64,000 nt of DNA from a virus. The notes beneath the pieces are model-generated. The model did not search any database. It saw only the letters and a list, made by a program, of their open reading frames with translations, and was not told the DNA's origin. This document shows, one piece after another, positions 1-64,000 of the stretch. The DNA is taken from IMG/VR virus record IMGVR_UViG_3300050821_017570, positions 123,140 to 187,139 of that record, one strand, 5' to 3'. The stretch's first letter is position 1; each line of letters opens with the position of its first letter. The translations under genes were made by a program, and so were the position numbers.

Positions 1-61
1 TAATACCGCTCGTTAGCTTTCTCTGTTCGAACCATATTTGACCGATCTTGAGGCTAGTCAT
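1..61 (-). CDS. 5' part of a hypothetical protein (MTSLKIGQIWFEQ...), running off the left window edge
   Basis: ATG overlaps the TGA of the upstream gene (ATGA). The KIGQxW motif is shared with the ORFs at 4890 and 5255. Confidence 0.55.
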   Translation of the reverse strand, partial: MTSLKIGQIWFEQRKLTSGI

Positions 62-492
62 GTGATCGCCTCGATATCGTGCCAGCTGGTGAGCCACTGA
101 CGGTTCACGTCAGCAAAACTGGCCCCGCAGATGCGAAGCATCTTGACTCCCTGATAGGTTTCGACACGCCATTTGCCAGGCGGATAGACCCCCTTGAGGA
201 GCCATCGGATGCATCCACGGCCACGTTCAAACCTGACGTAGCAGCAGAACTTGTTCATGTGGATGATCTTTTCGGCCGCCGGTAACAGCAGCAGATCACT
301 ACGATCGAAAAAGAACGTTACGCCTGCCACACGCTCCAGTTGGTTCCACGCCACCACCGGAATCGTCAGCCGGCTGCGGAGAATCTGACAGCAGTCGTGC
401 TTGGGGCTTCGGTGATGGACCCGTATCTCCGAATAGTGAACCCACGCCTGTGGGACCACCTGTCGGAGCTGAGCCGGTGTATAGAGTTGTGT
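58..492 (-). CDS. hypothetical protein
   Basis: ORF track 58..609. Start moved to MTQLY at 492 because the longer version overlaps the next gene. Confidence 0.6.
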   Translation of the reverse strand, partial: TQLYTPAQLRQVVPQAWVHYSEIRVHHRSPKHDCCQILRSRLTIPVVAWNQLERVAGVTFFFDRSDLLLLPAAEKIIHMNKFCCYVRFERGRGCIRWLLKGVYPPGKWRVETYQGVKMLRICGASFADVNRQWLTSWHDIEAIT

Positions 493-545
493 CATCGTGG
501 CTCCTACCCACCGGCCCCGCGGGGCCGGTGGGGCAGCTTGGCTGA

Positions 546-1082
546 CTAGCCGGCCGCCTGTGCGGCCTTGACCCGCTCGGCCGATGCCTGCAGATGTGCG
601 GCCTTCCACTGGTTGAACCAGCGGTGGGCTTGCGCACCGATCCAGGCCTCGAACCAGGGTTCGTGGAGCGCCAGCTCCAGCACGGGTGGCCGCTCACCGG
701 CCCTGTGGGCCTGCTCGACCAGAACGCACCATTGGCAGTACGAGAGCGCTCGGTTGATCCACCTGAGAGCCGCCTCGCCATTCTGGTCGGGCGTCTCCAG
801 TTCGATCACCGCGTGCGTGCCGTTCTCGCACACCACACCACAGAGGCCTCCATCGAATCGCTCCATATGGCGATACTGGTGAAGCCCCATCAGGGTGACG
901 GTGCAGAAGCCGGTGTTGCGGAGCAGCTGATACAGTTGTGAGGACTTGTCATGGAGAGCTTCCATGAGCTTCGCCCTCACTCCCATCAGACTCTCAGCCG
1001 CGAACGTCGGATTCGGCTCGGTTTGACCGACCGCACACGAATAGGCCCTGAGGGCCAGAATGGGAATCTGCTTGGGTTTCAT
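546..1082 (-). CDS. hypothetical protein
   Basis: 178-aa ORF with an AAGGA SD, tightly packed with its neighbours. Confidence 0.7.
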   Translation of the reverse strand: MKPKQIPILALRAYSCAVGQTEPNPTFAAESLMGVRAKLMEALHDKSSQLYQLLRNTGFCTVTLMGLHQYRHMERFDGGLCGVVCENGTHAVIELETPDQNGEAALRWINRALSYCQWCVLVEQAHRAGERPPVLELALHEPWFEAWIGAQAHRWFNQWKAAHLQASAERVKAAQAAG

Positions 1083-1085
1083 GAA

Positions 1086-1892
1086 TCATCCTTCGTCAGT
1101 GAGACCGTCCTGAGCCCGCTCATCGGTGAGCGAACCCAACACAGCCTCGGTGTGGATTTGCTCGGCATGTTGGGCCATCTGCTGGATCTCGCGCTCCAGC
1201 TGAGCGGGATCGACGGGTGCGGCCTCACTCGCGGGGACCGCGACCTCGTGGATCGTCTGCGGCGCCACCGCATGGGTGGGGCCGAGGACCGTGCGGATCT
1301 TCCGCAGCAACGCCTCTGCGTTGCGATCGCCACCGATGTAGGTGACGACCATCTCGACCTCGCTGGCATACCGGGTCAGAAGATTCTGCCGGGCATGCAC
1401 ACGACGACTGTCGAGAGCGCTCTTGATGGCCGCCACGTCCTTGCGGAAGTGCTTGAGCTGGTCAGAACGCTCGACCCGCTCGTGTGACTGTGAGATCTGC
1501 GCCAGCGCATTGACCTGGCGGCACGTATGGATGCCACGCTGGACCAGCGCGTCCACCAGATCCTCCAGCATGATCTTCAGGTCGATGCCTGGGATGGGAT
1601 TGTTGGGATCGTTGGCCGCCAGATGTACTTCGTAGCTGGCATAGCGGGCCAGCCCTATGAAGCAGTCGGTCAGATTGTTAGCGAATTGACGTCGGCGCGC
1701 CGGCAGGGCGCGGAAGGCAGCCACGTAGTCCTGGTGGGACCGCTTCTGCTTGGCACGCGCATGTTCCATTTCGCGTACCGAAGGTCGCGGAACCAGAAGA
1801 CTCGTTGAGTGACCAAGCGACAGAATGCTCATGAGGAGCACCTGAAGATCGGTGTGGGTGACGGGGGAATGGGAAGTGGGCGAAGCAGCCAT
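1086..1892 (-). CDS. hypothetical helical protein
   Basis: Start at MAASPT with a GGAG SD. The track start at 1928 lies inside a hairpin. Confidence 0.7.
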   Translation of the reverse strand: MAASPTSHSPVTHTDLQVLLMSILSLGHSTSLLVPRPSVREMEHARAKQKRSHQDYVAAFRALPARRRQFANNLTDCFIGLARYASYEVHLAANDPNNPIPGIDLKIMLEDLVDALVQRGIHTCRQVNALAQISQSHERVERSDQLKHFRKDVAAIKSALDSRRVHARQNLLTRYASEVEMVVTYIGGDRNAEALLRKIRTVLGPTHAVAPQTIHEVAVPASEAAPVDPAQLEREIQQMAQHAEQIHTEAVLGSLTDERAQDGLTDEG

Positions 1893-1920
1893 TGGAAACT
1901 CCATCAGCTGGTGAGGAAAC

Positions 1921-1949
1921 ACCCCCACCCTCGATCTGAGGGTGGGGGT
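1921..1949. terminator. 12-bp perfect hairpin, possible terminator or processing stem
   Basis: ACCCCCACCCTC-GATCT-GAGGGTGGGGGT, intergenic, with only a weak U tract. Confidence 0.45.
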
Positions 1950-1972
1950 CGGTCAGTTGACCCAACGTGGGG

Positions 1973-2380
1973 TCAAACGATGTCGTGCTGGCGATTCCCG
2001 TCGAGCGAGATACCGTCCTTGTTCCACCGGAAGGTCTCACGACCGTCCGTGCCTTCCATGACCCAGTCACCGCGCTCGGCGGTGATCTTGGTGATCTGGG
2101 CACTGAAGGTGTTGCGCAGGGCGACGTAGCCCCCTTGCTTGAACCGGGTCACGGCCTCTTCTGTAGGTGCCACATCGACGACCGGGCGATCGAATCGCGG
2201 GGCCGTCTCGGGGGCGGTTTCCACCGGCGCATCGGTCGACGTGGTGGCGGCCCTGACGCCCAACGCGTCACGAAGGTCATCCATCACGTCGGCCAGTTCG
2301 CTGAACAGCTCGTTCACGCGAGCCATGTCGACGGTGGGAGGGGTACGACGGGTACGAGGAGCACGAGTTTCGGTCGGCAT
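1973..2380 (-). CDS. hypothetical protein
   Basis: ORF track; start taken at MPTETR. Confidence 0.7.
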   Translation of the reverse strand: MPTETRAPRTRRTPPTVDMARVNELFSELADVMDDLRDALGVRAATTSTDAPVETAPETAPRFDRPVVDVAPTEEAVTRFKQGGYVALRNTFSAQITKITAERGDWVMEGTDGRETFRWNKDGISLDGNRQHDIV

Positions 2381-2423
2381 ATGATTCGATTCTAGGGCCA
2401 AGCCCTATCAGGAGAAAAGGGAC

Positions 2424-2447
2424 AAAACCTCGACTGGTTAGTCGAGG
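2424..2447 (-). terminator. rho-independent terminator
   Basis: Minus strand reads CCTCGACT-AACC-AGTCGAGG followed by TTTT, overlapping the stop codon of 2438..2746. Confidence 0.6.
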
Positions 2448-2746
2448 CTAGCCGAGACGGCCCGGTGGGCCTGCTCGGCTTCCCATTGTTTCAGTTCAGA
2501 GAAGGGGTGCTGCCGATCCATTTCTACCCACGCGTGTGGATCGAGCTGGAACAGCGCATCCTTCGCAACCAGCCAGGTCTGCCTGGCCCGCGCGGTGCGG
2601 GACTCCAGACAGACTGCCTTCACATCATCCACAAAATCCAATGCATCGGGCCGTTGGATCAGGAGAGCGATCGCTTCACGCTTCGCCGCCTGACTACGAC
2701 CCCTGAGGGCCGCACGGATATGACTTGGGTTATTTTGAATCGGCAT
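2438..2746 (-). CDS. hypothetical protein
   Basis: 102-aa ORF with a GAGGAGG SD. Confidence 0.7.
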   Translation of the reverse strand: MPIQNNPSHIRAALRGRSQAAKREAIALLIQRPDALDFVDDVKAVCLESRTARARQTWLVAKDALFQLDPHAWVEMDRQHPFSELKQWEAEQAHRAVSASLD

Positions 2747-2800
2747 AACGCCTCCTCTGATGATGTGGTGGTGTCAGGATGAGTCAGAAACGAGACGGAA

Positions 2801-3061
2801 CTAGCGTGCGCGGAATCCGAGTCGCAACACATTGGCCTTGTCGGCGAATGCGCTGTGGAGGGCTGTGAACTCGTCTGCGGTCAGTCCGACAGTCGCTATC
2901 TTGTCGAAGGCACTCCTCAGATTGGTGCGTAGATAGTCGCCACGATCACGGATGCCGCGACGATCGACGCTCGTGCGGGCCCTGGCGGCATTCTGACGGA
3001 CACAGTCGGCGATCCAGGCATCCTGGCGCGCACGGTTGGGATTGATGGCCTGGGTAGGCAT
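2801..3061 (-). CDS. hypothetical protein
   Basis: 86-aa ORF with an AAGGA SD. Confidence 0.65.
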   Translation of the reverse strand: MPTQAINPNRARQDAWIADCVRQNAARARTSVDRRGIRDRGDYLRTNLRSAFDKIATVGLTADEFTALHSAFADKANVLRLGFRAR

Positions 3062-3103
3062 GAGAATCCTTTCGAATGGTTGGAAACAGGTGGAGAGGGC
3101 GAA

Positions 3104-3412
3104 CTACCGCTGGGAGTTGATCCCAATGGCAGCTCGCTCCTCGGGGGTGAGGGTAGCGTGGATCTTGGACAGGGCGGAGGCACGAATGCTGGCTCGGCGG
3201 GCAGTCTCCTGCTCGCGCTGAATACGACGACGATCAGCCTCCTGGTGTTCTGCCCACCAGGTGGCGGTGTTACGGGGAATCCGAATTCCATTGTCCTGGA
3301 GGGACTGACAGGCCGCACACAGCATTTGGGCTAGGAGAGTATGGCGACGCTCCAGCTGCGCTAACTCTTCACCATCTCGGCTACAGCCCCAGCCTCCATC
3401 ACTACATGGCAT
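3104..3412 (-). CDS. hypothetical protein
   Basis: 102-aa ORF abutting the upstream stop codon. Confidence 0.65.
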   Translation of the reverse strand: MPCSDGGWGCSRDGEELAQLERRHTLLAQMLCAACQSLQDNGIRIPRNTATWWAEHQEADRRRIQREQETARRASIRASALSKIHATLTPEERAAIGINSQR

Positions 3413-3413
3413 G

Positions 3414-3731
3414 TTAGACTCCGAATTCTTTAGTCCAGTCGGGCGTTATCGTCAGGCCCGACGGTAGTATGTCTTTGGTCATCGACAGCTCGGTCGCATC
3501 ATCGGCCGCAAGCCTGAGATGTCCGAGGTTGAAACTGATGAGTTTGTCCCGCTCTTCCGCCGAGACAGATCCGTAGCAACCACTTGTTTTCATGTCGTCC
3601 TGAAGCGACACCGCTAGGAGAAGAAGTGGCTTCAACCGCTCGATCAGCCAGAGGCGTCGCGTCCGTGCACAAAACGCAATCTGCGTTCTCATCACGCGGA
3701 TGAATTGTTCGAGTTCTTCCATCTTGGTCAT
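3414..3731 (-). CDS. hypothetical protein
   Basis: ORF track; ATG start taken at MTKMEE. Confidence 0.65.
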   Translation of the reverse strand: MTKMEELEQFIRVMRTQIAFCARTRRLWLIERLKPLLLLAVSLQDDMKTSGCYGSVSAEERDKLISFNLGHLRLAADDATELSMTKDILPSGLTITPDWTKEFGV

Positions 3732-3752
3732 CGGTAGGGCCAATCGATACGG

Positions 3753-4103
3753 TTAGAGCCGCTCTGGATCCGGCTCTGGTGGTGGGTTCGGCTGCACGGG
3801 CTCGATCGGCAAAGTCTTCGGTGGTTCTTCCTCACGATCAAAATCATGAGACAGAAACTCATCTGGGTCCACACCCTTGTGGGTGAGATTGCGGCGAAAC
3901 CGATCAATCTGTTGGTTCTGAATCTTGACGATCTTGGTCAATTGCTCTAACGCCGTTCCACCACGGGCGTTGTATTCCGAAATATGATCGAGCTGACGGT
4001 TCAGTTGGCCAAGCCGTACGGTGACCACACACAGTAGGACAAACATCACGGTGGTCATGACGGCACAACCCATAACGGCAATTTTTTGGTCCCGTGGGGT
4101 CAC
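3753..4103 (-). CDS. membrane-anchored coiled-coil protein
   Basis: N-terminal hydrophobic helix (IAVMGCAVMTTVMFVLLCVVTV), a coiled coil and a Pro-rich tail; GAGGAGG SD. Confidence 0.7.
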   Translation of the reverse strand: MTPRDQKIAVMGCAVMTTVMFVLLCVVTVRLGQLNRQLDHISEYNARGGTALEQLTKIVKIQNQQIDRFRRNLTHKGVDPDEFLSHDFDREEEPPKTLPIEPVQPNPPPEPDPERL

Positions 4104-4109
4104 CGAATC

Positions 4110-4129
4110 CTCCTCTGGTTGACAGAATC
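4110..4129 (-). promoter_or_regulatory. shortened variant of the hairpin-SD cassette
   Basis: GAT TCTG TCAAC CAGA GGAG; 4-bp stem, 2 nt shorter than the consensus. Confidence 0.5.
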
Positions 4130-4144
4130 ATAGGGCCGGCGCTC

Positions 4145-4282
4145 TTACTCCTCGTGAGGTGGCGACGACTCACGCGAACGCCGGCGGCGATCTCTGAAGA
4201 CTTGTTTCGGTCGAGGCATCGGACGGCGGAATGCCGTCCTCAGCTCCTCCACCAGATTGGCCTTTGGATGCTTGCGCTTCAC
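4145..4282 (-). CDS. small basic protein, 45 aa (below the ORF-track cutoff)
   Basis: GTG overlaps the upstream TGA. Reads VKRKHPKANLVEELRTAFRRPMPRPKQVFRDRRRRSRESSPPHEE*. Confidence 0.55.
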   Translation of the reverse strand: MKRKHPKANLVEELRTAFRRPMPRPKQVFRDRRRRSRESSPPHEE

Positions 4283-4641
4283 GCCAGATCCGGCTGATAC
4301 CTGCAAAGCCAATCAACCTCCCAATGCGGATAGATCCGATCGTTGATGACCCCACACATACGGAGACCCGCGACCGAGTTACCCGTATGGACCTGAAACC
4401 GAACCGGTTTCGCGATCACCCCATCGTGGACCCATCGCTCGACCTGATCGATCACATCGATTCCTTCGATCCCAGGCCCGAGATCGTTATCGAAGCTACA
4501 GAACGCTACTGCGTCGTGCCGGAACAGCTCCAGCAGCGACTCGCCGGTCCGGCAGTGCAGCTGGTAGCCTTCCCTCATAGGGCGTCGGTCATCCAGCCAC
4601 ACCACCAGACCGCGACGGTAGCGGTTGGCGATGTCGTCCAT
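4279..4641 (-). CDS. cyclic-phosphate-processing receiver-like (cREC) domain protein
   Basis: The motifs VWLDDRR, SFDNDLG, GIDVIDQV and VHTGN match the LDDxR / SLDHDLG / HSxN pattern of this family. Confidence 0.75.
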   Translation of the reverse strand: MDDIANRYRRGLVVWLDDRRPMREGYQLHCRTGESLLELFRHDAVAFCSFDNDLGPGIEGIDVIDQVERWVHDGVIAKPVRFQVHTGNSVAGLRMCGVINDRIYPHWEVDWLCRYQPDLA

Positions 4642-4880
4642 CAGTCTGCCTTCTTGGCGACCTTCTCGGCGATCTCACCACGCCGGACCTTGCGATTCTT
4701 GGGCCGCCCCACCATGTGGAACTTGTTCTGGCCGTCGCGGTAGCCGTCGCTGACGCAGAACGAGGGTGGCCGACGGGACGGCTTGTTCTTGCCGGCGCCA
4801 TGGTCGCGGTGGCGCTCCGCGCCATTGAAGGGGCTGTAGGGCCAGCCACGGAGGCTCAGAGGGGACTTGTTGGCAGCCAT
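4641..4880 (-). CDS. hypothetical basic protein
   Basis: 79-aa ORF with a GGAG SD. Confidence 0.6.
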   Translation of the reverse strand: MAANKSPLSLRGWPYSPFNGAERHRDHGAGKNKPSRRPPSFCVSDGYRDGQNKFHMVGRPKNRKVRRGEIAEKVAKKAD

Positions 4881-4889
4881 GTTGGCTCC

Positions 4890-5276
4890 TTAGCAGCTAG
4901 TGGTGAAAACACACTGGATCAGTTCGAGCGGTCTATTATATGCATCACTACAGACGAGATAACGGGTTGATGGCGCAGCCGGATCGTAATAGCAGGTAGT
5001 GTAGGCATGTCGATCGGGGCTGACCTGCTGAACACCCACACAAATGTAACCTTCATGTTCGCCATTATCTCCTCTCCATATTTTTACCACTTCCCACTCT
5101 CGCTGAACCACAGGGTTATCTAGGTATCCGAGATTGTGCGGATTGGATATCCAGATCTGACCAATCTTCCATTGGGCGAGCCAATCTCTGCACAGGTTGG
5201 CGGCGCGAGTTTGGTTTTCGAAACCGGTTCTTCCTGGCATGGTGTACCTTTGGATTATGGTGGCGTGTAGAGACAC
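4890..5276 (-). CDS. hypothetical protein, paralog of 5255..5698
   Basis: Shares WxAQWKIGQxWxS ... EWxV ... LIQC with its neighbour. Confidence 0.7.
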   Translation of the reverse strand: MSLHATIIQRYTMPGRTGFENQTRAANLCRDWLAQWKIGQIWISNPHNLGYLDNPVVQREWEVVKIWRGDNGEHEGYICVGVQQVSPDRHAYTTCYYDPAAPSTRYLVCSDAYNRPLELIQCVFTTSC

Positions 5277-5698
5277 TGGATGAGTTGAACCCGACCGAAG
5301 GCAGTATAGAAGATACGATTTCGACCCTCGGTGTTATCGTAGGCGCATTCGCATTCTGGACCAATCCCTGGTGAGTTCGGTTTCAGCCCTACTCTTGTAT
5401 AACCCATAGTCGACATGCAAGAGACTACCCATTCCCCATGATGGGGTCCGAGGCGTGGGTATACTCTGTAGATTTCGAACGACTGCCAGACCTGCCCGAT
5501 CTTCCATTGGGCAAACCACTGCTGTCTGGCCGCATCCTGCAGGGCCGCGGCCTGCCGTTGAGCCGCCTGCGCGGCAGCCACACGCTCTGCCGCCATTCTG
5601 GCAGCTTCCGCTAGCTCAGTGGCCGCTACACCGAGTCGATGGCGATACAAACCCTTCGGCGCACTCCTGGGCTCTGGCCCAATCTGTAGGGTTGGCAT
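5255..5698 (-). CDS. hypothetical protein, paralog of 4890..5276
   Basis: WFAQWKIGQVWQS ... VQLIQCLY. Confidence 0.7.
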   Translation of the reverse strand: MPTLQIGPEPRSAPKGLYRHRLGVAATELAEAARMAAERVAAAQAAQRQAAALQDAARQQWFAQWKIGQVWQSFEIYRVYPRLGPHHGEWVVSCMSTMGYTRVGLKPNSPGIGPECECAYDNTEGRNRIFYTAFGRVQLIQCLYTPP

Positions 5699-5949
5699 TA
5701 GCTGCCCAGGTAGTGGGCGTATGCGGCTTCGATGTTCTGACGCTCTACCGCCGTCAGTGGGGCAATCGCCTCTGCCTTCTCGGCCAGCTGATCGGCCTTA
5801 CGTCGGTAGCCCCGCTTGGCCAGCTTCCTGGCGTCGCACAGGAATCGGTTTCTGACCCCGAATGGACTGGGCGTCCCCTCGGGTACCAATTCCTTCACAT
5901 TCACGTCACTGATCGCCCGGCGGGCTGCTTTTGCTTCGGCTGGATCCAT
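5698..5949 (-). CDS. hypothetical protein
   Basis: 83-aa ORF with stop/start overlaps on both sides. Confidence 0.7.
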   Translation of the reverse strand: MDPAEAKAARRAISDVNVKELVPEGTPSPFGVRNRFLCDARKLAKRGYRRKADQLAEKAEAIAPLTAVERQNIEAAYAHYLGS

Positions 5950-6254
5950 TACGGCTCCTCTTGGTAGGACCAGTCGCCATGGATGGCGTAGTGGTGTGAT
6001 TGGTAGGTGAACGTCAGTACCTGACTCGTCTCATGTACATCTGTGGCTCCGTGGAGCACCGCTGTATCGACTCCATTGGTCATCAGATGCACCGCATAGT
6101 GCTTGGTTGAGGGATGAAGATCCTGCCAAACCATCAGACTGAGGACAACAAACATGAACAAGAGCAGAACGATCCCAAACGAGTGCTCCTCAACCAGCAT
6201 GGCGAACCGTCGATAGCGGTCACCCGGCAGGGTGTTGTCTTCCGGCTCAGGCAC
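5949..6254 (-). CDS. single-pass membrane protein
   Basis: Hydrophobic stretch FGIVLLLFMFVVLSLMVW. Confidence 0.65.
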   Translation of the reverse strand: MPEPEDNTLPGDRYRRFAMLVEEHSFGIVLLLFMFVVLSLMVWQDLHPSTKHYAVHLMTNGVDTAVLHGATDVHETSQVLTFTYQSHHYAIHGDWSYQEEP

Positions 6255-6897
6255 GGATCGGCACCTTCAGCAGCAGTTCACCGTACTTGGCATACTGGGT
6301 GCCGTGGACAAACTCCAGATGGTGGTAGAACTCTGGCATCTGGTCGAGCTGCCGATCCTTCAGCAGTGTCTCCAGCAGCCACGACAGGCCATCATAGAGA
6401 GGTGGCTTGTTCTGCCGCTTCATGTCCGTGCTTGCGAGCCAGCGGGCCCCGATCGGCAGCACGATCGTCAGGAGCGCGTCAACCTCCAGGGTGGCCAACC
6501 GGGTGAGCGTGCCGGTCAGCTGATCGGTCGTTGGGCCCGGCCCCTTCATCACGAACATCAGGACCCGGAAGGCGATCGGAGTGGCGGTCACGGCGATCGG
6601 ATGATCCTCATGAATCAGGTCACAGACCCGACCGACGATCGCCGCACCGATACCCGCTGCCGCATCCAACATGATGTTGGCCAGCTCCTCCTCGATGCGA
6701 CCGTTCTGCAGGTCGGCTGACAGCCAGGCCCGAAAGTCTGCCGTGCAGACATTCAGGCCAGAGATCACGTGGGTGAGATCGGTGTGCTCGGCTGTCGTCA
6801 GCTTGCGATCCAGGCGTCGTTCCAGGACGGGAACGACCCCACGGAGCGCCTCCTTGGTTGCGATGTGAAGCTCGGCGTCGCCGATATTGGTAGGCAT
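6247..6897 (-). CDS. hypothetical helical protein
   Basis: Start at MPTNIG, 5 nt after a hairpin-SD cassette. Confidence 0.75.
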   Translation of the reverse strand: MPTNIGDAELHIATKEALRGVVPVLERRLDRKLTTAEHTDLTHVISGLNVCTADFRAWLSADLQNGRIEEELANIMLDAAAGIGAAIVGRVCDLIHEDHPIAVTATPIAFRVLMFVMKGPGPTTDQLTGTLTRLATLEVDALLTIVLPIGARWLASTDMKRQNKPPLYDGLSWLLETLLKDRQLDQMPEFYHHLEFVHGTQYAKYGELLLKVPIRA

Positions 6898-6902
6898 GGG
6901 TG

Positions 6903-6924
6903 CTCCTCGGACTGTGTCCGAATC
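6903..6924 (-). promoter_or_regulatory. hairpin-SD cassette
   Basis: GAT TCGGAC ACA GTCCGA GGAG. Confidence 0.8.
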
Positions 6925-6932
6925 AATGGTGG

Positions 6933-7088
6933 TCAACGGGTTGCAACGATGATGCCGCCGGCCGACACCAGGAGACGGTACTTACCGTCCCGTGGTGGCA
7001 GCACAGGGGGGACGGCGGGCGGTTGCCTCGGGTGCTGACGCGCTTCGAGTGCTGCCTTCTCACGCCGGACAATCTCATCCAGATTCAT
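6933..7088 (-). CDS. small hypothetical protein, 51 aa
   Basis: ATGA overlap with the upstream gene; MNLDEIVRREKAALEARQHP...IVATR*. Confidence 0.55.
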   Translation of the reverse strand: MNLDEIVRREKAALEARQHPRQPPAVPPVLPPRDGKYRLLVSAGGIIVATR

Positions 7089-7939
7089 GATGGTTCCTTT
7101 TGGACGTTCTCCAACTTCAGACGTTTCAATTCACGATGGTTGAGGGCCTGCTTGCGATAGGCGCGCCAACCCTTCCCCGCGCACAGAACCTCGTGTGCCT
7201 CTATCGGTCGGCCGAAGCCACCGCCGTCGCTGCCATAGAGGACTTGTTCGGCATCCCAGCTCTGGCAGAGCTGACCGATGATGCTGTACCGGCGCACCAG
7301 CAGATCCTCATAGATGCTCGGCTCGCCGGGTTCGAGATACACGTGGTACCAGGTTCCGTTGATCCGATGGATCTCAATCGTGGGGTCATCGGTTGGTCTC
7401 CGCACGGCCAGGATTCGGGCTGCCCGTACGGCCTGCCAGTCCTGTTGGGCCTTCGGCTTGCGCCGGTACCGACAGATCCGTCGGCTGCTTGGGTGGACGT
7501 AGTACTCGGTTCGGGCCCATCCCTGGCCAGCCGGCTCCCACTTGCCACTGTACCCGCACACCTCCAGCTGGGATCCGTTCATGCGGGTCTTGATGTCGAT
7601 GAAGTCGCCTAGATGCTGGTGAACGTGCTTCTCGATCGTCGTGCCGGTCGGTGAGACCTGCTGGCAGAGTTCGCTGTAGAAGCGATCCCAGGAGCGACCG
7701 AGGTTCTTGTGGATCAGGCCGCGAAGCGCGCCCAGATTCTCGCTGAATCGGCGCTTCTCGTCCCACAGGAACCGTTTGGTGAACGACTCGTGGCGTGGTT
7801 CGAACTCCATCTCGCCATAGTCCTCCCGGTCTTCCGGGTTACGGCTACGGTGGGACTTCTTCCAACCCTTCGGATACCCGGAGTCACGGGGGCCGCGACG
7901 GGCATCCTCGCAAATCACCTTTTTCAGATCCGATCGCAT
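7085..7939 (-). CDS. conserved hypothetical protein (ENLxxLR...GRxWDxxYSE...HVxQHL family)
   Basis: The pattern MRxDLxKVIxE...FSENLGALR...GRSWDRFYSELC...HVHQHL...YVHP is recognised from memory as a recurring bacterial/phage family of unknown function. Confidence 0.7.
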   Translation of the reverse strand: MRSDLKKVICEDARRGPRDSGYPKGWKKSHRSRNPEDREDYGEMEFEPRHESFTKRFLWDEKRRFSENLGALRGLIHKNLGRSWDRFYSELCQQVSPTGTTIEKHVHQHLGDFIDIKTRMNGSQLEVCGYSGKWEPAGQGWARTEYYVHPSSRRICRYRRKPKAQQDWQAVRAARILAVRRPTDDPTIEIHRINGTWYHVYLEPGEPSIYEDLLVRRYSIIGQLCQSWDAEQVLYGSDGGGFGRPIEAHEVLCAGKGWRAYRKQALNHRELKRLKLENVQKEPS

Positions 7940-7960
7940 TGGGTATACTTTACCTGAGGG

Positions 7961-8218
7961 TTAGAACTGAACTTCCCTGATACGTGAGATGGGTACGCGC
8001 TTGTCTTTCACAGGGTCGAATGGACGCCAGTAGTACATCCACATCTCTGCTACGGATGAGTTGGAACCCATCGACACCGTGATGTCTCGGGCTTGTACTT
8101 CCGTATCGTGCATGACTTTGTCGGCTGCGCGTTGGATGATTGCCATCGCTTCCTTATAGTCAATGTCACTGAGTTCTCCCTCCTCTATCACTAAAACCGA
8201 ATCCTTTACATACTTCAT
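7961..8218 (-). CDS. hypothetical protein
   Basis: 85-aa ORF with a CAGGAG SD. Confidence 0.7.
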   Translation of the reverse strand: MKYVKDSVLVIEEGELSDIDYKEAMAIIQRAADKVMHDTEVQARDITVSMGSNSSVAEMWMYYWRPFDPVKDKRVPISRIREVQF

Positions 8219-8240
8219 AGATTCTCCTGCAGATGGTGGG

Positions 8241-8492
8241 TTAAGGCTTCGTCAACTCTTGAACTTTTCGGGCAAGCGGACCGATCTCTGGATCAAGGCC
8301 GACTATGCTGCGAAGCGTACGATCCGCTAGCTTGCGAGCGGCTTCCTTGAGGTCCATTTGCTTATTTGCTTCGACCTCAAGCTGCTTGATTTGTGCCTTG
8401 GTATACGCGTGATTCCTTTCTAAAAGTGGAGGGGCCAGATGGAGTCGCACACACCAGAGGTCAGGCCTAGTGGGCCCAGACCTCACACCCAC
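8241..8492 (-). CDS. hypothetical protein
   Basis: ORF track; start uncertain. Confidence 0.5.
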   Translation of the reverse strand: MGVRSGPTRPDLWCVRLHLAPPLLERNHAYTKAQIKQLEVEANKQMDLKEAARKLADRTLRSIVGLDPEIGPLARKVQELTKP

Positions 8493-8567
8493 GTACCGTT
8501 TGCCCGCTAGGGACCGTTACGTGTTCTGGGAAGCCCCATGATCCCCCTCACGTGAGTGGGATGAATG

Positions 8568-9230
8568 CTATTGCGGAAGCGCGATCAGCTTGAATTCGCT
8601 ATTCGGAATCAGCTGGTCCTTCGTCTTGTCGATCGGCTGGTAGCGGGCTACCGTCTTCCCGGGCCGGCTGACCGCGAAGTCCAGCAGCTGGTCCATCGTC
8701 TCCGCCACCGTCGCGAGATTCGAGAACTCCAGGATGCTGTTGTAGCAGAACCAGTCACTGATGATCTCGCCATGCAGGCCGGCCTCGGATCCCTGCTTGG
8801 TCACGATGCGGACGCAGGTCGCCTTGATCAGCGGAGCATCATCGATCGTATCGGTGATGAACCGGTAGCCCAACCGGCCATGCTTGGCCCACACGGGCAG
8901 CTTGCGCACCAGGAGGGACCGCAGGAAGCAGTAGGGGGTGAGGCCACAATCCAGGTCGAGCGACACGTCGAAATACGTGCACCCGGCGGCCGGATTGGTT
9001 GGCACGACCGGCAAGATGGTACGCTGAAACAGGTTGCGGAAGTTGGCGCCACGGTAGCCGGACCCCTGCTTGATGAACGCCCCATTGATGATGGGTCGCT
9101 GGTCGAACAGCCGGACCCCATGGGGGCCGAGATTCATCGTCAGATCGAATGCCTTGGTCAGACGGGTCTGAAGGGTCAGTTGGTTGGCACTCGGCTTGAT
9201 CGCCACGTTGGTTGATTGGGTAGGGGTCAT
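8568..9230 (-). CDS. hypothetical protein
   Basis: 220-aa ORF with an ATGA overlap upstream. Confidence 0.7.
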   Translation of the reverse strand: MTPTQSTNVAIKPSANQLTLQTRLTKAFDLTMNLGPHGVRLFDQRPIINGAFIKQGSGYRGANFRNLFQRTILPVVPTNPAAGCTYFDVSLDLDCGLTPYCFLRSLLVRKLPVWAKHGRLGYRFITDTIDDAPLIKATCVRIVTKQGSEAGLHGEIISDWFCYNSILEFSNLATVAETMDQLLDFAVSRPGKTVARYQPIDKTKDQLIPNSEFKLIALPQ

Positions 9231-9472
9231 GAGAGAACCTGATAGTAGGTAGAGGTGCGGCCACGAAAGCTGTGGCGGATACGCAGGAGTTGATCCGTTT
9301 GGACCAACTGGTTCAGAATGTGAGCGAGATCGACATAGTCGATCAGATCGTCGGCACCATCATAGGGCTGGTAGGCCCGTACGGTGATCGTGCCGACTAA
9401 TTCATGCTCCTCGACCCCATCGGAGTCACAGAGCACATCGAGAACCAGCCTGGCTAGTTCGTTATGCGTCAT
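9227..9472 (-). CDS. small hypothetical protein, possibly winged-helix-like
   Basis: 81-aa ORF with a GGAG SD; helix-helix-strand pattern. Confidence 0.6.
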   Translation of the reverse strand: MTHNELARLVLDVLCDSDGVEEHELVGTITVRAYQPYDGADDLIDYVDLAHILNQLVQTDQLLRIRHSFRGRTSTYYQVLS

Positions 9473-9493
9473 ACTGACTCCAATGGGTAAGGA

Positions 9494-9718
9494 TCAGGCT
9501 ACCTTTTTGATTGGCAAACGTCTGCGCCGTTTTGGTGGCGGGTCACCCATCATCTCGGGTGGTCGAACACCCTTGTAGCGGGGCAGATGTGGGCACCAGA
9601 GTGGCAGGATGATGCGGTCCTGTACCGCTCCGTTGACGATGAACGGATGGATCTCTGGCATGACCTTTTTAGGCCACGGAGGGATCCGGCCGTTTTCATC
9701 ACGCTGAATGATAGCCAT
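9494..9718 (-). CDS. hypothetical protein
   Basis: 74-aa ORF with a basic C-terminus. Confidence 0.55.
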   Translation of the reverse strand: MAIIQRDENGRIPPWPKKVMPEIHPFIVNGAVQDRIILPLWCPHLPRYKGVRPPEMMGDPPPKRRRRLPIKKVA

Positions 9719-9723
9719 CTGGA

Positions 9724-10050
9724 TTATTTCTTGTCAATCGTTTGGATGAAGAACTTGATCTTGAGCAGCAGCTCTTCGAGCGTGTCAGCCCTGAATTCCT
9801 GCTCGCCAGATGTTTCACCATTCTTGAATTTGACCGACCCGCTGACCGATGGTTTCCCATCATGCATGTAGATGAACATGTAGATGCGTTCCACATGTCG
9901 GGATCCGAACGGATCATTGAAAGGCGTGATCGCCTTGGCCTCTGGCGCCGCTCGGGCTGGCTCCGGCTTGGTTCGTGCCGGTTCCGCCTGAGGGGTGATC
10001 ACCCGGAGGGTCTGCATGCCAGCATCAAACAATCGCGCAAGTGCGCTCAT
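9724..10050 (-). CDS. hypothetical protein
   Basis: Start at MSALARL, overlapping the upstream stop codon. Confidence 0.7.
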   Translation of the reverse strand: MSALARLFDAGMQTLRVITPQAEPARTKPEPARAAPEAKAITPFNDPFGSRHVERIYMFIYMHDGKPSVSGSVKFKNGETSGEQEFRADTLEELLLKIKFFIQTIDKK

Positions 10051-10361
10051 AGTGGACCTTTGGCTTCGACCGGCAGGTCTTCCGTAGCGATGAAGATCAG
10101 ATGATCCCCAGGCTCCAGAAGGTCTTGTCGCAGGTCTTGTAGACCCCATCGCTTCATCACCGTCAGTACCAGCTCCTTATTACGCCAGACCTCTATGATA
10201 CCGGATACCGCGTAGGGGACCCGGTAGCGATAGAAGTCATCCAGCGTGGTTGGGTTGGCAACACGAAACTCTTTCCGATACGCGTGGCCGTTTGGGCCTG
10301 CCCAGGTCAGCCAAACCGACATCCTGGGCAGGCCAAACAACCTCAACAGCCATCTAACCAT
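10047..10361 (-). CDS. hypothetical protein
   Basis: 104-aa ORF. Confidence 0.65.
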   Translation of the reverse strand: MVRWLLRLFGLPRMSVWLTWAGPNGHAYRKEFRVANPTTLDDFYRYRVPYAVSGIIEVWRNKELVLTVMKRWGLQDLRQDLLEPGDHLIFIATEDLPVEAKGPL

Positions 10362-10370
10362 GTGGCTGAA

Positions 10371-10844
10371 TTACGGCTTCACCGGCGTGGACTTCATCTC
10401 CTCGTCGATCGCCGCCACCATCGCCTCACCGGCCGTCTCGGGCACCGCTTGGGCCCGAGCCAACAGGCTGGCGAACCTCTCCACGTCACTGCGATCCACC
10501 TTCTCGACCGGAACCTCCGTCATCGGCTCGGTGACGGCCGCCTGATCGGTCGGATACTCCTCCTGGACCGCATCGATGGCCGCAATCGGAGAACCCGACG
10601 GTAGAGCCGATGGGTTGGTCGGAGTGGTGTCGTGCTGACCGATCAGTCGGCGGATCCGGCCCATCAGCCAGAACCCGACCGCCAGCCCGGCCACCAGCGT
10701 GATAAGGGCCAGTCGGGGGTGCCAGGGGTGGTGCAGGTTGTGAGCGAGCCAGCAGGTCACTAAGACGCTGCCAAACCCCTCAATGATCAGACAGTGCATA
10801 AGCACGATCAGACGCATCATGTCGGCAACGGGATTGCGGCTCAT
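10371..10844 (-). CDS. two-TM membrane protein
   Basis: Two hydrophobic helices and an acidic C-terminus. Confidence 0.7.
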   Translation of the reverse strand: MSRNPVADMMRLIVLMHCLIIEGFGSVLVTCWLAHNLHHPWHPRLALITLVAGLAVGFWLMGRIRRLIGQHDTTPTNPSALPSGSPIAAIDAVQEEYPTDQAAVTEPMTEVPVEKVDRSDVERFASLLARAQAVPETAGEAMVAAIDEEMKSTPVKP

Positions 10845-11125
10845 CGGGTCACCCGCGCCTTCTCGCGCGTCGTCAGTCGGGCCAGCTGGTTGGCCTGACC
10901 CAGCAGCTCGGTGACCTTCTCGTGGCGACCCAGCAGGTGGGCCTTACGGGCCTCGGTCAGGCAGTGGGCACGAGTGCCCCACGACTGACCGGGCTTCTGG
11001 GGCCCCTCGGCGAGCGCACGACGCGCGTGGCGTCCCGCCTCGTCGGTCTTCTGGGCCGCTTGGGCGGCGGCCCGACGGCGCATGTGGCCGTCACCGATCG
11101 GAATCTTCGTCGCATGTGCAGGCAT
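10841..11125 (-). CDS. hypothetical protein
   Basis: 94-aa ORF following a hairpin-SD cassette. Confidence 0.7.
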   Translation of the reverse strand: MPAHATKIPIGDGHMRRRAAAQAAQKTDEAGRHARRALAEGPQKPGQSWGTRAHCLTEARKAHLLGRHEKVTELLGQANQLARLTTREKARVTR

Positions 11126-11131
11126 AGTGGT

Positions 11132-11153
11132 CTCCTCCAGGGTTTCTGGAATC
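11132..11153 (-). promoter_or_regulatory. hairpin-SD cassette (5 of 6 pairs)
   Basis: GAT TCCAGA AAC CCTGGA GGAG. Confidence 0.7.
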
Positions 11154-11185
11154 TGTATGGTGGGTAGGAACGAAACCGAAACCGA

Positions 11186-11791
11186 CTACGACAACCCCAG
11201 CCGACGCAGCTGGTCGTCGAGATCCTCATGACCCACGATGAGCTTCCACGCCGCCATCTCGGCGCGGATCTCCGCTGGCGTCGCGACCCGCAGGTCGGAA
11301 TCCTGGCTCAGATAGCAGTCTTCGTTCAGCACATGGTCGTCCTGACGGTAGATCACATGGGCATCGTCGTCTTCGGTCCTAGAGACGATGACGAGACGAT
11401 CGTCCGAGAAGTCGACCAGACCGACCGAGCCGGCATCCTCGACGATGTAGGCCTGACCGACGGCGAAACTGAACGGGTGGTCGGTCTCGTCCTCGGTGTC
11501 GTCGTCATCGAGCTTCAGCTTCAGGGCGTCGACCTCGACGTCCATGAGGTTGGCGATCAGATGGACGATCGCCTTCTTGTGACCGCTGTCACCGAAATGG
11601 GCCTCGATGAGCCCACCCATTCGCTCGGCCCGTCGGGCCGGGCTACCGGCGGCAGCCGGCTTCGCGGCCTTGGCCGGCTTGGGAGCCGCGGCTGCCGCCA
11701 TCTTTCGTATCAGGGCGGCGTTGAGACGAAGTGCGGTCTTCTGGATGGCGGTGATCTGGGTCAGCTTGGTGGGAATGTCAAGATTTGGCAT
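11186..11791 (-). CDS. hypothetical protein with an Ala/Lys linker and acidic C-terminal domain
   Basis: Start at MPNLDI; the track start at 11944 overlaps another gene. Confidence 0.7.
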   Translation of the reverse strand: MPNLDIPTKLTQITAIQKTALRLNAALIRKMAAAAAPKPAKAAKPAAAGSPARRAERMGGLIEAHFGDSGHKKAIVHLIANLMDVEVDALKLKLDDDDTEDETDHPFSFAVGQAYIVEDAGSVGLVDFSDDRLVIVSRTEDDDAHVIYRQDDHVLNEDCYLSQDSDLRVATPAEIRAEMAAWKLIVGHEDLDDQLRRLGLS

Positions 11792-11853
11792 AGTAGGATT
11801 CCGTTTCCGACAACGTCGGGGTTGGGTTGGTAGGTGATGAAAACAACAGCAGG

Positions 11854-12099
11854 CTATCTGGGTAGACGCCACCCATGTTTGCCAAAGCCAGTCAGGCAAA
11901 ACACAAAGGCGAGCCCGATTGGGCCAAATACACTGAATATGCACGAGAACACCAACCAGTAACCAATTCGGCTACGGTTGGTACCCTCGGCCTGTTTGGC
12001 TTCGAAAAATGCCCAGAGTAGACCGAGAATGCCCCAAGAGCATCCGACCCACACAAGGTATTCGCTCAGCACAACCAGGAAGTGGTGATCGATCAACAT
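11854..12099 (-). CDS. two-TM membrane protein
   Basis: Hydrophobic helices; 81 aa. Confidence 0.65.
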   Translation of the reverse strand: MLIDHHFLVVLSEYLVWVGCSWGILGLLWAFFEAKQAEGTNRSRIGYWLVFSCIFSVFGPIGLAFVFCLTGFGKHGWRLPR

Positions 12100-12120
12100 G
12101 TTGGATTACCGCCTAGCCCG

Positions 12121-12765
12121 TCAGGGTAACTGGCACCCCAGCAGGACTCCGAACAGCTCCTTGGCCTTCTGCTGCTGGCAGCCAAACGCACCAGGGTTCT
12201 TCTCGAACCACTCGTACACTTCTCGGGCCTTCGGATGGCTACGGTTGAGACGCGCCAGCATCTCCTCACGGTCCCGCTTGGCCTTCTCTGCCGCTGCGGC
12301 TGCCTCACGGGCGGCCTTCTCGATGGCCTCGACACCCGCTCGATTGAACGCACGACGGAATCGCGGGTTGGTCATCAGACGGTCACGGCGAGCCTGATTG
12401 GGGACCTGATGGAGCCGAAAGATCAGCTTCACCAGTCGGGTCGCGGCAGCGAAGTCATCACGGCGGAACCATGGCCAGCTGTACTCGCCTGACCAGGCAG
12501 GCGCGTAGCCGTAGGCGAGAGTCGCCGCGTCCACCCGGTCGGCGTAGACGTTGATGATTGGCGAGGCACAGTATTCGGATTCCGTCCGCTTGAGAATCTC
12601 CAGGTAGCTCGCGCAAACCTTGCTACGAAGGCCATCGGGGAATTCGACGACATCGAATTCGGCCAGACAGGTCAGTTCATGGATGTTGGAAACATTCCAG
12701 GTACGCACGGTGGGTCCTTTATCTGAAGAGAAGAGGTGGAAAAAACGACGCAGTGGCGACCACAT
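12121..12765 (-). CDS. hypothetical protein, paralog of 14876..15343
   Basis: Shares AYGYA..W...R.D.AA.TR.VK..F and AR..E..E..PGA.GC. Confidence 0.75.
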   Translation of the reverse strand: MWSPLRRFFHLFSSDKGPTVRTWNVSNIHELTCLAEFDVVEFPDGLRSKVCASYLEILKRTESEYCASPIINVYADRVDAATLAYGYAPAWSGEYSWPWFRRDDFAAATRLVKLIFRLHQVPNQARRDRLMTNPRFRRAFNRAGVEAIEKAAREAAAAAEKAKRDREEMLARLNRSHPKAREVYEWFEKNPGAFGCQQQKAKELFGVLLGCQLP

Positions 12766-12771
12766 GACTGG

Positions 12772-13098
12772 TCAAACCAGACAGTGGATGACCCACAGGA
12801 TCATCATCGTCATGAGCGGTGTGAATATCGCGTACGCCACCACGAAGGCATACTCGTTGTCCTGCTTCGGCGTCACTGGGGCTGGCCAGATCATGCCGAT
12901 GAGGATACGCAGCAGGATCGCCTGCTTGAAGCTCAGCATGGGAAGCGCGAACGGCAGGAGCGGCATGAACCACTCCCACGCCTTGAACGTCAGCAGCCCC
13001 CACAGGAGGACTGAAAACGGCATCATCAGAAAGATCAAGCACATCAGGCCGATTGCTGACATGAGCTTGTCGAACGAATCGGTAGAATGGTCAGACAT
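12772..13098 (-). CDS. multi-pass membrane protein
   Basis: Three hydrophobic helices and a WEWF-P motif; follows a hairpin-SD cassette. Confidence 0.75.
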   Translation of the reverse strand: MSDHSTDSFDKLMSAIGLMCLIFLMMPFSVLLWGLLTFKAWEWFMPLLPFALPMLSFKQAILLRILIGMIWPAPVTPKQDNEYAFVVAYAIFTPLMTMMILWVIHCLV

Positions 13099-13104
13099 TT
13101 GAAT

Positions 13105-13126
13105 CTCCTCTGGCGGTGCCAGAATT
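13105..13126 (-). promoter_or_regulatory. hairpin-SD cassette
   Basis: AAT TCTGGC ACC GCCAGA GGAG. Confidence 0.8.
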
Positions 13127-13151
13127 GGTTGGTTGGGTGGATTGAAGCCTA

Positions 13152-13520
13152 CTACCGCACGGTCTCGAAACGGGTCGCCAGAAACCGATCGGACGGCTTC
13201 TCGACGAACCGTATGACGTCACGATCCACGAACCTGGCGAAGCGCCAACTGTCCTTGGTCAGCGCGACCCGGTATTCCTCAGCCTGCGCGGTATCGGCAT
13301 GCAGGGGAACCAGGATGACGCGCACCCGACGGGTCGGATGCTCCGGAGTCGACTCGATCAGATGGAATCGGGCGGCGAAACGGATCCGACGGTTTCCGAT
13401 GAGGGAGCGATCGAGATCCAGCATCAGAAGACCAGCGGAGTAGGGGCCGAAAAACTGCCGGAACAGTCGTTCGGCCTCTTCGCGCGAAATCAGGTTGAGG
13501 GGTTGGGTATCGGTTGGCAC
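13152..13520 (-). CDS. hypothetical protein
   Basis: GTG start 6 nt after the cassette GGAG. Confidence 0.7.
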   Translation of the reverse strand: MPTDTQPLNLISREEAERLFRQFFGPYSAGLLMLDLDRSLIGNRRIRFAARFHLIESTPEHPTRRVRVILVPLHADTAQAEEYRVALTKDSWRFARFVDRDVIRFVEKPSDRFLATRFETVR

Positions 13521-13526
13521 GGAAGC

Positions 13527-13548
13527 CTCCTCTGGCTGAGCCAGAATC
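13527..13548 (-). promoter_or_regulatory. hairpin-SD cassette
   Basis: GAT TCTGGC TCA GCCAGA GGAG. Confidence 0.8.
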
Positions 13549-13561
13549 ATAGGTTGGTTGG

Positions 13562-13768
13562 TTATCCTTCTTCGTAGTCGGGACACTTCTGGGCCTGCTC
13601 CATCTTCACGGACAGCTCGACCCGTACGTCATTTTCAGACGTTGACAGCTCCCAATGCCGTTTTAGGCAGGTGATTGAGCTGTCCATGCCAGGCGTGACA
13701 TCTGAGTATCCCGCATACCCGAGGTCTACCTGACAATGCCGACACTTGAGGCAATGGTGTTCGCTCAT
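13562..13768 (-). CDS. small Cys-rich, putatively Zn-binding protein
   Basis: MSEHHCLKCRHC...C...C; ATGA overlap with the upstream gene. Confidence 0.65.
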   Translation of the reverse strand: MSEHHCLKCRHCQVDLGYAGYSDVTPGMDSSITCLKRHWELSTSENDVRVELSVKMEQAQKCPDYEEG

Positions 13769-14517
13769 GCGAAATATAGATCTTTTGCTATGCATTTCAT
13801 CAGATCCAATCGGCTGTGGGTACCATCTGAGCAATGACGTCCATTACGGTGCCACACGCTCTGTACAACACGATTACCGAGACGATGGCCATGCCAATAC
13901 CATTCGGATCGGCTTATGTTGTCTCGTTCCAAGTCGAGTTCCCATACGGTACCTTCACGATCCACCCAGCGGCTAGCCAACTCGATGGGCTCACCAGTCA
14001 GCCAATGGCGTGGACCAGTGGACTCGTCCTTTGTCTCCATTTCTGGTACGTTGACAAGATCGTCATCGTCCCCTGGATAGCGCTTGGTCGTACCGTCGGC
14101 ATAACGCTCTTCTATGATCTCATAGTTTGATTCACGTATCGCTACGGCGATCGGGTGCACTCCCAACAGATCCGTGGCAAGGATACGCGCCTTGCGCCCA
14201 TCCCGTGTCTGTACTGGTTTCTTTGGATCGAACGGCATCTTCTGGTCAGGTGTCTTCTGACCCGGCATCTCGACCAGAGAGATGAGGTTGTGGTGGTCCG
14301 ACTTGTTGAGAAAGGCGTGCCCATCAAGGGTCCAACTCACAGAGCTGGCACCAGAGGCGCTGAACAGAAGTCCGCACCACCGCATTCTGCTGAGTTCATG
14401 CCCCAAGGACGCGCCGGTGATAAGGGCGATGCATCCCGCCTCACCGGTGGTCCAGTACTGACCGACCTCGATTTTCAAACCGGTACCGAAATGATGTCCC
14501 ACATTGCTATCCGGCAT
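13765..14517 (-). CDS. protein with three tandem SH3-like 'TRDGR' modules
   Basis: Three similar modules of about 65 aa (..GQYWTT..; ..VQTRDGRKARI..; ..WVDREG..), each ending DG...(N/D)L. Confidence 0.75.
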   Translation of the reverse strand: MPDSNVGHHFGTGLKIEVGQYWTTGEAGCIALITGASLGHELSRMRWCGLLFSASGASSVSWTLDGHAFLNKSDHHNLISLVEMPGQKTPDQKMPFDPKKPVQTRDGRKARILATDLLGVHPIAVAIRESNYEIIEERYADGTTKRYPGDDDDLVNVPEMETKDESTGPRHWLTGEPIELASRWVDREGTVWELDLERDNISRSEWYWHGHRLGNRVVQSVWHRNGRHCSDGTHSRLDLMKCIAKDLYFA

Positions 14518-14523
14518 ACTCTG

Positions 14524-14545
14524 CTCCTCTGGCTGAGCCAGAATC
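14524..14545 (-). promoter_or_regulatory. hairpin-SD cassette
   Basis: GAT TCTGGC TCA GCCAGA GGAG. Confidence 0.8.
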
Positions 14546-14550
14546 ATGGG

Positions 14551-14850
14551 TTAGTCGTTGGTGAGTTCGTACGTGCGAGGGTTGATACGGTAGAAGCGCA
14601 TCCAGCCGTGTTGGAGCCCACCGTACTGGTAACAGGACACCATCAGGCGATGAAAGGAGCGGCCGGCTGGGTCGGTGACCCTGAAGACCCCGATCTCGAC
14701 CAGGAAGTGCCCGAACCGCATGCTGGTGCTCTGGCAGCCTGTCTGGTCGAGATCAACCTTCGGGTCACTGATCCATTCGCGATACCGGGTGAGACAAGCG
14801 TCCAAAACCGCCACCTGGGCAGGCAGCTGGTGTTTTACAGGTTTTTCCAT
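14551..14850 (-). CDS. hypothetical protein, paralog of 15377..15673
   Basis: Shares LD...P..xLD...F.RLMV..Y...F.RI...LT. Confidence 0.75.
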   Translation of the reverse strand: MEKPVKHQLPAQVAVLDACLTRYREWISDPKVDLDQTGCQSTSMRFGHFLVEIGVFRVTDPAGRSFHRLMVSCYQYGGLQHGWMRFYRINPRTYELTND

Positions 14851-14875
14851 ACTGCCTCCCTGGGTGGCTGGGTTG

Positions 14876-15343
14876 TTAGAACTTGACGCCGAGCAACTCC
14901 TCCACCACCGCGATCACGCCGGTACGGTGGCAGCCGTAGGCGCCCGGATGGGCTTCGAGGTATTCGTGAATCCGACGCGCGTTCGCCGGCATACGGGCCA
15001 GCCGTGCGGCCTCTGCCTTGGCGGTCTCAGGCCGGTAGGCAAACAACGCCTTGACCATTCGGGTCAGAGCCGCCATATCACCCTTACGTGACTCTGGCCA
15101 AACACCATCTGGTGCGGCGTATCCGTAAGCCTCGGCGGCAAACTGACAGATCTTTCTGTCGTCGTCAGTACCGAGTATGGCCTTAATCGGTGCGCGGTTG
15201 TCATAGCCGTTGCAGTCGAGAAAACACTCGGTGACAGTCGACGTGTAGGTATCTGTCTTGTGTCGGAACTGAACCGTATCGCCCCGCTTCAGCTGCCGAC
15301 AGCGGCTGATGTTGGCGGACGTCCATGTGGTTTTTCTGGCCAT
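14876..15343 (-). CDS. hypothetical protein, paralog of 12121..12765
   Basis: AEAYGYAAPDGVWPESRKGDMAALTRMVKALF ... EAHPGAYGC. Confidence 0.75.
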   Translation of the reverse strand: MARKTTWTSANISRCRQLKRGDTVQFRHKTDTYTSTVTECFLDCNGYDNRAPIKAILGTDDDRKICQFAAEAYGYAAPDGVWPESRKGDMAALTRMVKALFAYRPETAKAEAARLARMPANARRIHEYLEAHPGAYGCHRTGVIAVVEELLGVKF

Positions 15344-15376
15344 ATAGTGGTTTCTATGGTTGGTGGTGTGGGAAGA

Positions 15377-15673
15377 TCAGATGGGGGTGAGATCGAAATT
15401 CTTCTCGATCCGAAAGAAGTGGAGACGCAACCGATCGGTTTTGTGCTCGTCACGCAGGTAGAGCGCTACCATCAGACGGTTGAACTGGTGTCCGTTACGG
15501 ACTCCATAGTCGACGAATAACTCGATGATATACTTGCGGCCGTATCCGTACGAGATCCTAACCCCGCGGAGTGCGTCGAGGTTACGTTGGGGCGTCTCGA
15601 TCGCGTGCCTGAAGAGTGTTTCTGCCTGATCGAGGTAGGCAGTCACACAGGGTATACCGGTTTGGTTTGGCAT
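15377..15673 (-). CDS. hypothetical protein, paralog of 14551..14850
   Basis: FNRLMVALY...HFFRIEKNFDLT; preceded by a half cassette ACCGCCAGAGGAG. Confidence 0.75.
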   Translation of the reverse strand: MPNQTGIPCVTAYLDQAETLFRHAIETPQRNLDALRGVRISYGYGRKYIIELFVDYGVRNGHQFNRLMVALYLRDEHKTDRLRLHFFRIEKNFDLTPI

Positions 15674-15690
15674 GTGGGCTCCTCTGGCGG

Positions 15691-15894
15691 TTATATCAGA
15701 ACCACAACGTCGAGCTGATTGGGTTGGATGGAGGCAACTCTGGCTTCCCTGACATCCGCAACCGCTCGTGCTACTTCTAGTGAGCTGAAGCGAGTCGCAT
15801 CGCGGGCCGCATCATGCCAACCACCGTCCGTCACATCATAGAAGCGAAAATGCTGAGAGTCAGGTCCGGGAAAGGGTCGGGCGACAACAAACAT
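15691..15894 (-). CDS. small protein, paralog of 18971..19192
   Basis: FY.VT.G.W/F.....AT.F..L..A.A.A. Confidence 0.7.
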   Translation of the reverse strand: MFVVARPFPGPDSQHFRFYDVTDGGWHDAARDATRFSSLEVARAVADVREARVASIQPNQLDVVVLI

Positions 15895-15899
15895 AGCGT

Positions 15900-15921
15900 C
15901 TCCTCTGACAGTGTCAGAATT
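15900..15921 (-). promoter_or_regulatory. hairpin-SD cassette
   Basis: AAT TCTGAC ACT GTCAGA GGAG. Confidence 0.8.
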
Positions 15922-15929
15922 GTTGATGG

Positions 15930-16466
15930 TTAGAAACAGATTCCGTACCAGATCGAATCCCTAGATCGGGTTGGGACCAACCCAACCAGCTCGCTAGGAA
16001 TGAATCCATAGGAGGGGTAGCAGGTTGGGTCAAATGGCGATGGCGCGCGGAACCTCGGGGTCAGTCGTACCTGAGCCACCATGTCTAAAAACTGATCGAT
16101 CGACATGTTGTCTTTGAGTCGGTTACACCGAAGACAAAGAGGTCGAAGGTTATTGATGTCATTACGACTACCGTAGGGGCATTTCGACCGTGGTACAATA
16201 TGGTCCAGGGTCATCCGCTCCCCACTGTCCGTGTAGAGACCGAAGTGCCAGAAGCCATCCTGCATGGTGGGTCGGAAATGCGTTCCCACCACGCCGCAAC
16301 CATAGCAGGTCTGACCAAGCTTGTGAAACATCCTGAGTTTCTCACGGTTCCTTTGACCGAACCCAAACATCATCCCATCGATCTGCATGGGCGTGGAGAT
16401 CTGTCCCTTTATGAGATCGAAAACAAAGCTGAGCGGATAGCGCACCTCTCCTGATGCGATCAGCAT
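15930..16466 (-). CDS. HNH endonuclease
   Basis: CYGCG ... MTLDHIVPRSK ... NDINNLRPLCLRCNRLKDN; ATG 6 nt after the cassette GGAG. Confidence 0.85.
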   Translation of the reverse strand: MLIASGEVRYPLSFVFDLIKGQISTPMQIDGMMFGFGQRNREKLRMFHKLGQTCYGCGVVGTHFRPTMQDGFWHFGLYTDSGERMTLDHIVPRSKCPYGSRNDINNLRPLCLRCNRLKDNMSIDQFLDMVAQVRLTPRFRAPSPFDPTCYPSYGFIPSELVGLVPTRSRDSIWYGICF

Positions 16467-16472
16467 GGTTAC

Positions 16473-16494
16473 CTCCTCGGGCAGCGCCCGAATC
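16473..16494 (-). promoter_or_regulatory. hairpin-SD cassette
   Basis: GAT TCGGGC GCT GCCCGA GGAG. Confidence 0.8.
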
Positions 16495-16510
16495 GTGGGT
16501 TGAAAGAAAC

Positions 16511-16654
16511 GTAACCTCAATCGCCGACGGGATTCGAACCCGTAGGGAGCACCTACGTCGTGCTATAGTGCTCCGTCGGATTTCGCCATGGGCACGTCCC
16601 ATCTTGGCTAAGCCGCGACTGCATCTGCCGTTTTGCTACAGCGATTGAGGTTAC
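16511..16654 (-). ncRNA. tRNA-Leu(UAA)-like RNA with a 25-nt anticodon insert, long variable arm, extended acceptor stem and no CCA
   Basis: Acceptor ATCGCTG/CGGCGAT; Leu-type D arm GCA-AAACGGCAGA-TGC; T arm ACGGG-TTCGAAT-CCCGT; variable stem GGAGCAC/GTGCTCC; the flanks pair for 9 more bp (GTAACCTCA/TGAGGTTAC). Confidence 0.8.
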
Positions 16655-16667
16655 AGGAAACGCTGAC

Positions 16668-16892
16668 TCAGCGGGTCGCCAGCACGACCGCTTCGGATCC
16701 GATGTAGGCGACTTCGGTCGCACCGGGGAAACAGGTACCCTGATGGGCTGCCTGGTTGATCTCCTGCTGGGAGATCTGGCGCTCGGCCTCACGCTCCGAA
16801 CACCCACGAGCCTTCATCGTGCTGGCGATGAGGGTCCGACGGATCTGCAGGGTGCGGGCGAGACGGACGGCGGCATTGGTCTGGATACGCAT
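16668..16892 (-). CDS. hypothetical protein, 74 aa
   Basis: MRIQTNAAV start 7 nt after the cassette GGAG; an in-frame upstream extension to 17054 also exists. Confidence 0.7.
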   Translation of the reverse strand: MRIQTNAAVRLARTLQIRRTLIASTMKARGCSEREAERQISQQEINQAAHQGTCFPGATEVAYIGSEAVVLATR

Positions 16893-16899
16893 GGGATGA

Positions 16900-16921
16900 C
16901 TCCTCGGGCTATGCCCGAATC
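16900..16921 (-). promoter_or_regulatory. hairpin-SD cassette
   Basis: GAT TCGGGC ATA GCCCGA GGAG. Confidence 0.8.
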
Positions 16922-17108
16922 GGTGGTGGTTGAATGAAACGAAACGAAGAACGCGTGTTTCAAGTCCCGCCGGACCAGCGATCTCCACAGCAACGGTTGC
17001 AAACTGTCGGGGCCGGCAGTGATAGTACGCCGTCACCATTTTGACTGCCACCATACGAGGGAATGGGTCGTATGGTGTCTCTCCTGGGGTTAGCCAGGGA
17101 AAACCGAA

Positions 17109-17396
17109 TCAGAACAGACGAAGGCCACGCAGGATCGAGCGCATCTCGTGCTGGCGGCGCTCCTGCTCCTGACGGATCTGCTTGGCCCGGGCCTTCTCGG
17201 CCCGCTGCATGTTCCGCAGGTTCACCATGGCGGCCACGTGGGCGGCCCTGGCCTCGTAGGCCCGAGCACCCTGCTGGTCGCCCAGCCGACGGCACTCGGC
17301 CGCCTGGCTGATCAGGTCGCGGCGTCCGTTTTCGAGACTCCCCCACATGGTAATGACGTTCTCGGGGGTCAGGGTGGAATGGTCACTGTGACTCAC
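17109..17396 (-). CDS. small coiled-coil protein
   Basis: GTG start 6 nt after the cassette GGAG. Confidence 0.7.
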   Translation of the reverse strand: MSHSDHSTLTPENVITMWGSLENGRRDLISQAAECRRLGDQQGARAYEARAAHVAAMVNLRNMQRAEKARAKQIRQEQERRQHEMRSILRGLRLF

Positions 17397-17402
17397 AAAA
17401 GC

Positions 17403-17424
17403 CTCCTCTGGCTGGGCCAGAATA
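17403..17424 (-). promoter_or_regulatory. hairpin-SD cassette
   Basis: TAT TCTGGC CCA GCCAGA GGAG. Confidence 0.8.
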
Positions 17425-17441
17425 GTGGGGTGATGGACAGC

Positions 17442-17494
17442 AAAAAGAAAAGGATCCCCCACGCGCCTGGCTCGTTAGGCCAGACACGTGGGGG
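17442..17494 (-). terminator. rho-independent terminator (RNA unit 2)
   Basis: 16-bp stem with 2 G-U pairs and loop CUAACGA, then AUCCUUUUCUUUUU. Confidence 0.8.
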
Positions 17495-17633
17495 AAGAAG
17501 AGTACGTTTGGGTTAACGGCCCCTTTCGGGGGAGTTAGTGAAACAGGCTCAGGGGGAGTCCTTGTGGACATTCCTGAACGGATTGATCCTCCTCCTTGGT
17601 AGGAATCGATGGATCGTTCTTTTGGTGGATACC

Positions 17634-17702
17634 AAAAGAAAAAGGTTGCCCACAGCCACATACCCAGCTCCCGCAACAGAGCCAGATATGGGCTGTGGGC
17701 AA
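17634..17702 (-). terminator. terminator-like long hairpin (RNA unit 1)
   Basis: 24-bp stem with 3 G-U pairs and a 1-nt bulge, followed by CCUUUUUCUUUU. Confidence 0.7.
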
Positions 17703-17784
17703 TCTTTCGTAACGGCCTTTCGGGAGTTACGTTGCGGACAGGGGGTAGTCCTTGCGAACATTCCCTGCTTATGAGATTGTGGCG

Positions 17785-18045
17785 CTACTTCGCGCGCTTG
17801 ACCGACCAGAGGCCCTGACGGACCTGATACCAGATGAAACCCGTGGGGAGTTTCGTATCAGGGTTGGTTGGTGCCCAGCAGGGTCCGACGAACCGCTCGA
17901 ACCTACCGGGTGACACTTCGGGTAACTTGACACGGTTCCAGAAACGGTGATTGACCTCGATCCATTGGATCGCCGGATCAGACTCCGCAGGAGACTGACT
18001 GCCGGAATGCGTCTGTTTTGATGATGTAGCCACGTTTGGCGACAT
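17785..18045 (-). CDS. hypothetical protein
   Basis: 86-aa ORF; weak SD. Confidence 0.5.
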   Translation of the reverse strand: MSPNVATSSKQTHSGSQSPAESDPAIQWIEVNHRFWNRVKLPEVSPGRFERFVGPCWAPTNPDTKLPTGFIWYQVRQGLWSVKRAK

Positions 18046-18298
18046 ACGATGATACTTTCTCTTTTACAATGAAGGTATTTGGAGTTCGCGGAGTTTGGGA
18101 TGTCAGCCCAACCCTCCTACCATAACCTTCAGAGCGTGTCAGATGTCGACGGAACGACATATCCCGCCGGAGGCTCGCTCTAACGTTGCGAGCTTTGTTA
18201 CCGTGGATCATGCTCCACCGCAACCATTTCACGTGCCACGAGTATCATGGCAGAGGCGCCGGCTAGCGTAACCGGACGAACCGGAGGATTACGATCCC

Positions 18299-18670
18299 TC
18301 AAACGACCGATACAGCGTACCAATGCCCTGCTTCAAAATACTCCTTCCCAATCAGTACCCACTCTGGCGGTGGGGGTTCACCGGGTGTCAGCCACCCGGC
18401 GGGAACGAATGTATCTCGTTCAAACGGCGCGATTATTGAATCGGCCTCCTGGTGCATCAGCACAACTGTGACGAGCGGGATATCGTCATCCCGCAACTCG
18501 CAATGTGCTTCGCCATATTCGGTCGAGTCTCTGCTACCGAGTTTCTGGAGAAGCAGCTGATGCAGCTCCTCCGTCCACTCCTTGCCGCCGCGCTGACGGA
18601 GCGCGGCTCTGATGTCAGCGAAGCTTTTCAAGGGGTGTCCTTTCGCAGATATAGCAGATGTAGCCCTCAC
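18299..18670 (-). CDS. hypothetical protein
   Basis: ORF track; start uncertain. Confidence 0.6.
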   Translation of the reverse strand: MRATSAISAKGHPLKSFADIRAALRQRGGKEWTEELHQLLLQKLGSRDSTEYGEAHCELRDDDIPLVTVVLMHQEADSIIAPFERDTFVPAGWLTPGEPPPPEWVLIGKEYFEAGHWYAVSVV

Positions 18671-18974
18671 GTTCCCATGTGTAGAGACCGTGAAGACACC
18701 ATATGCCGTGTGGGTGGGGATAGAACTCCTCTATCCATGGATGCTGGGGCGATACCAGCGGCTCAACGAGACAGACCCTCACCTCATCGCCGGCGAGAAT
18801 CAAATGGTGGGTCCACTTACGGAAATGGTATTCGCGAACCAAACGATTGGTTAGATTGTGGAACAAGTCCCACGCCACCGTCTGGCCAAACTGTCGAACC
18901 ATAAGGGCTCGCGCTGCATGATACCCAAGTATTGGACGGGTTGGTTGCCCCGGAATGAGGAAACCGGCCGTCAT
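18615..18974 (-). CDS. hypothetical protein with C-terminal C/H...CxxC
   Basis: 119 aa; GGAGG SD; ATGA overlap. Confidence 0.65.
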   Translation of the reverse strand: MTAGFLIPGQPTRPILGYHAARALMVRQFGQTVAWDLFHNLTNRLVREYHFRKWTHHLILAGDEVRVCLVEPLVSPQHPWIEEFYPHPHGIWCLHGLYTWEREGYICYICERTPLEKLR

Positions 18975-19192
18975 ACCTCCAACACACGCGACGCACGTGG
19001 AAATCCAGCCAGATTATCCAAATGCTTCGCTAGGGCCTCCGCATCACCGAGTTTGAGAAACTCAGTCGCCTGATGCCTGGCGCCTACGAACCGACCTACG
19101 GTAACGTTGTAGAAGACATTGTTGCCTTGAACAACGCGGCTGATGACGTACGTGGGGCTGATTCCGCTGGTGTGGTCGTATGGCTGGATCAT
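18971..19192 (-). CDS. small protein, paralog of 15691..15894
   Basis: VFYNVTVGRF....QATEFLKLGDAEALA. Confidence 0.7.
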   Translation of the reverse strand: MIQPYDHTSGISPTYVISRVVQGNNVFYNVTVGRFVGARHQATEFLKLGDAEALAKHLDNLAGFPRASRVLEV

Positions 19193-19419
19193 AAGGCCTC
19201 AATCAACGCGGTCGCATCCTCACCACGCTGGAACGCCTCGGCAATTTCGACATGCCTACATGCTTCCAACGTCCACCGTATGGCTGACTGGGCTTCGAAG
19301 TCAGCCATACGGTGATGGTTGAGAGCGACTGAGATCTGGAGGCTATCGAGTCTCTTCAACGCCATATGGGCACAATCGAGTGCTCGTTTGGCGAAGAATT
19401 CGGCATCGGGGTCTAACAT
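19189..19419 (-). CDS. hypothetical protein
   Basis: ATG 5 nt after the cassette GGAG. Confidence 0.7.
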   Translation of the reverse strand: MLDPDAEFFAKRALDCAHMALKRLDSLQISVALNHHRMADFEAQSAIRWTLEACRHVEIAEAFQRGEDATALIEAL

Positions 19420-19424
19420 CTGTT

Positions 19425-19446
19425 CTCCTCCGGCGGAGCCGGAATC
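19425..19446 (-). promoter_or_regulatory. hairpin-SD cassette
   Basis: GAT TCCGGC TCC GCCGGA GGAG. Confidence 0.8.
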
Positions 19447-19479
19447 GTCGGTGTGAGAGGGGTGAAAGGTACGAAGGAA

Positions 19480-19812
19480 TCAGATGAGTTGTTTGCCAGA
19501 CTCCTCGTCGCGGAAGTCGGTTGGCCACCATTGGAGCACGATCGGTGTGACCCACTGGGTACCGAGGAAGTCGACGGTCCAGCGGTATCGCCAGCCCTTG
19601 TAATCGCCTTGGGGGCGATATCCCTTGAGACGAACTGGTGTTTGGATCAAATCCACAACGAAAAGAAATGGCCCGCCACTGGGGGTGGTGCGCCATTCGG
19701 TGTAGGCGGCCTTGCCAAACCTCGTATACCTCTCAGTCACGAGTTTGGTCGCCAGATCACCCCGTGGGTAGGTTCTGAAGAGAAGCGCCTCCATCTCACT
19801 GTCCGTTATCAT
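19480..19812 (-). CDS. hypothetical protein
   Basis: Start at MITDSE with an AGAGGA SD; the track's N-terminal extension is an overlap artefact. Confidence 0.65.
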   Translation of the reverse strand: MITDSEMEALLFRTYPRGDLATKLVTERYTRFGKAAYTEWRTTPSGGPFLFVVDLIQTPVRLKGYRPQGDYKGWRYRWTVDFLGTQWVTPIVLQWWPTDFRDEESGKQLI

Positions 19813-19945
19813 CAGGATCCTCTTCTGTCCCGTCGTCGGACTCCTCTTCAGCTTCTTCTTCCTCCGCTTGTTTGGCAGCTTCGTATTCCGCTTCTTCTCT
19901 GGTTCGACCAAGCTGTATGAGTTGTTCGAGTAGTGTCTTCTCCAT
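19796..19945 (-). CDS. 49-aa highly acidic protein (not in the ORF track)
   Basis: MEKTLLEQLIQLGRTREEAEYEAAKQAEEEEAEEESDDGTEEDPDDNGQ*, directly after a cassette. Confidence 0.75.
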   Translation of the reverse strand: MEKTLLEQLIQLGRTREEAEYEAAKQAEEEEAEEESDDGTEEDPDDNGQ

Positions 19946-19951
19946 TGGTGC

Positions 19952-19973
19952 CTCCTCGGGCTTGGCCCGAATC
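19952..19973 (-). promoter_or_regulatory. hairpin-SD cassette
   Basis: GAT TCGGGC CAA GCCCGA GGAG. Confidence 0.8.
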
Positions 19974-19993
19974 GGGGTGATTGGGAATCATCC

Positions 19994-20020
19994 ACCTGCC
20001 GAATTGTGAGTTCGGCAGGT
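19994..20020. terminator. 10-bp intergenic hairpin
   Basis: ACCTGCCGAA-TTGTGAG-TTCGGCAGGT just after a stop codon; no U tract. Confidence 0.4.
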
Positions 20021-20028
20021 AGGGATTC

Positions 20029-20550
20029 TCAAGCGGGGATATTGAAGAGATCCAGTTCGGACTCTCCGTAGGTAGGGGAATACCTACCGTCTCGGTCGTG
20101 CTGGGTCACCTGCTCCTCTCCTGGCTTCACCATTACCAAGACAACAATCGGATAGGGTCCCACGGCGTCAAAACTCACCAAACGAACCAATCGCCCGTCC
20201 CTGGTCTGCATCGGCATCCTCAGGTCGAGAACCGGGATCTCGTTTGTATCGATCGGAGCCACCAGCTGGAGCACCGGAACGCTGGCTACGTCTGAGACAG
20301 CCACTTCCGGTGATCTACGTGGCGTCGTGGTCCGGGGCGCCAGCCCACCGAGATATCGGAGCTGGTCCGTAAACACACCCACCAGGGTGACGCTGCCGAT
20401 GATCAAAGCAGTCGCCACTTTTGGGTGGTGGTAATGGTGAAACTGCGCGAAGACGACACAGCAGAAAGCGATGACAGCAATCCAGAAGGCCGCTACCCGA
20501 GGGCTAACCCGGTAGAGGCGTGGAAGGATATTGGTCGCAGAAACTTGCAT
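20029..20550 (-). CDS. two-TM protein fused to a 'QTRDGR' module
   Basis: Two hydrophobic helices, then MQTRDGRLVRLV..D..GPYPIV...DL, similar to module 2 of 13765..14517. Confidence 0.75.
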   Translation of the reverse strand: MQVSATNILPRLYRVSPRVAAFWIAVIAFCCVVFAQFHHYHHPKVATALIIGSVTLVGVFTDQLRYLGGLAPRTTTPRRSPEVAVSDVASVPVLQLVAPIDTNEIPVLDLRMPMQTRDGRLVRLVSFDAVGPYPIVVLVMVKPGEEQVTQHDRDGRYSPTYGESELDLFNIPA

Positions 20551-20579
20551 ACGGTTCTCCTCCGGCTGGGTTGGTGGGT

Positions 20580-20802
20580 ACCCAAAAGGGCCCCAGGGGG
20601 GTCAAAACGGTATGGTGACCCATACCCACCCGGATCCATGTTCGTGAGAGCATGGAAGGGGTATCACCTATATATGCGTGTTTTAGGTGTTTTATTAAGT
20701 ACCCCCTAGGGGGGGGGGATACCCACCACTTCTGCTATGACCCCCTAACTACCACCTAGCCTAACCAGACCCATTGCCGATACTCTGGCTAGGGGGTAGC
20801 GG
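20580..20802. promoter_or_regulatory. divergent intergenic control region (possible promoters or origin)
   Basis: Strand switch; AT-rich core, 10-G run, palindrome CCCCCTAGGGGG and several inverted repeats. Confidence 0.45.
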
Positions 20803-21516
20803 ATGGCCCAAGAACCCGATCCCGACCTGACGAGCGAGGAGCTTCATAAAGAGGTTCTTGCCGATATCACGAAAGCACTCATTGACCGTCAGGGGCTTAT
20901 ACTGGGCCGGTTTAAGCTGAGGGGCCAGCGAACCACCCCCTACCTGTTACGTCTCGATCGGCTGACCTGTGGGCAGGACTGCTTCGCCATCGCTCGCGCG
21001 ATGGCGGTAACGATACGAGCCCACCATGGCGATGAGCTTGATCTCGTCTGGGGCACCCCCTATGGGGGTATCCCATTGGCCGTCATGACGGCCAACTACT
21101 ATTCGCTCCTAGTGGGTCGGGAAACCCATTGGGGCTATGGGCGCAAACCGACCGATCCGGTATCCGAGGATCCGCCGGACCCGGTGCTGGCGCCACCCGA
21201 TTGGACCGGTGCCAAGGCTGTGATTGTGGACGATCTGTTTGTCGAGGGTGAGGGTATCCGTCAGCAGATCAGTGACCTGAAGCGCGGAGGGGCGGACGTC
21301 GTAGGGGCGGTCACGCTCATCGACCGGTGTGAACGATCGAGGGGTAAGTTCTTTTCAGACCTCATCCATCGTGATACCGGCGTGCCGGTCGTAGGCTGTG
21401 TAACCCTCCCGGAGATCCTCACGACGATGGATCCAAAGCTGCTACCCGAGGATCAACGGGAGGTTCTGTTGCAGCATCTATCGCCAGAGGCGAAGGCCTA
21501 CCAGAGCGGCGGCTAA
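20803..21516 (+). CDS. pyrE: orotate phosphoribosyltransferase-like type I PRTase (degenerate)
   Basis: GxFxLxGxxxTPY, GTPYGGIPLA, YGRK, AVIVDDL, VVGAVTLIDR; the PRPP loop and catalytic loop are atypical. Confidence 0.75.
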   Translation: MAQEPDPDLTSEELHKEVLADITKALIDRQGLILGRFKLRGQRTTPYLLRLDRLTCGQDCFAIARAMAVTIRAHHGDELDLVWGTPYGGIPLAVMTANYYSLLVGRETHWGYGRKPTDPVSEDPPDPVLAPPDWTGAKAVIVDDLFVEGEGIRQQISDLKRGGADVVGAVTLIDRCERSRGKFFSDLIHRDTGVPVVGCVTLPEILTTMDPKLLPEDQREVLLQHLSPEAKAYQSGG

Positions 21517-23975
21517 CTGAATAGGTTGGACGTAACGAGCTGCCAGATGTCACCGTTGATGACCCAACTGGTCGGGGTCTGACGGATCAGCATCCGTGCC
21601 TCGGCGAGTATCCTGGTCATGCGGGCTATGTTTGGGCTCGTCAGCGCAGGGGTCGTCAGTGCGGTCATCACGTTACTGATCTGGATCTCCACCCCATCGG
21701 TCACCATCGTGACGGGAAGCTGCCCCTGCTGGTGCAACCGATGCAGCAGCCGCACCATGTTGGTGGCACCGCCGGATTCGCCACTCAGGTACTGATGATC
21801 GAGTTGTTGGGCCGCCACCAACAGGGCATGACTCGGGCACACGTGGGCGGCAAGATTTTTAATCTTTGCAGCTAACGCGCCATAGAAGTGTCCGTCATCT
21901 GGGTGTGGAACCGAATCCTGCAACAGCACCGCCAGGGCATAGAAGGTCCAGCGTACCGCTGAGTAGTCACAGAGCGTCTGAACCGGCAGCACGACCCATC
22001 CGGGCTCACAGGACAGCAGGTTAGCAGTTTGGCCGTCACAGCTCACCATCGCATGGATGGGTTGCTTGGATTCAATCGCACGTCCAAGCTGGCTGGGGGT
22101 CCAATCACAGAACGTCGGCAGCGGGGTTAGCCCGGTCAGGCTCTGCGGGTCCGGTTGCGTGACCCGCATGCCCATCTGGCTTGCCAGGCGAGCCACCAGG
22201 TGAGGGGCCTCTTCGACCGCTATCCGGAAACCGGGTTTACCAAATCGGGTCCGGTAGAGGTTTCCCAACAGGGTCAGTATGACGAGACAGGTATCACGAT
22301 CCTTCAGCGCGTCACCATCCATGGTGGTCAGTTGGGTGGGAAACTCAGGGTCGGGGCCATCCACACGATTCGCCACCCTCTGGATACCATTCTGATCCAC
22401 CAGAAATCGTGGTAACCGAAGCACTCCATCCCGACTCCAACCGAGTGGTTTATCCGTCGTAGTAATGGTCATACGGGATTGAGAGAACTTACGCCCAATG
22501 TGGAGAAGGCGTTTCGACCATTTACTATCACAACGGATCCAGCCACCGTGGGCGAGACAGAACCTGCCCAGCCAGTCGGCAGTGTTGCGCTCAAGCGTCT
22601 TCATCTCTTCCCGGAACGGTATGACGACGATCTGATGGGTTTCATCGGATTGAAACGACACAGTACCCGACACGTAGGCCGTACCGGTGGCACGATCGCT
22701 CACCACCTCATCGATCCGCATGGTGGCGCTGCTGATAAGCTTGCCCTCGCAGTACCAGCCCTGCGGGGTTTCGTTAATCGTATGGTCGTCGAATTGGATC
22801 GACTGACTCTTCATGTCGGCATCGAGCGCGCGTTTCAAAAAGATGAAGTCTTCACCTTCTCGCCCCACTAGGACCTTGGCCTGTTCCTGAAGATCGAGAT
22901 GCCAGGATAGCGCTACCCTGGTGGCGTCTTGTTTGGTCTTACAGAGTAGGTATTGGGCGAGTGCCTGGTAGGGCGGCTGGGCTGTCTGTCGCATCAACCG
23001 AATCGTATCGACTACCGTTCGGCCCTCAGGCCACTGGGTCAGGGGGTTGATACGAAGCTGGCTGTCGAGGAGGATCTGCGCGTCAGCTCCGCCGAACCGA
23101 GCCCCCTCCAGCATAAACCGATCACCGGTTGGGCCACTCTGACAGTGATAGAAGATCACCTGTCGAGCCGATAGTTGGGTACCCCGGAACCGTACCGATG
23201 GGGCCGGCACCCCGAAGACCGCGATGACTCGGCGTTCCGAGACCTGGCGGCTCATCATGCGGACCGCTACCCTGGGGTCACTCGTACAGAAGACCAGCTC
23301 GTCGAGTGGTGATACGTGATCCCCATATCCGAGTCCAGGCAACCCCTGTTCGTTCGTGAAGTCGAGATACTCGTACTGCTGGTCAAACGCCTTGTCGTGG
23401 AGTAACCAAAGCCCAATCAGCCGGGCATCCGTCCAGACCGGGATAGCGAGACAGCTCCACTTACCCATGTGCCGGATGACTCGTTCGGCTTCTTTCGACA
23501 GTTCGATATCGAGGGCCAGGATATCCTGGCCACGCACCAGCCCATGGTAGCGGGCAAACGCTGGTGCGTGCTGGTCATGAAAGAAACAATCAAACGCCTG
23601 GAGTAGCCCGCGTAGCGAACCTGGGTTTTGACTCGCGTACTCCTGACCCTCCCGCAGCAACCCTATAAGGAGTGCATTCCTGGCACGATCTGCTAGATAG
23701 GTAGCAAGATCTTCAGGATCGACACTAATCAGCTGATCCAGCACCAGAGCTGCGGCGGCTTCATTCAGAGACTGCTTCTGTGTCGCTGCATACAGTTCCA
23801 CCACATCACCCACCCAGCGACAGTCCCGACACACCAATGACTCCGGAGAACGGAAATCAAGCCCTTCGGCGCTTTGACATAGAGGGCACCGTGTCGAAAA
23901 TGGGTAGGTACCAGGATCTCTGACCCCACACCGCGGCAGAATACCACTAAGGTTGTAGTTACTTATGAGCGACAT
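21513..23975 (-). CDS. primase-like protein (CHC2-type Zn finger, DnaG-like core, DUF927-like region), apparently degenerate
   Basis: CPLC..CRDC..GDVVELYA; LAIPVWTDARLIGL; INETPQGWY; no clear TOPRIM E/DxD motif or Walker A. Confidence 0.6.
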   Translation of the reverse strand: MSLISNYNLSGILPRCGVRDPGTYPFSTRCPLCQSAEGLDFRSPESLVCRDCRWVGDVVELYAATQKQSLNEAAAALVLDQLISVDPEDLATYLADRARNALLIGLLREGQEYASQNPGSLRGLLQAFDCFFHDQHAPAFARYHGLVRGQDILALDIELSKEAERVIRHMGKWSCLAIPVWTDARLIGLWLLHDKAFDQQYEYLDFTNEQGLPGLGYGDHVSPLDELVFCTSDPRVAVRMMSRQVSERRVIAVFGVPAPSVRFRGTQLSARQVIFYHCQSGPTGDRFMLEGARFGGADAQILLDSQLRINPLTQWPEGRTVVDTIRLMRQTAQPPYQALAQYLLCKTKQDATRVALSWHLDLQEQAKVLVGREGEDFIFLKRALDADMKSQSIQFDDHTINETPQGWYCEGKLISSATMRIDEVVSDRATGTAYVSGTVSFQSDETHQIVVIPFREEMKTLERNTADWLGRFCLAHGGWIRCDSKWSKRLLHIGRKFSQSRMTITTTDKPLGWSRDGVLRLPRFLVDQNGIQRVANRVDGPDPEFPTQLTTMDGDALKDRDTCLVILTLLGNLYRTRFGKPGFRIAVEEAPHLVARLASQMGMRVTQPDPQSLTGLTPLPTFCDWTPSQLGRAIESKQPIHAMVSCDGQTANLLSCEPGWVVLPVQTLCDYSAVRWTFYALAVLLQDSVPHPDDGHFYGALAAKIKNLAAHVCPSHALLVAAQQLDHQYLSGESGGATNMVRLLHRLHQQGQLPVTMVTDGVEIQISNVMTALTTPALTSPNIARMTRILAEARMLIRQTPTSWVINGDIWQLVTSNLFS

Positions 23976-25587
23976 CAATCCACACCGGTTACATCGTATT
24001 TTCGCGGTAGTTGGGCGTCCAGGCTATTGCAAAATTGCCTCCGAGGTTGTTGGAGATGCTTGCCCTGACCGTGGATACGCTGACCTGGCCCGGCACCGGT
24101 ACCCATGTCACACCAAGGAAGCCGCCTTCGCTAGCGCCATGTTGGCCTGCGAGGATCGCCTCAATGGTGAAGATCTGCATCCGCATGTCCGTACCGAACT
24201 AGCGAAGTTCGCTCACTTCTGGGGCATCGAGTCTGACGTTCAGGCAGGTGAGGTCAAGCTGGCGCAGGCACACCGTCAGGTTCCGGTGACCGAGCTTCCC
24301 GACAGTGACTTCGCGCTCGTGCAGATGCACAAGGATCAGAAGGTACGTAAGTACGCAAGTTTTGATGCTACATCGACTTACGACTCAGCCATAGCGTTCT
24401 ACGAGAACCGCCATCGTTATCCACTAGCGTGGCGCAAGACTGCGGCCCAACAGCTGCTCTGGCGGGCCGAGCATTTCGGCCAAGGGCTGCCCGAGTACTG
24501 CAGCCAGTACCTTCACAAGGCGGCTGGCTATGCGATCCCGTCCGAAGACGCGATCGAGACGGCTATCGTCCAGCGCCTCAACCTTTCGGATCGTGAAGAC
24601 ACAGTCAAGCTGGCTGAGGCGCTCAATGGGTTGGCTGAAGACCCAGAGGCCCGATACGAGCACAATCTGGTCGAGGAGATCGTCCGCCTGATGGACCAGC
24701 ACGATCGCGACCACAAGATCGCTACCCACTATGGTAGTCGGCTTGGGCTGCCGGAAGAGATCCTTGGTTGGACAATCAGCCAGATGGAGAAGGTCGCGGC
24801 CCAGCAGGCTCATTGGGTCACCCTAACGAATGGCCACGAAGTTGACGTCACCGAGATCCCGGCCGCCATATTGGCAGCTGTGGACCTTGAGGGCGCTAGC
24901 TGTCAGAAGCTGGCTGAAGTTCTTCCCACGCTTCCGGTTCCGGATGCAAACCTCCTGACCCGGCTGCTACCCAAGGTAGCAGCTATGCCGAATCCGACGG
25001 GTTTGGATTTCAGCAACGCCGGTGGGGCTGGTGCGCCCGCTATGGGGCCCGCATCGATGACTCCCACGACCTCACCGTCTCCCAAGGTCGATAGCTTCAA
25101 TACGGCGAGCAATGACGTGATGGCTCAGCTGGACAAGCCAGGTGGCCCCAACGGGACTGCGGGTAATACGCTGACGGATGCGAATTTCAGCCAGCAGACC
25201 CAGGGCATGGGCGCCAACCCGACCGCTACCTCAGCGGGTGCGTCTGGATCACAACCTCCGCTGGCCACGAATATTGGGCCCAATGGTGTGATGCCTGAGG
25301 GACAGTACTCGATGGGTGGCCAAAACGTCAACCTAGGTACCCCGACGGCCCCCACCGCGCCGACTCAGCCCGCGGGTGCGACCGCATCCGCGTCACCGAC
25401 CGCTTCTCAGACCGCAGCGCCCGCTATGCCGGCCAGCACGGTTGGGCAACCCGCTGGTACCGGTATGACGCCTCCCAGCACGCCAGCTCCGGGGTCCACC
25501 ATGGGTAGCTCGATGAGTGGGACCGGCATGGGTGGCACCACCACATCAACGACCGGTACGTCGTCCACGCCTAACAAGCCGATGTAA
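23965..25587 (+). CDS. putative head-associated protein with DUF6582-like repeats and a low-complexity C-terminus
   Basis: YAD..RHRYPCHTKEAA and LPDSDFA..RKYASFD..SAIAFY; many KxA motifs; Ser/Thr/Pro/Gly-rich tail. Confidence 0.6.
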   Translation: MSDINPHRLHRIFAVVGRPGYCKIASEVVGDACPDRGYADLARHRYPCHTKEAAFASAMLACEDRLNGEDLHPHVRTELAKFAHFWGIESDVQAGEVKLAQAHRQVPVTELPDSDFALVQMHKDQKVRKYASFDATSTYDSAIAFYENRHRYPLAWRKTAAQQLLWRAEHFGQGLPEYCSQYLHKAAGYAIPSEDAIETAIVQRLNLSDREDTVKLAEALNGLAEDPEARYEHNLVEEIVRLMDQHDRDHKIATHYGSRLGLPEEILGWTISQMEKVAAQQAHWVTLTNGHEVDVTEIPAAILAAVDLEGASCQKLAEVLPTLPVPDANLLTRLLPKVAAMPNPTGLDFSNAGGAGAPAMGPASMTPTTSPSPKVDSFNTASNDVMAQLDKPGGPNGTAGNTLTDANFSQQTQGMGANPTATSAGASGSQPPLATNIGPNGVMPEGQYSMGGQNVNLGTPTAPTAPTQPAGATASASPTASQTAAPAMPASTVGQPAGTGMTPPSTPAPGSTMGSSMSGTGMGGTTTSTTGTSSTPNKPM

Positions 25588-25590
25588 CCA

Positions 25591-26298
25591 GTGCACCACG
25601 CGTCGAACGAGTTTCGGCGGACGGCGGTTGAGTTCCTCTCCGGTAGATCACCTACCTATGCGACGGTGCTGGTGGGGATTTGTCTGAAGGCCTATGGGGC
25701 CGAAGCGTTGGAGTGGGACCCTCTCACGCTGGAGAGTCAGATCCAACAAGACTTTGGCGTTGAGATGCCAGACGAAGTGTATGAGCAGCTCTTCTGTCTG
25801 ATCAACGTCATATCAACCGATACGGTCTACCACAGTGTTGCGGTATTTGATGCGACGGTCTCGCACCTCTGTCGATCCCAGCACCATGATACAGACGCAC
25901 CATCGCCCTACGAGTTAGCATGGGCGTGTTTTGAGATCATGATCAATGATCCGGATCCGTATGATCAGAAGGCAGATCATCCGCCGTTCAGCCACGACAT
26001 TGCCCGCTACTGTGGAGTCGTGCTGGCTGACGCTGGATTCAAAACCAAGCCGATGACGTTAGGGTTCGCCAGCATGCCGCAGTGGGCGGCTAAGGATCAG
26101 TTGGATGATCCTGAGATGGAAAACGCAGCGATTGATTCCGAAACCGCCACGAGTGCGGATGTCGATAGGGAAGTAGAGAAGAATGCTGCCCAGCTGATCC
26201 AGGATCTCAAGACCCTGAAGATCGCTCCAGCACCCCTACTCCAGGAAGAAACAGACGATCTGCCTCAAGCAGATCCATTAGCTGGGATTGTTCCGTAG
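25591..26298 (+). CDS. hypothetical protein
   Basis: 235-aa ORF, 3 nt after the upstream stop; acidic. Confidence 0.75.
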   Translation: MHHASNEFRRTAVEFLSGRSPTYATVLVGICLKAYGAEALEWDPLTLESQIQQDFGVEMPDEVYEQLFCLINVISTDTVYHSVAVFDATVSHLCRSQHHDTDAPSPYELAWACFEIMINDPDPYDQKADHPPFSHDIARYCGVVLADAGFKTKPMTLGFASMPQWAAKDQLDDPEMENAAIDSETATSADVDREVEKNAAQLIQDLKTLKIAPAPLLQEETDDLPQADPLAGIVP

Positions 26299-26497
26299 CC
26301 AGTACGGCGGACGTCAGCAAGGTCCGATAGAGCGTGTCGGGAATGGTGGCGCGTTTCGGTTTTGGACAACTCGCACACGGCTTATCCATTTGGGCCAGAT
26401 AAGCACGAACCGCATCCAGGCTCTTAAGTCGATTAGCCTTCGTGGTACTGGCCAACCGAATAACGGTCTCTTTATTGAGGACAGCTTCTCTGGTCAT
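26207..26497 (-). CDS. small CxxC protein
   Basis: Start at MTREAV via ATGA overlap; PCASCPKPK. Confidence 0.6.
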   Translation of the reverse strand: MTREAVLNKETVIRLASTTKANRLKSLDAVRAYLAQMDKPCASCPKPKRATIPDTLYRTLLTSAVLATEQSQLMDLLEADRLFLPGVGVLERSSGS

Positions 26498-26883
26498 GAC
26501 GGGATCGTGTAGGTGGTTGACGGCCCGAGATCGTTTGCCAGACGATCCATCTCCAGACACAACGTGTTGAGCTGAACCAACATGGTTTCCGTACACTGGA
26601 CCGCAATGTCCTTGCTCGGATAGATCAGGTCGGCGACCGAGCGGCGCACAATCTGGCTGGCCGGATCCACCACATTGTAGATCCAATCGGCCAGATCGGC
26701 TGGCGAGCAGATCGCCTGGAGCGATTCCTGCTGTGGGCCAATCACCAGGAATCGGAACAGACCCGGATCGGTGAAGCCGCTCACGACGCTGATGGTGAGG
26801 ATGACACGATAGCCTTGCGAGGAGCCATCGACATAGCTGCCACTATCCTGGCGCGCCACACTGATGGAATACGTGGTAGTCAT
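26494..26883 (-). CDS. hypothetical virion-module protein
   Basis: 129 aa; ATGA overlaps; ICSPADL motif. Confidence 0.7.
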   Translation of the reverse strand: MTTTYSISVARQDSGSYVDGSSQGYRVILTISVVSGFTDPGLFRFLVIGPQQESLQAICSPADLADWIYNVVDPASQIVRRSVADLIYPSKDIAVQCTETMLVQLNTLCLEMDRLANDLGPSTTYTIPS

Positions 26884-27146
26884 TTGGTAGCTTTCGGCAA
26901 AGAACTTTTAAGCACCGGGAGCACGCCGGCCAGTCCTTCTGTCTTGAGGATCTTGTCCTGCATCTGGAGTTGTATCTGTGCCAGACCGGCCGCGATCTTG
27001 CGTTTCTGGCACCCAACACATCCAGATAGGCTTACCTGATCCTGTAGCCGCTTGATCGCATGGCGGAACGGCACCAGCTCTGGGGCCATCTGGTCCAGTA
27101 GGGGCGAGTCCAACAGCTTCAGTAACTCAAACGCCGTGTCGGTCAT
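26880..27146 (-). CDS. small CxxC protein
   Basis: Start at MTDTAF; GCVGCQKRK. Confidence 0.7.
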   Translation of the reverse strand: MTDTAFELLKLLDSPLLDQMAPELVPFRHAIKRLQDQVSLSGCVGCQKRKIAAGLAQIQLQMQDKILKTEGLAGVLPVLKSSLPKATK

Positions 27147-28381
27147 GCGGGTAGGACGCTCCACAGCTTTGGCGTAGCGGGTGAATCAAACTCAGCTGAT
27201 AGTGACACCGTGTCGCCGACACTCAAGACGGAATTGCTCGCATTGGTGAGCGTGTTGGCGGTTGGGTCAACCTCGGTGCCGGCGGTACCCAAGAGACCAA
27301 GTCCATCGTAGATCGGCACAACCGAACCCGGTGGGTAGGCGGTCGCACAGGGGCTGGTGGGATCCGGCGTATGGTTCATCATGGTTCCGACCGTGAACCC
27401 GCTGGCGGACGATGCCGCACTACTGCTACCCGAACCCAGCACGGGAAGTGTGATGGTATCCGAAACAATGCTGATGCAGCTGTTGCCACTGAAGTTGTTG
27501 GTGACGGTTTGGACCCACGTGGGTGCACCCGTGGTAGCGGTGATGGTCCATTGGTTTCCCGACGCCAGGGTAGCGGATGTGGTGGGGCCGAAGGTAACTT
27601 TCGCACCATGGGAACCAACCGAGATGCTGGAACCGGACGTTACCGAGTATGGACCGCCTCCGTCACCAGAAGGGCTTGACGTGACGGTGACCTGGGCGGC
27701 CCCGTTGGCCATTCCGGCCGTCGATACCGTCACCGTATACGTGAATGGCGTCGCACCCGTGTAGGTACCACTCGATGTCGGAACCGCCGTACCGGTGATA
27801 CTGCCCACGGGCGTAGCAGCACCAACCGAGGATCCGGCCGGAATCAGGTTGATCGTCTTGTTACCCGGCAGGATCTGTGTGCAGGGGAAGACCACACTGG
27901 GGATGACTTCCAGCTGGCAGGTATCGCCGTTGTAGGGCTGAATCGTCAGACCCAAGGCACCTGTCGTGCCGGTCTGACTGGTACCAGGTTGCACCGACGG
28001 AACCGGACAGAGCGTACCCAGGCTGGGTGGTACCAACGGGACGACCGGTACAGATGCGGTCGCACGGGTCGCCCATGGGAGCGATAGCTGCGCTGGCGTG
28101 ACGGTCGTGAAACTCCACGGCCGTGTGATACGAATCAGGTAGGGCGGAGAGTCAGTATACTGGTCGAGACAATTTCGATAGGGGGTCCAGGTGTCGACAC
28201 ACGTATCGGTATGACCGGCGGTTGGGTAGTAGGCCGGATCCGTCAGATCGGGTAGCGAACTCCGTGGTGGCACATCCTGGGCAGCCGAGATTGGCTGGCT
28301 CACCGGTGGTACCGTGATGTCTTCACGCGGATCCGTGATGCCGTCGATATCCGGATCAGGCGGATTAGGGGCTTCAGACAT
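27143..28381 (-). CDS. putative tail fibre / receptor-binding protein with an Ig-like domain
   Basis: Thr/Ser/Gly/Pro-rich beta composition; 95-aa domain shared with the sheath; start at MSEAPN. Confidence 0.6.
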   Translation of the reverse strand: MSEAPNPPDPDIDGITDPREDITVPPVSQPISAAQDVPPRSSLPDLTDPAYYPTAGHTDTCVDTWTPYRNCLDQYTDSPPYLIRITRPWSFTTVTPAQLSLPWATRATASVPVVPLVPPSLGTLCPVPSVQPGTSQTGTTGALGLTIQPYNGDTCQLEVIPSVVFPCTQILPGNKTINLIPAGSSVGAATPVGSITGTAVPTSSGTYTGATPFTYTVTVSTAGMANGAAQVTVTSSPSGDGGGPYSVTSGSSISVGSHGAKVTFGPTTSATLASGNQWTITATTGAPTWVQTVTNNFSGNSCISIVSDTITLPVLGSGSSSAASSASGFTVGTMMNHTPDPTSPCATAYPPGSVVPIYDGLGLLGTAGTEVDPTANTLTNASNSVLSVGDTVSLSAEFDSPATPKLWSVLPA

Positions 28382-29438
28382 ACGGAGCCAACAGGTCAAG
28401 ATTCTGCGGGTTGACCACCAGGAGGAGTCGGTGACCACCCGGGTCACTGATGATCGAAACGTTCGAGCCAGCCGTCAGCGTAAGGGCTCCGTCGGTCGTA
28501 TAGACCCCGTTGACCGATTTGACACAATCGATCGATAGCGTGCCGAGTTCGCCCGACGGATAGGGCGCAGGTGACAACGCGGGTAATCCACAGAGCGTCT
28601 GAGGTACCGAAGGCGCATACTGGTATCCGAACACTAACGTGCCGGCAGTCTGATTACCTGACAGGACGAGGTTGTAGCCGCCAAGGAACCCAAACCCTAC
28701 CGACACACTGCCGTTGGTGGTTGCGTAGGCGGCTGGTGTTGGAACAAAGTCAGTCGGTGTGTTGGGCGTCACGGTCGTCACAATCGTACCGGTATCCATG
28801 GCCGTCACGACGTAGTCGACCGGCTGGGGGATAGCGATCATCGTGACCGCATAGGTGGTGGGATCGACGCTGGCCTGGGTCGTCACAGGGATGTTGGGGT
28901 ACTCGACACACGCAAGCGTCTGAACCGACTCGCGTGTGACCGTGCTGATATTGCGTGGCGTGCCGTGGGTTTCCTGTTCGGTCGCTTTGACCGAACGAGG
29001 CATGTTGGCCACCGTCACGTTGAATGCCCCAACCGCCCCGGCCAACCGCACAACCGTTGGGTCGAGCGCTGCCGACATCGTGATCGTGCCGGGTGACAAC
29101 GTGATGAGCGATGCGGTTGACCCGATGACTAGAAAGCCATAGCCATCCTGAGGCGAACTGAATGATGCCAAGATCCGAGTCTGCTCAACTGTACTATCCG
29201 GGACCGTACAGGTGATGGCCAGTCCGATTGGCGTGACGAGAAAATGGAATATCGTCTGTCCAGACGAGCGGACCAAACTAACCAGCGTAACCACATTGCC
29301 GGCCTGGTATTGGTTTGACCCGATCACGATCTGTGCGTCGATCACGACGGCGTCACTAAACGGAAGCGTAGCGGTCTGCACGAACGGAAACCGACGATAG
29401 AGGTTCTCAGTCAGGTACTGGTTGACCGTAACCGTCAT
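28374..29438 (-). CDS. tail/baseplate-associated paralog family member
   Basis: N-terminal YLTENLYRRFPF; C-terminal KSVNGV...GALTL. Confidence 0.65.
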   Translation of the reverse strand: MTVTVNQYLTENLYRRFPFVQTATLPFSDAVVIDAQIVIGSNQYQAGNVVTLVSLVRSSGQTIFHFLVTPIGLAITCTVPDSTVEQTRILASFSSPQDGYGFLVIGSTASLITLSPGTITMSAALDPTVVRLAGAVGAFNVTVANMPRSVKATEQETHGTPRNISTVTRESVQTLACVEYPNIPVTTQASVDPTTYAVTMIAIPQPVDYVVTAMDTGTIVTTVTPNTPTDFVPTPAAYATTNGSVSVGFGFLGGYNLVLSGNQTAGTLVFGYQYAPSVPQTLCGLPALSPAPYPSGELGTLSIDCVKSVNGVYTTDGALTLTAGSNVSIISDPGGHRLLLVVNPQNLDLLAPYV

Positions 29439-30178
29439 ACTGATCCCTCCACCAGCTGGATCGTGAGCTGATCCTGCCCAGACGGATAGACCGTCACTCG
29501 GAACTTCGTCAACGTCGGGTCACTGAGGTTGGTCTGGAAGGGCATCGTGAGATTGATGTTACCGTTCGGGTCAGGGGCCACCCCATTGATGGTCTGTAGA
29601 CCACGCGTAGGGACGGTTCGCCCATTAAATGGGTCCCCAATCGCATCGAGTCGAACCTGTGACCCACTGGCCGACAGCCAAAGCCCCGTGTCGGCCACCA
29701 TGGTGACACCCGTAGAGGCGTTGAAGATCGATCCGTCGGGTAGCTGGAACCCAATGTTCCAGAGAGGATCCGACACAACCAGCAGGTGTGGGATGACTTG
29801 TACGTTCTGGAACGTGTGCACGCCAGGGGTCCAGCCGTTCACGATGATGGCGTTACCAGGGTCAACCAGCGCGATACCGGCGATGGCGGTACCGTTCAGG
29901 ATGTTAACCTGACCGTTTGAGATGGTCGAAAAATCCGCCGTTCCCACCACCGTACCGTCTTGAAGCGTAAACGTCACCAGCGCTGCTCCGTTGGAGCCGC
30001 CGGTTGTGATGCTACTTAGGTAGACGTAATTAGTCGACTGGGCGACCAGAAGGTTGAGGTCCAGGAAGCAGTCATCGGGCAGAACAAACAGATCGGTCGA
30101 TACGGCAGGTTCCGACCCCATGAACGGATACTGCTGTGACAGAAGCGAATCACTCCACTGTTGGTTCAGGACCCGCAT
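29435..30178 (-). CDS. tail/baseplate-associated paralog family member
   Basis: QWSDSLLSQQYPF ... LQTINGVAPDPNGNINL. Confidence 0.65.
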   Translation of the reverse strand: MRVLNQQWSDSLLSQQYPFMGSEPAVSTDLFVLPDDCFLDLNLLVAQSTNYVYLSSITTGGSNGAALVTFTLQDGTVVGTADFSTISNGQVNILNGTAIAGIALVDPGNAIIVNGWTPGVHTFQNVQVIPHLLVVSDPLWNIGFQLPDGSIFNASTGVTMVADTGLWLSASGSQVRLDAIGDPFNGRTVPTRGLQTINGVAPDPNGNINLTMPFQTNLSDPTLTKFRVTVYPSGQDQLTIQLVEGSV

Positions 30179-30957
30179 GGTTCCCCCGCGTCCGAGATAG
30201 CGATCAGATTGTGGGCTCCAACCGCCGTCACACCCACCAGCGGATCAGTTCCGGTTTGATCGAGATTCAGCACTACCAGTGAGATGTCACCCGTCGTCAG
30301 CGCTGGTATAACCCCATTGATTGACGTGATGGGTTGGACGTTTGGATTACCTGCTGCAGGTTTCTCACATGCGGGCCATGCTTGCGTGTAGATGATTGGA
30401 TCGTTAACGCTGAAAAAGATGACCGTCTGGTAGGCGGACGGTGAACCGATCGCAATACTCGCCTTTGAGATCGAAATGCCGTTTTGGCCACTCAGGCTGA
30501 CGAGACCGTAGAAGGTACCGGTACCGCCAACCCCGCTCGCGTTGCTTGCCGTGCAGGTCACCGGGTTGACTGCATAGTCGTAACTGATGAGGGCTGCGGA
30601 AACAAAACTGTATAGGCCGTCTACCCGGAGATTGTGTTGGTTGATACCCGAGCCGAATGTGATGAATCCACTCACACCGGTTGGGGTGTTGTTGCTGATG
30701 ATTGGGACCAGCGTATTGGGTGCATAGATTTGCAGGTTTTGTTTCAAACCTGTGAAATAGGCGACCGCCACCCCACTGATCGCCACAACGACCGATACCA
30801 GCAGTGGGGTGCAGGAGATCGACATCAACTGTAGCTGCTGCCCAAGCGCCAGTGGGGCGTGCACGACACAGTCGACGATGATGTTCGATGGAATCTGACT
30901 ATCGTCGTTCCCCACCAGCGGATATGCAATTTGCTCGTTATCGCCGTACCAGGTCAT
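30166..30957 (-). CDS. tail/baseplate-associated paralog family member
   Basis: WYGDNEQIAYPL ... ITSINGVIP..GDISL. Confidence 0.65.
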   Translation of the reverse strand: MTWYGDNEQIAYPLVGNDDSQIPSNIIVDCVVHAPLALGQQLQLMSISCTPLLVSVVVAISGVAVAYFTGLKQNLQIYAPNTLVPIISNNTPTGVSGFITFGSGINQHNLRVDGLYSFVSAALISYDYAVNPVTCTASNASGVGGTGTFYGLVSLSGQNGISISKASIAIGSPSAYQTVIFFSVNDPIIYTQAWPACEKPAAGNPNVQPITSINGVIPALTTGDISLVVLNLDQTGTDPLVGVTAVGAHNLIAISDAGEPCGS

Positions 30958-32234
30958 GATCCACCCATTACCACGAGAGGCGCCGTGCGGGTCAGCACGA
31001 TCGTAGGGTTGCCACCTTCGGTAAACACGGTCGTCGCCGTAACGGTCCAGGTCCCGCTGGTCGGCAAGACGTTTGGCGGCACCACCGGATTCATCTGTAC
31101 CTCAGCCGTAATGGTCGCGGTCTCATTGGGCCCCATGTTAAGTACCACGGGTACGGATGGGCTAGGTACGGTCGTAACGATTGGGGTGAACTGCTGGCCC
31201 GTCGTGAGGAACTGCTGGATAATTGCACTGTTGGGGACCGGCGAAAATGCGCTATCGAGGGATCCGGCATCGATGATCAGGCTGACCGTGCAGGTAGCGG
31301 CCGTCGTGTTCGCCACCGCGATAACGATCTGGCTAAAGTAGGGGCGATTAAACGATCTGACCCCAAGGTCAAAAAACCCAGGCGCCGACACGACGGCCCG
31401 CGAGGCCGCACTGGCGATTTCGATATTGGCCTGCGCGACCGCATACTGGTATCGATTGAACTGGTCGGTCACGATGGCTGCAAGGTCGTAGAAGTACTTG
31501 GATGCTTCGGCCAGCCATTGATCGGTTCGCACCACGCGAGCTGAATCCACACACGGTAGACAGAAGTCGGCAGCCACGAGCTGATAGTTGATCGCCGTCG
31601 GGCCCAACCGTAGACACGTATCGGGTGTGAGGCTGAATGAACCAAATTGGTCTGGTCCAATTCCATTAATCGTGAAGACCTGCTGGTCACACGGAACGAT
31701 CGCCCCAACCCCACTGGTGGGCCAACCAGCTGGTGGCGCGTCGCAATTAAAGCGTCCGTTACCATCCTGGAACGCGACCGTAACCGTATCACCGGTTTCG
31801 GTGACGATACTGTAGTTGGGCAGACTCAACGTCACCGCGCCGGTGAGTCCGTTGATCGATTGTACGTATGGTGGGATGAGCGTGATGGCGGTTGGGACAA
31901 ATGTGAGGGTTGTCGTTAGGTTTGTATAGGTCTGAAGCCCTACGGTACTGCAGATGAGCGTGCACCACGAGTCGTTCACCGTGTCGTGTGCGGTCAACGT
32001 GGTGAATGCCCCCGTTGTGGTTACGACGGCTGCGGTGGTTGACAGAACCGTGGTGACCCCGCTCATGATGACCACCAGGGCGTTGGTGAGGCTCTGCGGG
32101 GTGAATGTCGTCAGTGTGAGTGGGCCCTCGATGCCCGTCACGATACGTGCGTCCGCCACAATGCCGGTCAATGGATCCGGTGTGCCATCGACGAACGGGT
32201 AGACCCGTTCGAGATTTTGCTCCAACCACTCCAT
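30954..32234 (-). CDS. tail/baseplate-associated paralog family member
   Basis: WLEQNLERVYPF ... SING and TINGIGPDQFG; C.PC followed by a coiled coil. Confidence 0.65.
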   Translation of the reverse strand: MEWLEQNLERVYPFVDGTPDPLTGIVADARIVTGIEGPLTLTTFTPQSLTNALVVIMSGVTTVLSTTAAVVTTTGAFTTLTAHDTVNDSWCTLICSTVGLQTYTNLTTTLTFVPTAITLIPPYVQSINGLTGAVTLSLPNYSIVTETGDTVTVAFQDGNGRFNCDAPPAGWPTSGVGAIVPCDQQVFTINGIGPDQFGSFSLTPDTCLRLGPTAINYQLVAADFCLPCVDSARVVRTDQWLAEASKYFYDLAAIVTDQFNRYQYAVAQANIEIASAASRAVVSAPGFFDLGVRSFNRPYFSQIVIAVANTTAATCTVSLIIDAGSLDSAFSPVPNSAIIQQFLTTGQQFTPIVTTVPSPSVPVVLNMGPNETATITAEVQMNPVVPPNVLPTSGTWTVTATTVFTEGGNPTIVLTRTAPLVVMGGS

Positions 32235-33127
32235 TAGGGGGTACCGGTATAGTAGTTGTCTACCTGGCGAAGCCCAGCTTCCAAGACCGCAACCTGGTTG
32301 GCCAGAATGGTCTGTGCGTCCAGAATGGTCGATGCGTTGGTGGCCAGCTGATCCAACTCAGGGCTCCCACAACAAGGGGTGGCACAATCGTCGGTAAGCG
32401 TGACCGCATTAGTGGCCGTACCGGTGGCCAGGCAACCAAGCCCCACCAGGGTGAGGTTTCCGGCTACCGGATCTGGCACCACCCCATTGATCGATTGGAT
32501 CGGAACCCTCGTGGCCCCACCGCTGTCCGTGCACGGGCATGGATTGCCTACCACGATGGCTTCTTGGGTACCCACGATGATGCTCTGACCGGAAACCGTT
32601 ACATTCGCGTACGGACCAGCCGCGATCGTGAGATTCCCGGTCAGAGTCTCGGCTTGGCCAAACACACCCACGATGCTCAGCGAGCTAACCCCGATGGGCG
32701 CTACCACCACAACGGTCGGAAGAATCTGTGTGGCGGCTTGGAGGAAGTTCCACTGGCTGGTCGATGCCGACATGATGGCACCTGACGAACCAATCGTCAT
32801 GGTACCACCGACTCCTGGGTTGCCAGGTAGGGGTGAAACCACGTATGTGGAATACTGGGTAAACCCATACCCAGGTACCGTAACGGTCGCTACGGCCCCA
32901 AAACCTTCACATGACAAGGTAATGACCACACCGGTCCCATAGGCGGTGGTCTGACTGACAAACCATCCAACGAGTGAATACGTCGGAGGCGCCGAGATCT
33001 GAAGGTCGACAATCAGATCGTTCGGAAGCGTGAACGTGCTGGTCGTGTCGAGCCGTGTCGCCTCATCGAACAACGGGTATGACCGTTGAGAGTTCTCATC
33101 CAGCCATTGCTGATCGAGGATGTTCAC
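32234..33127 (-). CDS. tail/baseplate-associated paralog family member
   Basis: WLDENSQRSYPL ... IQSINGVVPDPVAGNLTL ... CATPCCGSPEL. Confidence 0.65.
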   Translation of the reverse strand: MNILDQQWLDENSQRSYPLFDEATRLDTTSTFTLPNDLIVDLQISAPPTYSLVGWFVSQTTAYGTGVVITLSCEGFGAVATVTVPGYGFTQYSTYVVSPLPGNPGVGGTMTIGSSGAIMSASTSQWNFLQAATQILPTVVVVAPIGVSSLSIVGVFGQAETLTGNLTIAAGPYANVTVSGQSIIVGTQEAIVVGNPCPCTDSGGATRVPIQSINGVVPDPVAGNLTLVGLGCLATGTATNAVTLTDDCATPCCGSPELDQLATNASTILDAQTILANQVAVLEAGLRQVDNYYTGTP

Positions 33128-33136
33128 GCCCTACTC

Positions 33137-34849
33137 CTAGGTGAGTTCGTACCCTGCACGAATCAGATAGAGGTTCCCATTGAAACCATCGGACGTCAAT
33201 GCGTTCCTCGTCACCTGGAGCATCACGAGTGAACCAGCTGGAACACCTGTAACGGTTGGTGCTAGCCCAAATTCGGCAGCCTGGCCAGCCACCACGGTGG
33301 TGCCGCTGATGCTGGTCAGAGTGGTCCATGAGGAAGGTAGGGTTGTGTTGGTAGGCGTGGCGGGAACGACCAGATACTGGATCGTTACGCTCGATGGTAC
33401 CGATCCGCTGGTATCGCTGTACAGCCATAGCTCAAACGTCAGCGTGCTGACCGCTGGAGCGAATCTCGATAGATTGAAACTGAAGATCGGAGACTGGTTG
33501 CGCCCCTGGAGGAGTGCAATCATGCTGATGTTTTGGATCTGACGATAGTCAGCATTATTCAGGAATACGCTATCGGCGTTACCCTGGAGGTCCGACGTAT
33601 TGGTGGCCGAAACCTGTACGGCTCCATAGAAGCCAGAAGTCGAATTACCATTCGGGCCCGTCAGGGTGACACCAGGACCGGGTGTGAGGGTCGTGGTGAC
33701 CGGCCCGGTTGTGAACCCGCCGCCCGTGATGGACTTCACACCCAGCACACCCGCGTCGGTGGTTGACGTGTTGGCCAGAATGGTGGGTACGTTCAGGAGG
33801 AGGGACCCAGAAGACGCTGGAAGCCCACCAACTCCGAGGAATTGGCCCTGAAGAGCTGAGGTGGAGGCAAAGCCTAGACTCTGAACCGTCGCATTGGTGG
33901 TAGCGGCTAGGACGTTAACCCAGTAGCCGTAAATAGGCGCAGCAACAGGAGCGGTATTCCAGTCCACAGGCCAAGGTGCTAAGCCGTACGTATTTGTGAG
34001 CCAGAAAATACCCTCATCAGTCGCAATAATAGTAGTTGCTGGACTAAGTTGGGCCCCGCCTTGGAAAAAAACAGCTGAGTCGGTCGGAACCGGAGGGAAG
34101 GCAGCCTGCAGCACGCCTTCTGCAGGATTCGCTATATTGTACCAGAAGACTGCTCCGGAAGGTGCCGTACCGACAAATGTACTGATAGGCAACCAACCTT
34201 GAAGCGAGGGGTTGGCGATCAGTATCAGTTGCGGGTTGCCCGTAGACGGTGTGTTAACTGTTCCTGCAGGGTTACCGCTCAGAACGACATAGTCGTGCAC
34301 ATGGGCCCCAAACACAGGTGGTTGGGCCTTCAAAAGAAATGAACCATTGGGAAACGCGGATCCGCAGAACACGGCGAGGGGGTCAACCGTAAGACTAATC
34401 TCACCAGCGTTAGCCGCGCTTAGGTAATAGTTTCCTTCGGCCCACGTACCTCCCATGACGACTTGCCACTGAGACTGCGTGATGTAGTCGGTACTGATGT
34501 AGCCGTTAAGACAGACTGAACCAGTGGTTGAGCTGGTGAGTGTAAGCACCACACCAGTGATGTAGGCGGTTGCAGAAGCGGTGCTTCCGGCAACAGTGTT
34601 GGCTAGAGCTGACTGGGCGAGATGAAAGGTGCCATCCTCGTTGAGGTAGACCACGTTACCGATCACTACCCCAGGTTGAAAAGTAGCATCAGGATAAATC
34701 AACATCGCACCAGTCGACTGGGCGTCTTGAACTTCTAGTAAGGCCTCCGTTCGTTGGGCTAGCTGACTAATAGGAACATTTGTAACGGCTGCATCAACCG
34801 ATTGACCATCAGATATTAAGGTAATAGCATTTACGAAGGGGGTAGCCAC
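33137..34849 (-). CDS. putative tail fibre / baseplate protein
   Basis: 570 aa, beta-rich; N-terminal DGxxVxAxxxNxPIxQLAQRT pattern typical of fibre attachment regions. Confidence 0.6.
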   Translation of the reverse strand: MATPFVNAITLISDGQSVDAAVTNVPISQLAQRTEALLEVQDAQSTGAMLIYPDATFQPGVVIGNVVYLNEDGTFHLAQSALANTVAGSTASATAYITGVVLTLTSSTTGSVCLNGYISTDYITQSQWQVVMGGTWAEGNYYLSAANAGEISLTVDPLAVFCGSAFPNGSFLLKAQPPVFGAHVHDYVVLSGNPAGTVNTPSTGNPQLILIANPSLQGWLPISTFVGTAPSGAVFWYNIANPAEGVLQAAFPPVPTDSAVFFQGGAQLSPATTIIATDEGIFWLTNTYGLAPWPVDWNTAPVAAPIYGYWVNVLAATTNATVQSLGFASTSALQGQFLGVGGLPASSGSLLLNVPTILANTSTTDAGVLGVKSITGGGFTTGPVTTTLTPGPGVTLTGPNGNSTSGFYGAVQVSATNTSDLQGNADSVFLNNADYRQIQNISMIALLQGRNQSPIFSFNLSRFAPAVSTLTFELWLYSDTSGSVPSSVTIQYLVVPATPTNTTLPSSWTTLTSISGTTVVAGQAAEFGLAPTVTGVPAGSLVMLQVTRNALTSDGFNGNLYLIRAGYELT

Positions 34850-35461
34850 TTAAACTCTCTCCTCTGTCATAAGCTTAGCGACAGCTACAGCTTTAGAATC
34901 AGCGCAAGCCACGACCAGCTTACATACTGCAATAAACTCGTCTTCTGTCCGATCAAGTTTATCAAAATTGATTGCTCTGTGCGCCCAGACAAGATTGCTC
35001 CGTTCATACTTCAGCTCTGGGTATCGTGCTTTTGGCATTTTATGTTCAACTGAAGCGATACCTGGTTTGATAGTAATATTAGTGTAATAACACTTATAGC
35101 CCTGCGATTCCATTAAGTCCTTTAAGAACTGCACATTATTGGCTGAACTAGAACCTAAGTGAGTTCGAGCCATAGTAATATACCAACAGTGTTCACAGCG
35201 CTGTTGCCCCGGCAAAGAATTCACATTACAGCCTGCAGTTGTACATAAACCAGCAGCAACACGAGCTTGCCGCTGCTCACGCATATTTTTATGGTATTCT
35301 GCACCTTTTTCTGGGTACTTATTGCGCCAGTGAACCATACGATCTGGGTCCAACTGATGTAATTCACGTGCATAGCGTGCGTAGTATTCTGCCAACGTCT
35401 CACCCGGTTGTTTTGGCGCTATGCCATACTTACTTGCTTTAGGTTTTCTAGTCTTAGCCAT
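34850..35461 (-). CDS. free-standing HNH homing endonuclease
   Basis: CYYT...SVEHKMPK...SNLVWAHRAINFDK; low GC (a sampled 60-nt line is 32%); inserted between tail genes. Confidence 0.8.
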   Translation of the reverse strand: MAKTRKPKASKYGIAPKQPGETLAEYYARYARELHQLDPDRMVHWRNKYPEKGAEYHKNMREQRQARVAAGLCTTAGCNVNSLPGQQRCEHCWYITMARTHLGSSSANNVQFLKDLMESQGYKCYYTNITIKPGIASVEHKMPKARYPELKYERSNLVWAHRAINFDKLDRTEDEFIAVCKLVVACADSKAVAVAKLMTEERV

Positions 35462-35462
35462 A

Positions 35463-36014
35463 TCAGACCCAAGTCGTTGGCCATGAGCAGCTTACAGCAC
35501 CGGTACCCGTAAGAGGTAGAGCTGAGCCAAGTATAAACCTAGCATATAGTAGATCACCGGTATAGGTTGAGCCCTGTGGAAACGAGCACAGGCACACCGA
35601 CAAAATCTGGCTGGAACTTGAGACACCAAAGGGAGACCCATTGAGTCCCTCGGTAGCATTGGTCAGGGTAGTAAACGAAACAGCGTTGTCAGCATAGTTC
35701 ACACTGGTCGAACTCAGAACCGGTCGTGCTATTAAGGGTGCACGAACTAAGTCATAAGGAGATGAAACGCCCTGTCGACTAACGGAGGTGTCCGTAAGTG
35801 CGAATGGAGTAGCAGTACCTGCCCCGTTACTATACTCATAATACATACCAGCTATCTGGTAGTTAGGCAGCCCAGCCGCTAACCCAGCCAGGATATCGGC
35901 CGCTTGGTAGGGACAACTATTCATTCCCTCTACGGTGACTCCACTTGAGAGGTCCGTGATGTAAACGTAACCACGCGAGAGTGAGCGAGTACTGGAGATG
36001 GTACGGGGTGTCAT
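35463..36014 (-). CDS. virion structural protein (baseplate/tail)
   Basis: Position in the module; start at MTPRTI; beta-rich. Confidence 0.6.
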   Translation of the reverse strand: MTPRTISSTRSLSRGYVYITDLSSGVTVEGMNSCPYQAADILAGLAAGLPNYQIAGMYYEYSNGAGTATPFALTDTSVSRQGVSSPYDLVRAPLIARPVLSSTSVNYADNAVSFTTLTNATEGLNGSPFGVSSSSQILSVCLCSFPQGSTYTGDLLYARFILGSALPLTGTGAVSCSWPTTWV

Positions 36015-36015
36015 G

Positions 36016-37470
36016 TTAATACGCCAGTATGAGTGGAGTTCCGTCGTAGAAGTTGGTGCCATTTATACGTGTGTCGACACTCGTTACAAGCCCTGGGGCC
36101 AAAACCGGCGTCGACGTCGTACCCGAGATAGGGTACTGCTCTCCGGTCGCTTCAAGCTGGAACGAAAAATACAGCAACGTCCCGGCAGGCATCAGGAGTG
36201 GAATCTGATTCAAGAAACCAGTGATATAGTTCAGAAAGTCCTGAGGCTTCACGGTAATGATGATGAGATTGTTGCCGATGAAATTATCGATCACAAAGCT
36301 CAGGGGGTTCACCGGAATCGTCGGCCCCGGCAGACCCAACCATTGGGCTAGTGTTTTACCGGCAGCGAGTCCACGAGCGTGAACTGAGGCCCAAAAGTTC
36401 TCAATGTCGGTTGGGTTACCATACAGCTGAAACCGAGCATCGCTACCCGTGTAGGTCCATGTCTGGTTGGCATTCACGAAGACGACCAGGTCCATCACTC
36501 CACTGATCAGACCAGGCCCGCACGCCAAGCCCGGCACATCCGTCAGGTCGGGTGTCCGACCGGTTCCGCACTCAATGATCTGAATCGTATCGGTCAGAGG
36601 TTGGTCGGGATTAACCATTTCTCCAACCGTAACCAGTGGGGTCGCGGTCGCGGCAAACCGGTATACGTTTTGATCCGTCACGATGCAGAGACCATCTGCA
36701 TCAGTCTGAATGACTTCAATCGTTTCATTACCAACGGTCGCGCGCAACCCCGCACTAGCCATCAGGCCCTGTGAGAGGCTGTGAAGGCATGGACCACGCA
36801 CAAACATAGCCCAGGCGGCGTTTAGGATGGTGACGTAGTCGTCACTCGATTGGCCCGGAACCCGAATGATGCTTCCGTAGCGAAGCCATGGCTGCTGTGC
36901 ATCGGTATCAACGTCTCGGGCCCACAAGAGAACCTGGCGATCGATGATGTTACCGCTACCGTCGTAGACCGGGATCGGGGTCAGGAGGGTAAATGGGTTT
37001 TGGCTAAAACTAATGATTGAGGTGCTGGGGTTGAAATAACTGTTCGAAGCGTCAAACACAACCTCAGGGTTAATAACCTGGTCGATGAGGTAACCGACCT
37101 GTTTGATCGCAGGATCAAGTTGCCAAGCATATGAATTCGTCAATACCTGCCCATAAACCGATCCATCCCCGTAGACGGCCCCACCGCCGTACTGGATCAG
37201 ATTCGGCGACTGGGTTAGCTCGGACTCCAACAGCTGAACCAACTGCCATTGCTGAGCAATGAATGGCTGAATCTGCTGGATCGCCAACCCGGCCGCCATC
37301 TCAACGGTACGTAGATAGACATCTGCATGTAGTTGCAGGTTTGCCCACTCCTGCTGTTGTAGCACACTAGCATCGCTCAGGTAGTTTTGCCAAAACGAGC
37401 CGATCAGCCGAAACAGCTGATTCGGATCTTCGATCGTGCTGTTGACCTGCGGGTTAGATGGGAACGGCAT
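36016..37470 (-). CDS. baseplate wedge subunit (I/gp7-like)
   Basis: Follows baseplate J; RLIGSFW N-terminus; size and synteny. Confidence 0.55.
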   Translation of the reverse strand: MPFPSNPQVNSTIEDPNQLFRLIGSFWQNYLSDASVLQQQEWANLQLHADVYLRTVEMAAGLAIQQIQPFIAQQWQLVQLLESELTQSPNLIQYGGGAVYGDGSVYGQVLTNSYAWQLDPAIKQVGYLIDQVINPEVVFDASNSYFNPSTSIISFSQNPFTLLTPIPVYDGSGNIIDRQVLLWARDVDTDAQQPWLRYGSIIRVPGQSSDDYVTILNAAWAMFVRGPCLHSLSQGLMASAGLRATVGNETIEVIQTDADGLCIVTDQNVYRFAATATPLVTVGEMVNPDQPLTDTIQIIECGTGRTPDLTDVPGLACGPGLISGVMDLVVFVNANQTWTYTGSDARFQLYGNPTDIENFWASVHARGLAAGKTLAQWLGLPGPTIPVNPLSFVIDNFIGNNLIIITVKPQDFLNYITGFLNQIPLLMPAGTLLYFSFQLEATGEQYPISGTTSTPVLAPGLVTSVDTRINGTNFYDGTPLILAY

Positions 37471-39085
37471 TCACCACCACCTGAGAAGGCGTGCAGGTAA
37501 AGAACGTGTTGTCAGCCGACACTCCAAGCGCGAGTGTTCCCGAGTCGGTCGGTATGATGAGTTCGTTTGACGTCGGCAATGCGATCGTCTGGTAGGCAGG
37601 CGAGTAGATCGTACCCCGCATGGTGGTTCCGATGGCGTCACCACCACCGGTCAGCAGAGGGGCCAGCGCCGTATAGACCACATACTGGGACAGTGATGGG
37701 GTGCCAAACGGTAGTGCGTTGATCGCTGCGCTAATGGCATTCTGAACCGCACTAACGGCAGGCGGCTGCGTGAGAGCAGGATAGCGGATCGTCGTGCTGA
37801 CCGTAACCGAACATGGGATCGCAGCCTTGATCAGCAAGTCACCCGTTCGGATGTTATCCGAAGTCGCATATCCAGCGATGCTCTGGATGGTCGGCATGTA
37901 GAGAAGCGTTACGGCGTATGAGATCACCTGCCCGGTCGTCAGTGGCCCCGTGCTGAGCGTATCGGTGAAGCTGAAGCTTAAGATCGCGTTGGCCGAGAAG
38001 GCTGCGTCCTGTGGCGTCAGGATGAAGGGTACGAACGGCGTACCCAGGTAGGTATTGACCGTGTACGTGTTGGGCGTGATACCACCGACCGCGGTTAACC
38101 CGCTGGGTAGGATGCCCGTCACCGCGTAGACCCCGATGCCGGTCTGATAGGGCAGCTGAATCACCACGGTCATGCTGGCGCCATCGGTGACCGTACCATT
38201 GACCGTAACGGTCTGACTGCCGATGGTCTGGCTGGTCCGGCAGTACAGGTCTTGTTTCGATCCGGTCGACATGCCGAATAGGTTGCCACGATCGCGGGTC
38301 ATCAGTGGGTTGCCAACCCCAATGACCGCTACGGTGGTGCCTGGAAACTCGGCCGTCAGGGTAGCCTGAATGTGTGCGGGTCCAGCCAGTACCTGCGCGG
38401 TGATGCCTTGGCTGGCACGCGCCAGCAGTGACGCATTGGTCTCTTCAGCCGCCCCACCGGTAAAGTCGGTTGCCACGCTTGCAGAGAGCATGCCGGCCAG
38501 TGGGTTGACGATCACCAGCGAGGTACCGGCCGTAAGAGCTGAGCTGGTTCCAGTCGTAAGCGCAGTTACGTTGACGGTAAACTGGTAGGTTCCGTTTGCC
38601 AGCGCACTCATGATACGGGTGCTGGAGTTAGTCGTCACACCAGTCGTATTGGGAGGGTAGACCTGGAAGGCTTGCGAAGTCGTGAACTGAAGACCGCTAA
38701 ACGTGAACCCGAACCCAGCCGGAATCGCATACGGAATGGGTGCACTGACGATGATGTTGACGGGTCCGCTAGCATATCCGGCGGCGCCGCGGACGAGAAA
38801 GTAATTGGAGACCAGCGAATCAACATATGAATTTGGAACAGTTGTTTCATTCGCAACAATAGCCTGAAGCGAGAACGTCTCCTCCAGCTGATCCATGCGA
38901 GCCTGCTCGACCGCCACCATGTAGGCCTGGTTCTCACACAGCAGACCCTCTAGCGCCGTACCGACCGACAGATCCAAGCTGGCGTTGTAGGCCTGAAGCG
39001 CCTGTACCACGAACTGCAGGGCAGACGTGTACTGGGTTTGCGAAATCGCTGGGACGGGTGTGGTGAGATCGACGATTTCAGACAT
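37454..39085 (-). CDS. baseplate wedge protein J / gp6-like
   Basis: LDLSVGTALEGLL; YFLVRGAAGYASG; FTGGAAEETNASLLARA (typical baseplate J GGxxxExxxxLxxR). Confidence 0.8.
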   Translation of the reverse strand: MSEIVDLTTPVPAISQTQYTSALQFVVQALQAYNASLDLSVGTALEGLLCENQAYMVAVEQARMDQLEETFSLQAIVANETTVPNSYVDSLVSNYFLVRGAAGYASGPVNIIVSAPIPYAIPAGFGFTFSGLQFTTSQAFQVYPPNTTGVTTNSSTRIMSALANGTYQFTVNVTALTTGTSSALTAGTSLVIVNPLAGMLSASVATDFTGGAAEETNASLLARASQGITAQVLAGPAHIQATLTAEFPGTTVAVIGVGNPLMTRDRGNLFGMSTGSKQDLYCRTSQTIGSQTVTVNGTVTDGASMTVVIQLPYQTGIGVYAVTGILPSGLTAVGGITPNTYTVNTYLGTPFVPFILTPQDAAFSANAILSFSFTDTLSTGPLTTGQVISYAVTLLYMPTIQSIAGYATSDNIRTGDLLIKAAIPCSVTVSTTIRYPALTQPPAVSAVQNAISAAINALPFGTPSLSQYVVYTALAPLLTGGGDAIGTTMRGTIYSPAYQTIALPTSNELIIPTDSGTLALGVSADNTFFTCTPSQVVVNAVPI

Positions 39086-39086
39086 G

Positions 39087-39497
39087 TTAGACCTGCGTCA
39101 GCGGGATGACAAAGTTAGTAGAGCCATCCGGTGTGGTGATCTGAACCGTCAGAGTCAGGGTATCGGAGAACAACGTATGGGCAAGCAGTGTCACCGTACC
39201 GATCTGTTCGGATGTCGGTAATGCGGACTGGTCGCCCAGTTGGGCCATAATCATGTTGACCGCAGCGGTGAAATTCGTGATCACAGCCGCGTCGGTTTGC
39301 ATGCGACCGTTGCCCATGATGGTGACAAAGTTCGTGCCGCGGTTGCGTAGTGCGTCGTACTGGCGTAGAAACAGATCCGCAAACTTCTGGCCTAGTTTAA
39401 GCGTACCTTCCAGACCACCAGAATTTGGCAGCGCGTAGTAGACGCCCGAGGGTAGCCCCGTGTTGGCCCCATGGAGGACCTGAAGATCGATCGTCAT
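39087..39497 (-). CDS. gp25-like baseplate wedge / sheath initiator
   Basis: 136 aa; KLGQKFADLFL..., PTSEQIGTVTL, LTLTVQITT; directly upstream of J. Confidence 0.65.
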   Translation of the reverse strand: MTIDLQVLHGANTGLPSGVYYALPNSGGLEGTLKLGQKFADLFLRQYDALRNRGTNFVTIMGNGRMQTDAAVITNFTAAVNMIMAQLGDQSALPTSEQIGTVTLLAHTLFSDTLTLTVQITTPDGSTNFVIPLTQV

Positions 39498-39931
39498 GAT
39501 GGTGCCCTCGTGGTGGCCAGCACCTTATCCGTGCCGGCAAACTGCTGGAGCATCTGATTGTCGTACACGTCTTCCTGCTGAAGCTGCTGGGTCAGATGGG
39601 CAAGAAAATCACGTCTGGTCTGACGTTGGCTAAGGTAGCAGCGCCGGAATGATTCCAACGTATTGACCTGCTGCATGATCGAGATCTGGTCGTCATTCGT
39701 CAGCAGGGTGGAGGCCGGGCTAGCGTAGCCGGCGATCAGGACCGCTTCCATAGCGACCGTGACGGGGGCCCCATACGCGCCCTGTGGCAGGTCCGTGTAT
39801 TGGACAGTTTGACAGAATTCAAAATCGTACGACGCCGTCGTTACCGCCGTGAGGATCTGATGCCGCAGGAGCTGTCGCTGCGTGTACCAGGGAACCGTTT
39901 CGGTCTGAACCTGTCTACCCATGATATTCAT
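39494..39931 (-). CDS. hypothetical protein in the baseplate cluster
   Basis: 145 aa with overlaps on both sides. Confidence 0.6.
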   Translation of the reverse strand: MNIMGRQVQTETVPWYTQRQLLRHQILTAVTTASYDFEFCQTVQYTDLPQGAYGAPVTVAMEAVLIAGYASPASTLLTNDDQISIMQQVNTLESFRRCYLSQRQTRRDFLAHLTQQLQQEDVYDNQMLQQFAGTDKVLATTRAPS

Positions 39932-40706
39932 CCAATCGGCCCTGAATCCGTACCGCTCGCTGTGAAACCGCCGCCGGCGAAATACGGAGTCGTTTGGCTA
40001 TCTCTTGAGTCGATAGGACTGGGTAGCCGCGGAAACCAGTCCGATACTGCATGATGACGCGATCAACATCGCCAAGGTCGTGGTAGACTGCGTCGTGCCA
40101 GTCCTGCTCACCCGTCTGGTTGTGCGCAATGATGTCAGGCGACTCTGAATCCTCGTCGCCCATTTCCTCCACTACCGAGAGCGGAACCCCTGCGTGCAAC
40201 ATCTGTCGAACCTTGGTGACCCGTTTGACTGGTAGCTTGGCAATCTCGGCGACTTCCTCGTCCGAGGCCTCCCTACCGAGGTCATCCTGTACCTGCTGGA
40301 TCGCTTTACCAATCACGGCCCGATGTCGCCGTAACCCTTCGGCGATTCGCATGTGTTGGTCTGTTGATGGACCAACCCGTTGGAGCGATTGAAGCTGGCG
40401 ATACACGTGGGTCGCAAGATTAGCCCCACGGTTGGGGTCATACGCCTTTACCGCGTCGGCAGCCATCAGACGGGCTTTGTGGCGCACGATGTTGGACGGC
40501 TGGCTGGTGTACGCGTTGAGCGCATGCTCGATCGTAGGCCCCAGCGCGTTGACCGTGTGGTTCAGATTTTCAGGCGTCTGATTACCCTGCCAGGCCTGGT
40601 ACGCCTCATCAGCCTGTGAAGTCGAGGCGTTGTCCGGCGTACTGGCTGGCCCATATTGGGTGCGTATACCCGGAGAGGCCAGGCTCGGCTGCTTGGATTG
40701 TGTCAC
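39915..40706 (-). CDS. phage-encoded sigma-70 family factor (FliA/SigD-like architecture)
   Basis: Region 2 AVKAYDPNRGANLATHV; region 3 LGREASDEEVAE; region 4 LSTQEIAKRLRISPAAVSQR; start codon uncertain. Confidence 0.8.
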   Translation of the reverse strand: MTQSKQPSLASPGIRTQYGPASTPDNASTSQADEAYQAWQGNQTPENLNHTVNALGPTIEHALNAYTSQPSNIVRHKARLMAADAVKAYDPNRGANLATHVYRQLQSLQRVGPSTDQHMRIAEGLRRHRAVIGKAIQQVQDDLGREASDEEVAEIAKLPVKRVTKVRQMLHAGVPLSVVEEMGDEDSESPDIIAHNQTGEQDWHDAVYHDLGDVDRVIMQYRTGFRGYPVLSTQEIAKRLRISPAAVSQRAVRIQGRLDEYHG

Positions 40707-42114
40707 TGCGCACGTATCCGACTTCTATCAGGGTGTAGGCTTGTCGCTTGACCGCGTCCATACAGAGCTTAACCGCCTGCACAGCACCGTAAACCGAGGG
40801 GGGTGTCTCTATTCCGGCTAACGAAGGGTATAAGACCCTAACCGGCATGCCGACCCCAATGTCGGTACGTAGCGGGCACATCAGGTGCATTGAGTAGCCA
40901 CGGAACGAGTACTCAAGCGCCCACTCTCTGGCGTAGAGGTTGCCGAACCCGCTGGCGATGCCGACCGGGATGTCGGGTGTGTAGACGTTTCCGAACGTAT
41001 CGGTGAACGTTGACAGCCATGGCGGACATGGGACGGCTAGTACCGTACCGAGTGGCGAAGCACCAGAACCGGTGGCACGCTGGTAGGTTCCGATCAGAAA
41101 CGGCACACTGTTGCCGGCTGGTCGGCTATTGCCAGCGATGTTTGATCTCGTCAGCGCTACCCCACGAATCGAATTGGGTTCCTGGTTCGACCAGTTCATG
41201 TCCGTCACGGTACTTGGGTAGATGGTCGTGGCGAGTGCGGCTGGAAAGAAATGGCTATACGGGACAACTTCAGCGTAGCCGTTAAAGGACTCGACTAGTT
41301 TGAACTTGAACTCCTGGCTCATATCGCAGATACGGTTGTAGAACGACTGCATGCGCAGGTCCGTGGTGAAGCTCAGATTGAGATACACGCTGATAGAGTC
41401 GGTGAGATTTTCATAGTTAAGCGGACCAGGTGTCAGGGTACCAACGATTGAGTTCAGCTCAGCTGCGGCGGCCGTGTTGACCTGGGTACCAAAAGCAGCC
41501 AGATAGTCACCCACCACACCACCTCTCTGGGTGTCGGGATTGTTGCTACCCTGGGTGGCGATTGTGACCATACCACGTTGCAGTTCAGTCCAGAAATTCT
41601 GTAAGAGACCACGGCCATTAAACGCATAGGCTGGCGCGATATTTTGGCCAGTTAGAAAGGTGGCACCCAGCACGCCTGTGGTGTCGATGTACGAGCTGGC
41701 GACCAAGCCAGCCATCTGCAGGGTGCCGGTCATCAGGATGTAGAGCTTGCTCACCAGGCGAGCCCTAAGGTTGAAATTTCCCTTATTGAGGTTTGAGGGA
41801 CCCGAGTCATCCAGCACTCCACTAAACGCCACCTGTTCGCCCTGGTTGAGGAGTATGGTTCCGGAGACCGGATCCACCACTGCGGCACTCGCATTCAGGA
41901 TGATCTGGGCAGGTGTACCGCGTCCAACCGACAAGAAACCAGACGCAACGATTCCCGAGCCATCGTTGATGTAGCCAGTCGATAGGCTGCATTCAACGTA
42001 GGCAGGCCCGTTCAGCATGTAGCTGACTTCACAACCCGCCAGCGGGTATGTGACGCCAGCGATACTGAGGGACATCGTCACCGAGACCGGTTCAACCTGA
42101 ATCGGAGTACTCAT
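40609..42114 (-). CDS. baseplate hub (gp27/late-control D-like)
   Basis: Start at MSTPIQ via ATGA overlap; C-terminal PLRTDIGVGMPV..VYGAVQAV; synteny. Confidence 0.6.
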   Translation of the reverse strand: MSTPIQVEPVSVTMSLSIAGVTYPLAGCEVSYMLNGPAYVECSLSTGYINDGSGIVASGFLSVGRGTPAQIILNASAAVVDPVSGTILLNQGEQVAFSGVLDDSGPSNLNKGNFNLRARLVSKLYILMTGTLQMAGLVASSYIDTTGVLGATFLTGQNIAPAYAFNGRGLLQNFWTELQRGMVTIATQGSNNPDTQRGGVVGDYLAAFGTQVNTAAAAELNSIVGTLTPGPLNYENLTDSISVYLNLSFTTDLRMQSFYNRICDMSQEFKFKLVESFNGYAEVVPYSHFFPAALATTIYPSTVTDMNWSNQEPNSIRGVALTRSNIAGNSRPAGNSVPFLIGTYQRATGSGASPLGTVLAVPCPPWLSTFTDTFGNVYTPDIPVGIASGFGNLYAREWALEYSFRGYSMHLMCPLRTDIGVGMPVRVLYPSLAGIETPPSVYGAVQAVKLCMDAVKRQAYTLIEVGYVRSDTIQAAEPGLSGYTHPIWASQYAGQRLDFTG

Positions 42115-42821
42115 GGGGACGGCTGCGATCCAATGGCGGTCACGATAGCGGCCAACTTGTCCAACGCGGTAGGAGCACCCTGATACCAAGCCAGAATGTC
42201 AGGCGTCATGATACCAGCCGGATTGATGGTCTGGGATCGTGGTAGTGCCTGTTCGATCCAACTGAAGCCAGCCCGCTGGTATGACACTTCCCACGAATTA
42301 CCGCTCACGGGAGCCGCTACCGTGAAGACAAAGTTCATCGTACCACCAGGAGCGGTGACGGTGTTGGAGATACCACCGCTGAAACTGATGGTGACTTCCA
42401 CGCTATTGCCCAGATCGTCGACAATCGTCAAGTGAGTCGAATCAACCATCGTGAGGGTCCACGAGGCCGATTCAGGGGCTGTGGGTGGAATGATACACGA
42501 GAGGGTAGCGGGTGAGCCACCCACGGTGGTGTCCTGCACCACCACACCTGAGTTCTTGAATCGATTACGGATCGTCTGCTTGGTGTAGGTGAGACGCGTG
42601 TCGGTCGCAGTGATGTAATCGATAAGCGGTGACTCGGCAACCAAGTCGGTCAGCAGGAGACAACGCAAAAACAACGTTTCCCGTGAGATCGCCGATCCGA
42701 TGATCGCATCCCTCACGTAGAGTTCTGCCGGGCTGATGACCCTTGGGGTAAAGGTCGGCCAGCAGAACTGCGCAGGTGCGGTCGGATTGTTATCCAGGGT
42801 GGCGAGGAATTGGTTGAACAT
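42111..42821 (-). CDS. baseplate-associated protein
   Basis: 236 aa with a central beta domain; synteny. Confidence 0.55.
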   Translation of the reverse strand: MFNQFLATLDNNPTAPAQFCWPTFTPRVISPAELYVRDAIIGSAISRETLFLRCLLLTDLVAESPLIDYITATDTRLTYTKQTIRNRFKNSGVVVQDTTVGGSPATLSCIIPPTAPESASWTLTMVDSTHLTIVDDLGNSVEVTISFSGGISNTVTAPGGTMNFVFTVAAPVSGNSWEVSYQRAGFSWIEQALPRSQTINPAGIMTPDILAWYQGAPTALDKLAAIVTAIGSQPSP

Positions 42822-43279
42822 TAGTTGGACATCCAGGCAACGAATTCTAGCTGCCCACGTAGCATATTGCCGTTGTCGGAACTTCCAGTGAGTTGAAACC
42901 CGATGGCGTATCCGGTAAACGACTGCTGCCCTATAATAAGGGTCGAAGGGATCGGGTTATCGGGCGACAGACGGGTATTCTGGTAGACCTGTAGGAACCC
43001 CGAAACGTTGTCGGGCCCCAACGTGTCACTCGACCCACTACAGGCCGAGTTGAGCAACAGGTCGATCGACATCTTGCCCACGTTGTCACCAAACGGTGTC
43101 ACATAGACTGAGCCGTTCAGGGATGGCTGGAACTGTGCCGCAACCGATCCGCTGGCGTTGAAGCCAATCACCACCCCGGTCGTCTGTACGGGACCGAAGT
43201 CGAAAATCACACCCTGAGGGTTGTTGGCCTCAATAGCCACTAACGTTCCGGGCGCGGTCGAAGCAAAGATGTCACTCAT
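42821..43279 (-). CDS. tube-like baseplate initiator protein
   Basis: 152 aa; QPSLNGSVYVTPFGD; tube-like pattern right after the tape measure gene. Confidence 0.6.
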   Translation of the reverse strand: MSDIFASTAPGTLVAIEANNPQGVIFDFGPVQTTGVVIGFNASGSVAAQFQPSLNGSVYVTPFGDNVGKMSIDLLLNSACSGSSDTLGPDNVSGFLQVYQNTRLSPDNPIPSTLIIGQQSFTGYAIGFQLTGSSDNGNMLRGQLEFVAWMSN

Positions 43280-45699
43280 TTGTGGCTTCCTGACATCGGT
43301 TTCGTCCCATTCACCGTGTAGTGGATGTTGTCGGATGCACTACGCGCCTGTGCGGAGAAGTCAGTCGCTGGGATTTGCTGGCCGCCCATGTTGAGGTTGA
43401 TATCGAGCGTACCACCTACGTTGACGTTTTGGGTACCACCACCGCCAGCTCCACCAGCGGTGAGGTTAGCGTTTTTGGTGGCCGCCTTTGCCTTCATGAT
43501 GGCATCATCGCTATCCTGGCCCGCCCCCATATCGTTAACCACCTGGACACCTTCGTCGGTACGCAAGATACCTTGCTTGTCTCGCACTACCGAAGTACCC
43601 AACCGCTCCAATACGCTTAGACGGTTTTCTTTGATCCCGAATCCGCGCAACGTGGTCTGAGCCTCTGTTAGCTGATTCAACGCAGCCGTTTTATCCTCTT
43701 CGGATGCCTTGGGGTCGTTCAGCACCTGCATGGAACTTTGGACCTGCTGACCAGCGCCAACGAACGCATCTTTCTGGTCCTGGTCCGAATTGATGTAATT
43801 AACAAAATCAGTTTCGCGCTTACTGCGCAGGTAGCCCATTGATGCCAGCACATCTTCAGGTTTGCTGATCTTCCCAGTGAAAAGCGCCGGTAGAAGCCCT
43901 TGGTTTTCCTGCAGACGCTGAATCGCTTCGCTCTCGAAGAAAGCACGATTCGATTCAATCTTGTGTCTGGTTGCAGCGGTCTGATCGAGTGTGCGCAGAA
44001 CCATATCGGAACCAAAAAGGTTCCGCTGGTACGTGCCACGGTTTACATTCGTTTCCAGCGCCCTGGTTAGGTCACGTAGTTCGGGAATGGTCGAATGGCT
44101 ACGCCGGGCAACCTCTTCGATATCCGTGACCTGATGGGTCATGAACTGATCGATAGCAAACCGATCTTGTGGGCTTTTGTTCAGATACATAGCGATGCGT
44201 GGATCCGAACGGGCGATCCTCGCCGACTCATCGAAGCTCAGCTTGGCAACCATCCGCTGGTACTTCTCTGGGCCAATCTCACGAATCAGTGACTGTTCAC
44301 TCTCGTTGAGTTCTTCTGCCGTCAGATGTGCACCCAAAAGGTCACGACCAACCCCACCCCGGCGTGCCGTTTCGAGTCGGGCCGCAACGTCGCCACGATC
44401 GATTGACTGCAAGATCTCAGCGCGTTGTTTATGATCAGCCAACTTGAGCATCGAAAATAGTTGCGACCGATCAGCACCACCGGCCCAGCCGGCCATCACA
44501 TCCATCGCACCCTGACGGGCTGAGTCCCCGACATCCATCCGCATGCCAGATTCGACCGCCTGTTGCTGGCTATACCGGCCAACCAGATTCGACATCGCGG
44601 CAACCTGAGTCTGAAACAGTAGGGTACCACCGTTCTGGGACTGCAGCACCTTCGCCATATTGAGCAGCTCGGTACCAGAGGTGCCGGCTGCTTTACCGAA
44701 TGCTTCAATCTCCCTGGCGGCTGCCCGGATCTTCTCGACGTCATCTGCCGAGCCGGCCGTTACGCCAAACGACTGCCCCAACGCCATCGCGGTTTGGCGA
44801 TCGACGCCAAACGTGTTCATAAGTGATCGGACCGCCTTCCCGGCACCGATCGCACCCTGATAGATCGCCGCACCTTTGACGTCGGCTTCAACCTGATAGT
44901 CAACCGTGGCACGCTGTTCCGGTGTAAGAGAAGCGTAACTCCGGCCAGCGAACTTCTCCTCAGTACGCTGCTTACGGGCCGCCTGACGGACCTGTTCACG
45001 ATCAAACTGGGCGGTAAAACCCTGGTCCATCGCGAATAAGCCCAGATCGGCAAACTCATCTTGGTTGAACCCTGACATGGCCGCAACGTCGCGTAACCCG
45101 TTACGCTCTGTCATCAGGCTACGGGCACGTTCCAACGCGTTCAGATTCGACGTGCGGATCTGGCCACCCGGATCCATCATTCGGGCCTGCATGGCCATCG
45201 CCTGAGCACCACTCGCGGTAATCTGATTGGGATTCAGGGCAGAGATAAGATCACCGACACCAGGGATGCCTTGTAGCCAAGGTACGATCTTGTTGAGCGT
45301 GCCACCCATATCGGGGCGACCTAGTGCGTTGGCGATCTGCTGGCCCTCGTTGAACAGGTAGTGCATCTGTGTGTGGTGCAGCAGCTGTTGCTGTTGGAGT
45401 GCCATCATGTCGGCGTTCTGGTTGCCCATAAGCCGACTCATCATGTCGGGGGCTAAGGTAAAACCAGCCGCCGTGGCCATCATGCCTAGGGATCGCCCCA
45501 TAGGTCCAAACTGACTCCCAATGGTTCCAAACCCCATGTAGGCGTTGGGGCCCATATCGGGATTCAGGAACCGTGGGTGGTACGAATAGAGCCCAGGCGC
45601 ATCCTGCTGCTGACCACCGTTAAGGACGGTCATCATCATGCTCATGAGCATGCTTGGGGATAAACCGTCAGGCATATCTACTGAGCCGGAGTCACCCAT
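43276..45699 (-). CDS. tape measure protein
   Basis: 807 aa, helical and Ala/Gly/Met-rich, downstream of the chaperone pair. Confidence 0.75.
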   Translation of the reverse strand: MGDSGSVDMPDGLSPSMLMSMMMTVLNGGQQQDAPGLYSYHPRFLNPDMGPNAYMGFGTIGSQFGPMGRSLGMMATAAGFTLAPDMMSRLMGNQNADMMALQQQQLLHHTQMHYLFNEGQQIANALGRPDMGGTLNKIVPWLQGIPGVGDLISALNPNQITASGAQAMAMQARMMDPGGQIRTSNLNALERARSLMTERNGLRDVAAMSGFNQDEFADLGLFAMDQGFTAQFDREQVRQAARKQRTEEKFAGRSYASLTPEQRATVDYQVEADVKGAAIYQGAIGAGKAVRSLMNTFGVDRQTAMALGQSFGVTAGSADDVEKIRAAAREIEAFGKAAGTSGTELLNMAKVLQSQNGGTLLFQTQVAAMSNLVGRYSQQQAVESGMRMDVGDSARQGAMDVMAGWAGGADRSQLFSMLKLADHKQRAEILQSIDRGDVAARLETARRGGVGRDLLGAHLTAEELNESEQSLIREIGPEKYQRMVAKLSFDESARIARSDPRIAMYLNKSPQDRFAIDQFMTHQVTDIEEVARRSHSTIPELRDLTRALETNVNRGTYQRNLFGSDMVLRTLDQTAATRHKIESNRAFFESEAIQRLQENQGLLPALFTGKISKPEDVLASMGYLRSKRETDFVNYINSDQDQKDAFVGAGQQVQSSMQVLNDPKASEEDKTAALNQLTEAQTTLRGFGIKENRLSVLERLGTSVVRDKQGILRTDEGVQVVNDMGAGQDSDDAIMKAKAATKNANLTAGGAGGGGTQNVNVGGTLDINLNMGGQQIPATDFSAQARSASDNIHYTVNGTKPMSGSHK

Positions 45700-46085
45700 T
45701 ACTTCGTTACCTTCGCAGCTGTCCGTAGGACATCGAGGTCGTTACCAAATATGGTGACCCACTGGGCCATGCGATCCTCGTACGACATCGTACCGGTATT
45801 CTCACCCTCATAGGGGCCAAACCAAGGCAACACTGCGGCTTCATAACGGTCGATCGCAGCCCGTGCGTAGTTCTGGCACTCTTCGGCACCGACGCCGGCG
45901 ATCGCCTGAGCCCCAACTGCCTTAATCGCATCCAACTCCAGGACCTTAACCCGGGTCTGGTGGTCCAACGCATTTGTCACGAGAGTGAGCTGTTGCCACC
46001 CTCGTTTGGTACGTTGCCAGGCCGTAAAATCGATCGCGCCGACTGACGAGGCCACCACCATCAGGTGTCGGAGTCGGCTTTCCAA
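45699..46085 (-). CDS. tail assembly chaperone, frameshift extension (gpT-like)
   Basis: Lies in the -1 frame relative to 46061..46924, entered at GGATTTT. Confidence 0.65.
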   Translation of the reverse strand: MESRLRHLMVVASSVGAIDFTAWQRTKRGWQQLTLVTNALDHQTRVKVLELDAIKAVGAQAIAGVGAEECQNYARAAIDRYEAAVLPWFGPYEGENTGTMSYEDRMAQWVTIFGNDLDVLRTAAKVTK

Positions 46086-46924
46086 AAATCCGGGTTTTCG
46101 GCCTCACGCTGGAGCCGACCAACCAGAACGGTGAACTTCTGGTTTGCCTGCATGATGGCGTTCATGACGGCCGCACTGGTGGTACGTTGGAGATCCTGCC
46201 AGGCCGCCTTGATCGGCCATACACCCTGGCCGCTAGCCGATGGGGTCTCGAACGGTGCAAACGACTTGGCGAGATCATTGGTCGTTTTGAGTTCGGCCAG
46301 CTCACCAGTCATCTTGTACTTACTGAATCGCTCTAACCGTGTCATCAGGTGCTCTTGCGAACCCGGTGCCCCGTTGGTACCTTCGCTGACATCGTCCGCC
46401 CACGCCTGCCGTTTACACTGATTGAGCTGTTCCTCTGTCATCGTCCGCAGCGTTAGGATCAGGGCACCACCGAAAAAGCTGTACTGCTTCTCAAAATGTG
46501 GAGCACCCAGGATGTGGGCCAGATAAGCTGCCTTGTCCGCGTATTCGACTGGGTCTTCTTTCGGCTTTGGTTTCCAGTCGTGGTTCACGTCAGCCGGGTT
46601 TGCCGCTGGAGCACTCGACGTCTGACCACCCGCCAGATCAGGCTTGCCGGTAAACGAGCTGCTGACTTCTTTTAGCTTCTTAGCACGCTCTAGCACATGA
46701 TCAGGAACAATCTGATCTAGCAGGGCAGCCGCTTCGGGTGAGTCCGGCCTACCGCCTATGGCAGGCTTAGCCAGCGCCGGAGCCTTCTCAATGCGGGGTG
46801 CGGCCAGTACCTTGCCGTCCGACGTGATACGGTTCTGCTTACGGAGATCCTCGACTTCTGTATCGAGAAGTTGTTCCAGCTTGAGAAGCGGGTCGATCTG
46901 CTGGTCAGCAGGTAGGTTAGCCAT
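46061..46924 (-). CDS. tail assembly chaperone (gpG-like)
   Basis: Upstream of the tape measure gene; ends in ..ENPDFW; Pro/Ala-rich N-terminus. Confidence 0.65.
   Translation of the reverse strand: MANLPADQQIDPLLKLEQLLDTEVEDLRKQNRITSDGKVLAAPRIEKAPALAKPAIGGRPDSPEAAALLDQIVPDHVLERAKKLKEVSSSFTGKPDLAGGQTSSAPAANPADVNHDWKPKPKEDPVEYADKAAYLAHILGAPHFEKQYSFFGGALILTLRTMTEEQLNQCKRQAWADDVSEGTNGAPGSQEHLMTRLERFSKYKMTGELAELKTTNDLAKSFAPFETPSASGQGVWPIKAAWQDLQRTTSAAVMNAIMQANQKFTVLVGRLQREAENPDFWKADSDT
46085..46091 (-). other. putative -1 programmed frameshift heptamer G GAT TTT
   Basis: 0 frame CCG GAT TTT TGG; the -1 frame GGA TTT TTG GAA AGC is the frame of the downstream ORF. Confidence 0.65.
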
Positions 46925-49271
46925 TAGGGTCTCCGGTCAGGAAATTCAGGTTAGCGGCGACAAACTGACCGGCCACCAGTGTAGCTTGGGTAGGATCACT
47001 TGGCAACGCCACGGCGCCAGTCGTAAGGTCTACGTAGAGACCATTCGTCTGTAGCTGATACGACTGAGTCCCCGACACCCATACCTCATAGCCAGGGAAC
47101 GCACTTGTGGACATGTTGTCACCTGCGACGCTCAGAACGGGTTTCTCGACCCACGGATAGGCAGTGCCGAACCCACCGATACGTGACATCGCCTGCCAGG
47201 ATGCTTCGGGCAACCACCACGCGCGGGTTGAGTTGGTTCCCAACTGGGTGGATGTCCAGAAGCTGAAGCCAAGCCGATCGAGTGTCTTCTGATTGAGCGG
47301 GGTCGCTTGATTGAAGTAAACGGCGTAACCGGTTTCGGCAAATCGGATCTGATCCGACAGGTTAGTAAATACGGCCGTGATGCTGGCAATGGTTTGGTTC
47401 ACGTTGGTTAGCTTGGCTGTCCCCACATAGCCTGGCGCAACGATCTGGTTGCCAGCTTCGATCGACTGGGCGATAAATGCCGTGCCGAGCGCATCAAGAT
47501 CACCCTGACAGACAATACCAGTCGTTGTCATACCATTGGTGGTAAAGGTATGACCGGGGGACGTGCCTTGGGTATCGTGAGCAATCACGAGCCCCTTCGG
47601 TACCTGCATTTCGATCTGTTGGCTCTTGAGATAAATCGCATTAGCCGATTCCAGCAGAATTGGCTCAGCGGTCGAGACGATACCAACTTCCGCTCCAGTA
47701 ACGAAGGTGCCGGATGCCGACTTAAGCAGGATGCCATTGATCTGTTGAACCGCCCCCGTCCCTGGCACCGACACCGTGGCGACCGATTTGGACTCAATCA
47801 AAACACCACCGGCTTGGCCATCGTTGCCACCCATCATGCTGAGTTGCTGGTCGGCCTTGATCAGCACGGCGCCGGTATTTGCGCAAACATCTACGTTATC
47901 ATTCGCACGAATGGCAGTGCAGGATCCGCTGATCATGGTGATGTTACGGCCAGCCGAAATCACAATATCGTGTGGTGCCGCCATCATGATGTTGCCACCA
48001 CTCATGGTGACTTGGCTATGATAGGCATCTTCAATCACGACCGAACCGTCGGGCATGAGGGCGACGAACGATCGCCCCACATAGAACGTTTTGGGTCCAA
48101 CGATCGGATCAATCGTCAGGCTGAACGATCTCGGCAGATTACGCCACATGCTGGTGTTATAGCTGGTGTGCAGGAGATCATTCGGTACGCCGGCAGGCTG
48201 ACCGGCCGACGGCCACTGTACGGGTAGACGGTTGAACCCACCGAATCCTCGAATCTGCTCAATCCCAGACGTCACGTCGTATAGATGTTGCGCATAGGTG
48301 ACCCCATAGGGATCGGTTGACGCGGTGGTGACAAATGGGCGCGGATTGGTCAGTACGGTCTGACGGAGTGGGTCGGCATCGAGTGGCTGTTCTGGCACCA
48401 GCTGTGGGGCAGCCGTGGTCTCTACGGCTTGCGACTCCTCGGGCACCACAATGCCGGCATATCGCTGGAGGTAGACGCCAGATGCGCTCGTTAGGCTGTA
48501 TGAACCATCATCCGCGATATGTTGGTGAAATAGAGCCGGCCGAGCCGTACCACGCGCAGCCTGGATGGTCCGGAACTCATGTGACCCACCGTGGATGGGG
48601 CCGGCGATCGTATGGTGGCGTGGCAGCAGATCTTGGAACGCTTCACTGGGATAGAAGACGCGAGTCTTCGACTCCACCATCGAATTACCATGACGACGCT
48701 CGTAGTCCTGATGGATCAGGCTGATGTACTCGAAATCCAGCGCCTGAATTCGCGTCAAATTTGTATCATGGAAACAAGTGATCCCACTCATGGGGCCACC
48801 ACGGAGCCAGCTGCGGAACTGCTCGACCGCTATGCCGCCGCTGCCGTGTTGGGCCAATAGCCCGACCTCACCATTGCAGAGATCGACCCCTACGTCACTC
48901 GGATAGCTGGATAGGGCGATCGTTCCCTGCTGAAGCAGTGATCCAACCAGCCTGGTGTCGAGCTGAAACCCCGAGACCTGCGGCGATGTGACCAGCCCAT
49001 TGGGGGACGCGGTCGTGATGGCCCATGCCGGATCCACGATACCGACGATGGCGCCAAAACCGAGACCCGGCTGGGCAAGGATGAATACATAGGTTCCGGC
49101 CTGAATTCCACCAGCGTGTTGGACCCCAGCCACACCGGTTCCGGCCCCACCGTAACTGCAGATGTAGCGACCAAAGTCAGTTACGACCTGATAGGTATGC
49201 AGACCCTGATAGGCCGCCACCACCGTGCCCATCATGGCACTTAGGGTTGACGGAAATCCAGCAACACCCAT
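46917..49271 (-). CDS. baseplate central spike, gp5/VgrG-like
   Basis: N-terminal OB-fold-like region and beta-helix-like repeats (VTMSGGNIMMAAPHDIVISAGRNITMISG). Confidence 0.7.
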   Translation of the reverse strand: MGVAGFPSTLSAMMGTVVAAYQGLHTYQVVTDFGRYICSYGGAGTGVAGVQHAGGIQAGTYVFILAQPGLGFGAIVGIVDPAWAITTASPNGLVTSPQVSGFQLDTRLVGSLLQQGTIALSSYPSDVGVDLCNGEVGLLAQHGSGGIAVEQFRSWLRGGPMSGITCFHDTNLTRIQALDFEYISLIHQDYERRHGNSMVESKTRVFYPSEAFQDLLPRHHTIAGPIHGGSHEFRTIQAARGTARPALFHQHIADDGSYSLTSASGVYLQRYAGIVVPEESQAVETTAAPQLVPEQPLDADPLRQTVLTNPRPFVTTASTDPYGVTYAQHLYDVTSGIEQIRGFGGFNRLPVQWPSAGQPAGVPNDLLHTSYNTSMWRNLPRSFSLTIDPIVGPKTFYVGRSFVALMPDGSVVIEDAYHSQVTMSGGNIMMAAPHDIVISAGRNITMISGSCTAIRANDNVDVCANTGAVLIKADQQLSMMGGNDGQAGGVLIESKSVATVSVPGTGAVQQINGILLKSASGTFVTGAEVGIVSTAEPILLESANAIYLKSQQIEMQVPKGLVIAHDTQGTSPGHTFTTNGMTTTGIVCQGDLDALGTAFIAQSIEAGNQIVAPGYVGTAKLTNVNQTIASITAVFTNLSDQIRFAETGYAVYFNQATPLNQKTLDRLGFSFWTSTQLGTNSTRAWWLPEASWQAMSRIGGFGTAYPWVEKPVLSVAGDNMSTSAFPGYEVWVSGTQSYQLQTNGLYVDLTTGAVALPSDPTQATLVAGQFVAANLNFLTGDPNG

Positions 49272-49294
49272 GCAGGCATCCTAAAGATATAAGA

Positions 49295-49349
49295 ACAAAA
49301 AGAAACCCGCCAGGTTGCGCATGCCCTTACGGGTAGAGGCGTGGCGGGT
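49295..49349 (-). terminator. rho-independent terminator after the tail tube gene
   Basis: ACCCGCCA...TGGCGGGT followed by TTCTTTTTGTT. Confidence 0.7.
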
Positions 49350-49373
49350 GCGTTGGACGATAACTGAAACGAC

Positions 49374-49826
49374 TTACTGCCGCATGCTCACGTAGGTGAA
49401 CGAGAGTCCAGTGTCGACCAAGAAGCCCTGAACCGTAGATCCGAGCGTGAAGTTGGTCGCAACCGGCGCATCCAGCATGACTGCCGTTCCAGCGGCACCA
49501 GCGCATGCGTTGTTGGCAGCCGAGAGGCTCATGGTCTGCCCGGAAGCCGTGCAGATATCCGACATACCAGTCAGTAGGGCACTCACGATACCGGCAGGTC
49601 CGACGATCTGCTGGAGTGAACCCTGACCCTCTGTGCGGCCCTGGATGTAGAACTGGTTAAGCGAGCCAAGCTCCCACACCCGAGTGATGCTACGGCTGTA
49701 GGCGACCTGGATCGATTGAACCAGTGCCCCTGCGAGGGTTGAGTTAACCGAACCAAGCGTTACGGCAAACGAGGTACCCTTGAATACGCCCCCGAGTTGG
49801 GAATCGATACCAAAGACGTCAGTCAT
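49374..49826 (-). CDS. tail tube protein
   Basis: 150 aa; LVQSIQVAYSRSITRVWELGS..YIQGRTEGQGSLQQIVGP; follows the sheath gene. Confidence 0.85.
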   Translation of the reverse strand: MTDVFGIDSQLGGVFKGTSFAVTLGSVNSTLAGALVQSIQVAYSRSITRVWELGSLNQFYIQGRTEGQGSLQQIVGPAGIVSALLTGMSDICTASGQTMSLSAANNACAGAAGTAVMLDAPVATNFTLGSTVQGFLVDTGLSFTYVSMRQ

Positions 49827-49853
49827 GTTAAAGCCTCAAGAGTAGAGTCAGAG

Positions 49854-52184
49854 TTAGCCAGCGGTCGCGCCGATGACGAGGGTCAGAAGCCCGTTGTTGA
49901 GCGGGATACCGAAGTCGACATCAACCTGGCAGACTACCGTATCGAGTAGTGTGGCGTGCGGGCGCACGAACACGACGGACGAGTCGGGGCCGATCTGACC
50001 ACCAACACTTGGCGTGTAGTTGTAGGTGGTCAGGAAGGTGATACCAGCGTTCAGGGTAGCCTGGATCTGATTGAGGTTCGAAGGCACTACACTGGTGACA
50101 CCAATGTAGGGAGCGACGAGCGCCAACAGATAGTAGCTGCACGAGTCGGCATTGCAGATGATGTTGTCTTCCGCATGCAGGGTATCGGCGATATCGGTCG
50201 TCAGCTGCTTGACCGTGTAGACCACACCGGCAGGCGTCTGGCTAACACACCAACCACCGTAGTTGAGGATCGTGCTGATGTAGGGGTTGTAGATGCCGGT
50301 CGACTCCGACATGTTATCCCAGTCGAGAACCTGAACGTTCGTCAGGCCCTGCTGGGGCGGAACCCATGAGCGAATCGCGGCGAGCGAGCAGGCCAGATAG
50401 TAGTTCGGAACCTGAACGCCAAGGCGGCCAGGATTGAACGGGAACACACTGGTCAGACGGACATCCGACATGGCCTGCACCTGGGTACCCCAAGCGGCAA
50501 TGGTCTGTGCGGGAGTCAGGTTACGCCAGATCTGATAGATCGAGGCAACCGCCACGGGGCTGGAAGGACCGGCAACTAGTCGGAGCTGGGTGTTGGACAG
50601 TACGACCAGCACCTGATAGGTCACGTGGGTGACGTTACCCCAGCCATCGGTCGTGAAACCAGCATAGAACAGGTCACCAGGCAGGATACCCGTGGTGACG
50701 AACGTGGCCGAGCTGTCGGTCACGAGCGTGTACTGGGTTCCGGGAGCCGCTGGGTCGAGCGTGATGGTCGCACTACCCGAGGAGATCTCGTTGATGTAGG
50801 TAGGCGCGAGCCCGCACATCGTGGTGGCCCATAGGTTGCGAGTCTGAGTGGACCGCTCGTCAGCCGCCGCCTGAACCGCAGAGATGATCGACAGATCCTG
50901 AGTCAGAGGTACGAACCGCCAGAAGCCGGTCTTGTTGGTGAGCGCCAGTAGGGCCGCCTGGTAGCCAGCCAGATCATCGGACTGGACCGGAATGCACATG
51001 ACGGTCTGACCGTTCGCATTCGATAGCGCACGGTTCACACCATACGTCATCCCAGCGGACGGAACGTCGACGTTACCGAGGAAGGTAGCCACGTCAGTCG
51101 CATCGGTGATCGACAGCAGAACGTTGGCATTCTGGGTCCGAAGCGCACGATAACCGACATAAGCGGTGCCGGACTCGATCGCACAAACCGTACTGGGGAA
51201 CCGATCGGTACCCGGAACCATCATGGCGGCAGCCAGCGTAATCGTGCTGGTGGCGACCGTGTAGTTGTAGTTGGGTGGCGAACCAGCCTTCTCGATCGGA
51301 ACGACGATGTTCTGGACTTCCGCTAGCTCAACTTTCAGCGCGATACCCTGGAGGGTTGAGGTCACCACATCCGCCAGCGCGAGCGTCTGAATCGCTCCAA
51401 CCGTCGCCGCAGTCGCGGCGATCGTCCACTGATCACCCAGGACGAGCGTGTGGGTATTGCTGGAGCCGAACGTCACCGTCACGCCCAACGTACCGATCGA
51501 GATCGGGGTGCCCGAGGTGACTGCGTATGGGCCACCAACGTCGACTGCGTTGTTGGTCGTGACGCTCACCTTGGCAGATCCGTTGATCAGACCAGCGGTC
51601 GTGACCGTGATGATGTAGGTGGTGTTCTGGGTACCGATGTAGGTACCGCCCGACGATGCCGTGGCGGTCGAGGTCGGAGACCCAACCGGAGTAGCGGAGC
51701 CGATTGTGGCGGCCACGACGTTGGGGATAAGCCCAACAACCGACGACACCTGGATGGCCGGAACCGTATGGGTGGGATCGCTGAGCCGAACCCAGTCACC
51801 CACCGCAACGTTGCCCGGAGGACCAGAGAAATCATAACCATTGCCGGTGGCCCAGATGGTGGTCGGGCTGGCGATTTGGTGCTCATTCAGACTAACGGAT
51901 TCGGTACTCGACAGGTCAGTGTAGTAGAGCTGAGCCGCTTGGTCCATATTGACCACAACGCTCGCCGGATCGACAATCTCACCAACCGCAAGGCCAGGCC
52001 AGCTGGCTTCAAACGTAGTGCCGGCAACATAAGCGCCGATACCGATAGCCGACTTATTGATGGTGTAGGAGTTAACGACGTAGTCGGGTCCAATGATGAT
52101 GGCCAACAGGTTCGGAACGGCAGCGCTCGCAACCTGGGCATACGTCTGCTGGATTTCGAACTGCGGAATGACCTGAGTGACCAT
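49854..52184 (-). CDS. tail sheath protein with an inserted Ig-like domain
   Basis: 776 aa; C-terminal sheath core (YYLACSLAA..PQQGLTN..; VKQLTTD; ..DFGIPLNN). Confidence 0.85.
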   Translation of the reverse strand: MVTQVIPQFEIQQTYAQVASAAVPNLLAIIIGPDYVVNSYTINKSAIGIGAYVAGTTFEASWPGLAVGEIVDPASVVVNMDQAAQLYYTDLSSTESVSLNEHQIASPTTIWATGNGYDFSGPPGNVAVGDWVRLSDPTHTVPAIQVSSVVGLIPNVVAATIGSATPVGSPTSTATASSGGTYIGTQNTTYIITVTTAGLINGSAKVSVTTNNAVDVGGPYAVTSGTPISIGTLGVTVTFGSSNTHTLVLGDQWTIAATAATVGAIQTLALADVVTSTLQGIALKVELAEVQNIVVPIEKAGSPPNYNYTVATSTITLAAAMMVPGTDRFPSTVCAIESGTAYVGYRALRTQNANVLLSITDATDVATFLGNVDVPSAGMTYGVNRALSNANGQTVMCIPVQSDDLAGYQAALLALTNKTGFWRFVPLTQDLSIISAVQAAADERSTQTRNLWATTMCGLAPTYINEISSGSATITLDPAAPGTQYTLVTDSSATFVTTGILPGDLFYAGFTTDGWGNVTHVTYQVLVVLSNTQLRLVAGPSSPVAVASIYQIWRNLTPAQTIAAWGTQVQAMSDVRLTSVFPFNPGRLGVQVPNYYLACSLAAIRSWVPPQQGLTNVQVLDWDNMSESTGIYNPYISTILNYGGWCVSQTPAGVVYTVKQLTTDIADTLHAEDNIICNADSCSYYLLALVAPYIGVTSVVPSNLNQIQATLNAGITFLTTYNYTPSVGGQIGPDSSVVFVRPHATLLDTVVCQVDVDFGIPLNNGLLTLVIGATAG

Positions 52185-52205
52185 CGGGTTTATCTCTCTG
52201 AAAAA

Positions 52206-52991
52206 TCAGCTTACACTGAGGTTAAAGGTCTTTAGGGCAGGTGCTAGAGGTTGAAGCGCCCATGCGTACTCGTAGACGTACGTCACCGTGATCGGCACCG
52301 CAATGATATTACCCTGGTCCTCCAGAACCCCTAGGACACCTAATTTGGTGACTTGGAAGTCATGGAACGGATTACGAAGCCGCAACGCTGGGGATAAGAA
52401 ATTCAAGCAATCGAACACTTCAAGCGCAAGATCCTCAGCTTCCCCATCGGCCTCCGTGGTACACATGATGGTGTGCGAACCCGTGATCATCCGAACGTAC
52501 GACGATATCCCTAGCTGCTGAGCCCGCTTATCGATGGCCCCAAGGTCATCTCCGATCGTGATGCGAGACGGAACCTGCTCCCCACGAGTAAAAACAATCG
52601 CCGGGTAAAGGCCAGCTTGGGTGGGGTCGAAATGCGTATTCTGGACGATACGAATCTTTGTGGTGCTATCAGTCCGGTACACGTATTGCTGAAGATTCTC
52701 AGTCATGATGAGATTCGGATTGGCGAAGTGATTCGACACAATCGTCATCAGGACCGCACTGGTGAGTGATGGGCTCATCCCATACTGACACAGCGTATGG
52801 AGATCGTTGAGATTATGGTACTGAGTGTAGCCTGGGCTACCCGGACCAACCGGACCGGTTGGCGCCGTCACCGGAGCATTCAGATCGGTCTGGGTACCGT
52901 TGACCCCAACCGGGCCGGGAGGACAGGTTTCGTTTCCCATTATGATACCACTTTGGGCCTGACCCGATGCTTGGGAAGCATCTTCAGACAC
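52206..52991 (-). CDS. tail completion/terminator-like protein
   Basis: Between the neck and sheath genes; YPAIVFTRG motif. Confidence 0.55.
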   Translation of the reverse strand: MSEDASQASGQAQSGIIMGNETCPPGPVGVNGTQTDLNAPVTAPTGPVGPGSPGYTQYHNLNDLHTLCQYGMSPSLTSAVLMTIVSNHFANPNLIMTENLQQYVYRTDSTTKIRIVQNTHFDPTQAGLYPAIVFTRGEQVPSRITIGDDLGAIDKRAQQLGISSYVRMITGSHTIMCTTEADGEAEDLALEVFDCLNFLSPALRLRNPFHDFQVTKLGVLGVLEDQGNIIAVPITVTYVYEYAWALQPLAPALKTFNLSVS

Positions 52992-53079
52992 AGCGGTGCC
53001 GAATGAACCGGTTTCACCTCTATGGAGGGCTTGGTCTCAATCCGAGGCGTATCGGTCTGCCGGAAGACTGGTCGTCGTT

Positions 53080-53922
53080 TCATCGGATCCTATACGGATT
53101 GGTCTGGTTGACCGGCAGCGGTGTGGGGATCTGGTAGACGATGTTCTCCAGTGCTAGTTCGGTAAGCCGCACGTTAAGCACGAGGTCGATTCCGCGATGA
53201 CGGGCCGTAGCCTCGATATCGGAGTTGATGCGGAACCGGCGATTCGGGTCAGCCTGAACCCAGATGTCATCACCCTCTGGGGCCGGCCATGCGAGGCACC
53301 GGCCCGTCTCCACCACAGCTGCGATAACACCCTGGTCGGGTGTGAGGCGCTTCATCCGCTGGGCTGGATTCATCGTCATGTAGAAGAGAAGCGGATCGTA
53401 GTAGCCACCCACGATGCCGGTCCCGTAGCAACTCAAACAGTGTGAATCCTGGATCGCATCAGTATTGGGGTTCACGCATTCCGTACACGGGGTACCCCAC
53501 CAGCGACGTTTCAGCAGGTATCCTGTCGTACCTGCCTTGCGGGTCTGGATCAGCAGCTCTTTGCGCACGATCTCGCGCATGAGCCGCCAATCGTAGTGGT
53601 TCCAGTCCTGGAACAGATTCACTGGTTGGCTGGTATGCTGGACCCCGCGTCCGTCCGTCAGTATGACACGATAGAAGGTAGACCGCTCGTGTTGCCCCAT
53701 AATGGGGTTGTTGTCATACAACCACGGTTGATCGACCGTCTGGCTAATGTCGACCCATTGGTCATCCGTAACAGATCGACCGCGCTGAAGCAGGAACGTG
53801 TATGGACCAGGCGCGACGAAGTCCTCATTCAGGTCCCAATAGACGAGAATCGACTGGGTCGTCAGCATATTGAAATGCGACTCTACCCGAAGGCGCTTAA
53901 ATGGCCTACTGTCGGCTGGCAT
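53080..53922 (-). CDS. neck / head-closure protein with an N-terminal FN3-like region and a Zn finger
   Basis: VYWDL..FLLQRG; CTEC..C.SCYGTGIVGGYY. Confidence 0.6.
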   Translation of the reverse strand: MPADSRPFKRLRVESHFNMLTTQSILVYWDLNEDFVAPGPYTFLLQRGRSVTDDQWVDISQTVDQPWLYDNNPIMGQHERSTFYRVILTDGRGVQHTSQPVNLFQDWNHYDWRLMREIVRKELLIQTRKAGTTGYLLKRRWWGTPCTECVNPNTDAIQDSHCLSCYGTGIVGGYYDPLLFYMTMNPAQRMKRLTPDQGVIAAVVETGRCLAWPAPEGDDIWVQADPNRRFRINSDIEATARHRGIDLVLNVRLTELALENIVYQIPTPLPVNQTNPYRIR

Positions 53923-53923
53923 G

Positions 53924-54790
53924 TTAGATCTGATCCGACCACGCGAGATCCATGTTGAGCTGAACCTTCTTGTGGATCATCCACTGGCGGAACTCTTGAT
54001 CGAGTTCCTGAGCAATCGCCGTGTATTGCTGTTGCTTGTTCTGATCGTCGATCGTGATACCACCCGCCTGATAGTTCAGCTGGTTACGGGCATACTTCTT
54101 TGCCGCGATCTTATAGAGCAGCGCACCAGTTCCTCGGATCCAATGGTACCGGTAGGGAAAGTTATGTACCGTGAATCGATAAATCGGAGGCGGTGTTTCG
54201 TTCCAGATGTCGATGACCTGGCGGATACAGAACATAATTTCTGCGTCGGTAAACTCCAGGGCATCCAACAGACTGACCTCTTCGATGTTGAGGTCGCCAA
54301 GACTCAACCTGATTTCCGGAATCGTGAGAGGCCCATTCTCATTGAGACGAATGAACGCGGTCGGTTCGACGGCGATGAAAACCTGCCAGGTGTCGATGAG
54401 GATGCGATTCACCCCGCTACCGATGAATCGACCGACCTCAGCCTTGTAGATGCCGGGGTGACGGGTATCCGATTGGTCGAGTTGGAAGCTCACCAACCCC
54501 TTGCAGTCATCGGCCAGGATGGTTCCCTCGACGTCGAATTGCGGACAACCGTCATAAAACTCATCCACAGCCCGCAAACGTACCGATACGATATTCGGGT
54601 TAATCAGTGGCTGTGGTTGGAAATCCGGCTTTGGGGCTGGTGGATTCACCGGCTCCTGCTGAAGGTTGACCGGACGATCTTTGTCGTCCACCAGACGGAA
54701 CACGAGCTGTTTCCGCCCACCCATTGAGATGCGGGTCGACTTGACCTTATCGGTTCGAGACGGCGGCTGGAGTTCGATCGGGTCGATCAT
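53924..54790 (-). CDS. neck / head-tail adaptor protein
   Basis: EFTDAEI..WNETPP..RNQLNYQAGGITIDD. Confidence 0.65.
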   Translation of the reverse strand: MIDPIELQPPSRTDKVKSTRISMGGRKQLVFRLVDDKDRPVNLQQEPVNPPAPKPDFQPQPLINPNIVSVRLRAVDEFYDGCPQFDVEGTILADDCKGLVSFQLDQSDTRHPGIYKAEVGRFIGSGVNRILIDTWQVFIAVEPTAFIRLNENGPLTIPEIRLSLGDLNIEEVSLLDALEFTDAEIMFCIRQVIDIWNETPPPIYRFTVHNFPYRYHWIRGTGALLYKIAAKKYARNQLNYQAGGITIDDQNKQQQYTAIAQELDQEFRQWMIHKKVQLNMDLAWSDQI

Positions 54791-54948
54791 GTGAGCTTCC
54801 GCAGGGTCGTCAGATGGGTTTGCTGGCGAGGCACCACCGGAGCGGTCTTGGTCCGGGTGACGCCATTTTTATCAGGCAGCGTATCCAGCTGTAACTGGGT
54901 GGCCGCACTCTTACTGAGGAGCCGATAGAGAAGCTGGGTTGCCTGCAC
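54787..54948 (-). CDS. 53-aa mini-protein (not in the ORF track)
   Basis: VQATQLLYRLLSKSAA...RKLT*; fills the gap exactly, with an ATGA overlap. Confidence 0.6.
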   Translation of the reverse strand: MQATQLLYRLLSKSAATQLQLDTLPDKNGVTRTKTAPVVPRQQTHLTTLRKLT

Positions 54949-54949
54949 G

Positions 54950-55660
54950 TTACACCGGGTTGATGGTGGTGGTGCCGTAATCGATGGTCTGGTCGAGCGT
55001 TCTCAGATAGGCGAGTGCGGCGGCTATCTTCGCGAGATTTTTGACTTCCCAGTCCGCAGCCGCGGCGACTGCCCAAGCGGTCTGATTGGCTACATAGAAA
55101 GCCTGAGAAACCTGGAGACCATCAACCAGTTGCTGCAGGTTTTGGAGAACCATCACACCACTCGGGTTGGCCATCGTGATACCGTAGGTACCACCGAAGT
55201 CGATCATCTGTGGCTGATACTCTGATACGAGGTTCTGGTCCACTGGGTTCAGGAACACCTGGAGCTGGGCCGTAATAACGCCACCCGCACCAGTCAGCAT
55301 GAGCGACCGGACGCAGCTGAGTGGGTAGGCTGAGCTGGGGGTGCCGACCTGCGAAGCGTTGGTTACCACAACGTTGGTAAAGGTAGCCACCGGGTTGCTG
55401 GCGTTGTTCCAGTCACCAACCGAGGCATCGTAGGATACGGTAATGGCAGTGTTGTAGGCAGGTCCACCAGCGACCGTGAGGACGACAAAGTTGCCAGACG
55501 CGGCAGCCGATACGATCGCCAGGGGTGCGGAGTTCGCGGTTAACGACACACCGGTCGTGTAGCTGGCCGAACTAACCGGTACCTGAAAGATCAGCGTGAT
55601 GTTCTGGGGAATGGTCTGGGTGAGCGCACACACCGCAGCCTGAAGCACGGGGACTGTCAT
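54950..55660 (-). CDS. virion protein with an N-terminal SwmB-like Ig domain
   Basis: L..A.V....ITLIF.......V.SAAASGNFVVLTV......ITVSY....N.VATF....VTN pattern. Confidence 0.55.
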   Translation of the reverse strand: MTVPVLQAAVCALTQTIPQNITLIFQVPVSSASYTTGVSLTANSAPLAIVSAAASGNFVVLTVAGGPAYNTAITVSYDASVGDWNNASNPVATFTNVVVTNASQVGTPSSAYPLSCVRSLMLTGAGGVITAQLQVFLNPVDQNLVSEYQPQMIDFGGTYGITMANPSGVMVLQNLQQLVDGLQVSQAFYVANQTAWAVAAAADWEVKNLAKIAAALAYLRTLDQTIDYGTTTINPV

Positions 55661-55700
55661 ACCTAGTATCCTAGGCGGCGCGGTCGATGGGACAATCAGC

Positions 55701-56639
55701 CTAGCTGGCTGACGTCACCACAAGGGCCGGATTGGTGGCCAACGCACTGCTGCCAGCCTTGTCGAGGCGTTCGGCCTCTGCAGCCACGCGAAGGCACATC
55801 AGGACGATTTGGTCGCGCATCTGGTCGATCTTCTGGTTGTCCGTCAGTACCCCGTCGCCCGAAATACGACCCACCTCGCTGTAGAGCCGGCTCAGCACTT
55901 GTCGGCACCAGCTGTCCAGAAAGATGCGCTGGGAGGGTGCATCGATATCGTGACGTGAAAGGTCGGACCGGATGTCGTTAAGCACACGATCAAGCTGGCT
56001 CAGTGAGCGAACCCGCACCAATGCGAGGTCACCAATCATGTCGCCAGTCGCCAGGCCGCGCATGTGTTGGTACCAGCGTTTGGTAAACTCATCCAGACAG
56101 GTACGGAGTACAGGATCGGTCAGTTCGGGAACCGTAGCTTCTAGGATCGTTACCATGTCACGGATCGCAGCCGCGGCCCCAGGATCCTCCGCCACATTGA
56201 TGCCCCAGGCCTTGGCACTAGATCCAACGATCTTCAGGATTTGGGCCGCATAGGGGATCGGAAGCCCTAGTAGGACAAGGTTCTCCATGATGGAGAGGAC
56301 TTCAGTCGCTGAGAGCAGCCCTATGGCGGCGAAGGTTACGAAATCCGTATGAAGGACATTGTGCTCACATACCGCGACCGTACAGATGAACACCACATAC
56401 AGAATCAGTTTGGCGAAACCACGTCGCATCCCATAGCTGGATAGCGTTTTGGTCTTACAGGCGACCCAGACGCCACACCCGAGATCGATACAGAATAACG
56501 TGATCAACCCACTCAGCGCTGCCGCCTGAGGCGCTAGTGCGGCCAACAGGATACCAATGATGACTTTGACCCAAAAGACCTGCAGGATCTTTTGACTATA
56601 GTAGACGAGCTGTGACAGCAATCCGACCCCTATGCCCAT
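55701..56639 (-). CDS. holin (phage holin family 4-like) with an extra C-terminal soluble domain
   Basis: IDLGCGVWVA..LSSYGMRRGFAK..TEVLSIMENLVLLGLPIP, then about 170 helical residues. Confidence 0.75.
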   Translation of the reverse strand: MGIGVGLLSQLVYYSQKILQVFWVKVIIGILLAALAPQAAALSGLITLFCIDLGCGVWVACKTKTLSSYGMRRGFAKLILYVVFICTVAVCEHNVLHTDFVTFAAIGLLSATEVLSIMENLVLLGLPIPYAAQILKIVGSSAKAWGINVAEDPGAAAAIRDMVTILEATVPELTDPVLRTCLDEFTKRWYQHMRGLATGDMIGDLALVRVRSLSQLDRVLNDIRSDLSRHDIDAPSQRIFLDSWCRQVLSRLYSEVGRISGDGVLTDNQKIDQMRDQIVLMCLRVAAEAERLDKAGSSALATNPALVVTSAS

Positions 56640-56684
56640 ACTGGATCTTACGGCTCTTGGGAGACCTGGTAACCCTGTGAGGCC

Positions 56685-57113
56685 TTAGTGGCTCTCAGGT
56701 TCGTCGGATGGTGGGTATGGGTCGGTTTGAACACGTTTTGGCTCAAGTGGGCGAAACGACACCCGTTCGTACCTGCCAAGTGTTTCGGCCTCATGGTGAT
56801 GGGCCCGCAAGTGCTCACGAGCCGCCAGGATGAGTGATGCGGTTTCAGATGTCACGGCGGTGAGTGCGCCTTTCTCGCGCATCTCACCAATCAGACAGAC
56901 CAACGCGGCGAGTGATTCACCCAGTAGGCGAAGCGTGGTGTCGTGATCGGTTGGGGTGGGATCCTGGACCTGTACGGTGGTGGTGTGATCGAGTTGGCTC
57001 AGTAGCCGCCTGGCTTCTTTCACCTCAATCGCTGCGGCATCGATTTGCTGGTACGATGCCTGAAGACCATGGAAGAGGTCGTTCAGCAACTGCTTGGTCT
57101 GGTCGAGTGCCAC
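56685..57113 (-). CDS. hypothetical helical protein
   Basis: 142-aa ORF. Confidence 0.6.
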   Translation of the reverse strand: MALDQTKQLLNDLFHGLQASYQQIDAAAIEVKEARRLLSQLDHTTTVQVQDPTPTDHDTTLRLLGESLAALVCLIGEMREKGALTAVTSETASLILAAREHLRAHHHEAETLGRYERVSFRPLEPKRVQTDPYPPSDEPESH

Positions 57114-57115
57114 GA

Positions 57116-57325
57116 CTAGAGCCGGCTGATAAAGAATTCGATGGCCTGGCGATCTTCTGGAGAGAGGCGCTCTTGATATGTGTGGTAGAGATCCAATACG
57201 ATGATTTTATTCATATTGGTTTGACCACCCTGTTGGGACGCAGCCTCAGCCGCCACCAGTTTGATCAGTCGATGGAGTTGCTCTGGCAAACGAGCGTTAA
57301 AGGCCTTACCAGCGGGGGTACCCAT
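57116..57325 (-). CDS. Arc/HicB-like ribbon-helix-helix DNA-binding protein
   Basis: KAFNARLPEQLHRLIKLVAAE...NMNKIIV. Confidence 0.75.
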   Translation of the reverse strand: MGTPAGKAFNARLPEQLHRLIKLVAAEAASQQGGQTNMNKIIVLDLYHTYQERLSPEDRQAIEFFISRL

Positions 57326-57328
57326 ACG

Positions 57329-57628
57329 TTACTCTCTAGGGTCAGTTTCGTCACTCGGGTCTGGATTGGTATAGGGGGAGAGGGGACCGGTCTGGTTGGG
57401 AGCGTTTGGTTCGCTCACCTGTGGGTCACACGGATCAATGTAAACGATCGAGACGTACCGGTGAGCCAGTAGGGCACGCGCCGAGTTGGTGCGGAAATAC
57501 GCTCTCGCGTCGCCCTGTACCTCAAGCACCTGTGGGCCGACCCGACCGGGCATCCACGGAAGCTTGCAGGCGTGGTGGACCGTTACGATGCTGAATGGGT
57601 GTTTGTGAGATACGATCCGGGCCGTCAT
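57329..57628 (-). CDS. hypothetical protein
   Basis: Start at MTARIV via ATGA overlap. Confidence 0.55.
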   Translation of the reverse strand: MTARIVSHKHPFSIVTVHHACKLPWMPGRVGPQVLEVQGDARAYFRTNSARALLAHRYVSIVYIDPCDPQVSEPNAPNQTGPLSPYTNPDPSDETDPRE

Positions 57629-57942
57629 GTCGGGCCATCCAGAAACTTCATCAGGTCGTATGGACACAGTTCATTGTAGGAACGTGAGGCACACCAACGG
57701 TAGTAGGAATCGGTCAGATCGGGGGTGTACCAATAGCCGATAAGTGCGTGTTGGCACGTACGGATCGTACCAGCCGGTGTCTCCCTGAACCAATCCGCCG
57801 ATGCCATCGAGACGATACCTTTGGCCTGTATGAGACCCCTATGCCAGGGATGCGTACTGGTAGCACTCGTGATACGCAATCGCTGGCCTTGAATACGAAG
57901 CTGCCAGGTCTGGCCGGGACGAAGCGGTGGTAGTGTGGCCAT
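57625..57942 (-). CDS. hypothetical protein with an LRPGQTW motif
   Basis: Start at MATLPP, 10 nt after the tRNA 3' end. Confidence 0.6.
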   Translation of the reverse strand: MATLPPLRPGQTWQLRIQGQRLRITSATSTHPWHRGLIQAKGIVSMASADWFRETPAGTIRTCQHALIGYWYTPDLTDSYYRWCASRSYNELCPYDLMKFLDGPT

Positions 57943-57952
57943 GGCTTCCAAA

Positions 57953-58028
57953 TGGTCGCGGGATCCGGATTTGAACCGGAACAGTGGCCTTATGAGGGCC
58001 GTGATCTACCAGATTAATCTATCCCGCA
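57953..58028 (-). tRNA. tRNA with CAU anticodon, initiator(fMet)-like, with encoded CCA
   Basis: TGCGGGA TA GATT AATCTGGTA GATC A CGGCC CTCATAA GGCCA CTGT TCCGG TTCAAAT CCGGA TCCCGCG A CCA (76 nt). Confidence 0.9.
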
Positions 58029-58034
58029 ATGCTG

Positions 58035-58154
58035 TTAGACCTTTTTAGGTTTATGAAGGCGAGCCAGCTTGTCTAGGACCGAATCACAGGCCAACACTGG
58101 GCGTTTGGCGGCTGCCGTCTTGAGGAGCTGGTAGAGAACCCGAGTGTGCTTCAT
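58035..58154 (-). CDS. 39-aa mini-protein (not in the ORF track)
   Basis: MKHTRVLYQLLKTAAAKRPVLACDSVLDKLARLHKPKKV*; resembles 54787..54948. Confidence 0.55.
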   Translation of the reverse strand: MKHTRVLYQLLKTAAAKRPVLACDSVLDKLARLHKPKKV

Positions 58155-58163
58155 ACGTGTAGG

Positions 58164-58916
58164 TTAAGCCTCCGTAGCGGCTTGGACAGGCTGGTGAGCT
58201 TCTAGATAGGCTGCGGCCTTACGAAGCAGGGCCGGGGAGTCTGCATAGTGCCCCAGTCCTTGGTTACACGAAAAGCATGCCAGCTTGCGGATAGCACCAG
58301 TCTTATGGTCATGGTCGACACATAGATGTACGTTGCCATAATTACGATCAGACTCGGGCGTTGCTCCGCAGATAGCACATTTATTATCCTGTAATTGACA
58401 GATTTTGTCATACTGAGCAGCGTCGATTTTATATGTAATTTGGCGATGCTTATGACTGATACAGACCTTACAAATCGAATCACGCCCAGACTTTAACTGA
58501 TTATTTACATAAAAATCAGCTATTGGTTTCCACTCAGCGCAATGGGTACACTGAGCTTCACCTTTATCGTTTGTAGGCGGTGGTAGTTGGCCACGTGAAC
58601 GCATTACCACACCGTTCTTCATTAAGAACTCACGTGCCGTCCATACAGAAACTCCGTAGTCGTCTGAAATAGTTTCGAGCGTTTCACCGGTCTTATAACG
58701 CTCGATGACGTGGGCAGGATTCGACTGTATGACTTCTTTCCATAGCGGTGATAGCCGAGCGTCATGTGGTTTACGGGCCTGCACACCGTTTTTTCTCAGA
58801 ATGGTATCAACGGTATTTCTTGATACCCCAGTCTGTTCAGCTGTGGCAACGGTGGACTGCCCACTTTGGTAGATAGTAACGATCTTGGCTGCAATTTCTG
58901 GAGTGACTCGCGGCAT
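58164..58916 (-). CDS. free-standing homing endonuclease: two HTH repeats plus an endonuclease VII-type domain
   Basis: QDNKCAICG..LCVDHDHKTGAIRKLACFSCNQGLGHYADSPALLRKAAAYL; low GC. Confidence 0.85.
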   Translation of the reverse strand: MPRVTPEIAAKIVTIYQSGQSTVATAEQTGVSRNTVDTILRKNGVQARKPHDARLSPLWKEVIQSNPAHVIERYKTGETLETISDDYGVSVWTAREFLMKNGVVMRSRGQLPPPTNDKGEAQCTHCAEWKPIADFYVNNQLKSGRDSICKVCISHKHRQITYKIDAAQYDKICQLQDNKCAICGATPESDRNYGNVHLCVDHDHKTGAIRKLACFSCNQGLGHYADSPALLRKAAAYLEAHQPVQAATEA

Positions 58917-58967
58917 AGATATATCCTTTTGTTATTGCCCACTATATGATCCAATAATAGAAGGCAA

Positions 58968-58999
58968 CAAAAATCCCTCAGAGAAATGCTCTGAGGGAT
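58968..58999 (-). terminator. rho-independent terminator after the capsid gene
   Basis: ATCCCTCAGAG-CATTT-CTCTGAGGGAT followed by TTTTGTT. Confidence 0.8.
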
Positions 59000-59036
59000 C
59001 TTCGATCTAACTCGTTTTATAAGTTAGAGTTACAAA

Positions 59037-59978
59037 TCAAACCGTCGAGGTAATACGTGCCCGGAAGACCGAGGCGACGTTACCGATCGTTGCACCGCGC
59101 TCACAGTAGGCGAAGAAGCAAAGATTATAAGCCTGTTTGTCAACATACATAGTGGTCTCTTCGAGAACAAACGACTTGCCGATAAACTCGGGGCTTGCGA
59201 AGCCGTAGAACTCTAAGTATGATACCAACTCTACTTTATTTGTGACCACCCAGTTGACGCCCAGCAGCTTCTTCTGCTGGAACCCATCCACGAACATCGT
59301 CTCGGACAGGTCACCACCAACCTCATCACGGCCGAACTTCGCGATGTCGCGGATCGTCAGGCTGTTGATCAGGATGGTAGCAGTCTCCAGGTGGGCGAAC
59401 GTCGCCGGCAGGATCTTCTGCATCTCCAGGAGGCTCGAACGGCTAACGCCAGCCGGGTCGGCGATCACGAGGTTCTGGATCACACCAGTCTCGGGGACGG
59501 TCGAGTTCTCGGAACCGATGAGGACCTGCACGCAGGTCAGCATCTTGGAGTCGAACTCGTAGTCCATGTCGAGGATGGCGTTGTCACTGAGGACCTGGCG
59601 GATGTCCATACCGTAGGTACGAAGCTCCGAGATGTCCTTGGTGAACTTGGGGGTCACAATACGGTCGAAGAAGACCGGGTAACGGTCGCCCTTGATGTAG
59701 TACTGGACCGGCTGCGCGCCGAGCGGAATCGTGATCGCGGCGGGCGAGCCAGGCTCACGTTCCACCAGCTTCACATTCTTATCGTTGTAGAGCTGAGGGG
59801 TCAGCTCGTCGTTCCCGATCTTGACCGCGGGAAGAAGCTTCTCGAAGAAGCTCGACTCGCGAATCTTGACGCGGGTAAAGTCGGTCACCATGTCGGCGGC
59901 CTGCTTGATGTGGCCGGCGTCCAGAAGACCATAGAAGGTCGCATTGGACTGCTTGGCCGAAATCTTCTCTTGAGTCAT
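59037..59978 (-). CDS. major capsid protein (HK97-fold)
   Basis: 313 aa; strong C/G-ending codon bias; follows the protease, scaffold and decoration genes; has its own terminator. Confidence 0.85.
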   Translation of the reverse strand: MTQEKISAKQSNATFYGLLDAGHIKQAADMVTDFTRVKIRESSFFEKLLPAVKIGNDELTPQLYNDKNVKLVEREPGSPAAITIPLGAQPVQYYIKGDRYPVFFDRIVTPKFTKDISELRTYGMDIRQVLSDNAILDMDYEFDSKMLTCVQVLIGSENSTVPETGVIQNLVIADPAGVSRSSLLEMQKILPATFAHLETATILINSLTIRDIAKFGRDEVGGDLSETMFVDGFQQKKLLGVNWVVTNKVELVSYLEFYGFASPEFIGKSFVLEETTMYVDKQAYNLCFFAYCERGATIGNVASVFRARITSTV

Positions 59979-60020
59979 GTCAGTAATCTTTCGTAGTTGG
60001 GTTGGCAGCTGGTTCGAGGA

Positions 60021-60578
60021 TTACTCGTTCGCCAGGACGGTGCCAGGAACCCACGCGGGGTAGAAGAAGATGGTGAGCCAACCGTCGGCCGAGGTCTGCA
60101 CGCCACGAGGGCTGACATAACCGATGACCGGATTGTTGGTCGAGGCCGGGATGATCAGACCCTGCTTGGCAGGAGTCGTCGCAGCGTTCCGATTCGCCGT
60201 CAGAGCCTCACCGGGGGTGTAGGTCTGAGTGGTGTCGAAGAACGTCGAGGACATCTCGCCCGCGATCTTCCAGGTCCACAGCGTGACGCGGGCCTGACCC
60301 GAGTACGGCATGCCGGGATCGCGCTCAACGTCCGGGCTGGAGTTCGGGTCGAAGCCGGCCCAAATCCAGAACGGCATCGAGGACGCAGCCACGAGGCCAG
60401 GAAGGATGGTGTTGCTGCCAGAGAGGCTGGCAACCGCGCCGGTGACGAAGCCCTGGGCCACGCCGTTGGCGATAGTAATGGAAGAGTCGATGATGCCGAC
60501 ATAGTCGACCACATCGTTTCGGTTTCCCTTAACGAGGTCGAGCTTGTACTGGCCCATCGAGCTTTGGAGGTAAGTCAT
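60021..60578 (-). CDS. capsid decoration / stabilising protein
   Basis: 185 aa, beta-rich, directly upstream of the MCP gene; YTPGEALTA..GLI..VIGYV. Confidence 0.7.
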   Translation of the reverse strand: MTYLQSSMGQYKLDLVKGNRNDVVDYVGIIDSSITIANGVAQGFVTGAVASLSGSNTILPGLVAASSMPFWIWAGFDPNSSPDVERDPGMPYSGQARVTLWTWKIAGEMSSTFFDTTQTYTPGEALTANRNAATTPAKQGLIIPASTNNPVIGYVSPRGVQTSADGWLTIFFYPAWVPGTVLANE

Positions 60579-60646
60579 GTCAATGCCTTAATGGAAAGGT
60601 TAGGGGGGTTCCGCTGGTATGCGATACCCGAAAGGTATTAGCGGTG

Positions 60647-61096
60647 TTACTTATGAACACCAAGGGTCTGATTGGCCTCAGCTAGCTTGCGCTGCCAGAG
60701 GTCATCAGCGGTCTCCACAGTAGCGCTCTCACGCTTAACAACCGTTGAATGCTTGGGAGCGGTCGGAACCTTGGCAGCAACCTTGGAGAGAGCCTTCAGG
60801 GCAGTCTCATGGTCCAGAAGCTTGGCAGCGAACTGGTCGCGCCGCTCTTCAGAATCCAGGAGGCCGGCCTTGAACGTCTCGTCGGCAGCTGTCTTGGCAA
60901 AACCAGCCAGCTTGGCCTTGACGGCTTCCGCATCGGCCGAAGCAGTGTCAGACGCCGTCTTGGTCTGTTGGATCGACTGGCTGAGAGTCACGCACTCGGC
61001 GGTCTTAGCCTGTAGGTCCTTCTTCAGCTGCGCGATCTCAGCCTCGTGGGCCTCAATCGTCTCAGCGGACTTGATCAGTAGTTCTTGGGGTTCCAT
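60647..61096 (-). CDS. coiled-coil scaffold-like head protein
   Basis: 149 aa; heptad repeats; many KxA motifs. Confidence 0.65.
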   Translation of the reverse strand: MEPQELLIKSAETIEAHEAEIAQLKKDLQAKTAECVTLSQSIQQTKTASDTASADAEAVKAKLAGFAKTAADETFKAGLLDSEERRDQFAAKLLDHETALKALSKVAAKVPTAPKHSTVVKRESATVETADDLWQRKLAEANQTLGVHK

Positions 61097-61097
61097 A

Positions 61098-62534
61098 TTA
61101 CTTGCCTTGATTTTGCATCGTCAGGGTGAGCTGAGCGGTCTTGCGGCAGATAGCCGTCATGGCTTGCTCACGGTACGCAGCAGTCTTGGGGTCCATACCA
61201 GCGGGAGCCTGATGCTTGGCAGCCATCAGCTTCTGCAGATCCTCAGGGGTGATCCCCATGTCGGCCAGAAGCTTCAGGAGCGCCTTCTGGCACTCAGGAT
61301 CGCTCGGGTTGAGCACAGAGGCGTCGTCACCACCGGCCATTGGGTCAGCAGCCGGTGCGGCCGGTGCAGGCGCGGGCGCGGGCGCAGCTGCGTCCGGGGC
61401 CTTACCGTCACCCTTATCGTCGCCACCCATCTCGTCGGCACGCTTAGCGAGTGCTTCGGCCAGCTTGATACCGGCGTTATAGCCAGCCACCATGTCGGCT
61501 TCGTGGAACGTAGCGAGCTTCTCTAGGTACTGAGGATGAGCGCGGTCGACGTGCGCGGCAGCCATCTTGGCCTGCGCGAGCGGATCCGCACCAGCGTCAG
61601 GGCCAGCACCCGCATCGGGGCCCGGACCAGCAGCTGGGCCAGGAACCGCGGTGCCAGCCGCACCTGCGTCAGCGCCAGGGCCGGCAGCACCAGGGCCGGC
61701 AGCACCCGCATCAGGAGCCCCACCCATCGCACCGGGACCAGTGGGTCCAGCGCCTTGGCCGGCGTGTATCTCCTGCATCGCCTGAGCCACATCTTCCTTC
61801 GAGATCGCACCCTGCTGCATCATCTCCATCAGAATCTTCTCGGCATCCTCTTCGCCGAGCTGACCCGATTCGATTGCCTGCATGAGTTGGGCACCAACGT
61901 CACCAGCAGCCTGCTGGTCGTCCATGCCGGCAGCGGCTACTTTGAAGTGCTGGTTGGAGCGTGCCGCTTTGACAAGAAAGCAATCCAACGCGGAAAGATT
62001 GCTCTTATCCACATTGACCTCACTTCCCTTAGTAGCAGCGACGGCCGAAGCAGTCTTGGTGTCAGCGACGGGCTTGGCAACCGGCTCGGCTGGCTTCTCA
62101 GCCGCCTTGAGCGCAGCCGCAGCCTTGCGTAGCTCTTCCGCCAGCTTGGTACCGACCGAAGCGGCCTTCATGCCGTCGCGGCCCTTCTCGGCCTCAGTCT
62201 TGCTGTCATCGGGACCATTCGGAGCGTTGCCCTTCACGGACAGGTCAGCACCCTGGCTACCACTCTGACCGTTCGAGGCGGCCGAAGTCGCACCCTCAGT
62301 CGAGTTGGTGACACTGGCACCCTCAGGATTGGTCTTCGCACTCGCATCAACCGCAGCGGTCGTATAGACGGCAGCGTTTGACTTGTTGGCGGCCATCTGC
62401 TCGCCCGTCTCGGGCTTCTTGGTGCCGTCGTCAACTCCATCGCCAGGACTGGCGAGCTTCTTGACTTGGGCAACCTTGATCTCCTTCTGTCGCTTCAGGA
62501 CAGCATCAAGGTCAGAAAGCATACGATTAGCCAT
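61098..62534 (-). CDS. prohead core / scaffold protein
   Basis: 478 aa, Ala/Gly/Pro low complexity, at least 15 KxA motifs; lies between the protease and capsid genes. Confidence 0.65.
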   Translation of the reverse strand: MANRMLSDLDAVLKRQKEIKVAQVKKLASPGDGVDDGTKKPETGEQMAANKSNAAVYTTAAVDASAKTNPEGASVTNSTEGATSAASNGQSGSQGADLSVKGNAPNGPDDSKTEAEKGRDGMKAASVGTKLAEELRKAAAALKAAEKPAEPVAKPVADTKTASAVAATKGSEVNVDKSNLSALDCFLVKAARSNQHFKVAAAGMDDQQAAGDVGAQLMQAIESGQLGEEDAEKILMEMMQQGAISKEDVAQAMQEIHAGQGAGPTGPGAMGGAPDAGAAGPGAAGPGADAGAAGTAVPGPAAGPGPDAGAGPDAGADPLAQAKMAAAHVDRAHPQYLEKLATFHEADMVAGYNAGIKLAEALAKRADEMGGDDKGDGKAPDAAAPAPAPAPAAPAADPMAGGDDASVLNPSDPECQKALLKLLADMGITPEDLQKLMAAKHQAPAGMDPKTAAYREQAMTAICRKTAQLTLTMQNQGK

Positions 62535-62579
62535 TGGGATAATTCCTAGAGGATCTAGAGGTGAAATTAGATTGAGTGA

Positions 62580-63905
62580 TCAGGCACGCAAGATGTTGGT
62601 CAAGACTAGGTTCTGGAGAACCTGCTCTGACTGGGCGTTCTGGTCGTGACACGCGAATGCGAGCTTGTAATGGAGATAGAACTCTTCAAGCCCTCGTTGC
62701 TCAACCGAGTCGATCGCCTGAGCCGTTTTGGGCTCAGGCCGCATGATTGAGGCAGCCAGTACACGATCCTGTACCGGGCGTGGTGCCAGGCTGGCCGACT
62801 TCGTCAGATCGTTGAGCGAGGATTCGGTCATTGAGAAACCGATACCGGTATGACGCGTGCTACCGTCAAGACTCGTAACCTCAGTCTGGTCAGCTAGTAA
62901 GCGGTTAAACCCATCGGTAAGGTCTGGCTCATCTGAGGACCTGGCTAGCTTCGACTGCCCCACCACGATGTCGCAGAAGTCAGGGAAGCTGAGCAGGATG
63001 GCGTTCTGATGCAGATAGCTCAGCAGGTGGTCCATCCCATGGAGGGCAGCCATCTTCTTAAGCTCGCAAGATGTTTCGCGGTGCAGCTGCTTGGGGCCAC
63101 CAACCGGTTTACCCATCGCCTGGATCCGCTTCTCCATCTCGGCCAGACGAACCAGCATGGCGTGCTTGGTCGAACCCGGCGCGATAACCCCATAGGCTTC
63201 AGCCAACTCGTGTCCGCCCACTATATCGCTAGCCCCCGCAACCTTACGAAGCGAGTAGGCGATACGATCGGCAGGTTTGTGAACGCGTGAGATATCGAAG
63301 TAATGCGGGTCCGGGTTCTCCATATTGCAGGGAACGCCATCCTCACGGACTTCGCCAAGGTGCTCTTTAATGTGCTCACAATGTTCTTTGGCCGTCGGAG
63401 CTTTATGCCCGCACCACTTACAAACGTCATACGCTTGCTGTGAACCCATACTGAAGGGGATGTCTTTCCCCTTACTGGCGTCTTCGATCGCTTCGGCGTG
63501 CTTGGCATTTTCCAGCGCGATCAATAGCTCGATACGACTCATCTGGTCGTTATGCGCGGTTGCCAACACCTGACCTGTCTTCAGATGCGGCGATTGATTC
63601 CGATGATGAGTGAAAACATGACCAGCGGTTTTGAAGTAGTGGTGGTTGCTGACGTTATCGCTACCACTGAACTCATCACAGTTTCGGTTGCCACCATAGG
63701 CCTCAGAGTCACCAACCGCCAGGATGTGGAAGACCGTATGGCCATCGATTGGCTTCATCTCGGAGAGTTCTTTGTGGAAGACTCCGTTGGTGCCCGCCAC
63801 CTTACGAATAAACCCATCGTCGACACCACGTCGGTGCAACGGAACCAGGCTGACCGGGAGGTCATCGAAACGATACGAGTCAGTCAGAATCAGCTTGGTA
63901 ATCAT
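62580..63905 (-). CDS. prohead protease (assemblin/HK97-type) with a Zn ribbon
   Basis: NRNCDEF; VFTHHRN (His); PFSMG (Ser); DVCKWCG..HCEH; FDISRVHKPADRIA. Confidence 0.8.
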   Translation of the reverse strand: MITKLILTDSYRFDDLPVSLVPLHRRGVDDGFIRKVAGTNGVFHKELSEMKPIDGHTVFHILAVGDSEAYGGNRNCDEFSGSDNVSNHHYFKTAGHVFTHHRNQSPHLKTGQVLATAHNDQMSRIELLIALENAKHAEAIEDASKGKDIPFSMGSQQAYDVCKWCGHKAPTAKEHCEHIKEHLGEVREDGVPCNMENPDPHYFDISRVHKPADRIAYSLRKVAGASDIVGGHELAEAYGVIAPGSTKHAMLVRLAEMEKRIQAMGKPVGGPKQLHRETSCELKKMAALHGMDHLLSYLHQNAILLSFPDFCDIVVGQSKLARSSDEPDLTDGFNRLLADQTEVTSLDGSTRHTGIGFSMTESSLNDLTKSASLAPRPVQDRVLAASIMRPEPKTAQAIDSVEQRGLEEFYLHYKLAFACHDQNAQSEQVLQNLVLTNILRA

Positions 63906-64000
63906 GGCATCCAGTCGTTGTTCTGACGCAACTTATCAAGCCACTCAGGATTGTAGTTCGATAGCGCGCCACCCAGACCGCCAAGAATGCCGTTGCGGAT
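63902..64000 (-). CDS. 3' end of a gene entering from the right edge
   Basis: ...IRNGILGGLGGALSNYNPEWLDKLRQNNDWMP*, with an ATGA overlap onto the protease start. Confidence 0.5.
   Translation of the reverse strand: MRNGILGGLGGALSNYNPEWLDKLRQNNDWMP

Follow-up and report, generated by a model that had tools for sequence, protein, structure and literature searches.

An uncultured soil phage with a 187-kb genome (187,139 bp) carries eleven copies of a 22-base element, NAT-TCNNNN-NNN-NNNNGA-GGAG, all on the minus strand and all within one 16-kb block, in which a triloop hairpin runs directly into a Shine-Dalgarno (SD) sequence and a start codon. This hairpin-SD signal is real and structure-constrained. 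Some role at the RNA level, which a sequence-only reading of the same DNA had also preferred, is probable, favoured as it is by the fixed register with the SD and start codon, the lack of an upstream promoter motif and the predicted folding of the hairpin in context. More tentatively, we propose as the best explanation that the element is a post-transcriptional start cassette, at which an RNase E-type cut would leave the hairpin and a strong SD at the 5' end of the mRNA.

Copies and distribution

Coordinates refer to the window, the whole 64,000-nucleotide stretch that was analysed. All eleven copies reported by the sequence-only reading were recovered there:

19952..19973, minus strand: GAT-TCGGGC-CAA-GCCCGA-GGAG; ATG 6 nt downstream, 49-aa ORF 19945..19796
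19425..19446, minus strand: GAT-TCCGGC-TCC-GCCGGA-GGAG; ATG 5 nt downstream, 76-aa ORF 19419..19189, then overlapping coupled genes
17403..17424, minus strand: TAT-TCTGGC-CCA-GCCAGA-GGAG; GTG 6 nt downstream, 95-aa ORF 17396..17109
16900..16921, minus strand: GAT-TCGGGC-ATA-GCCCGA-GGAG; ATG 7 nt downstream, 74-aa ORF 16892..16668
16473..16494, minus strand: GAT-TCGGGC-GCT-GCCCGA-GGAG; ATG 6 nt downstream, 178-aa HNH endonuclease 16466..15930
15900..15921, minus strand: AAT-TCTGAC-ACT-GTCAGA-GGAG; ATG 5 nt downstream, 67-aa ORF 15894..15691
14524..14545, minus strand: GAT-TCTGGC-TCA-GCCAGA-GGAG; ATG 6 nt downstream, 250-aa ORF 14517..13765
13527..13548, minus strand: 22-nt core identical to the 14524 copy; GTG 6 nt downstream, 122-aa ORF 13520..13152
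13105..13126, minus strand: AAT-TCTGGC-ACC-GCCAGA-GGAG; ATG 6 nt downstream, 108-aa membrane protein (phrog_2169) 13098..12772
11132..11153, minus strand: GAT-TCCAGA-AAC-CCTGGA-GGAG, with an A.C mismatch at the closing pair; ATG 6 nt downstream, 94-aa ORF 11125..10841, then a coupled 157-aa gene
6903..6924, minus strand: GAT-TCGGAC-ACA-GTCCGA-GGAG; ATG 5 nt downstream, 216-aa ORF 6897..6247, head of an overlapping-gene run

A search with the pattern TC-N11-GAGGAG yields 11 matches and no more, each of them on the minus strand. The sequence-only reading had staked its case on the motif being commoner than in shuffled sequence, and so it proved: shuffles averaged 2.9 matches and none of 100 reached 11. 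The whole genome contains 11 perfect Watson-Crick 6-3-6 hairpins that touch GGAG, where Markov-1 simulations give 0.5 +/- 0.65 (maximum 2), and 10 of the 11 have a start codon 5-7 nt beyond them; those 10 are all copies of the family. The genome-wide scan proposed in that reading was carried out with a covariance model, which over all 187,139 bp returned the eleven copies and one weak degenerate copy (window 4110-4137), with no convincing match elsewhere and none in the virion module, from which the motif had already been described as missing. The motif is thus confined to a single co-oriented block of small ORFan genes. It was absent from five related phages whose DNA polymerases are 39-49% identical.

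Four further sites had been put forward as partial copies. Those near 4110 and 15680 are degenerate copies and that near 20556 is a half copy; the one near 11806 turned out to be a different 5-bp triloop hairpin that lacks GGAG:

4101..4129, minus strand: degenerate copy GAT-TCTG-TCAAC-CAGA-GGAG, then GTG; 116-aa ORF 4103..3753 (17.8 bits, E 0.02)
15671..15703, minus strand: degenerate copy with an enlarged loop (TCTG...GCCAGA-GGAG), then ATG; 98-aa ORF 15673..15377
20548..20578, minus strand: half copy, a CA-rich tract and the 3' arm GCCGGA with GGAG, no 5' arm; before the block's first gene (173 aa, 20550..20029)
11789..11830, minus strand: a different element of similar layout, a CA-rich tract, the 5-bp triloop hairpin CCGAC-GTT-GTCGG and a weak GGAA, then ATG; 201-aa ORF 11791..11186

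Structure of the element

Both sides change at three of the six stem pairs, 98.5% of cells are paired, and none of 500 shuffles matches the observed covariation score, in line with the earlier proposal that structure rather than a protein operator sequence is conserved. The stem sequences are as that reading gave them, except that complementarity is incomplete in the copy at 11150, where the A.C closing mismatch leaves effectively a 5-bp stem with a 5-nt loop. All 65 paired cells are Watson-Crick; the complete lack of G.U pairs (0 of 66 stem cells) is unexpected for a stem that acts purely at the RNA level and would suit a DNA palindrome just as well. Columns that never vary are A, T, T and C ahead of and within the stem, then G, A, G, G, A and G behind it, and a (G/A)AUU core is present in 10 of the 11 copies. 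Loops differ in 9 of 11 copies, yet, as had been noted, the loop-closing pair is C-G in 10 of 11, and 8 of 11 loops have a central C in the coding strand, hence a G in the template.

Folded with 80 nt of upstream and 60 nt of downstream sequence, the hairpin (6-7 bp, predicted dG -5 to -9 kcal/mol) has a mean predicted pair probability of 0.62-0.98. The predicted openness of the SD is unremarkable (unpaired probability 0.11-0.53), and the base of the stem (U-A, C-G and an optional U.G) uses the GA, and sometimes the first G, of GAGGAG.

Genomic context

In all eleven copies the stem lies 0 nt from GGAG and GGAG lies 5-7 nt from the start codon, ATG in nine cases and GTG in two, just as the sequence-only reading had it; independent gene calls on other assemblies agree with the starts of the 216-aa and 108-aa genes. 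Between the preceding stop codon and the stem, by contrast, the gap varies from about 8 nt (14524..14545) to 113 nt, which couples the element to the downstream start. Hairpin-less genes in the block (20550, 14850, 8218, 5949, 4880 and 2746) retain the CA-rich tract and have GGAG at the same spacing, so that GGAG is best taken as an SD and not as part of a promoter. Elsewhere in the genome the SD sites are weak TAGG or AAGG. The C/A-rich tract ahead of the copies was confirmed: the 20 nt preceding NAT contain 7% G and 42% C, against 29% of each in the block, and this G-depleted leader often includes a U-rich stretch (GTTTC) 18-32 nt upstream.

Beyond CA-richness, no shared motif was found in the 107 nt upstream of the copies, nor are sigma-70-like sites enriched, and the block has only one clean intrinsic terminator (17495-17455), about 30 nt before the copy at 17403..17424. 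Most cassettes would therefore lie inside long transcripts, and the block appears to be transcribed mainly as a long polycistronic RNA; we infer that this block of small genes is probably early. The ORFs downstream of the copies encode 49-250 aa, and cassettes stand at the head of overlapping-gene runs. A tRNA-like element lies immediately upstream of the copy at 16473..16494. Nearly all proteins of the block are without a family match. Since no homology was found between the flanks of the copies and the downstream proteins are not paralogues of one another, the motif seems to have been maintained independently at eleven genes.

Comparison with known systems

The closest analogues are the start-associated sequences (SAS) of cluster K mycobacteriophages, whose function is still unproven: short phage-specific repeats, 11-19 copies that all point the same way, 3-7 bp from the start codon, with an AGGAG core, confined to the non-structural genome region, followed by unrelated genes and with a preference for ATG (Pope et al. 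2011, PMC3203893; PMC12699233). SAS, however, have a fixed 13-bp sequence (GGGATAGGAGCCC) and no covarying stem, and the associated ESAS are 17-bp inverted repeats for which RNA pairing is not supported, whereas the element here is defined by a triloop hairpin whose covarying 6-bp stem is set directly against GGAG. The two sequences are not related, and neither this phage nor its host is known to be related to theirs. The PeSL cassettes of T4-type phages likewise combine a repeated stem-loop, an SD and a start before small ORFan early genes, but in them an AT-rich region and a sigma-70 -35/-10 promoter come between the stem-loop and the SD (PMC2839356, PMC4122927). Here the hairpin touches the SD, so that no promoter fits between them, and no upstream promoter motif is shared; membership of the PeSL class, which the earlier reading had entertained, does not hold.

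Alternative explanations

A module that acts without cleavage is unlikely, if the least so of the alternatives: a fast-folding hairpin would shield the SD from variable upstream coding sequence, the G-poor tract would serve as a 30S standby and S1-binding landing site, the SD-anti-SD helix might stack on the stem, and each unrelated gene would receive the same context-independent strong initiation region. The invariant stem-SD junction with its near-optimal spacing, the G-depleted leader with its frequent GTTTC and the persistence of tract and GGAG at hairpin-less genes all suit such an insulator, and synthetic biology places small stable insulating hairpins just before designed ribosome-binding sites for context-independent expression (bioRxiv 10.1101/2020.07.22.216051). 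Against it, the predicted accessibility of the SD is not high, the stem base borrows from GAGGAG, which weakens the SD instead of exposing it, and the invariant A-U just 5' of the stem goes unexplained. A DNA-level element, either an N4-type promoter, extruded as a hairpin or cruciform and with its +1 within GGAG, or a palindromic operator of a dimeric DNA-binding protein (compare the L5 stoperators and the phiC31 conserved inverted repeats), is very unlikely. The wholly Watson-Crick stem could form equally well in DNA, on either strand, and N4 virion RNA polymerase (vRNAP) promoters resemble the element in their 5-7-bp stem, 3-nt loop and, in most copies, central template G (PMC4496689). Extrusion and recognition of N4 promoters, however, depend on a conserved loop (-10G, -11G, -12A, sheared G:A) together with -8G/-9C (PMC4496689), whereas here neither loop nor stem bases are conserved in that way and the template loop is GGA in only 1 of 11 copies. 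The genome search suggested by the sequence-only reading found neither a virion RNA polymerase nor a RegB-like nuclease: the largest ORF has 1,395 aa against ~3,500 aa for vRNAP, and there is no match to PF00940 or to sigma-70 region 2. The eleven copies, each fused to an SD, also contrast with three in N4; a +1 at the N4 distance would remove the SD, yet hairpin-less genes use the same GGAG spacing; and a dimeric protein has no need of compensatory changes at three stem positions.

It is improbable, though somewhat less so, that a phage or host RNA-binding protein reads the stem shape, the AU and GGAG and represses (or activates) all these genes together, either by covering the SD or by cleavage at the site, like T4 RegA/RegB. 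Confinement to one co-oriented block, as in a temporal class, a variable stem between invariant single-stranded flanks and the frequent central C are consistent with such an operator, and T4 early mRNAs are shut off via GGAG in early translation-initiation regions (PMC3014915). The comparison with RegB targets nevertheless fails, as the genome has no PF10715 homologue and the bases after GGAG are varied and not A-rich, unlike the strong consensus GG*AGRAYARAA; the diverse loops offer little for sequence-specific recognition, and no candidate RNA-binding protein was found among the block's largely unmatched proteins. Similarly doubtful is a role mainly as a recombination junction, where small genes would be acquired, lost or swapped over a short stretch of common sequence, as proposed for PeSLs, which mark indel borders in T4-type phages (PMC2839356, PMC4122927); any role in expression would then be incidental, although this explanation is compatible with the others. 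Two copies do share an identical core, loop included, and the cassette precedes unrelated ORFan genes, among them a free-standing HNH homing-type endonuclease. The variable middle, however, leaves ~10 shared bases of 22 nt, little homology; covariation reflects selection on pairing that recombination alone does not need; and no swap was observed, the relatives compared being without the motif. Least probable of all is a transcriptional pause at each start codon, held by the nascent hairpin. Its case is geometric: the hairpin stops 10-13 nt ahead of the U/G of the start codon, and with GGAG (4 nt), the spacer (5-7 nt) and AU after the hairpin the RNA 3' end would lie 11-13 nt from the stem, as in his-type hairpin pausing together with an elemental pause of the form G(-10)...Y G. 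A polymerase halted there would still enclose the SD, which makes a benefit doubtful, and the conserved AU 5' of the stem is again left over.

A proposed processed start cassette

At the proposed cut, the element matches a published RNase E core motif. One described form is (G,A)AUU(U,A), which in the T4 gene 32 case requires structure nearby; another is RN|WUU, in which U at +2 is the key base, and the ArcZ site reads GA|UUU (PMC5222698; bioRxiv 10.1101/341578). Like stem-loop-guided sites (the T4 gene 32 -71 site, RNAI, MicL), it combines a G-poor single-stranded leader and (A/G)AUU with an adjacent stable hairpin, and RNase E cleavage in the T4 gene 32 leader yields a stable downstream mRNA species (PMC3014915); cleavage here is putative. 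Several points count against this reading. Position 5 of RAUUW is C in 11 of 11 copies, not A or U; U+2 (or U+3) is the first stem base, and the optional seventh U.G pair would bury U+1, whereas mapped cuts usually lie a few nt (~4 nt) off the guiding hairpin (bioRxiv 10.1101/341578); and the SD is, as noted, not predicted to be markedly open.

The steps of cleavage, stabilisation and translation that we infer would run as follows. The upstream C/A/U-rich tract would remain single-stranded, and a host RNase E-type endonuclease would cut the invariant A-U-U (RN|WUU or RAUUW core) directly 5' of the stem. The product would begin with a stable 6-7-bp hairpin and a 1-2-nt overhang, an end that 5'-end-dependent decay would sense poorly. 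At zero distance there would follow an SD, A/GGAG(G), 5-7 nt from the start and much stronger than is usual in this genome, and hairpin and bound ribosome would jointly stabilise the mRNA. Natural bipartite 5' stabilisers (ompA, aprE, the T7 gene 10 leader) also pair a 5'-terminal stem-loop with ribosome binding, but these, like the engineered hairpins, are single instances at a primary 5' end, in contrast to the multi-copy intercistronic element described here. Each cassette would in this way mark off one translational unit of the phage, either a single gene or an overlapping, coupled run.

A covarying hairpin fused to the ribosome site

A pattern scan for TC-N11-GAGGAG returned exactly 11 matches, all on the minus strand, at window positions 6903, 11132, 13105, 13527, 14524, 15900, 16473, 16900, 17403, 19425 and 19952. 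These are the eleven places at which the sequence-only reading had reported a 22-nt hairpin joined to GGAG, here called the cassette; shuffled sequences gave a mean of 2.9 matches and never reached 11. Every copy has (G/A/T)AT ahead of the stem and GGAG directly behind it. The accompanying claim, that stems of differing sequence stay complementary in a fixed 6-3-6 geometry, holds for the 10 of 11 copies with a perfect 6-bp stem and 3-nt loop and fails in the copy at 11132..11153, whose closing pair is an A.C mismatch. Both-sided changes occur at stem pairs 3, 4 and 5 (pair 3 is U-A in five copies, G-C in four and C-G in two), and 98.5% of stem cells are paired, a value that falls to 24-47% when the 3' partner is slid by 1-3 columns. 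Genome-wide, 11 perfect Watson-Crick 6-3-6 hairpins abut GGAG, compared with 0.5 +/- 0.65 (maximum 2) in Markov-1 simulated genomes; a start codon lies 5-7 nt downstream of 10 of them, and all ten belong to the cassette family. Columns that never vary read A-U-U-C 5' of the variable stem positions and G-A-G-G-A-G 3' of them; a Shine-Dalgarno (SD) role accounts for GAGGAG, and pairing with its G accounts for the invariant C.

When the 11 copies were used to build a covariance model, it recovered all of them at 32-42 bits and added a single degenerate copy (window 4110-4137, 17.8 bits). Over the whole 187 kb it gave no other convincing match. Four partial copies had also been proposed; two are degenerate, one is half a copy, and the fourth proved to be a different hairpin:

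4101-4129, minus strand, degenerate copy
15671-15703, minus strand, degenerate copy
20548-20578, minus strand, half copy
11789-11830, minus strand, a different 5-bp triloop hairpin without GGAG

Genome setting

The window forms the last 64 kb (123,140-187,139) of a virus record that is 187,139 bp long, has a G+C content of 56.5% and is estimated to be ~95% complete; the minus strand holds nearly all genes. Relative to base composition, GATC (2.25-fold) and AGATCT (2.2-fold) are over-represented genome-wide, and CTAG (0.4) and GCGC (0.6) are under-represented. The main regions are as follows:

Window 28-64 kb, baseplate-type and other large proteins
Window ~0.5-20.6 kb, minus strand, run of small ORFs (the block), between the large-protein region and the replication module
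Genome 85-115 kb, DNA polymerase A, SbcC and ribonucleotide reductase

The block begins past a strand switch at ~20.6-21.5 kb and continues into the replication module, and it is this placement that leads us to regard its genes as probably early.

Association with gene starts

At 5-7 nt behind each copy lies an ATG (9) or GTG (2), the start of a 49-250-aa ORF. The same phage is represented by contigs in ERZ27253637, ERZ27253820 and SRR7093794, and gene calls on independent assemblies of it use the same starts for the 216-aa (6897..6247) and 108-aa (13098..12772) genes. The distance from stem to GGAG is 0 nt in 11/11 copies and that from the upstream stop codon to the stem varies from ~8 to 113 nt; therefore the element belongs to the downstream start and not to the 3' end of the upstream gene. 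As to the C/A-rich upstream tract that had been described, the 20 nt ahead of the NAT trinucleotide contain 42% C and are depleted of G (7% vs 29%), and about six copies also have a U-rich stretch of GTTTC type at 18-32 nt upstream.

Two classes of ribosome site can be recognized in the genome. Genes of the block have a CA-rich leader and GGAG(G) at 5-7 nt, including genes with no hairpin at all (e.g. starts at 20550, 14850, 8218, 5949, 4880 and 2746), whereas replication and virion genes mostly have weak TAGG/AAGG/AGGA sites. This argues that GGAG behaves as a Shine-Dalgarno sequence to which the hairpin is an addition. Cassettes head either single genes or runs of overlapping genes, e.g. 6897->6254->5949->5698, that are presumably translationally coupled.

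Conservation ends at the 22-nt core: the flanks of the copies are unrelated and the 11 downstream proteins show no paralogy, which excludes segmental duplication as the source of the copies. One of these proteins is an HNH endonuclease, and family matches for the other ten are limited to one PHROG membrane protein; the 216-aa protein and an adjacent 821-aa protein have zero homologues among 5.8 billion proteins. A Met/Val-Pro start (ATGCC/GTGCC) is seen in four of the 11 cassette genes and in two partial-copy genes, and the signal may thus extend weakly into the second codon.

Transcription signals around the cassettes

Sigma-70-like sites are not enriched in the block (8 found vs 7.7 expected). 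The best of them, TTGACA-18-TATCAT, matches 11/12 positions and lies among small genes at window 9708-9737 (minus strand). Within the 107 nt upstream of the copies we found no common k-mer beyond CA-richness, and profile searches of the genome for a T7-like RNA polymerase, sigma-70 region 2 and RegB gave no match. The sole clean intrinsic terminator of the block lies at 17495-17455 (minus strand; 17 pairs and a U-run). With promoter-like sites unenriched and one clean terminator, most cassettes would therefore be internal to long transcripts, presumably made by the host polymerase. This terminator lies in a ~330-nt non-coding gap (17442-17767) and ends ~30 nt upstream of the cassette at 17403-17424, so the gene downstream needs either read-through or a promoter; none was seen for the gene behind that cassette.

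Three further readings of the repeat were rejected. An intrinsic terminator is excluded by the absence of a U-run after the hairpin on either strand; a sigma-54 promoter, suggested by TGGCAC in one copy, was discounted by eye, TTGC being absent at the right spacing; and a CcrM/GANTC site in GATTC is excluded by a GANTC observed/expected ratio of 1.04 and by the missing G in 3/11 copies. Directly upstream of the HNH-gene cassette, at window 16511-16654 (minus strand), is a sequence that resembles a tRNA, with its T arm perfect (GGTTCGAATCC), but is called as one by neither ARAGORN nor Rfam. If it were processed as a tRNA, a new 5' end would fall ~25 nt before that cassette.

Comparison with known elements

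The sequence-only reading had named three phage systems as precedents. Promoters of phage N4 are served by a ~3,500-aa virion RNA polymerase and have a conserved loop (-10G, -11G, -12A, with a sheared G:A) and stem bases -8G/-9C; the unusual loop lets so short a hairpin extrude, and the loop and -8G/-9C are needed for both extrusion and recognition (PMC4496689). The cassette resembles these promoters in its proportions, a 5-7-bp stem with a 3-nt loop (6 bp and 3 nt in 10/11 copies), but no such giant polymerase is seen, and the conserved loop and stem bases are missing. The largest ORF in the genome encodes 1,395 aa, no RNA polymerase Pfam match was found among the 10 largest proteins outside the window, and a PF00940 search of the genome gave no match, as it also did in control genomes, which makes it a weak search. 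There are nine loop types among the 11 copies (template loops TTG, GGA, TGG, TAT, AGC, AGT, TGA twice, GGT, GTT and TGT), with GGA occurring just once. With no such enzyme seen and loops this variable, the N4-type precedent gains no support.

RegB of T4 cuts GG*AG in early translation-initiation regions, its strong sites having the A-rich 3' context GG*AGRAYARAA (PMC3014915). GGAG is shared by all 11 cassettes, but the A-rich context is missing: the bases that follow are gcacca, aacag, gctttt, tcatccc, gtaacc, acgct, cagagt, gcttcc, attcaa, accact and caccc. A search of the genome with PF10715 (RegB) at E <= 1 gave no match, a result that leaves room for a very divergent analogue, and the RegB precedent likewise finds no counterpart here. 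The promoter-early stem-loop (PeSL) of T4-type phages is a stem-loop upstream of a sigma-70 promoter, which itself stands ahead of the SD (PMC4122927). PeSLs also coincide with the borders of insertions, deletions or replacements that distinguish close relatives. Because stem and GGAG are directly adjacent (0 nt) in 11/11 copies, the cassette has no room for such a promoter; this, together with the unenriched promoter-like sites and the missing upstream motif, speaks against the proposed T4-type cassette.

The closest functional analogue is the start-associated sequence (SAS) of cluster K mycobacteriophages, a 13-bp AGGAG-containing repeat of unexplained function found in 11-19 copies, 3-7 bp before the starts of non-structural genes (PMC3203893, PMC12699233). 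Like SAS, the cassette stands close to the start (here 5-7 nt), in a single orientation (here minus) and away from the structural genes (here in one 16-kb small-gene block). It does not match the 13-bp consensus GGGATAGGAGCCC at up to 2 mismatches, having only (A)GGAG in common with it, and SAS is a fixed sequence that lacks a covarying stem.

Distribution among relatives and databases

Exact-pattern searches gave a single match per contig, both in IMG/VR (ATTCNGGCNNNGCCNGAGGAG) and, among the matches listed, in metagenome contigs (GATTCNGGCNNNGCCNGAGGAG). The covariance model found no second copy in any of the 104 stretches re-scanned, so we treat these as chance matches. The block has no megablast match among GenBank phages, and no related loci were found for its 250-aa and 216-aa proteins. 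DNA polymerase identified four related IMG/VR records (39-44% identity), two of them near complete (191.5 and 179 kb), and, at 49% identity, a syntenic Logan contig of 118 kb; the small-gene block of the latter was obtained by walking. The motif is absent from all five relatives, as is any comparable family of repeated hairpin-SD elements, and their small genes use plain AAGG/GAGG sites, which argues that the cassette is a lineage-specific innovation.

Other repeats were encountered in these scans. The related 179-kb phage IMGVR_UViG_3300023202_000205 carries a repeat that contains CACAGATACCAAGCCTCTGAGCGGGCATAGCG, is at least 33 nt long and occurs in ~31 copies, mostly in an array at ~165,060-172,830 with a period of ~73 nt that looks like a CRISPR array or other tandem element, with scattered copies near 36.5, 104.7-105.7, 111.4, 125.7 and 129.4 kb; a second repeat in this genome, with a period of 24 nt, lies at 119.2-120.8 kb. 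Two unrelated metagenome contigs from sample JGI24159J19872 (L034:3314-3343, minus strand, and L060:1989-2018, plus strand) have ~130 nt of similar sequence, including GATTCGGGC-NAA-GCC(C/A)GA-GGAG followed after 6 nt by the ATG of a very short ORF. This represents, in another organism, a repeated element that joins a hairpin to an SD.

Possible function

That the cassette has some role at the RNA level seems to us likely. When the fold includes 80 nt of upstream and 60 nt of downstream context, the hairpin has a predicted mean pair probability of 0.62-0.98 and a dG of -5.2 to -8.9 kcal/mol. In 5/11 minimum-free-energy structures a seventh pair, U.G and possible in RNA alone, joins the invariant U ahead of the stem to the first G of GGAG. 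No unusual openness is predicted for the SD (unpaired probability 0.11-0.53), and the 20 nt before the NAT trinucleotide have a predicted unpaired probability of 0.44-0.95.

AUU is present in 11/11 copies and (G/A)AUU in 10/11; the fifth base is C, and the last U is the first base of the stem. An RNase E site defined on T4 gene 32 mRNA is (G,A)AUU(U,A), with nearby structure required, and the in vivo core is RN|WUU with a key U at +2, as in GA|UUU of ArcZ (PMC5222698; bioRxiv 10.1101/341578). In RNAI and MicL the cut position is set by stem-loops beside the site (bioRxiv 10.1101/341578), and in T4 a stable form of the gene 32 transcript arises through RNase E processing (PMC3014915). The partial match of A-U-U, with G or A ahead in 10/11 copies, to both published motifs and the stable gene 32 product lead us to propose that the cassette directs an RNase E-type cut immediately ahead of the stem, releasing an mRNA whose 5' end would carry a hairpin and then a strong ribosome site. 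These are the two parts of classical 5' stabilisers such as those of ompA, aprE and T7 gene 10. We advance this reading tentatively, as one that may well be wrong, since the fifth base is C where the published site has U or A, and the proposed site overlaps the base of the stem. RNase III needs a stem longer than 6 bp, and that reading was dropped.

The main rival to such a cut is that the cassette is purely a translation insulator or standby module, and engineered ribosome binding sites do use the same kind of insulating hairpin (bioRxiv 10.1101/2020.07.22.216051). Less probable rivals are an operator recognized by a trans-acting regulator, a junction for recombination, a pause signal and a DNA-level palindrome. 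On the last of these, G.U pairs occupy 0 of 66 stem cells, so DNA could form the six core pairs equally well. Returning to the proposed cut, its fullest version, in which the cassette is a portable 'mRNA unit definer' of a single phage lineage that directs the cut, supplies a cap-like 5' hairpin and a ribosome site, and offers a handle by which a phage factor could later shut off the early set, is improbable as a whole. To our knowledge, no phage signal has been described that combines processing, stabilisation and shut-off.

Biological significance

As it stands, the cassette is a well-documented, lineage-specific and putatively regulatory repeat in an uncultured phage. If the model is true, it would be a compact natural part of just 22 nt that turns a gene inserted in a polycistronic early transcript into an independently stable, strongly translated unit, and as such a candidate minimal insulator for engineering. 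The same model would offer a candidate mechanism for start-associated repeats that are so far unexplained in other phages, such as SAS, and would help to explain how phages express fast-changing sets of ORFan takeover genes.

Follow-up and report, generated by a model that had tools for sequence, protein, structure and literature searches.

Does an HNH nuclease gene that directly follows a structured, tRNA-shaped RNA in a soil phage form a working pair with that RNA, or has it settled at a tRNA-type gene as many phage nucleases do? The locus lies in the window analyzed here, a 64-kb stretch of DNA that makes up the last part of a 187-kb IMG/VR phage record with a CheckV completeness of 95%, and in which nearly all genes are on the minus strand. 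The stretch is also present, with no sequence difference, in two soil metagenome DNA runs (a weak joint, side 20 nt, was disregarded in this comparison), and no RNA run was listed as containing it. The preliminary description of the window had proposed a candidate RNA-nuclease module of the HEARO/IscB type or a similar kind, or an anticodon insert serving as immunity mark, and had also pointed to a likeness with the free-standing homing endonucleases of tRNA clusters, such as T4 SegB. As shown below, this interpretation is partly supported: the likeness to SegB is borne out, the module is not.

No related phage, with or without the HNH gene, was present in the collections searched. Blastn with a 3-kb query gave no match among 50,697 phage records, a word-based search of 5.8 billion proteins retrieved the HNH protein itself alone, the same type of search with a 155-aa neighbor returned only the query, and nothing was found when IMG/VR was scanned with the HNH protein and with the upstream ORF.

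The HNH gene follows the RNA on the same strand and has its own hairpin-SD cassette

The tRNA-shaped RNA gene, delimited by its fold and an inverted repeat, spans 144 nt (16511..16654, minus). Behind it, on the same strand, is an intact ORF of 178 aa (15930..16466, minus; ATG at 16466, stop at 15930) with matches to Pfam HNH and PHROG families, which we call HNH-178. From the end of the RNA stem (16511) to the ATG we measured 44 nt; the short gap described before was thus correct and its length of 45 nt was off by one. A TTG start at 16520 was rejected, as it would overlap the RNA and has no SD, and homologues start at the position equivalent to the ATG. The direct succession of the two genes without a terminator was confirmed from the sequence and by a terminator scan, which found no terminator-like site between them; the nearby hairpins were a weak one of 5 bp upstream of the RNA and one inside the HNH ORF. 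Further away, a strong terminator-like hairpin of 17 bp with a T-run (17495-17455, minus) precedes the RNA by about 0.8 kb, and the transcription unit of both genes probably begins there.

The claim that HNH-178 has a hairpin-SD cassette of its own also proved correct. The cassette (16467..16491, minus, read from the sequence) consists of a 6-3-6 hairpin (16491-16477), GGAGG (16476-16472), and a 5-nt spacer before the ATG, and its hairpin-SD part (16491-16472) is one of ten strict copies in the genome, all between 6.9 and 20 kb of the window and all before minus-strand genes (at 6921, 13123, 13545, 14542, 15918, 16491, 16918, 17421, 19443, and 19970, minus). These copies follow the formula (G/A)ATTC, a covarying 6-3-6 hairpin, and GGAG, 5 to 9 nt before the start codon, and they are confined to one 13-kb block of small ORFan genes, so that the cassette looks like a block-specific translation or processing signal. 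Two ORFans of 98 to 99 aa (14551-14850 and 15377-15673, minus) share the motifs F-x-RLMV-x-x-Y and R-x-x-F-x-RI and look paralogous.

HNH-178 is a separate ORF with its own SD, placed in the intergenic slot between the RNA gene and a 67-aa ORFan (15691..15894, minus), and Rfam detected no group I or II intron there. The possibility of an HNH cassette splitting a tRNA was dismissed, given that no tRNA halves flank the gene and that the cassette of the 67-aa ORFan starts 12 nt past the HNH stop. On the other side of the RNA, the neighbor is probably a 74-aa ORFan (16668..16892, minus) with its cassette at about 16918, after which an ATG comes at about 16892; the longer 128-aa reading (16668-17054) is probably too long. 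This ORFan had no Pfam or PHROG family and no IMG/VR relatives. Inverted repeats (I1, I2, and I9) connect the 3' end of the HNH gene with the T arm and with the following gene; they were treated as chance, the fold of this region being no more stable than those of shuffled sequences (z = -1.3).

HNH-178 is a small protein with HNH domains only

HNH-178 matched Pfam HNH (PF01844) with 39.5 bits (E = 6e-10, cut-off 21.4) and 15 HNH families in PHROG, down to 7e-13, and HNH and HNH_5 were its only Pfam domains. Eight residues were invariant in a 20-member alignment (C54, C57, D88, H89, N106, C111, C114, and N115), and all are kept in HNH-178, where they supply the D-H, the Asn, the terminal Asn/His, and two CxxC zinc pairs. 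The conserved subfamily core covers residues 1 to about 125, followed by a C-terminal tail (residues about 135 to 178) that is unique and modeled with low confidence. Accordingly, the AlphaFold model had a pLDDT of about 90 for residues 1 to 130 and <55 after about residue 140; the predicted fold is a generic beta-beta-alpha-metal fold, and the model contained no further confidently folded domain. Foldseek returned McrA, Cas9 HNH domains, the Gme nicking HNH, and Cap5, all of them weak and generic matches (best E = 0.03), and a sequence search of the PDB gave no match. Pfam, the AlphaFold model, and Foldseek gave no sign of a RuvC or RNA-binding part. Nor was an extra DNA-binding module recognizable by Pfam or AlphaFold; the two other nucleases found beside tRNAs in this phage have, or are given, an HTH.

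The gene had been described as not AT-rich. This is roughly right, with a G+C of 0.525 (GC3 0.63) against 0.479 for the gene of an EndoVII+HTH nuclease in the window, yet the value is slightly below the genome mean of 0.565 and falls at the 10th percentile of equal-sized genome windows. HNH-178 does not have the foreign base composition that is a sign of recent arrival, and the other tRNA-side nucleases lie at 0.46 to 0.48; such a composition is a supportive, non-defining mark of homing endonucleases and is lost in old residents.

Relatives of HNH-178 mostly lack a neighboring tRNA or tRNA-like RNA

A HMMER search of 1.8 billion representative proteins gave 1333 relatives of HNH-178 at E≤1e-3, none of them close (best E = 5e-14), and tblastn against the 50,697 phage records found only gp143 of Delftia phage PhiW-14, with 43% identity over 53 residues. 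The 20 aligned members share an N-terminal region of ~45 aa with an 'RYP' motif, a CxxC, a WH-x-LY strand pair, the D-H, an N, a second CxxC followed by N, and variable C-terminal tails. Judged by these sequences, the subfamily is small and widespread among phages.

We then compared 80 IMG/VR loci, found via the alignment, and 10 metagenome contexts of the best matches. The homologues sit tightly packed among small phage ORFs, with most upstream gaps <100 nt, and in the metagenome contexts the gene usually abuts the ORF before it. ARAGORN found a tRNA within 5 kb of the homologue at 7 of the 80 viral loci and none at the other 73. The preliminary description had suggested examining whether this HNH subfamily co-occurs with tRNA-like RNAs, and it does not: at 79 of the 80 viral loci there was no tRNA directly upstream, the exception with tRNAs in the 400 nt upstream being L027, where the HNH gene is inside a tRNA cluster. 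Counted over 88 homologue loci, a tRNA was directly upstream at one. A search of the 90 homologue loci with R1, a covariance model made from the tRNA-shaped element, also found no relative of the element. As R1 is too specific for this purpose, the absence of tRNA-like RNAs near the homologues rests mainly on ARAGORN and the gap sizes. That homologues mostly lack the RNA is the very result that had been named beforehand as refuting a module, and the module reading is not supported.

A tRNA-Leu(UAA) gene was observed in the vicinity of three HNH relatives, 0.66 kb downstream in L004/L005 (L004:2872-2958), 1.9 kb upstream in L009 (L009:996-1082), and 2.9 kb downstream in L027 (L027:8136-8222), and it was the only tRNA found in two of these loci. 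None of these genes is adjacent to the HNH gene, and the cases may not be independent because two of the tRNAs are alike. The pattern is weak and may reflect chance or shared ancestry of the contigs.

The tRNA-shaped RNA has a sealed acceptor and an aberrant anticodon arm

The RNA element has a cloverleaf core at about 16645-16520. The D arm, which contains GG, is of class II (Leu-like), the T arm is perfect, and the variable arm has 8 bp. The flanks of the core pair as a 16-bp closing stem (16654-16639 with 16526-16511), in which a perfect 14-bp inverted repeat extends the acceptor, and CCA is not encoded. The anticodon arm is irregular, with 45 nt that include a 25-nt hairpin (16608-16584), and does not have the canonical 5-bp stem and 7-nt loop. 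The element folds at -64.9 kcal/mol (z = -4.4), a value equaled by 0 of 200 shuffles. It was missed by default ARAGORN and by Rfam RF00005; ARAGORN in intron mode called Tyr(ata) with a 46-nt 'intron', which is a forced fit, and two other intron-mode calls in the genome were poor cloverleaves. Rfam assigned no family, HEARO included, to positions 15000-18000 at E≤1. An archaeal bulge-helix-bulge intron was rejected as an explanation of the insert, the bulges being 4x4 plus 3 nt and splicing leaving a loop of at least 11 nt when traced by hand, and neither RtcB nor a CCA-adding enzyme was found in the phage genome. We also considered YrlA/Y RNA, the Ro60 partner, and rejected it: the 187-kb genome contains no TROVE match, Rfam found no match, and, in our reading, the topology differs, as both ends of the RNA are at the acceptor side here.

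The element is present in a single copy in the window according to R1, a single-sequence model that is too specific for large searches and missed true tRNA-Leu genes. In viral contigs, neither the 21-mer covering the T arm and acceptor nor the D-loop...T-loop pattern of the element had a match, and no insert-less allele was found in the viral, genome, or metagenome collections. Pattern matches in the genome and metagenome collections were look-alikes, namely ordinary tRNAs, tRNA 3' fragments, a Streptomyces Ro60-adjacent RNA, and an element in contig L105. The latter (L105:651-773, in an AT-rich phage contig) is tRNA-like and missed by ARAGORN; it shares the D loop and has a good T arm, its acceptor is sealed over 11 bp and lacks CCA, and its anticodon region is aberrant. 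Downstream of it are a 71-aa zinc-ribbon ORF and a ThiF/E1-like gene, and not an HNH. In an 8-kb contig binned as Planctomycetota, with 20 tRNA genes (L094:1346-6851), an uncalled tRNA-like stretch at about 2933-3022 has the 21-nt T-arm and acceptor string in common with the element of the window. We claim no homology for these two elements, since their folds are insignificant (z of -1.2 for L105 and -0.15 for L094). In the Streptomyces contig, a structured stretch (L095:2100-2330) that is presumably a YrlA-type Y RNA includes the T-arm and acceptor string as well (20 nt); the N-terminus of the protein encoded directly downstream is Ro60-like by eye. Finally, an Acidobacteria MAG contains a tRNA body of 86 nt (L096:1066-1151, minus) that is class II and Leu-shaped and carries the Gly anticodon GCC. 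The tRNA-shaped RNA is an odder object than HNH-178 and merits a follow-up of its own.

Free-standing nucleases of unrelated types are found at all three tRNA loci of the phage

ARAGORN identified four canonical tRNAs at two places in the phage genome, in addition to the tRNA-like element, and a free-standing nuclease is next to each of these three loci. The first is an AT-rich gene (genome 18042-17467, minus; PHROG HNH 3e-25; G+C 0.46) for a 191-aa HNH endonuclease with an HH...N...H motif, two CxxC pairs, and a C-terminal HTH. It starts 36 nt after tRNA-Gly and ends 3 nt before tRNA-Asn, wedged between tRNA-Gly/tRNA-Gln and tRNA-Asn (genome 17377-18225, L106:578-1426), and its product is unrelated to HNH-178 by BLAST. 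The second is the AT-rich EndoVII+HTH gene of the window (58164-58916, minus; Pfam Endonuclease_7, E = 4e-20; G+C 0.479, GC3 0.43), 135 nt upstream of tRNA-Met (57953-58028, minus; ARAGORN and Rfam) in a locus spanning 57953..58916 (minus). HNH-178 is the third, and the three nucleases are of unrelated types. The remaining free-standing nuclease of the window, a 203-aa EndoVII-like ORF in a low-G+C patch (34850-35461, minus; PHROG endonuclease VII, 7e-10), has no tRNA adjacent, and neither has a weak HNH-like frame at 83 kb of the genome.

With 3 of about 5 nuclease genes in seven tRNA-flanking slots among about 267 genes, a rough hypergeometric P was about 1e-4, and the adjacency of nucleases and tRNAs in this phage is therefore not chance. 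It is not specific to the tRNA-shaped RNA or to HNH-178 either. The earlier comparison with the homing endonucleases of tRNA clusters thus gained support, the neighborhood of nuclease and tRNA recurring three times in one genome.

HNH-178 as a probable homing-type endonuclease beside a tRNA-type gene, and the alternatives

Together, these results favor, with a probability of about 0.62, the reading of HNH-178 as a free-standing HNH DNA endonuclease of the homing type. Its gene would have lodged in the intergenic space just downstream of the tRNA-type gene, a common habit of such nucleases, and would be transcribed along with that gene and its other neighbors on a long minus-strand early or accessory transcript, with translation starting from a hairpin-SD cassette of its own. 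We infer that the enzyme acts on DNA and does not need the RNA. Should it still be homing, its target would be the corresponding locus of related phages without the HNH gene, which it would cut or nick; the gene would then be copied in with flanking DNA, and the tRNA-like gene may be carried along as a by-product.

The near-genome composition and the block-wide cassette suggest that HNH-178 is a long resident, which counts against a recent invasion, and a domesticated role is therefore a real rival. HNH-178 would then be an old housekeeping nuclease that serves the phage, e.g., in breaking down host DNA, in processing intermediates of recombination or replication, or in helping with packaging as HK97 gp74 does, and its position beside the RNA gene would be a historical accident. 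Its G+C and GC3 are near those of its neighbors, unlike the two AT-rich nucleases, nine further genes of the block use the same cassette, it lacks a separate DNA-binding domain, and small phage HNH proteins are similar to the subfamily core, which has about 120 aa. We nevertheless regard this role as unlikely: the large terminase gene (Terminase_6N profile match at genome 121305-121610, plus) is 16 kb away from HNH-178 (genome 139072-139605) and on the opposite strand, so that the gp74-type arrangement is absent, HNH-178 sits amid ORFans with no replication or recombination genes beside it, and a nuclease at every tRNA locus is hard to reconcile with accident. We find it quite improbable that enzyme and RNA gene are coupled in function as in SegB, or that the insert is an immunity mark. 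In the former case, cuts would favor the inheritance or amplification of the tRNA-like gene, which could be useful, e.g., as a decoy against tRNA-cutting defences; in the latter, the nuclease would target the insert-less form of this tRNA gene and the 25-nt anticodon insert would shield the phage's own copy. SegB does drive the inheritance and amplification of adjacent tRNA genes and thereby overcomes the tRNA-cutting Septu (PMC2330249, PMC13096335), the RNA, with its perfect stems and z of -4.4, looks selected and not decaying, and tRNA-Leu(UAA) occurs 0.7 to 2.9 kb from three HNH relatives (L004/L005, L009, and L027). Those three genes are, however, non-adjacent to the HNH gene and two of them are similar, most HNH relatives have no tRNA nearby, the collections yielded no insert-less allele, ARAGORN found no intact tRNA-Leu(UAA) in the phage, and an immunity role leaves the sealed 16-bp stem unexplained.

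Doubtful to the same degree is the idea that the RNA is a functional, non-decoding tRNA mimic, i.e., a decoy or sponge for tRNA-cutting defences or a processing signal. The long-resident HNH might then have been co-opted in the manner of SegB, so that the RNA gene is kept, spread, or amplified, or the host tRNA-processing enzymes that mature the RNA might set the level of the HNH mRNA. Either way, if true, RNA and HNH would work as a unit, though not as an RNA-guided nuclease. A true module of RNA and nuclease, in which the tRNA-like RNA binds, guides, or is processed by the HNH in the way of IscB and HEARO/omega RNA, is highly improbable. The common strand, the 44-nt spacing, the missing terminator, and the strong structure of the RNA would suit it, but the 178-aa protein has the HNH domain only, with no RuvC in Pfam and no further confidently folded domain in the model, neither HEARO nor any other Rfam family matched, the homologues lack any such RNA, and the unrelated 191-aa HNH gene follows an ordinary tRNA-Gly at a similar spacing (36 nt).

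On the plain reading, if correct, the locus is a further example of how nuclease genes accumulate at the tRNA loci of phages. What it adds is small, namely a genome-wide picture in which each of the three tRNA loci of a single soil phage is guarded by a nuclease, the three being unrelated, and in which one of these nucleases looks long resident and wired into the phage's own translation-control cassette. Its practical use is as a caution against taking every structured RNA beside an HNH gene as a guide-RNA system. Only if RNA and enzyme cooperate would the pair have a bearing on how phages protect or spread tRNA-type anti-defence genes.

Comparison with known systems

IscB proteins are about 400 to 500 aa long, with a split RuvC and an HNH, and their RNA is a guide of roughly 200 to 400 nt. 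As in IscB with its HEARO/omega RNA (OMEGA), the gene for an HNH-containing protein adjoins a structured RNA on the same strand here. Unlike IscB, HNH-178 has 178 aa and no RuvC, and its neighbor is a tRNA-shaped RNA with no Rfam match; none of the defining features that we tested was present. HNH genes of the HK97 gp74 type adjoin terminase genes. HNH-178 is likewise a small HNH protein of a phage, and its core is of comparable size, but it is not beside terminase or portal genes, the terminase being 16 kb away.

Closer in setting are the HNH enzymes F-TflI/II/IV of phage T5, which also lie within a tRNA cluster, according to a brief mention in PMC2330249 that cites work from 2004. On that second-hand account, both cases are free-standing HNH-family genes at phage tRNA genes, with expression expected from the tRNA precursor transcript. 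No close sequence relationship to HNH-178 is detectable, however, and the neighbor of HNH-178 is a non-decoding tRNA-shaped RNA and not a tRNA cluster. T4 SegB is likewise a free-standing homing endonuclease in a tRNA cluster; its mRNA is part of the tRNA precursor transcript, a hairpin occludes the SD and so masks the start, and inheritance of the tRNA region is promoted (PMC2330249). A 2026 study found SegB homologues enriched within 1 kb of tRNAs (p = 1.4e-50) and reported that the tRNA gene amplification driven by SegB defeats the tRNA-cutting Septu defence (PMC13096335). SegB differs from HNH-178 in being a GIY-YIG enzyme for which homing and amplification have been demonstrated, whereas HNH-178 has only HNH domains and a putative homing activity. 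The SegB and T5 precedents serve as analogies only, because the neighboring RNA is not a normal tRNA. By this analogy, the case looks like it belongs to the known neighborhood of homing endonucleases and tRNA genes, as in T4 SegB and T5 F-Tfl, and not to a new RNA-plus-nuclease machine.

Follow-up and report, generated by a model that had tools for sequence, protein, structure and literature searches.

The gap between two small genes of a large uncultivated phage is a tandem duplication of one non-coding RNA module on the minus strand, the period being about 190 nt. Each copy places two small, internally looped hairpins (H1 and H2) ahead of a predicted intrinsic terminator. The module is real and well delimited, appears to be under selection and belongs to no known family, and its function is read here from its layout. 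It probably halts transcription twice within a long early operon, and this double stop may be regulated.

The source record is an IMG/VR phage of 187,139 nt (56.5% G+C, estimated 95% complete), of which bases 123140-187139 were analyzed; this stretch of 64,000 nt is called the window, and coordinates are those of the window unless marked as genome. The virus is a soil-type, orphan, 187-kb uncultivated phage with no close relatives. Most of its large proteins have no PHROG family, and the best match of its 441-aa structural protein, at 35% identity, was to Vibrio phages. The minus strand carries almost all genes around the locus. The gap (17397-17784, minus strand, 388 nt) extends from the TAG stop of one ORFan (17785) to the GTG start of the next (17396). 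The 86-aa product of the upstream ORFan could be assigned to no family in Pfam or PHROGs and matched only itself among 5.8e9 proteins; its gene has a weak ribosome site, and its recognition in the protein atlas was low. The 95-aa downstream protein similarly returned only itself from the protein collection, and nothing from Pfam and PADLOC. Beyond the 86-aa gene, about 250 nt between two small genes (18046-18298, minus strand) contain no convincing ORF, the sole candidate nearby (17978-18232) scoring like off-frame sequence. The features of the locus are listed in Table 1.

Table 1 Features of the tandem module and its flanks (window coordinates)
Feature	Position	Strand	Details
Upstream ORFan, 86 aa	17785..18045	-	TAG stop 17 nt before H1-A
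Repeat unit A	17587..17784	-	CAAUC, H1, H2, terminator A, tail, orphan SD cassette; global alignment
H1-A	17738..17768	-	6 bp, AAU/UACC internal loop, 4 bp, GCAA; -13.1 kcal/mol, z -3.0
H2-A	17708..17731	-	6 bp, UC/CC internal loop, 2 bp, GAAA; z -3.2
Terminator A (predicted)	17634..17707	-	25-bp hairpin 17646-17702, one bulge, AAAG/CUUU extension; tract CCUUUUUCUUUU 17634-17645; -44.8 kcal/mol
10-bp hairpin	17617..17640	-	distal U tract of terminator A pairs with ACCAAAAGA; z -4.6
Orphan degenerate hairpin-SD cassette, between units	17585..17615	-	CGAUUCCU-ACCA-AGGAGGAGG; no start codon 5-10 nt downstream
Repeat unit B	17397..17586	-	CAAUC, H1, H2, terminator B, tail, functional SD cassette; global alignment
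H1-B	17547..17579	-	7 bp, AAU/UCCC internal loop, 4 bp, ACAA; -15.5 kcal/mol, z -3.4
H2-B	17514..17537	-	4 bp, UC/CC internal loop, 4 bp, GAAA; z -2.5
Terminator B (predicted)	17442..17495	-	17-bp hairpin 17455-17495; tract CCUUUUCUUUUU 17442-17453; -36.7 kcal/mol
Functional SD cassette	17402..17428	-	CCACUAUUCUGGC-CCA-GCCAGAGGAGG; serves GTG start at 17396
Downstream ORFan, 95 aa, GTG start	17109..17396	-	coding score 0.31

Global alignment of the two units gave one order of elements: CAAUC, H1, H2, a G+C-rich hairpin followed by CCUUUU(U)CUUUU, the sequence G(G/C)U(A/G)UCC(A), and the SD cassette. A two-copy architecture on the minus strand had been described in a first-pass annotation made from the sequence alone, and all the elements that it named were found where it had placed them, including the U tract after each long hairpin and the motif UCUGGC within both. 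Two points had to be amended. The duplication, given there as two units in about 330 nt, is real, but the repeat is longer and takes in the full unit of about 190 nt with the downstream SD cassette. The GNRA loops are present as GCAA in H1-A and as GAAA in both copies of H2, but the loop of H1-B is ACAA, which is not of this type. Both copies were given an identical fold by RNAfold, with H1 and H2 together spanning 65-67 nt; the internal loop of H1 is 3x4, and that of H2 is 2x2 with an inner C-G stem of 2 or 4 bp. The small hairpins fold better than shuffled sequence (z -2.5 to -3.4), and the entire gap folds at -175 kcal/mol, with a z of -9.7 on the minus strand versus -5.6 on the plus strand. 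The H1 core was matched twice in the window against 0.15 expected, and the expectation for the H2 pattern was 0, so the motifs are not due to chance. The assignment of the structure to the minus strand is supported as well: the terminator stem of unit A includes several G-U pairs, which the plus strand would turn into A-C mismatches, and the U tracts, the GAAA and GCAA loops and the G-U pairs suit a minus-strand RNA only.

The gap is non-coding, as the first-pass annotation had held. A codon-usage score was trained on 93 long ORFs, whose in-frame windows had a mean of +0.25 and a 5th percentile of +0.02. The check for a protein-coding frame spanning the gap returned only scores like those of off-frame sequence (-0.16 to -0.19 for the ORFs that cross it), and the downstream 95-aa gene scored +0.31.

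Divergence between the two units is very unevenly distributed. H1 is identical at 25/29 positions and H2 at 20/24, together 45/53 (85%), whereas the two linkers agree at 6/14 and 7/18 positions (about 40%) and the terminator hairpin at 31/55. When H1 and H2 were compared with linkers plus terminator stems (44/87, 51%), the difference gave a Fisher p of 5e-5, a conservative value since each segment was aligned optimally. Every difference between the copies of H1 and H2 keeps the pairing. A U-G pair in the inner stem of H1 is C-G in the other copy, a CC inserted into one arm of H2 finds its partner in GG opposite and lengthens the stem, and a deletion of 1 nt on each side of H1 shifts the register of the outer stem with the 3x4 loop retained. 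The AAU/UNCC and UC/CC internal loops are kept exactly while stem lengths vary. The terminator stems have about half of their bases in common, yet pair nearly perfectly in both units. These facts suggest that H1 and H2 are under selection on structure, which had been proposed on account of the invariant loops, the variable stems and the change from U-G to C-G. The comparison of paralogues supports that proposal; because no homologue was found, the covariation evidence is confined to these two paralogues and is thus suggestive rather than decisive.

Each unit is closed by what had been taken for its own terminator, and an intrinsic-terminator-like site was confirmed on the minus strand by prediction: a U-rich tract comes directly after a stable G+C-rich hairpin, and the flanking genes run in the same direction. 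In a crude genome-wide scan, terminators A and B ranked first and third in predicted stability, A being the strongest. Both apices retain UCUGGC...GCCAGG/GCUGGG, which resembles the stem of the cassette hairpin. Seven strong terminators have in common the tail UUUU(U)[GA][CG]U[AG]UC immediately behind the U tract, with CUUUCUUUUUGCUAUC as the consensus; they are located at genome 14859(-), 17182(-), 45573(-), 71571(+) and 108754(-) and at 17446(-) and 17637(-) of the window. The other five lack H1-H2. Since the same tail occurs at seven sites and H1-H2 nowhere else, the terminators form a phage-wide family, whereas H1-H2 is confined to this locus. At genome 108754, the sister terminator closes a ubiquitin-like operon; its stem base is that of terminator B and its tail that of terminator A, a pattern of sharing which suggests, from sequence, spread or exchange of terminator modules. 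In genome 108745-108870 (minus strand), a stop codon, two small hairpins (of which one has a GCAA loop on a perfectly paired stem) and the terminator follow each other in a layout like that of the units, and these hairpins are unrelated in sequence to H1 and H2. The 10-bp hairpin, which had been likened to an antiterminator, does exist, but it is not a classical antiterminator, because the competing strand lies 3' of the U tract and the hairpin forms after the termination decision. No complement of the ACCAAAAGA type occurs at the sister terminator at genome position 108754.

The hairpin-SD cassette which ends each unit is a recurrent element with the shared form CCAnCnAUUC-hairpin-GAGGAGG. 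Ten clean copies were found on the minus strand, at 6921, 13123, 13545, 14542, 15918, 16491, 16918, 17421, 19443 and 19970. Ahead of the cassette, a 6-3-6 hairpin with GGAG, there is always a tract of some 15-20 nt, poor in G and rich in A/C, with (G/A/T)AU as its last letters; the stems of the cassette covary (UCUGGC, UCGGGC, UCCGGC, UCUGAC, UCGGAC). The cassette resembles a 5'-UTR signal at the RNA level more than it does a promoter. The cassette between the units is degenerate and has no start codon, and thus is an orphan left over from the duplication; its run of purines can form pairs either with UCUUCUUCC, which precedes terminator B, or with the U tract of that terminator. The module lies within a long series of small co-directional genes. 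Cassette-led genes are present on both sides of it, upstream at 19970 and 19443 and downstream at 17421, 16918, 16491 and on to 6921, and no other strong terminator was found on the minus strand in 1-20000. The only AT-rich stretch nearby, at about 20660-20720 between divergent genes, is likely an early promoter region, and the module lies about 3 kb downstream of it. The 47 nt from terminator B to the next start codon gave no sigma-70-like match, in a scan which performed at chance level everywhere.

The module was searched for in several collections. With the 4227 models of Rfam at gathering thresholds, only a tRNA-Met elsewhere in the window was returned, and at E <= 10 the gap gave only junk: microRNA models on the terminator hairpin alone, the best being mir-1540 (22.8 bits against a gathering threshold of 90), and one CRISPR repeat model on the wrong strand. 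This agrees with the first reading, in which no known riboswitch or ribozyme had been recognized. A blastn search of the gap against 50,697 phage records gave no match. Pattern scans of IMG/VR with the H1 core, a strict H1, H2 and the SD cassette yielded only chance or coding matches: more than 110 random matches to the H1 core were screened and none was real, and a flexible H1 pattern matched a terminase-like coding sequence and no homologue. In 185,579 prokaryote genomes the combined H1+H2 pattern found only chance matches in coding sequence, and in the metagenome collection it found only one contig, L119 (Ga0210386_10026632). This contig comes from the same phage, and its sequence agrees at every position between 17330 and 20718. 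It differs from the record at 20719-20797, where an 80-nt intergenic patch has 17 substitutions and a 3-nt indel; the rest of the 4.5 kb is identical. The patch adjoins a C-run/G-run palindrome and the AT-rich probable promoter region. Within the phage, a structure-descriptor scan and a covariance model found only units A and B. The flanking proteins and an 821-aa neighbor had no relatives but themselves in IMG/VR and the 5.8e9-protein collection, and Pfam, PHROGs, PADLOC and ESM Atlas gave no lead to a function for the neighboring proteins. A search for exact complements showed no antisense target common to both units in the phage genome, all matches being at chance level.

By analogy with phage nut and put sites, we tentatively read H1-H2 as a cis-acting site which may bind a protein or RNA polymerase and thereby set the read-through of the terminators. 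The two terminators would form a checkpoint between a first early block (20550 to 17785) and a later one (17396 to about 6900). On the nascent RNA, H1-H2 would be bound by a protein of the phage or the host, or directly by RNA polymerase, and this binding would decide whether the adjacent terminator is read through. The duplication would tighten the stop when the binding factor is absent, and two stable terminator-ended RNAs of about 140 nt could arise as a by-product. With cassette-led genes on both sides of the module and no other strong minus-strand terminator in 1-20000, the operon layout fits such a checkpoint, and it is compatible with the original suggestion that the units gate the downstream cluster. 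Furthermore, the hairpins and their internal loops are conserved and the linkers are not, and the units share no antisense target; binding by a protein or the polymerase thus fits better than a base-pairing sRNA. Several observations count against control of read-through. A promoter downstream of terminator B is possible. Placed immediately ahead of its terminator, a put-like element that needs no factor would leave the terminator without a purpose. The five same-tail terminators without H1-H2, the lack of a boxA and the tetraloops weigh on the same side, and no N-like arginine-rich protein or known antiterminator was recognized among the ORFs in 17780-20560, all of which are ORFans.

Should H1-H2 indeed govern read-through, a large uncultivated phage with no database relatives would have yielded a new RNA signal that controls terminators. 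To our knowledge, only a few such signals are known, namely nut, put, EAR and the LoaP targets. The module is compact (a hairpin pair plus terminator of about 140 nt) and comes in two natural variants, so that direct in vitro tests on synthetic copies would be feasible. With inert H1 and H2, the module would be a well-built double terminator of local interest only.

Two other explanations are each rather improbable, though by no means far-fetched. According to the first, the units are two stable terminator-ended sRNAs of about 140 nt, released from a 3' UTR or by read-through, which act in trans by binding a protein, for example as a sponge or decoy. The compact structured form ending in a terminator, the sequence conservation of H1 and H2 and the cassette-stem-like sequence kept at both apices would suit this. 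Phage T4 offers a precedent in two related small stable RNAs, of a function not known, beside its tRNA genes. However, the units have no promoter in common, since their homology begins only at CAAUC, and transcription of unit B would have to pass terminator A or begin at an unseen promoter no more than 60 nt away. Moreover, a complementary target was not found in the phage and a partner protein was not identified. Two independent sRNA genes were not supported, because homology which ends at CAAUC leaves the units no promoter to share. The more specific roles once suggested, an anti-defence decoy or an antitoxin mimic, found no support: the flanking proteins give no signal in PADLOC, Pfam or PHROG, and the geometry is unlike that of type III antitoxins.

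The second, equally improbable, sees in the locus a simple double terminator that acts constitutively at an operon boundary; H1 and H2 would be generic 3'-UTR hairpins (stabilizing or exonuclease-blocking) copied along with it, and their similarity that of a recent or partly homogenized duplication. A plain double terminator agrees with the seven-member family of same-tail terminators in the phage and with the two small hairpins, of unrelated sequence, which likewise precede the terminator at genome 108754. Stem exchange, as hinted by the match of that terminator to the base of B and the tail of A, could also have inflated the divergence outside H1 and H2. The linkers, however, lie outside any terminator and are only about 40% identical against 85% in H1 and H2. 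Nor would generic hairpins be expected to keep AAU/UNCC and UC/CC exactly despite changes in stem length, and genes with the same cassette resume right after the terminators with no recognizable promoter.

It is less likely again that H1-H2 represents an undescribed class of nascent-RNA element which binds polymerase directly, as put does, or else a small ligand or a phage factor, switches the two very strong terminators and so times the change from immediate-early to delayed-early transcription in a phage lineage without sequenced relatives.

Tandem ligand-sensing riboswitches, each an aptamer with its own terminator and possibly of the 'tug-of-war' type, where stabilization of an upstream fold suppresses the terminator next to it, appear very unlikely. 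In favor of this, the internal loops are conserved and each of the two complete units has a terminator, and a closing helix can be drawn around H1 and H2 (CAAUCU/AGAUUG in unit A, GGAGGAGGA/UCUUCUUCC in unit B) with a 3' strand that shares the lowest 2-3 nt of the terminator. It has been reported that structures directly upstream of terminators can suppress termination, and that the tug-of-war mechanism requires a spacer of 0-4 nt and a terminator of moderate stability, failing with very stable ones (bioRxiv 10.64898/2026.06.17.733018). Here the spacer from the upstream fold to the terminator is 0-5 nt in unit A but about 18 nt in unit B, and the terminators, with stems of 17-25 bp, are far more stable than -16 kcal/mol. 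The closing helices of A and B are not homologous in sequence or position, and no conserved alternative pairing overlaps the terminators, which speaks against the classical riboswitch that had been offered as one possibility. Rfam provided no aptamer even at E <= 10, the motif is absent from the bacterial contigs scanned, and the downstream genes are ORFans with no metabolic theme. Finally, that the gap is a protein-coding region or a DNA-level element (an origin or protein-binding inverted repeats) is highly improbable: ORFs of 63-97 aa do cross it, an ATG stands at the equivalent place in both units and the plus strand folds well too, but indels put the units in different reading frames, the crossing ORFs traverse strong terminators with off-frame-like codon scores, the ATG has an SD 15 nt away in unit B and none in unit A, and the U tracts, GNRA-type loops and G-U pairs match minus-strand RNA alone.

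Several described RNA elements were compared with the units and rejected. Type III antitoxin RNAs consist of tandem repeats of about 34-40 nt with one terminator, followed by a gene for a ToxN-like endoribonuclease; here the repeats follow at a distance of about 190 nt, both units carry a terminator, and the 95-aa downstream protein has no match in Pfam or PADLOC. A CRISPR-repeat mimic (RNA anti-CRISPR) was also discarded, the only match being CRISPR-DR57 (E = 1.8) on the plus strand of unit B alone. At 17508-17540 (+), where this weak match lies, the plus-strand reading of H2-B ends in GUGAAAC; it is absent in unit A, and the match is thus most likely due to chance. An ANTAR dual-hexaloop target was dismissed, since the loops here have four nucleotides and the terminator lies outside them; no G-A/A-G pair follows a 3-nt bulge as in a k-turn; and the sequence differs from the 11-nt GAAA tetraloop receptor. 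CAGG(G)AAUGU resembles the SELEX consensus of CsrA, but a CsrA site was rejected with the GGA lying in stems. The NAD+-I (nadA) riboswitch is similar in having two successive bulged stem-loops and C-rich unpaired stretches (ACU(A)CCCCC here, ACANCCCC there). It requires an 8-nt ACANCCCC bulge on the 5' strand, a 7-bp P1a and a GYG internal loop (PMC7297122), whereas in H1 it is the 3' strand of the 3x4 loop that is C-rich, the inner stem has 4 bp and Rfam gave no match to this class even at E <= 10, so it was rejected too.

Three systems come closer. Like ordinary tandem intrinsic terminators, the module has G+C-rich hairpins with U tracts, co-directional with the genes and belonging to a genome-wide family with a shared tail; it differs in the sequence-conserved hairpin pair ahead of both terminators and in its position in the middle of an operon and not at its end. 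With nutL/nutR and N of phage lambda it shares the succession of gene, small hairpin with a GNRA-type loop, terminator and next early gene, the presence of two near-identical copies, and the logic of a switch from immediate-early to delayed-early genes. In contrast to lambda nut, there are two hairpins with internal loops here, and no N-like protein was recognized. A lambda boxA (CGCUCUUA-like) was not found 5' of H1, where unit A has CCACAAUCUCAUAAG and unit B GGAUCAAUCCGUU; likewise, the tetraloops GCAA, ACAA and GAAA on internally looped stems do not correspond to lambda boxB, a 5-bp stem with a GNRNA pentaloop. The put RNA of phage HK022 (putL/putR) is a processive antiterminator that requires no factor and binds the beta' zinc-binding domain of RNA polymerase. 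It is about 70 nt long, forms two bulged stem-loops and occurs in two similar copies per genome, in early transcripts and upstream of terminators (PMC9378689). H1-H2 is like it in size and form, with 65-67 nt, two internally looped hairpins and two paralogous copies. No relation in sequence was seen and no put model was matched in Rfam, and the HK022 copies lie behind two separate promoters and need no adjacent terminator, whereas those described here are in tandem. Since each H1-H2 stands directly before its own terminator, an action like that of put would be sensible here only if it is conditional.
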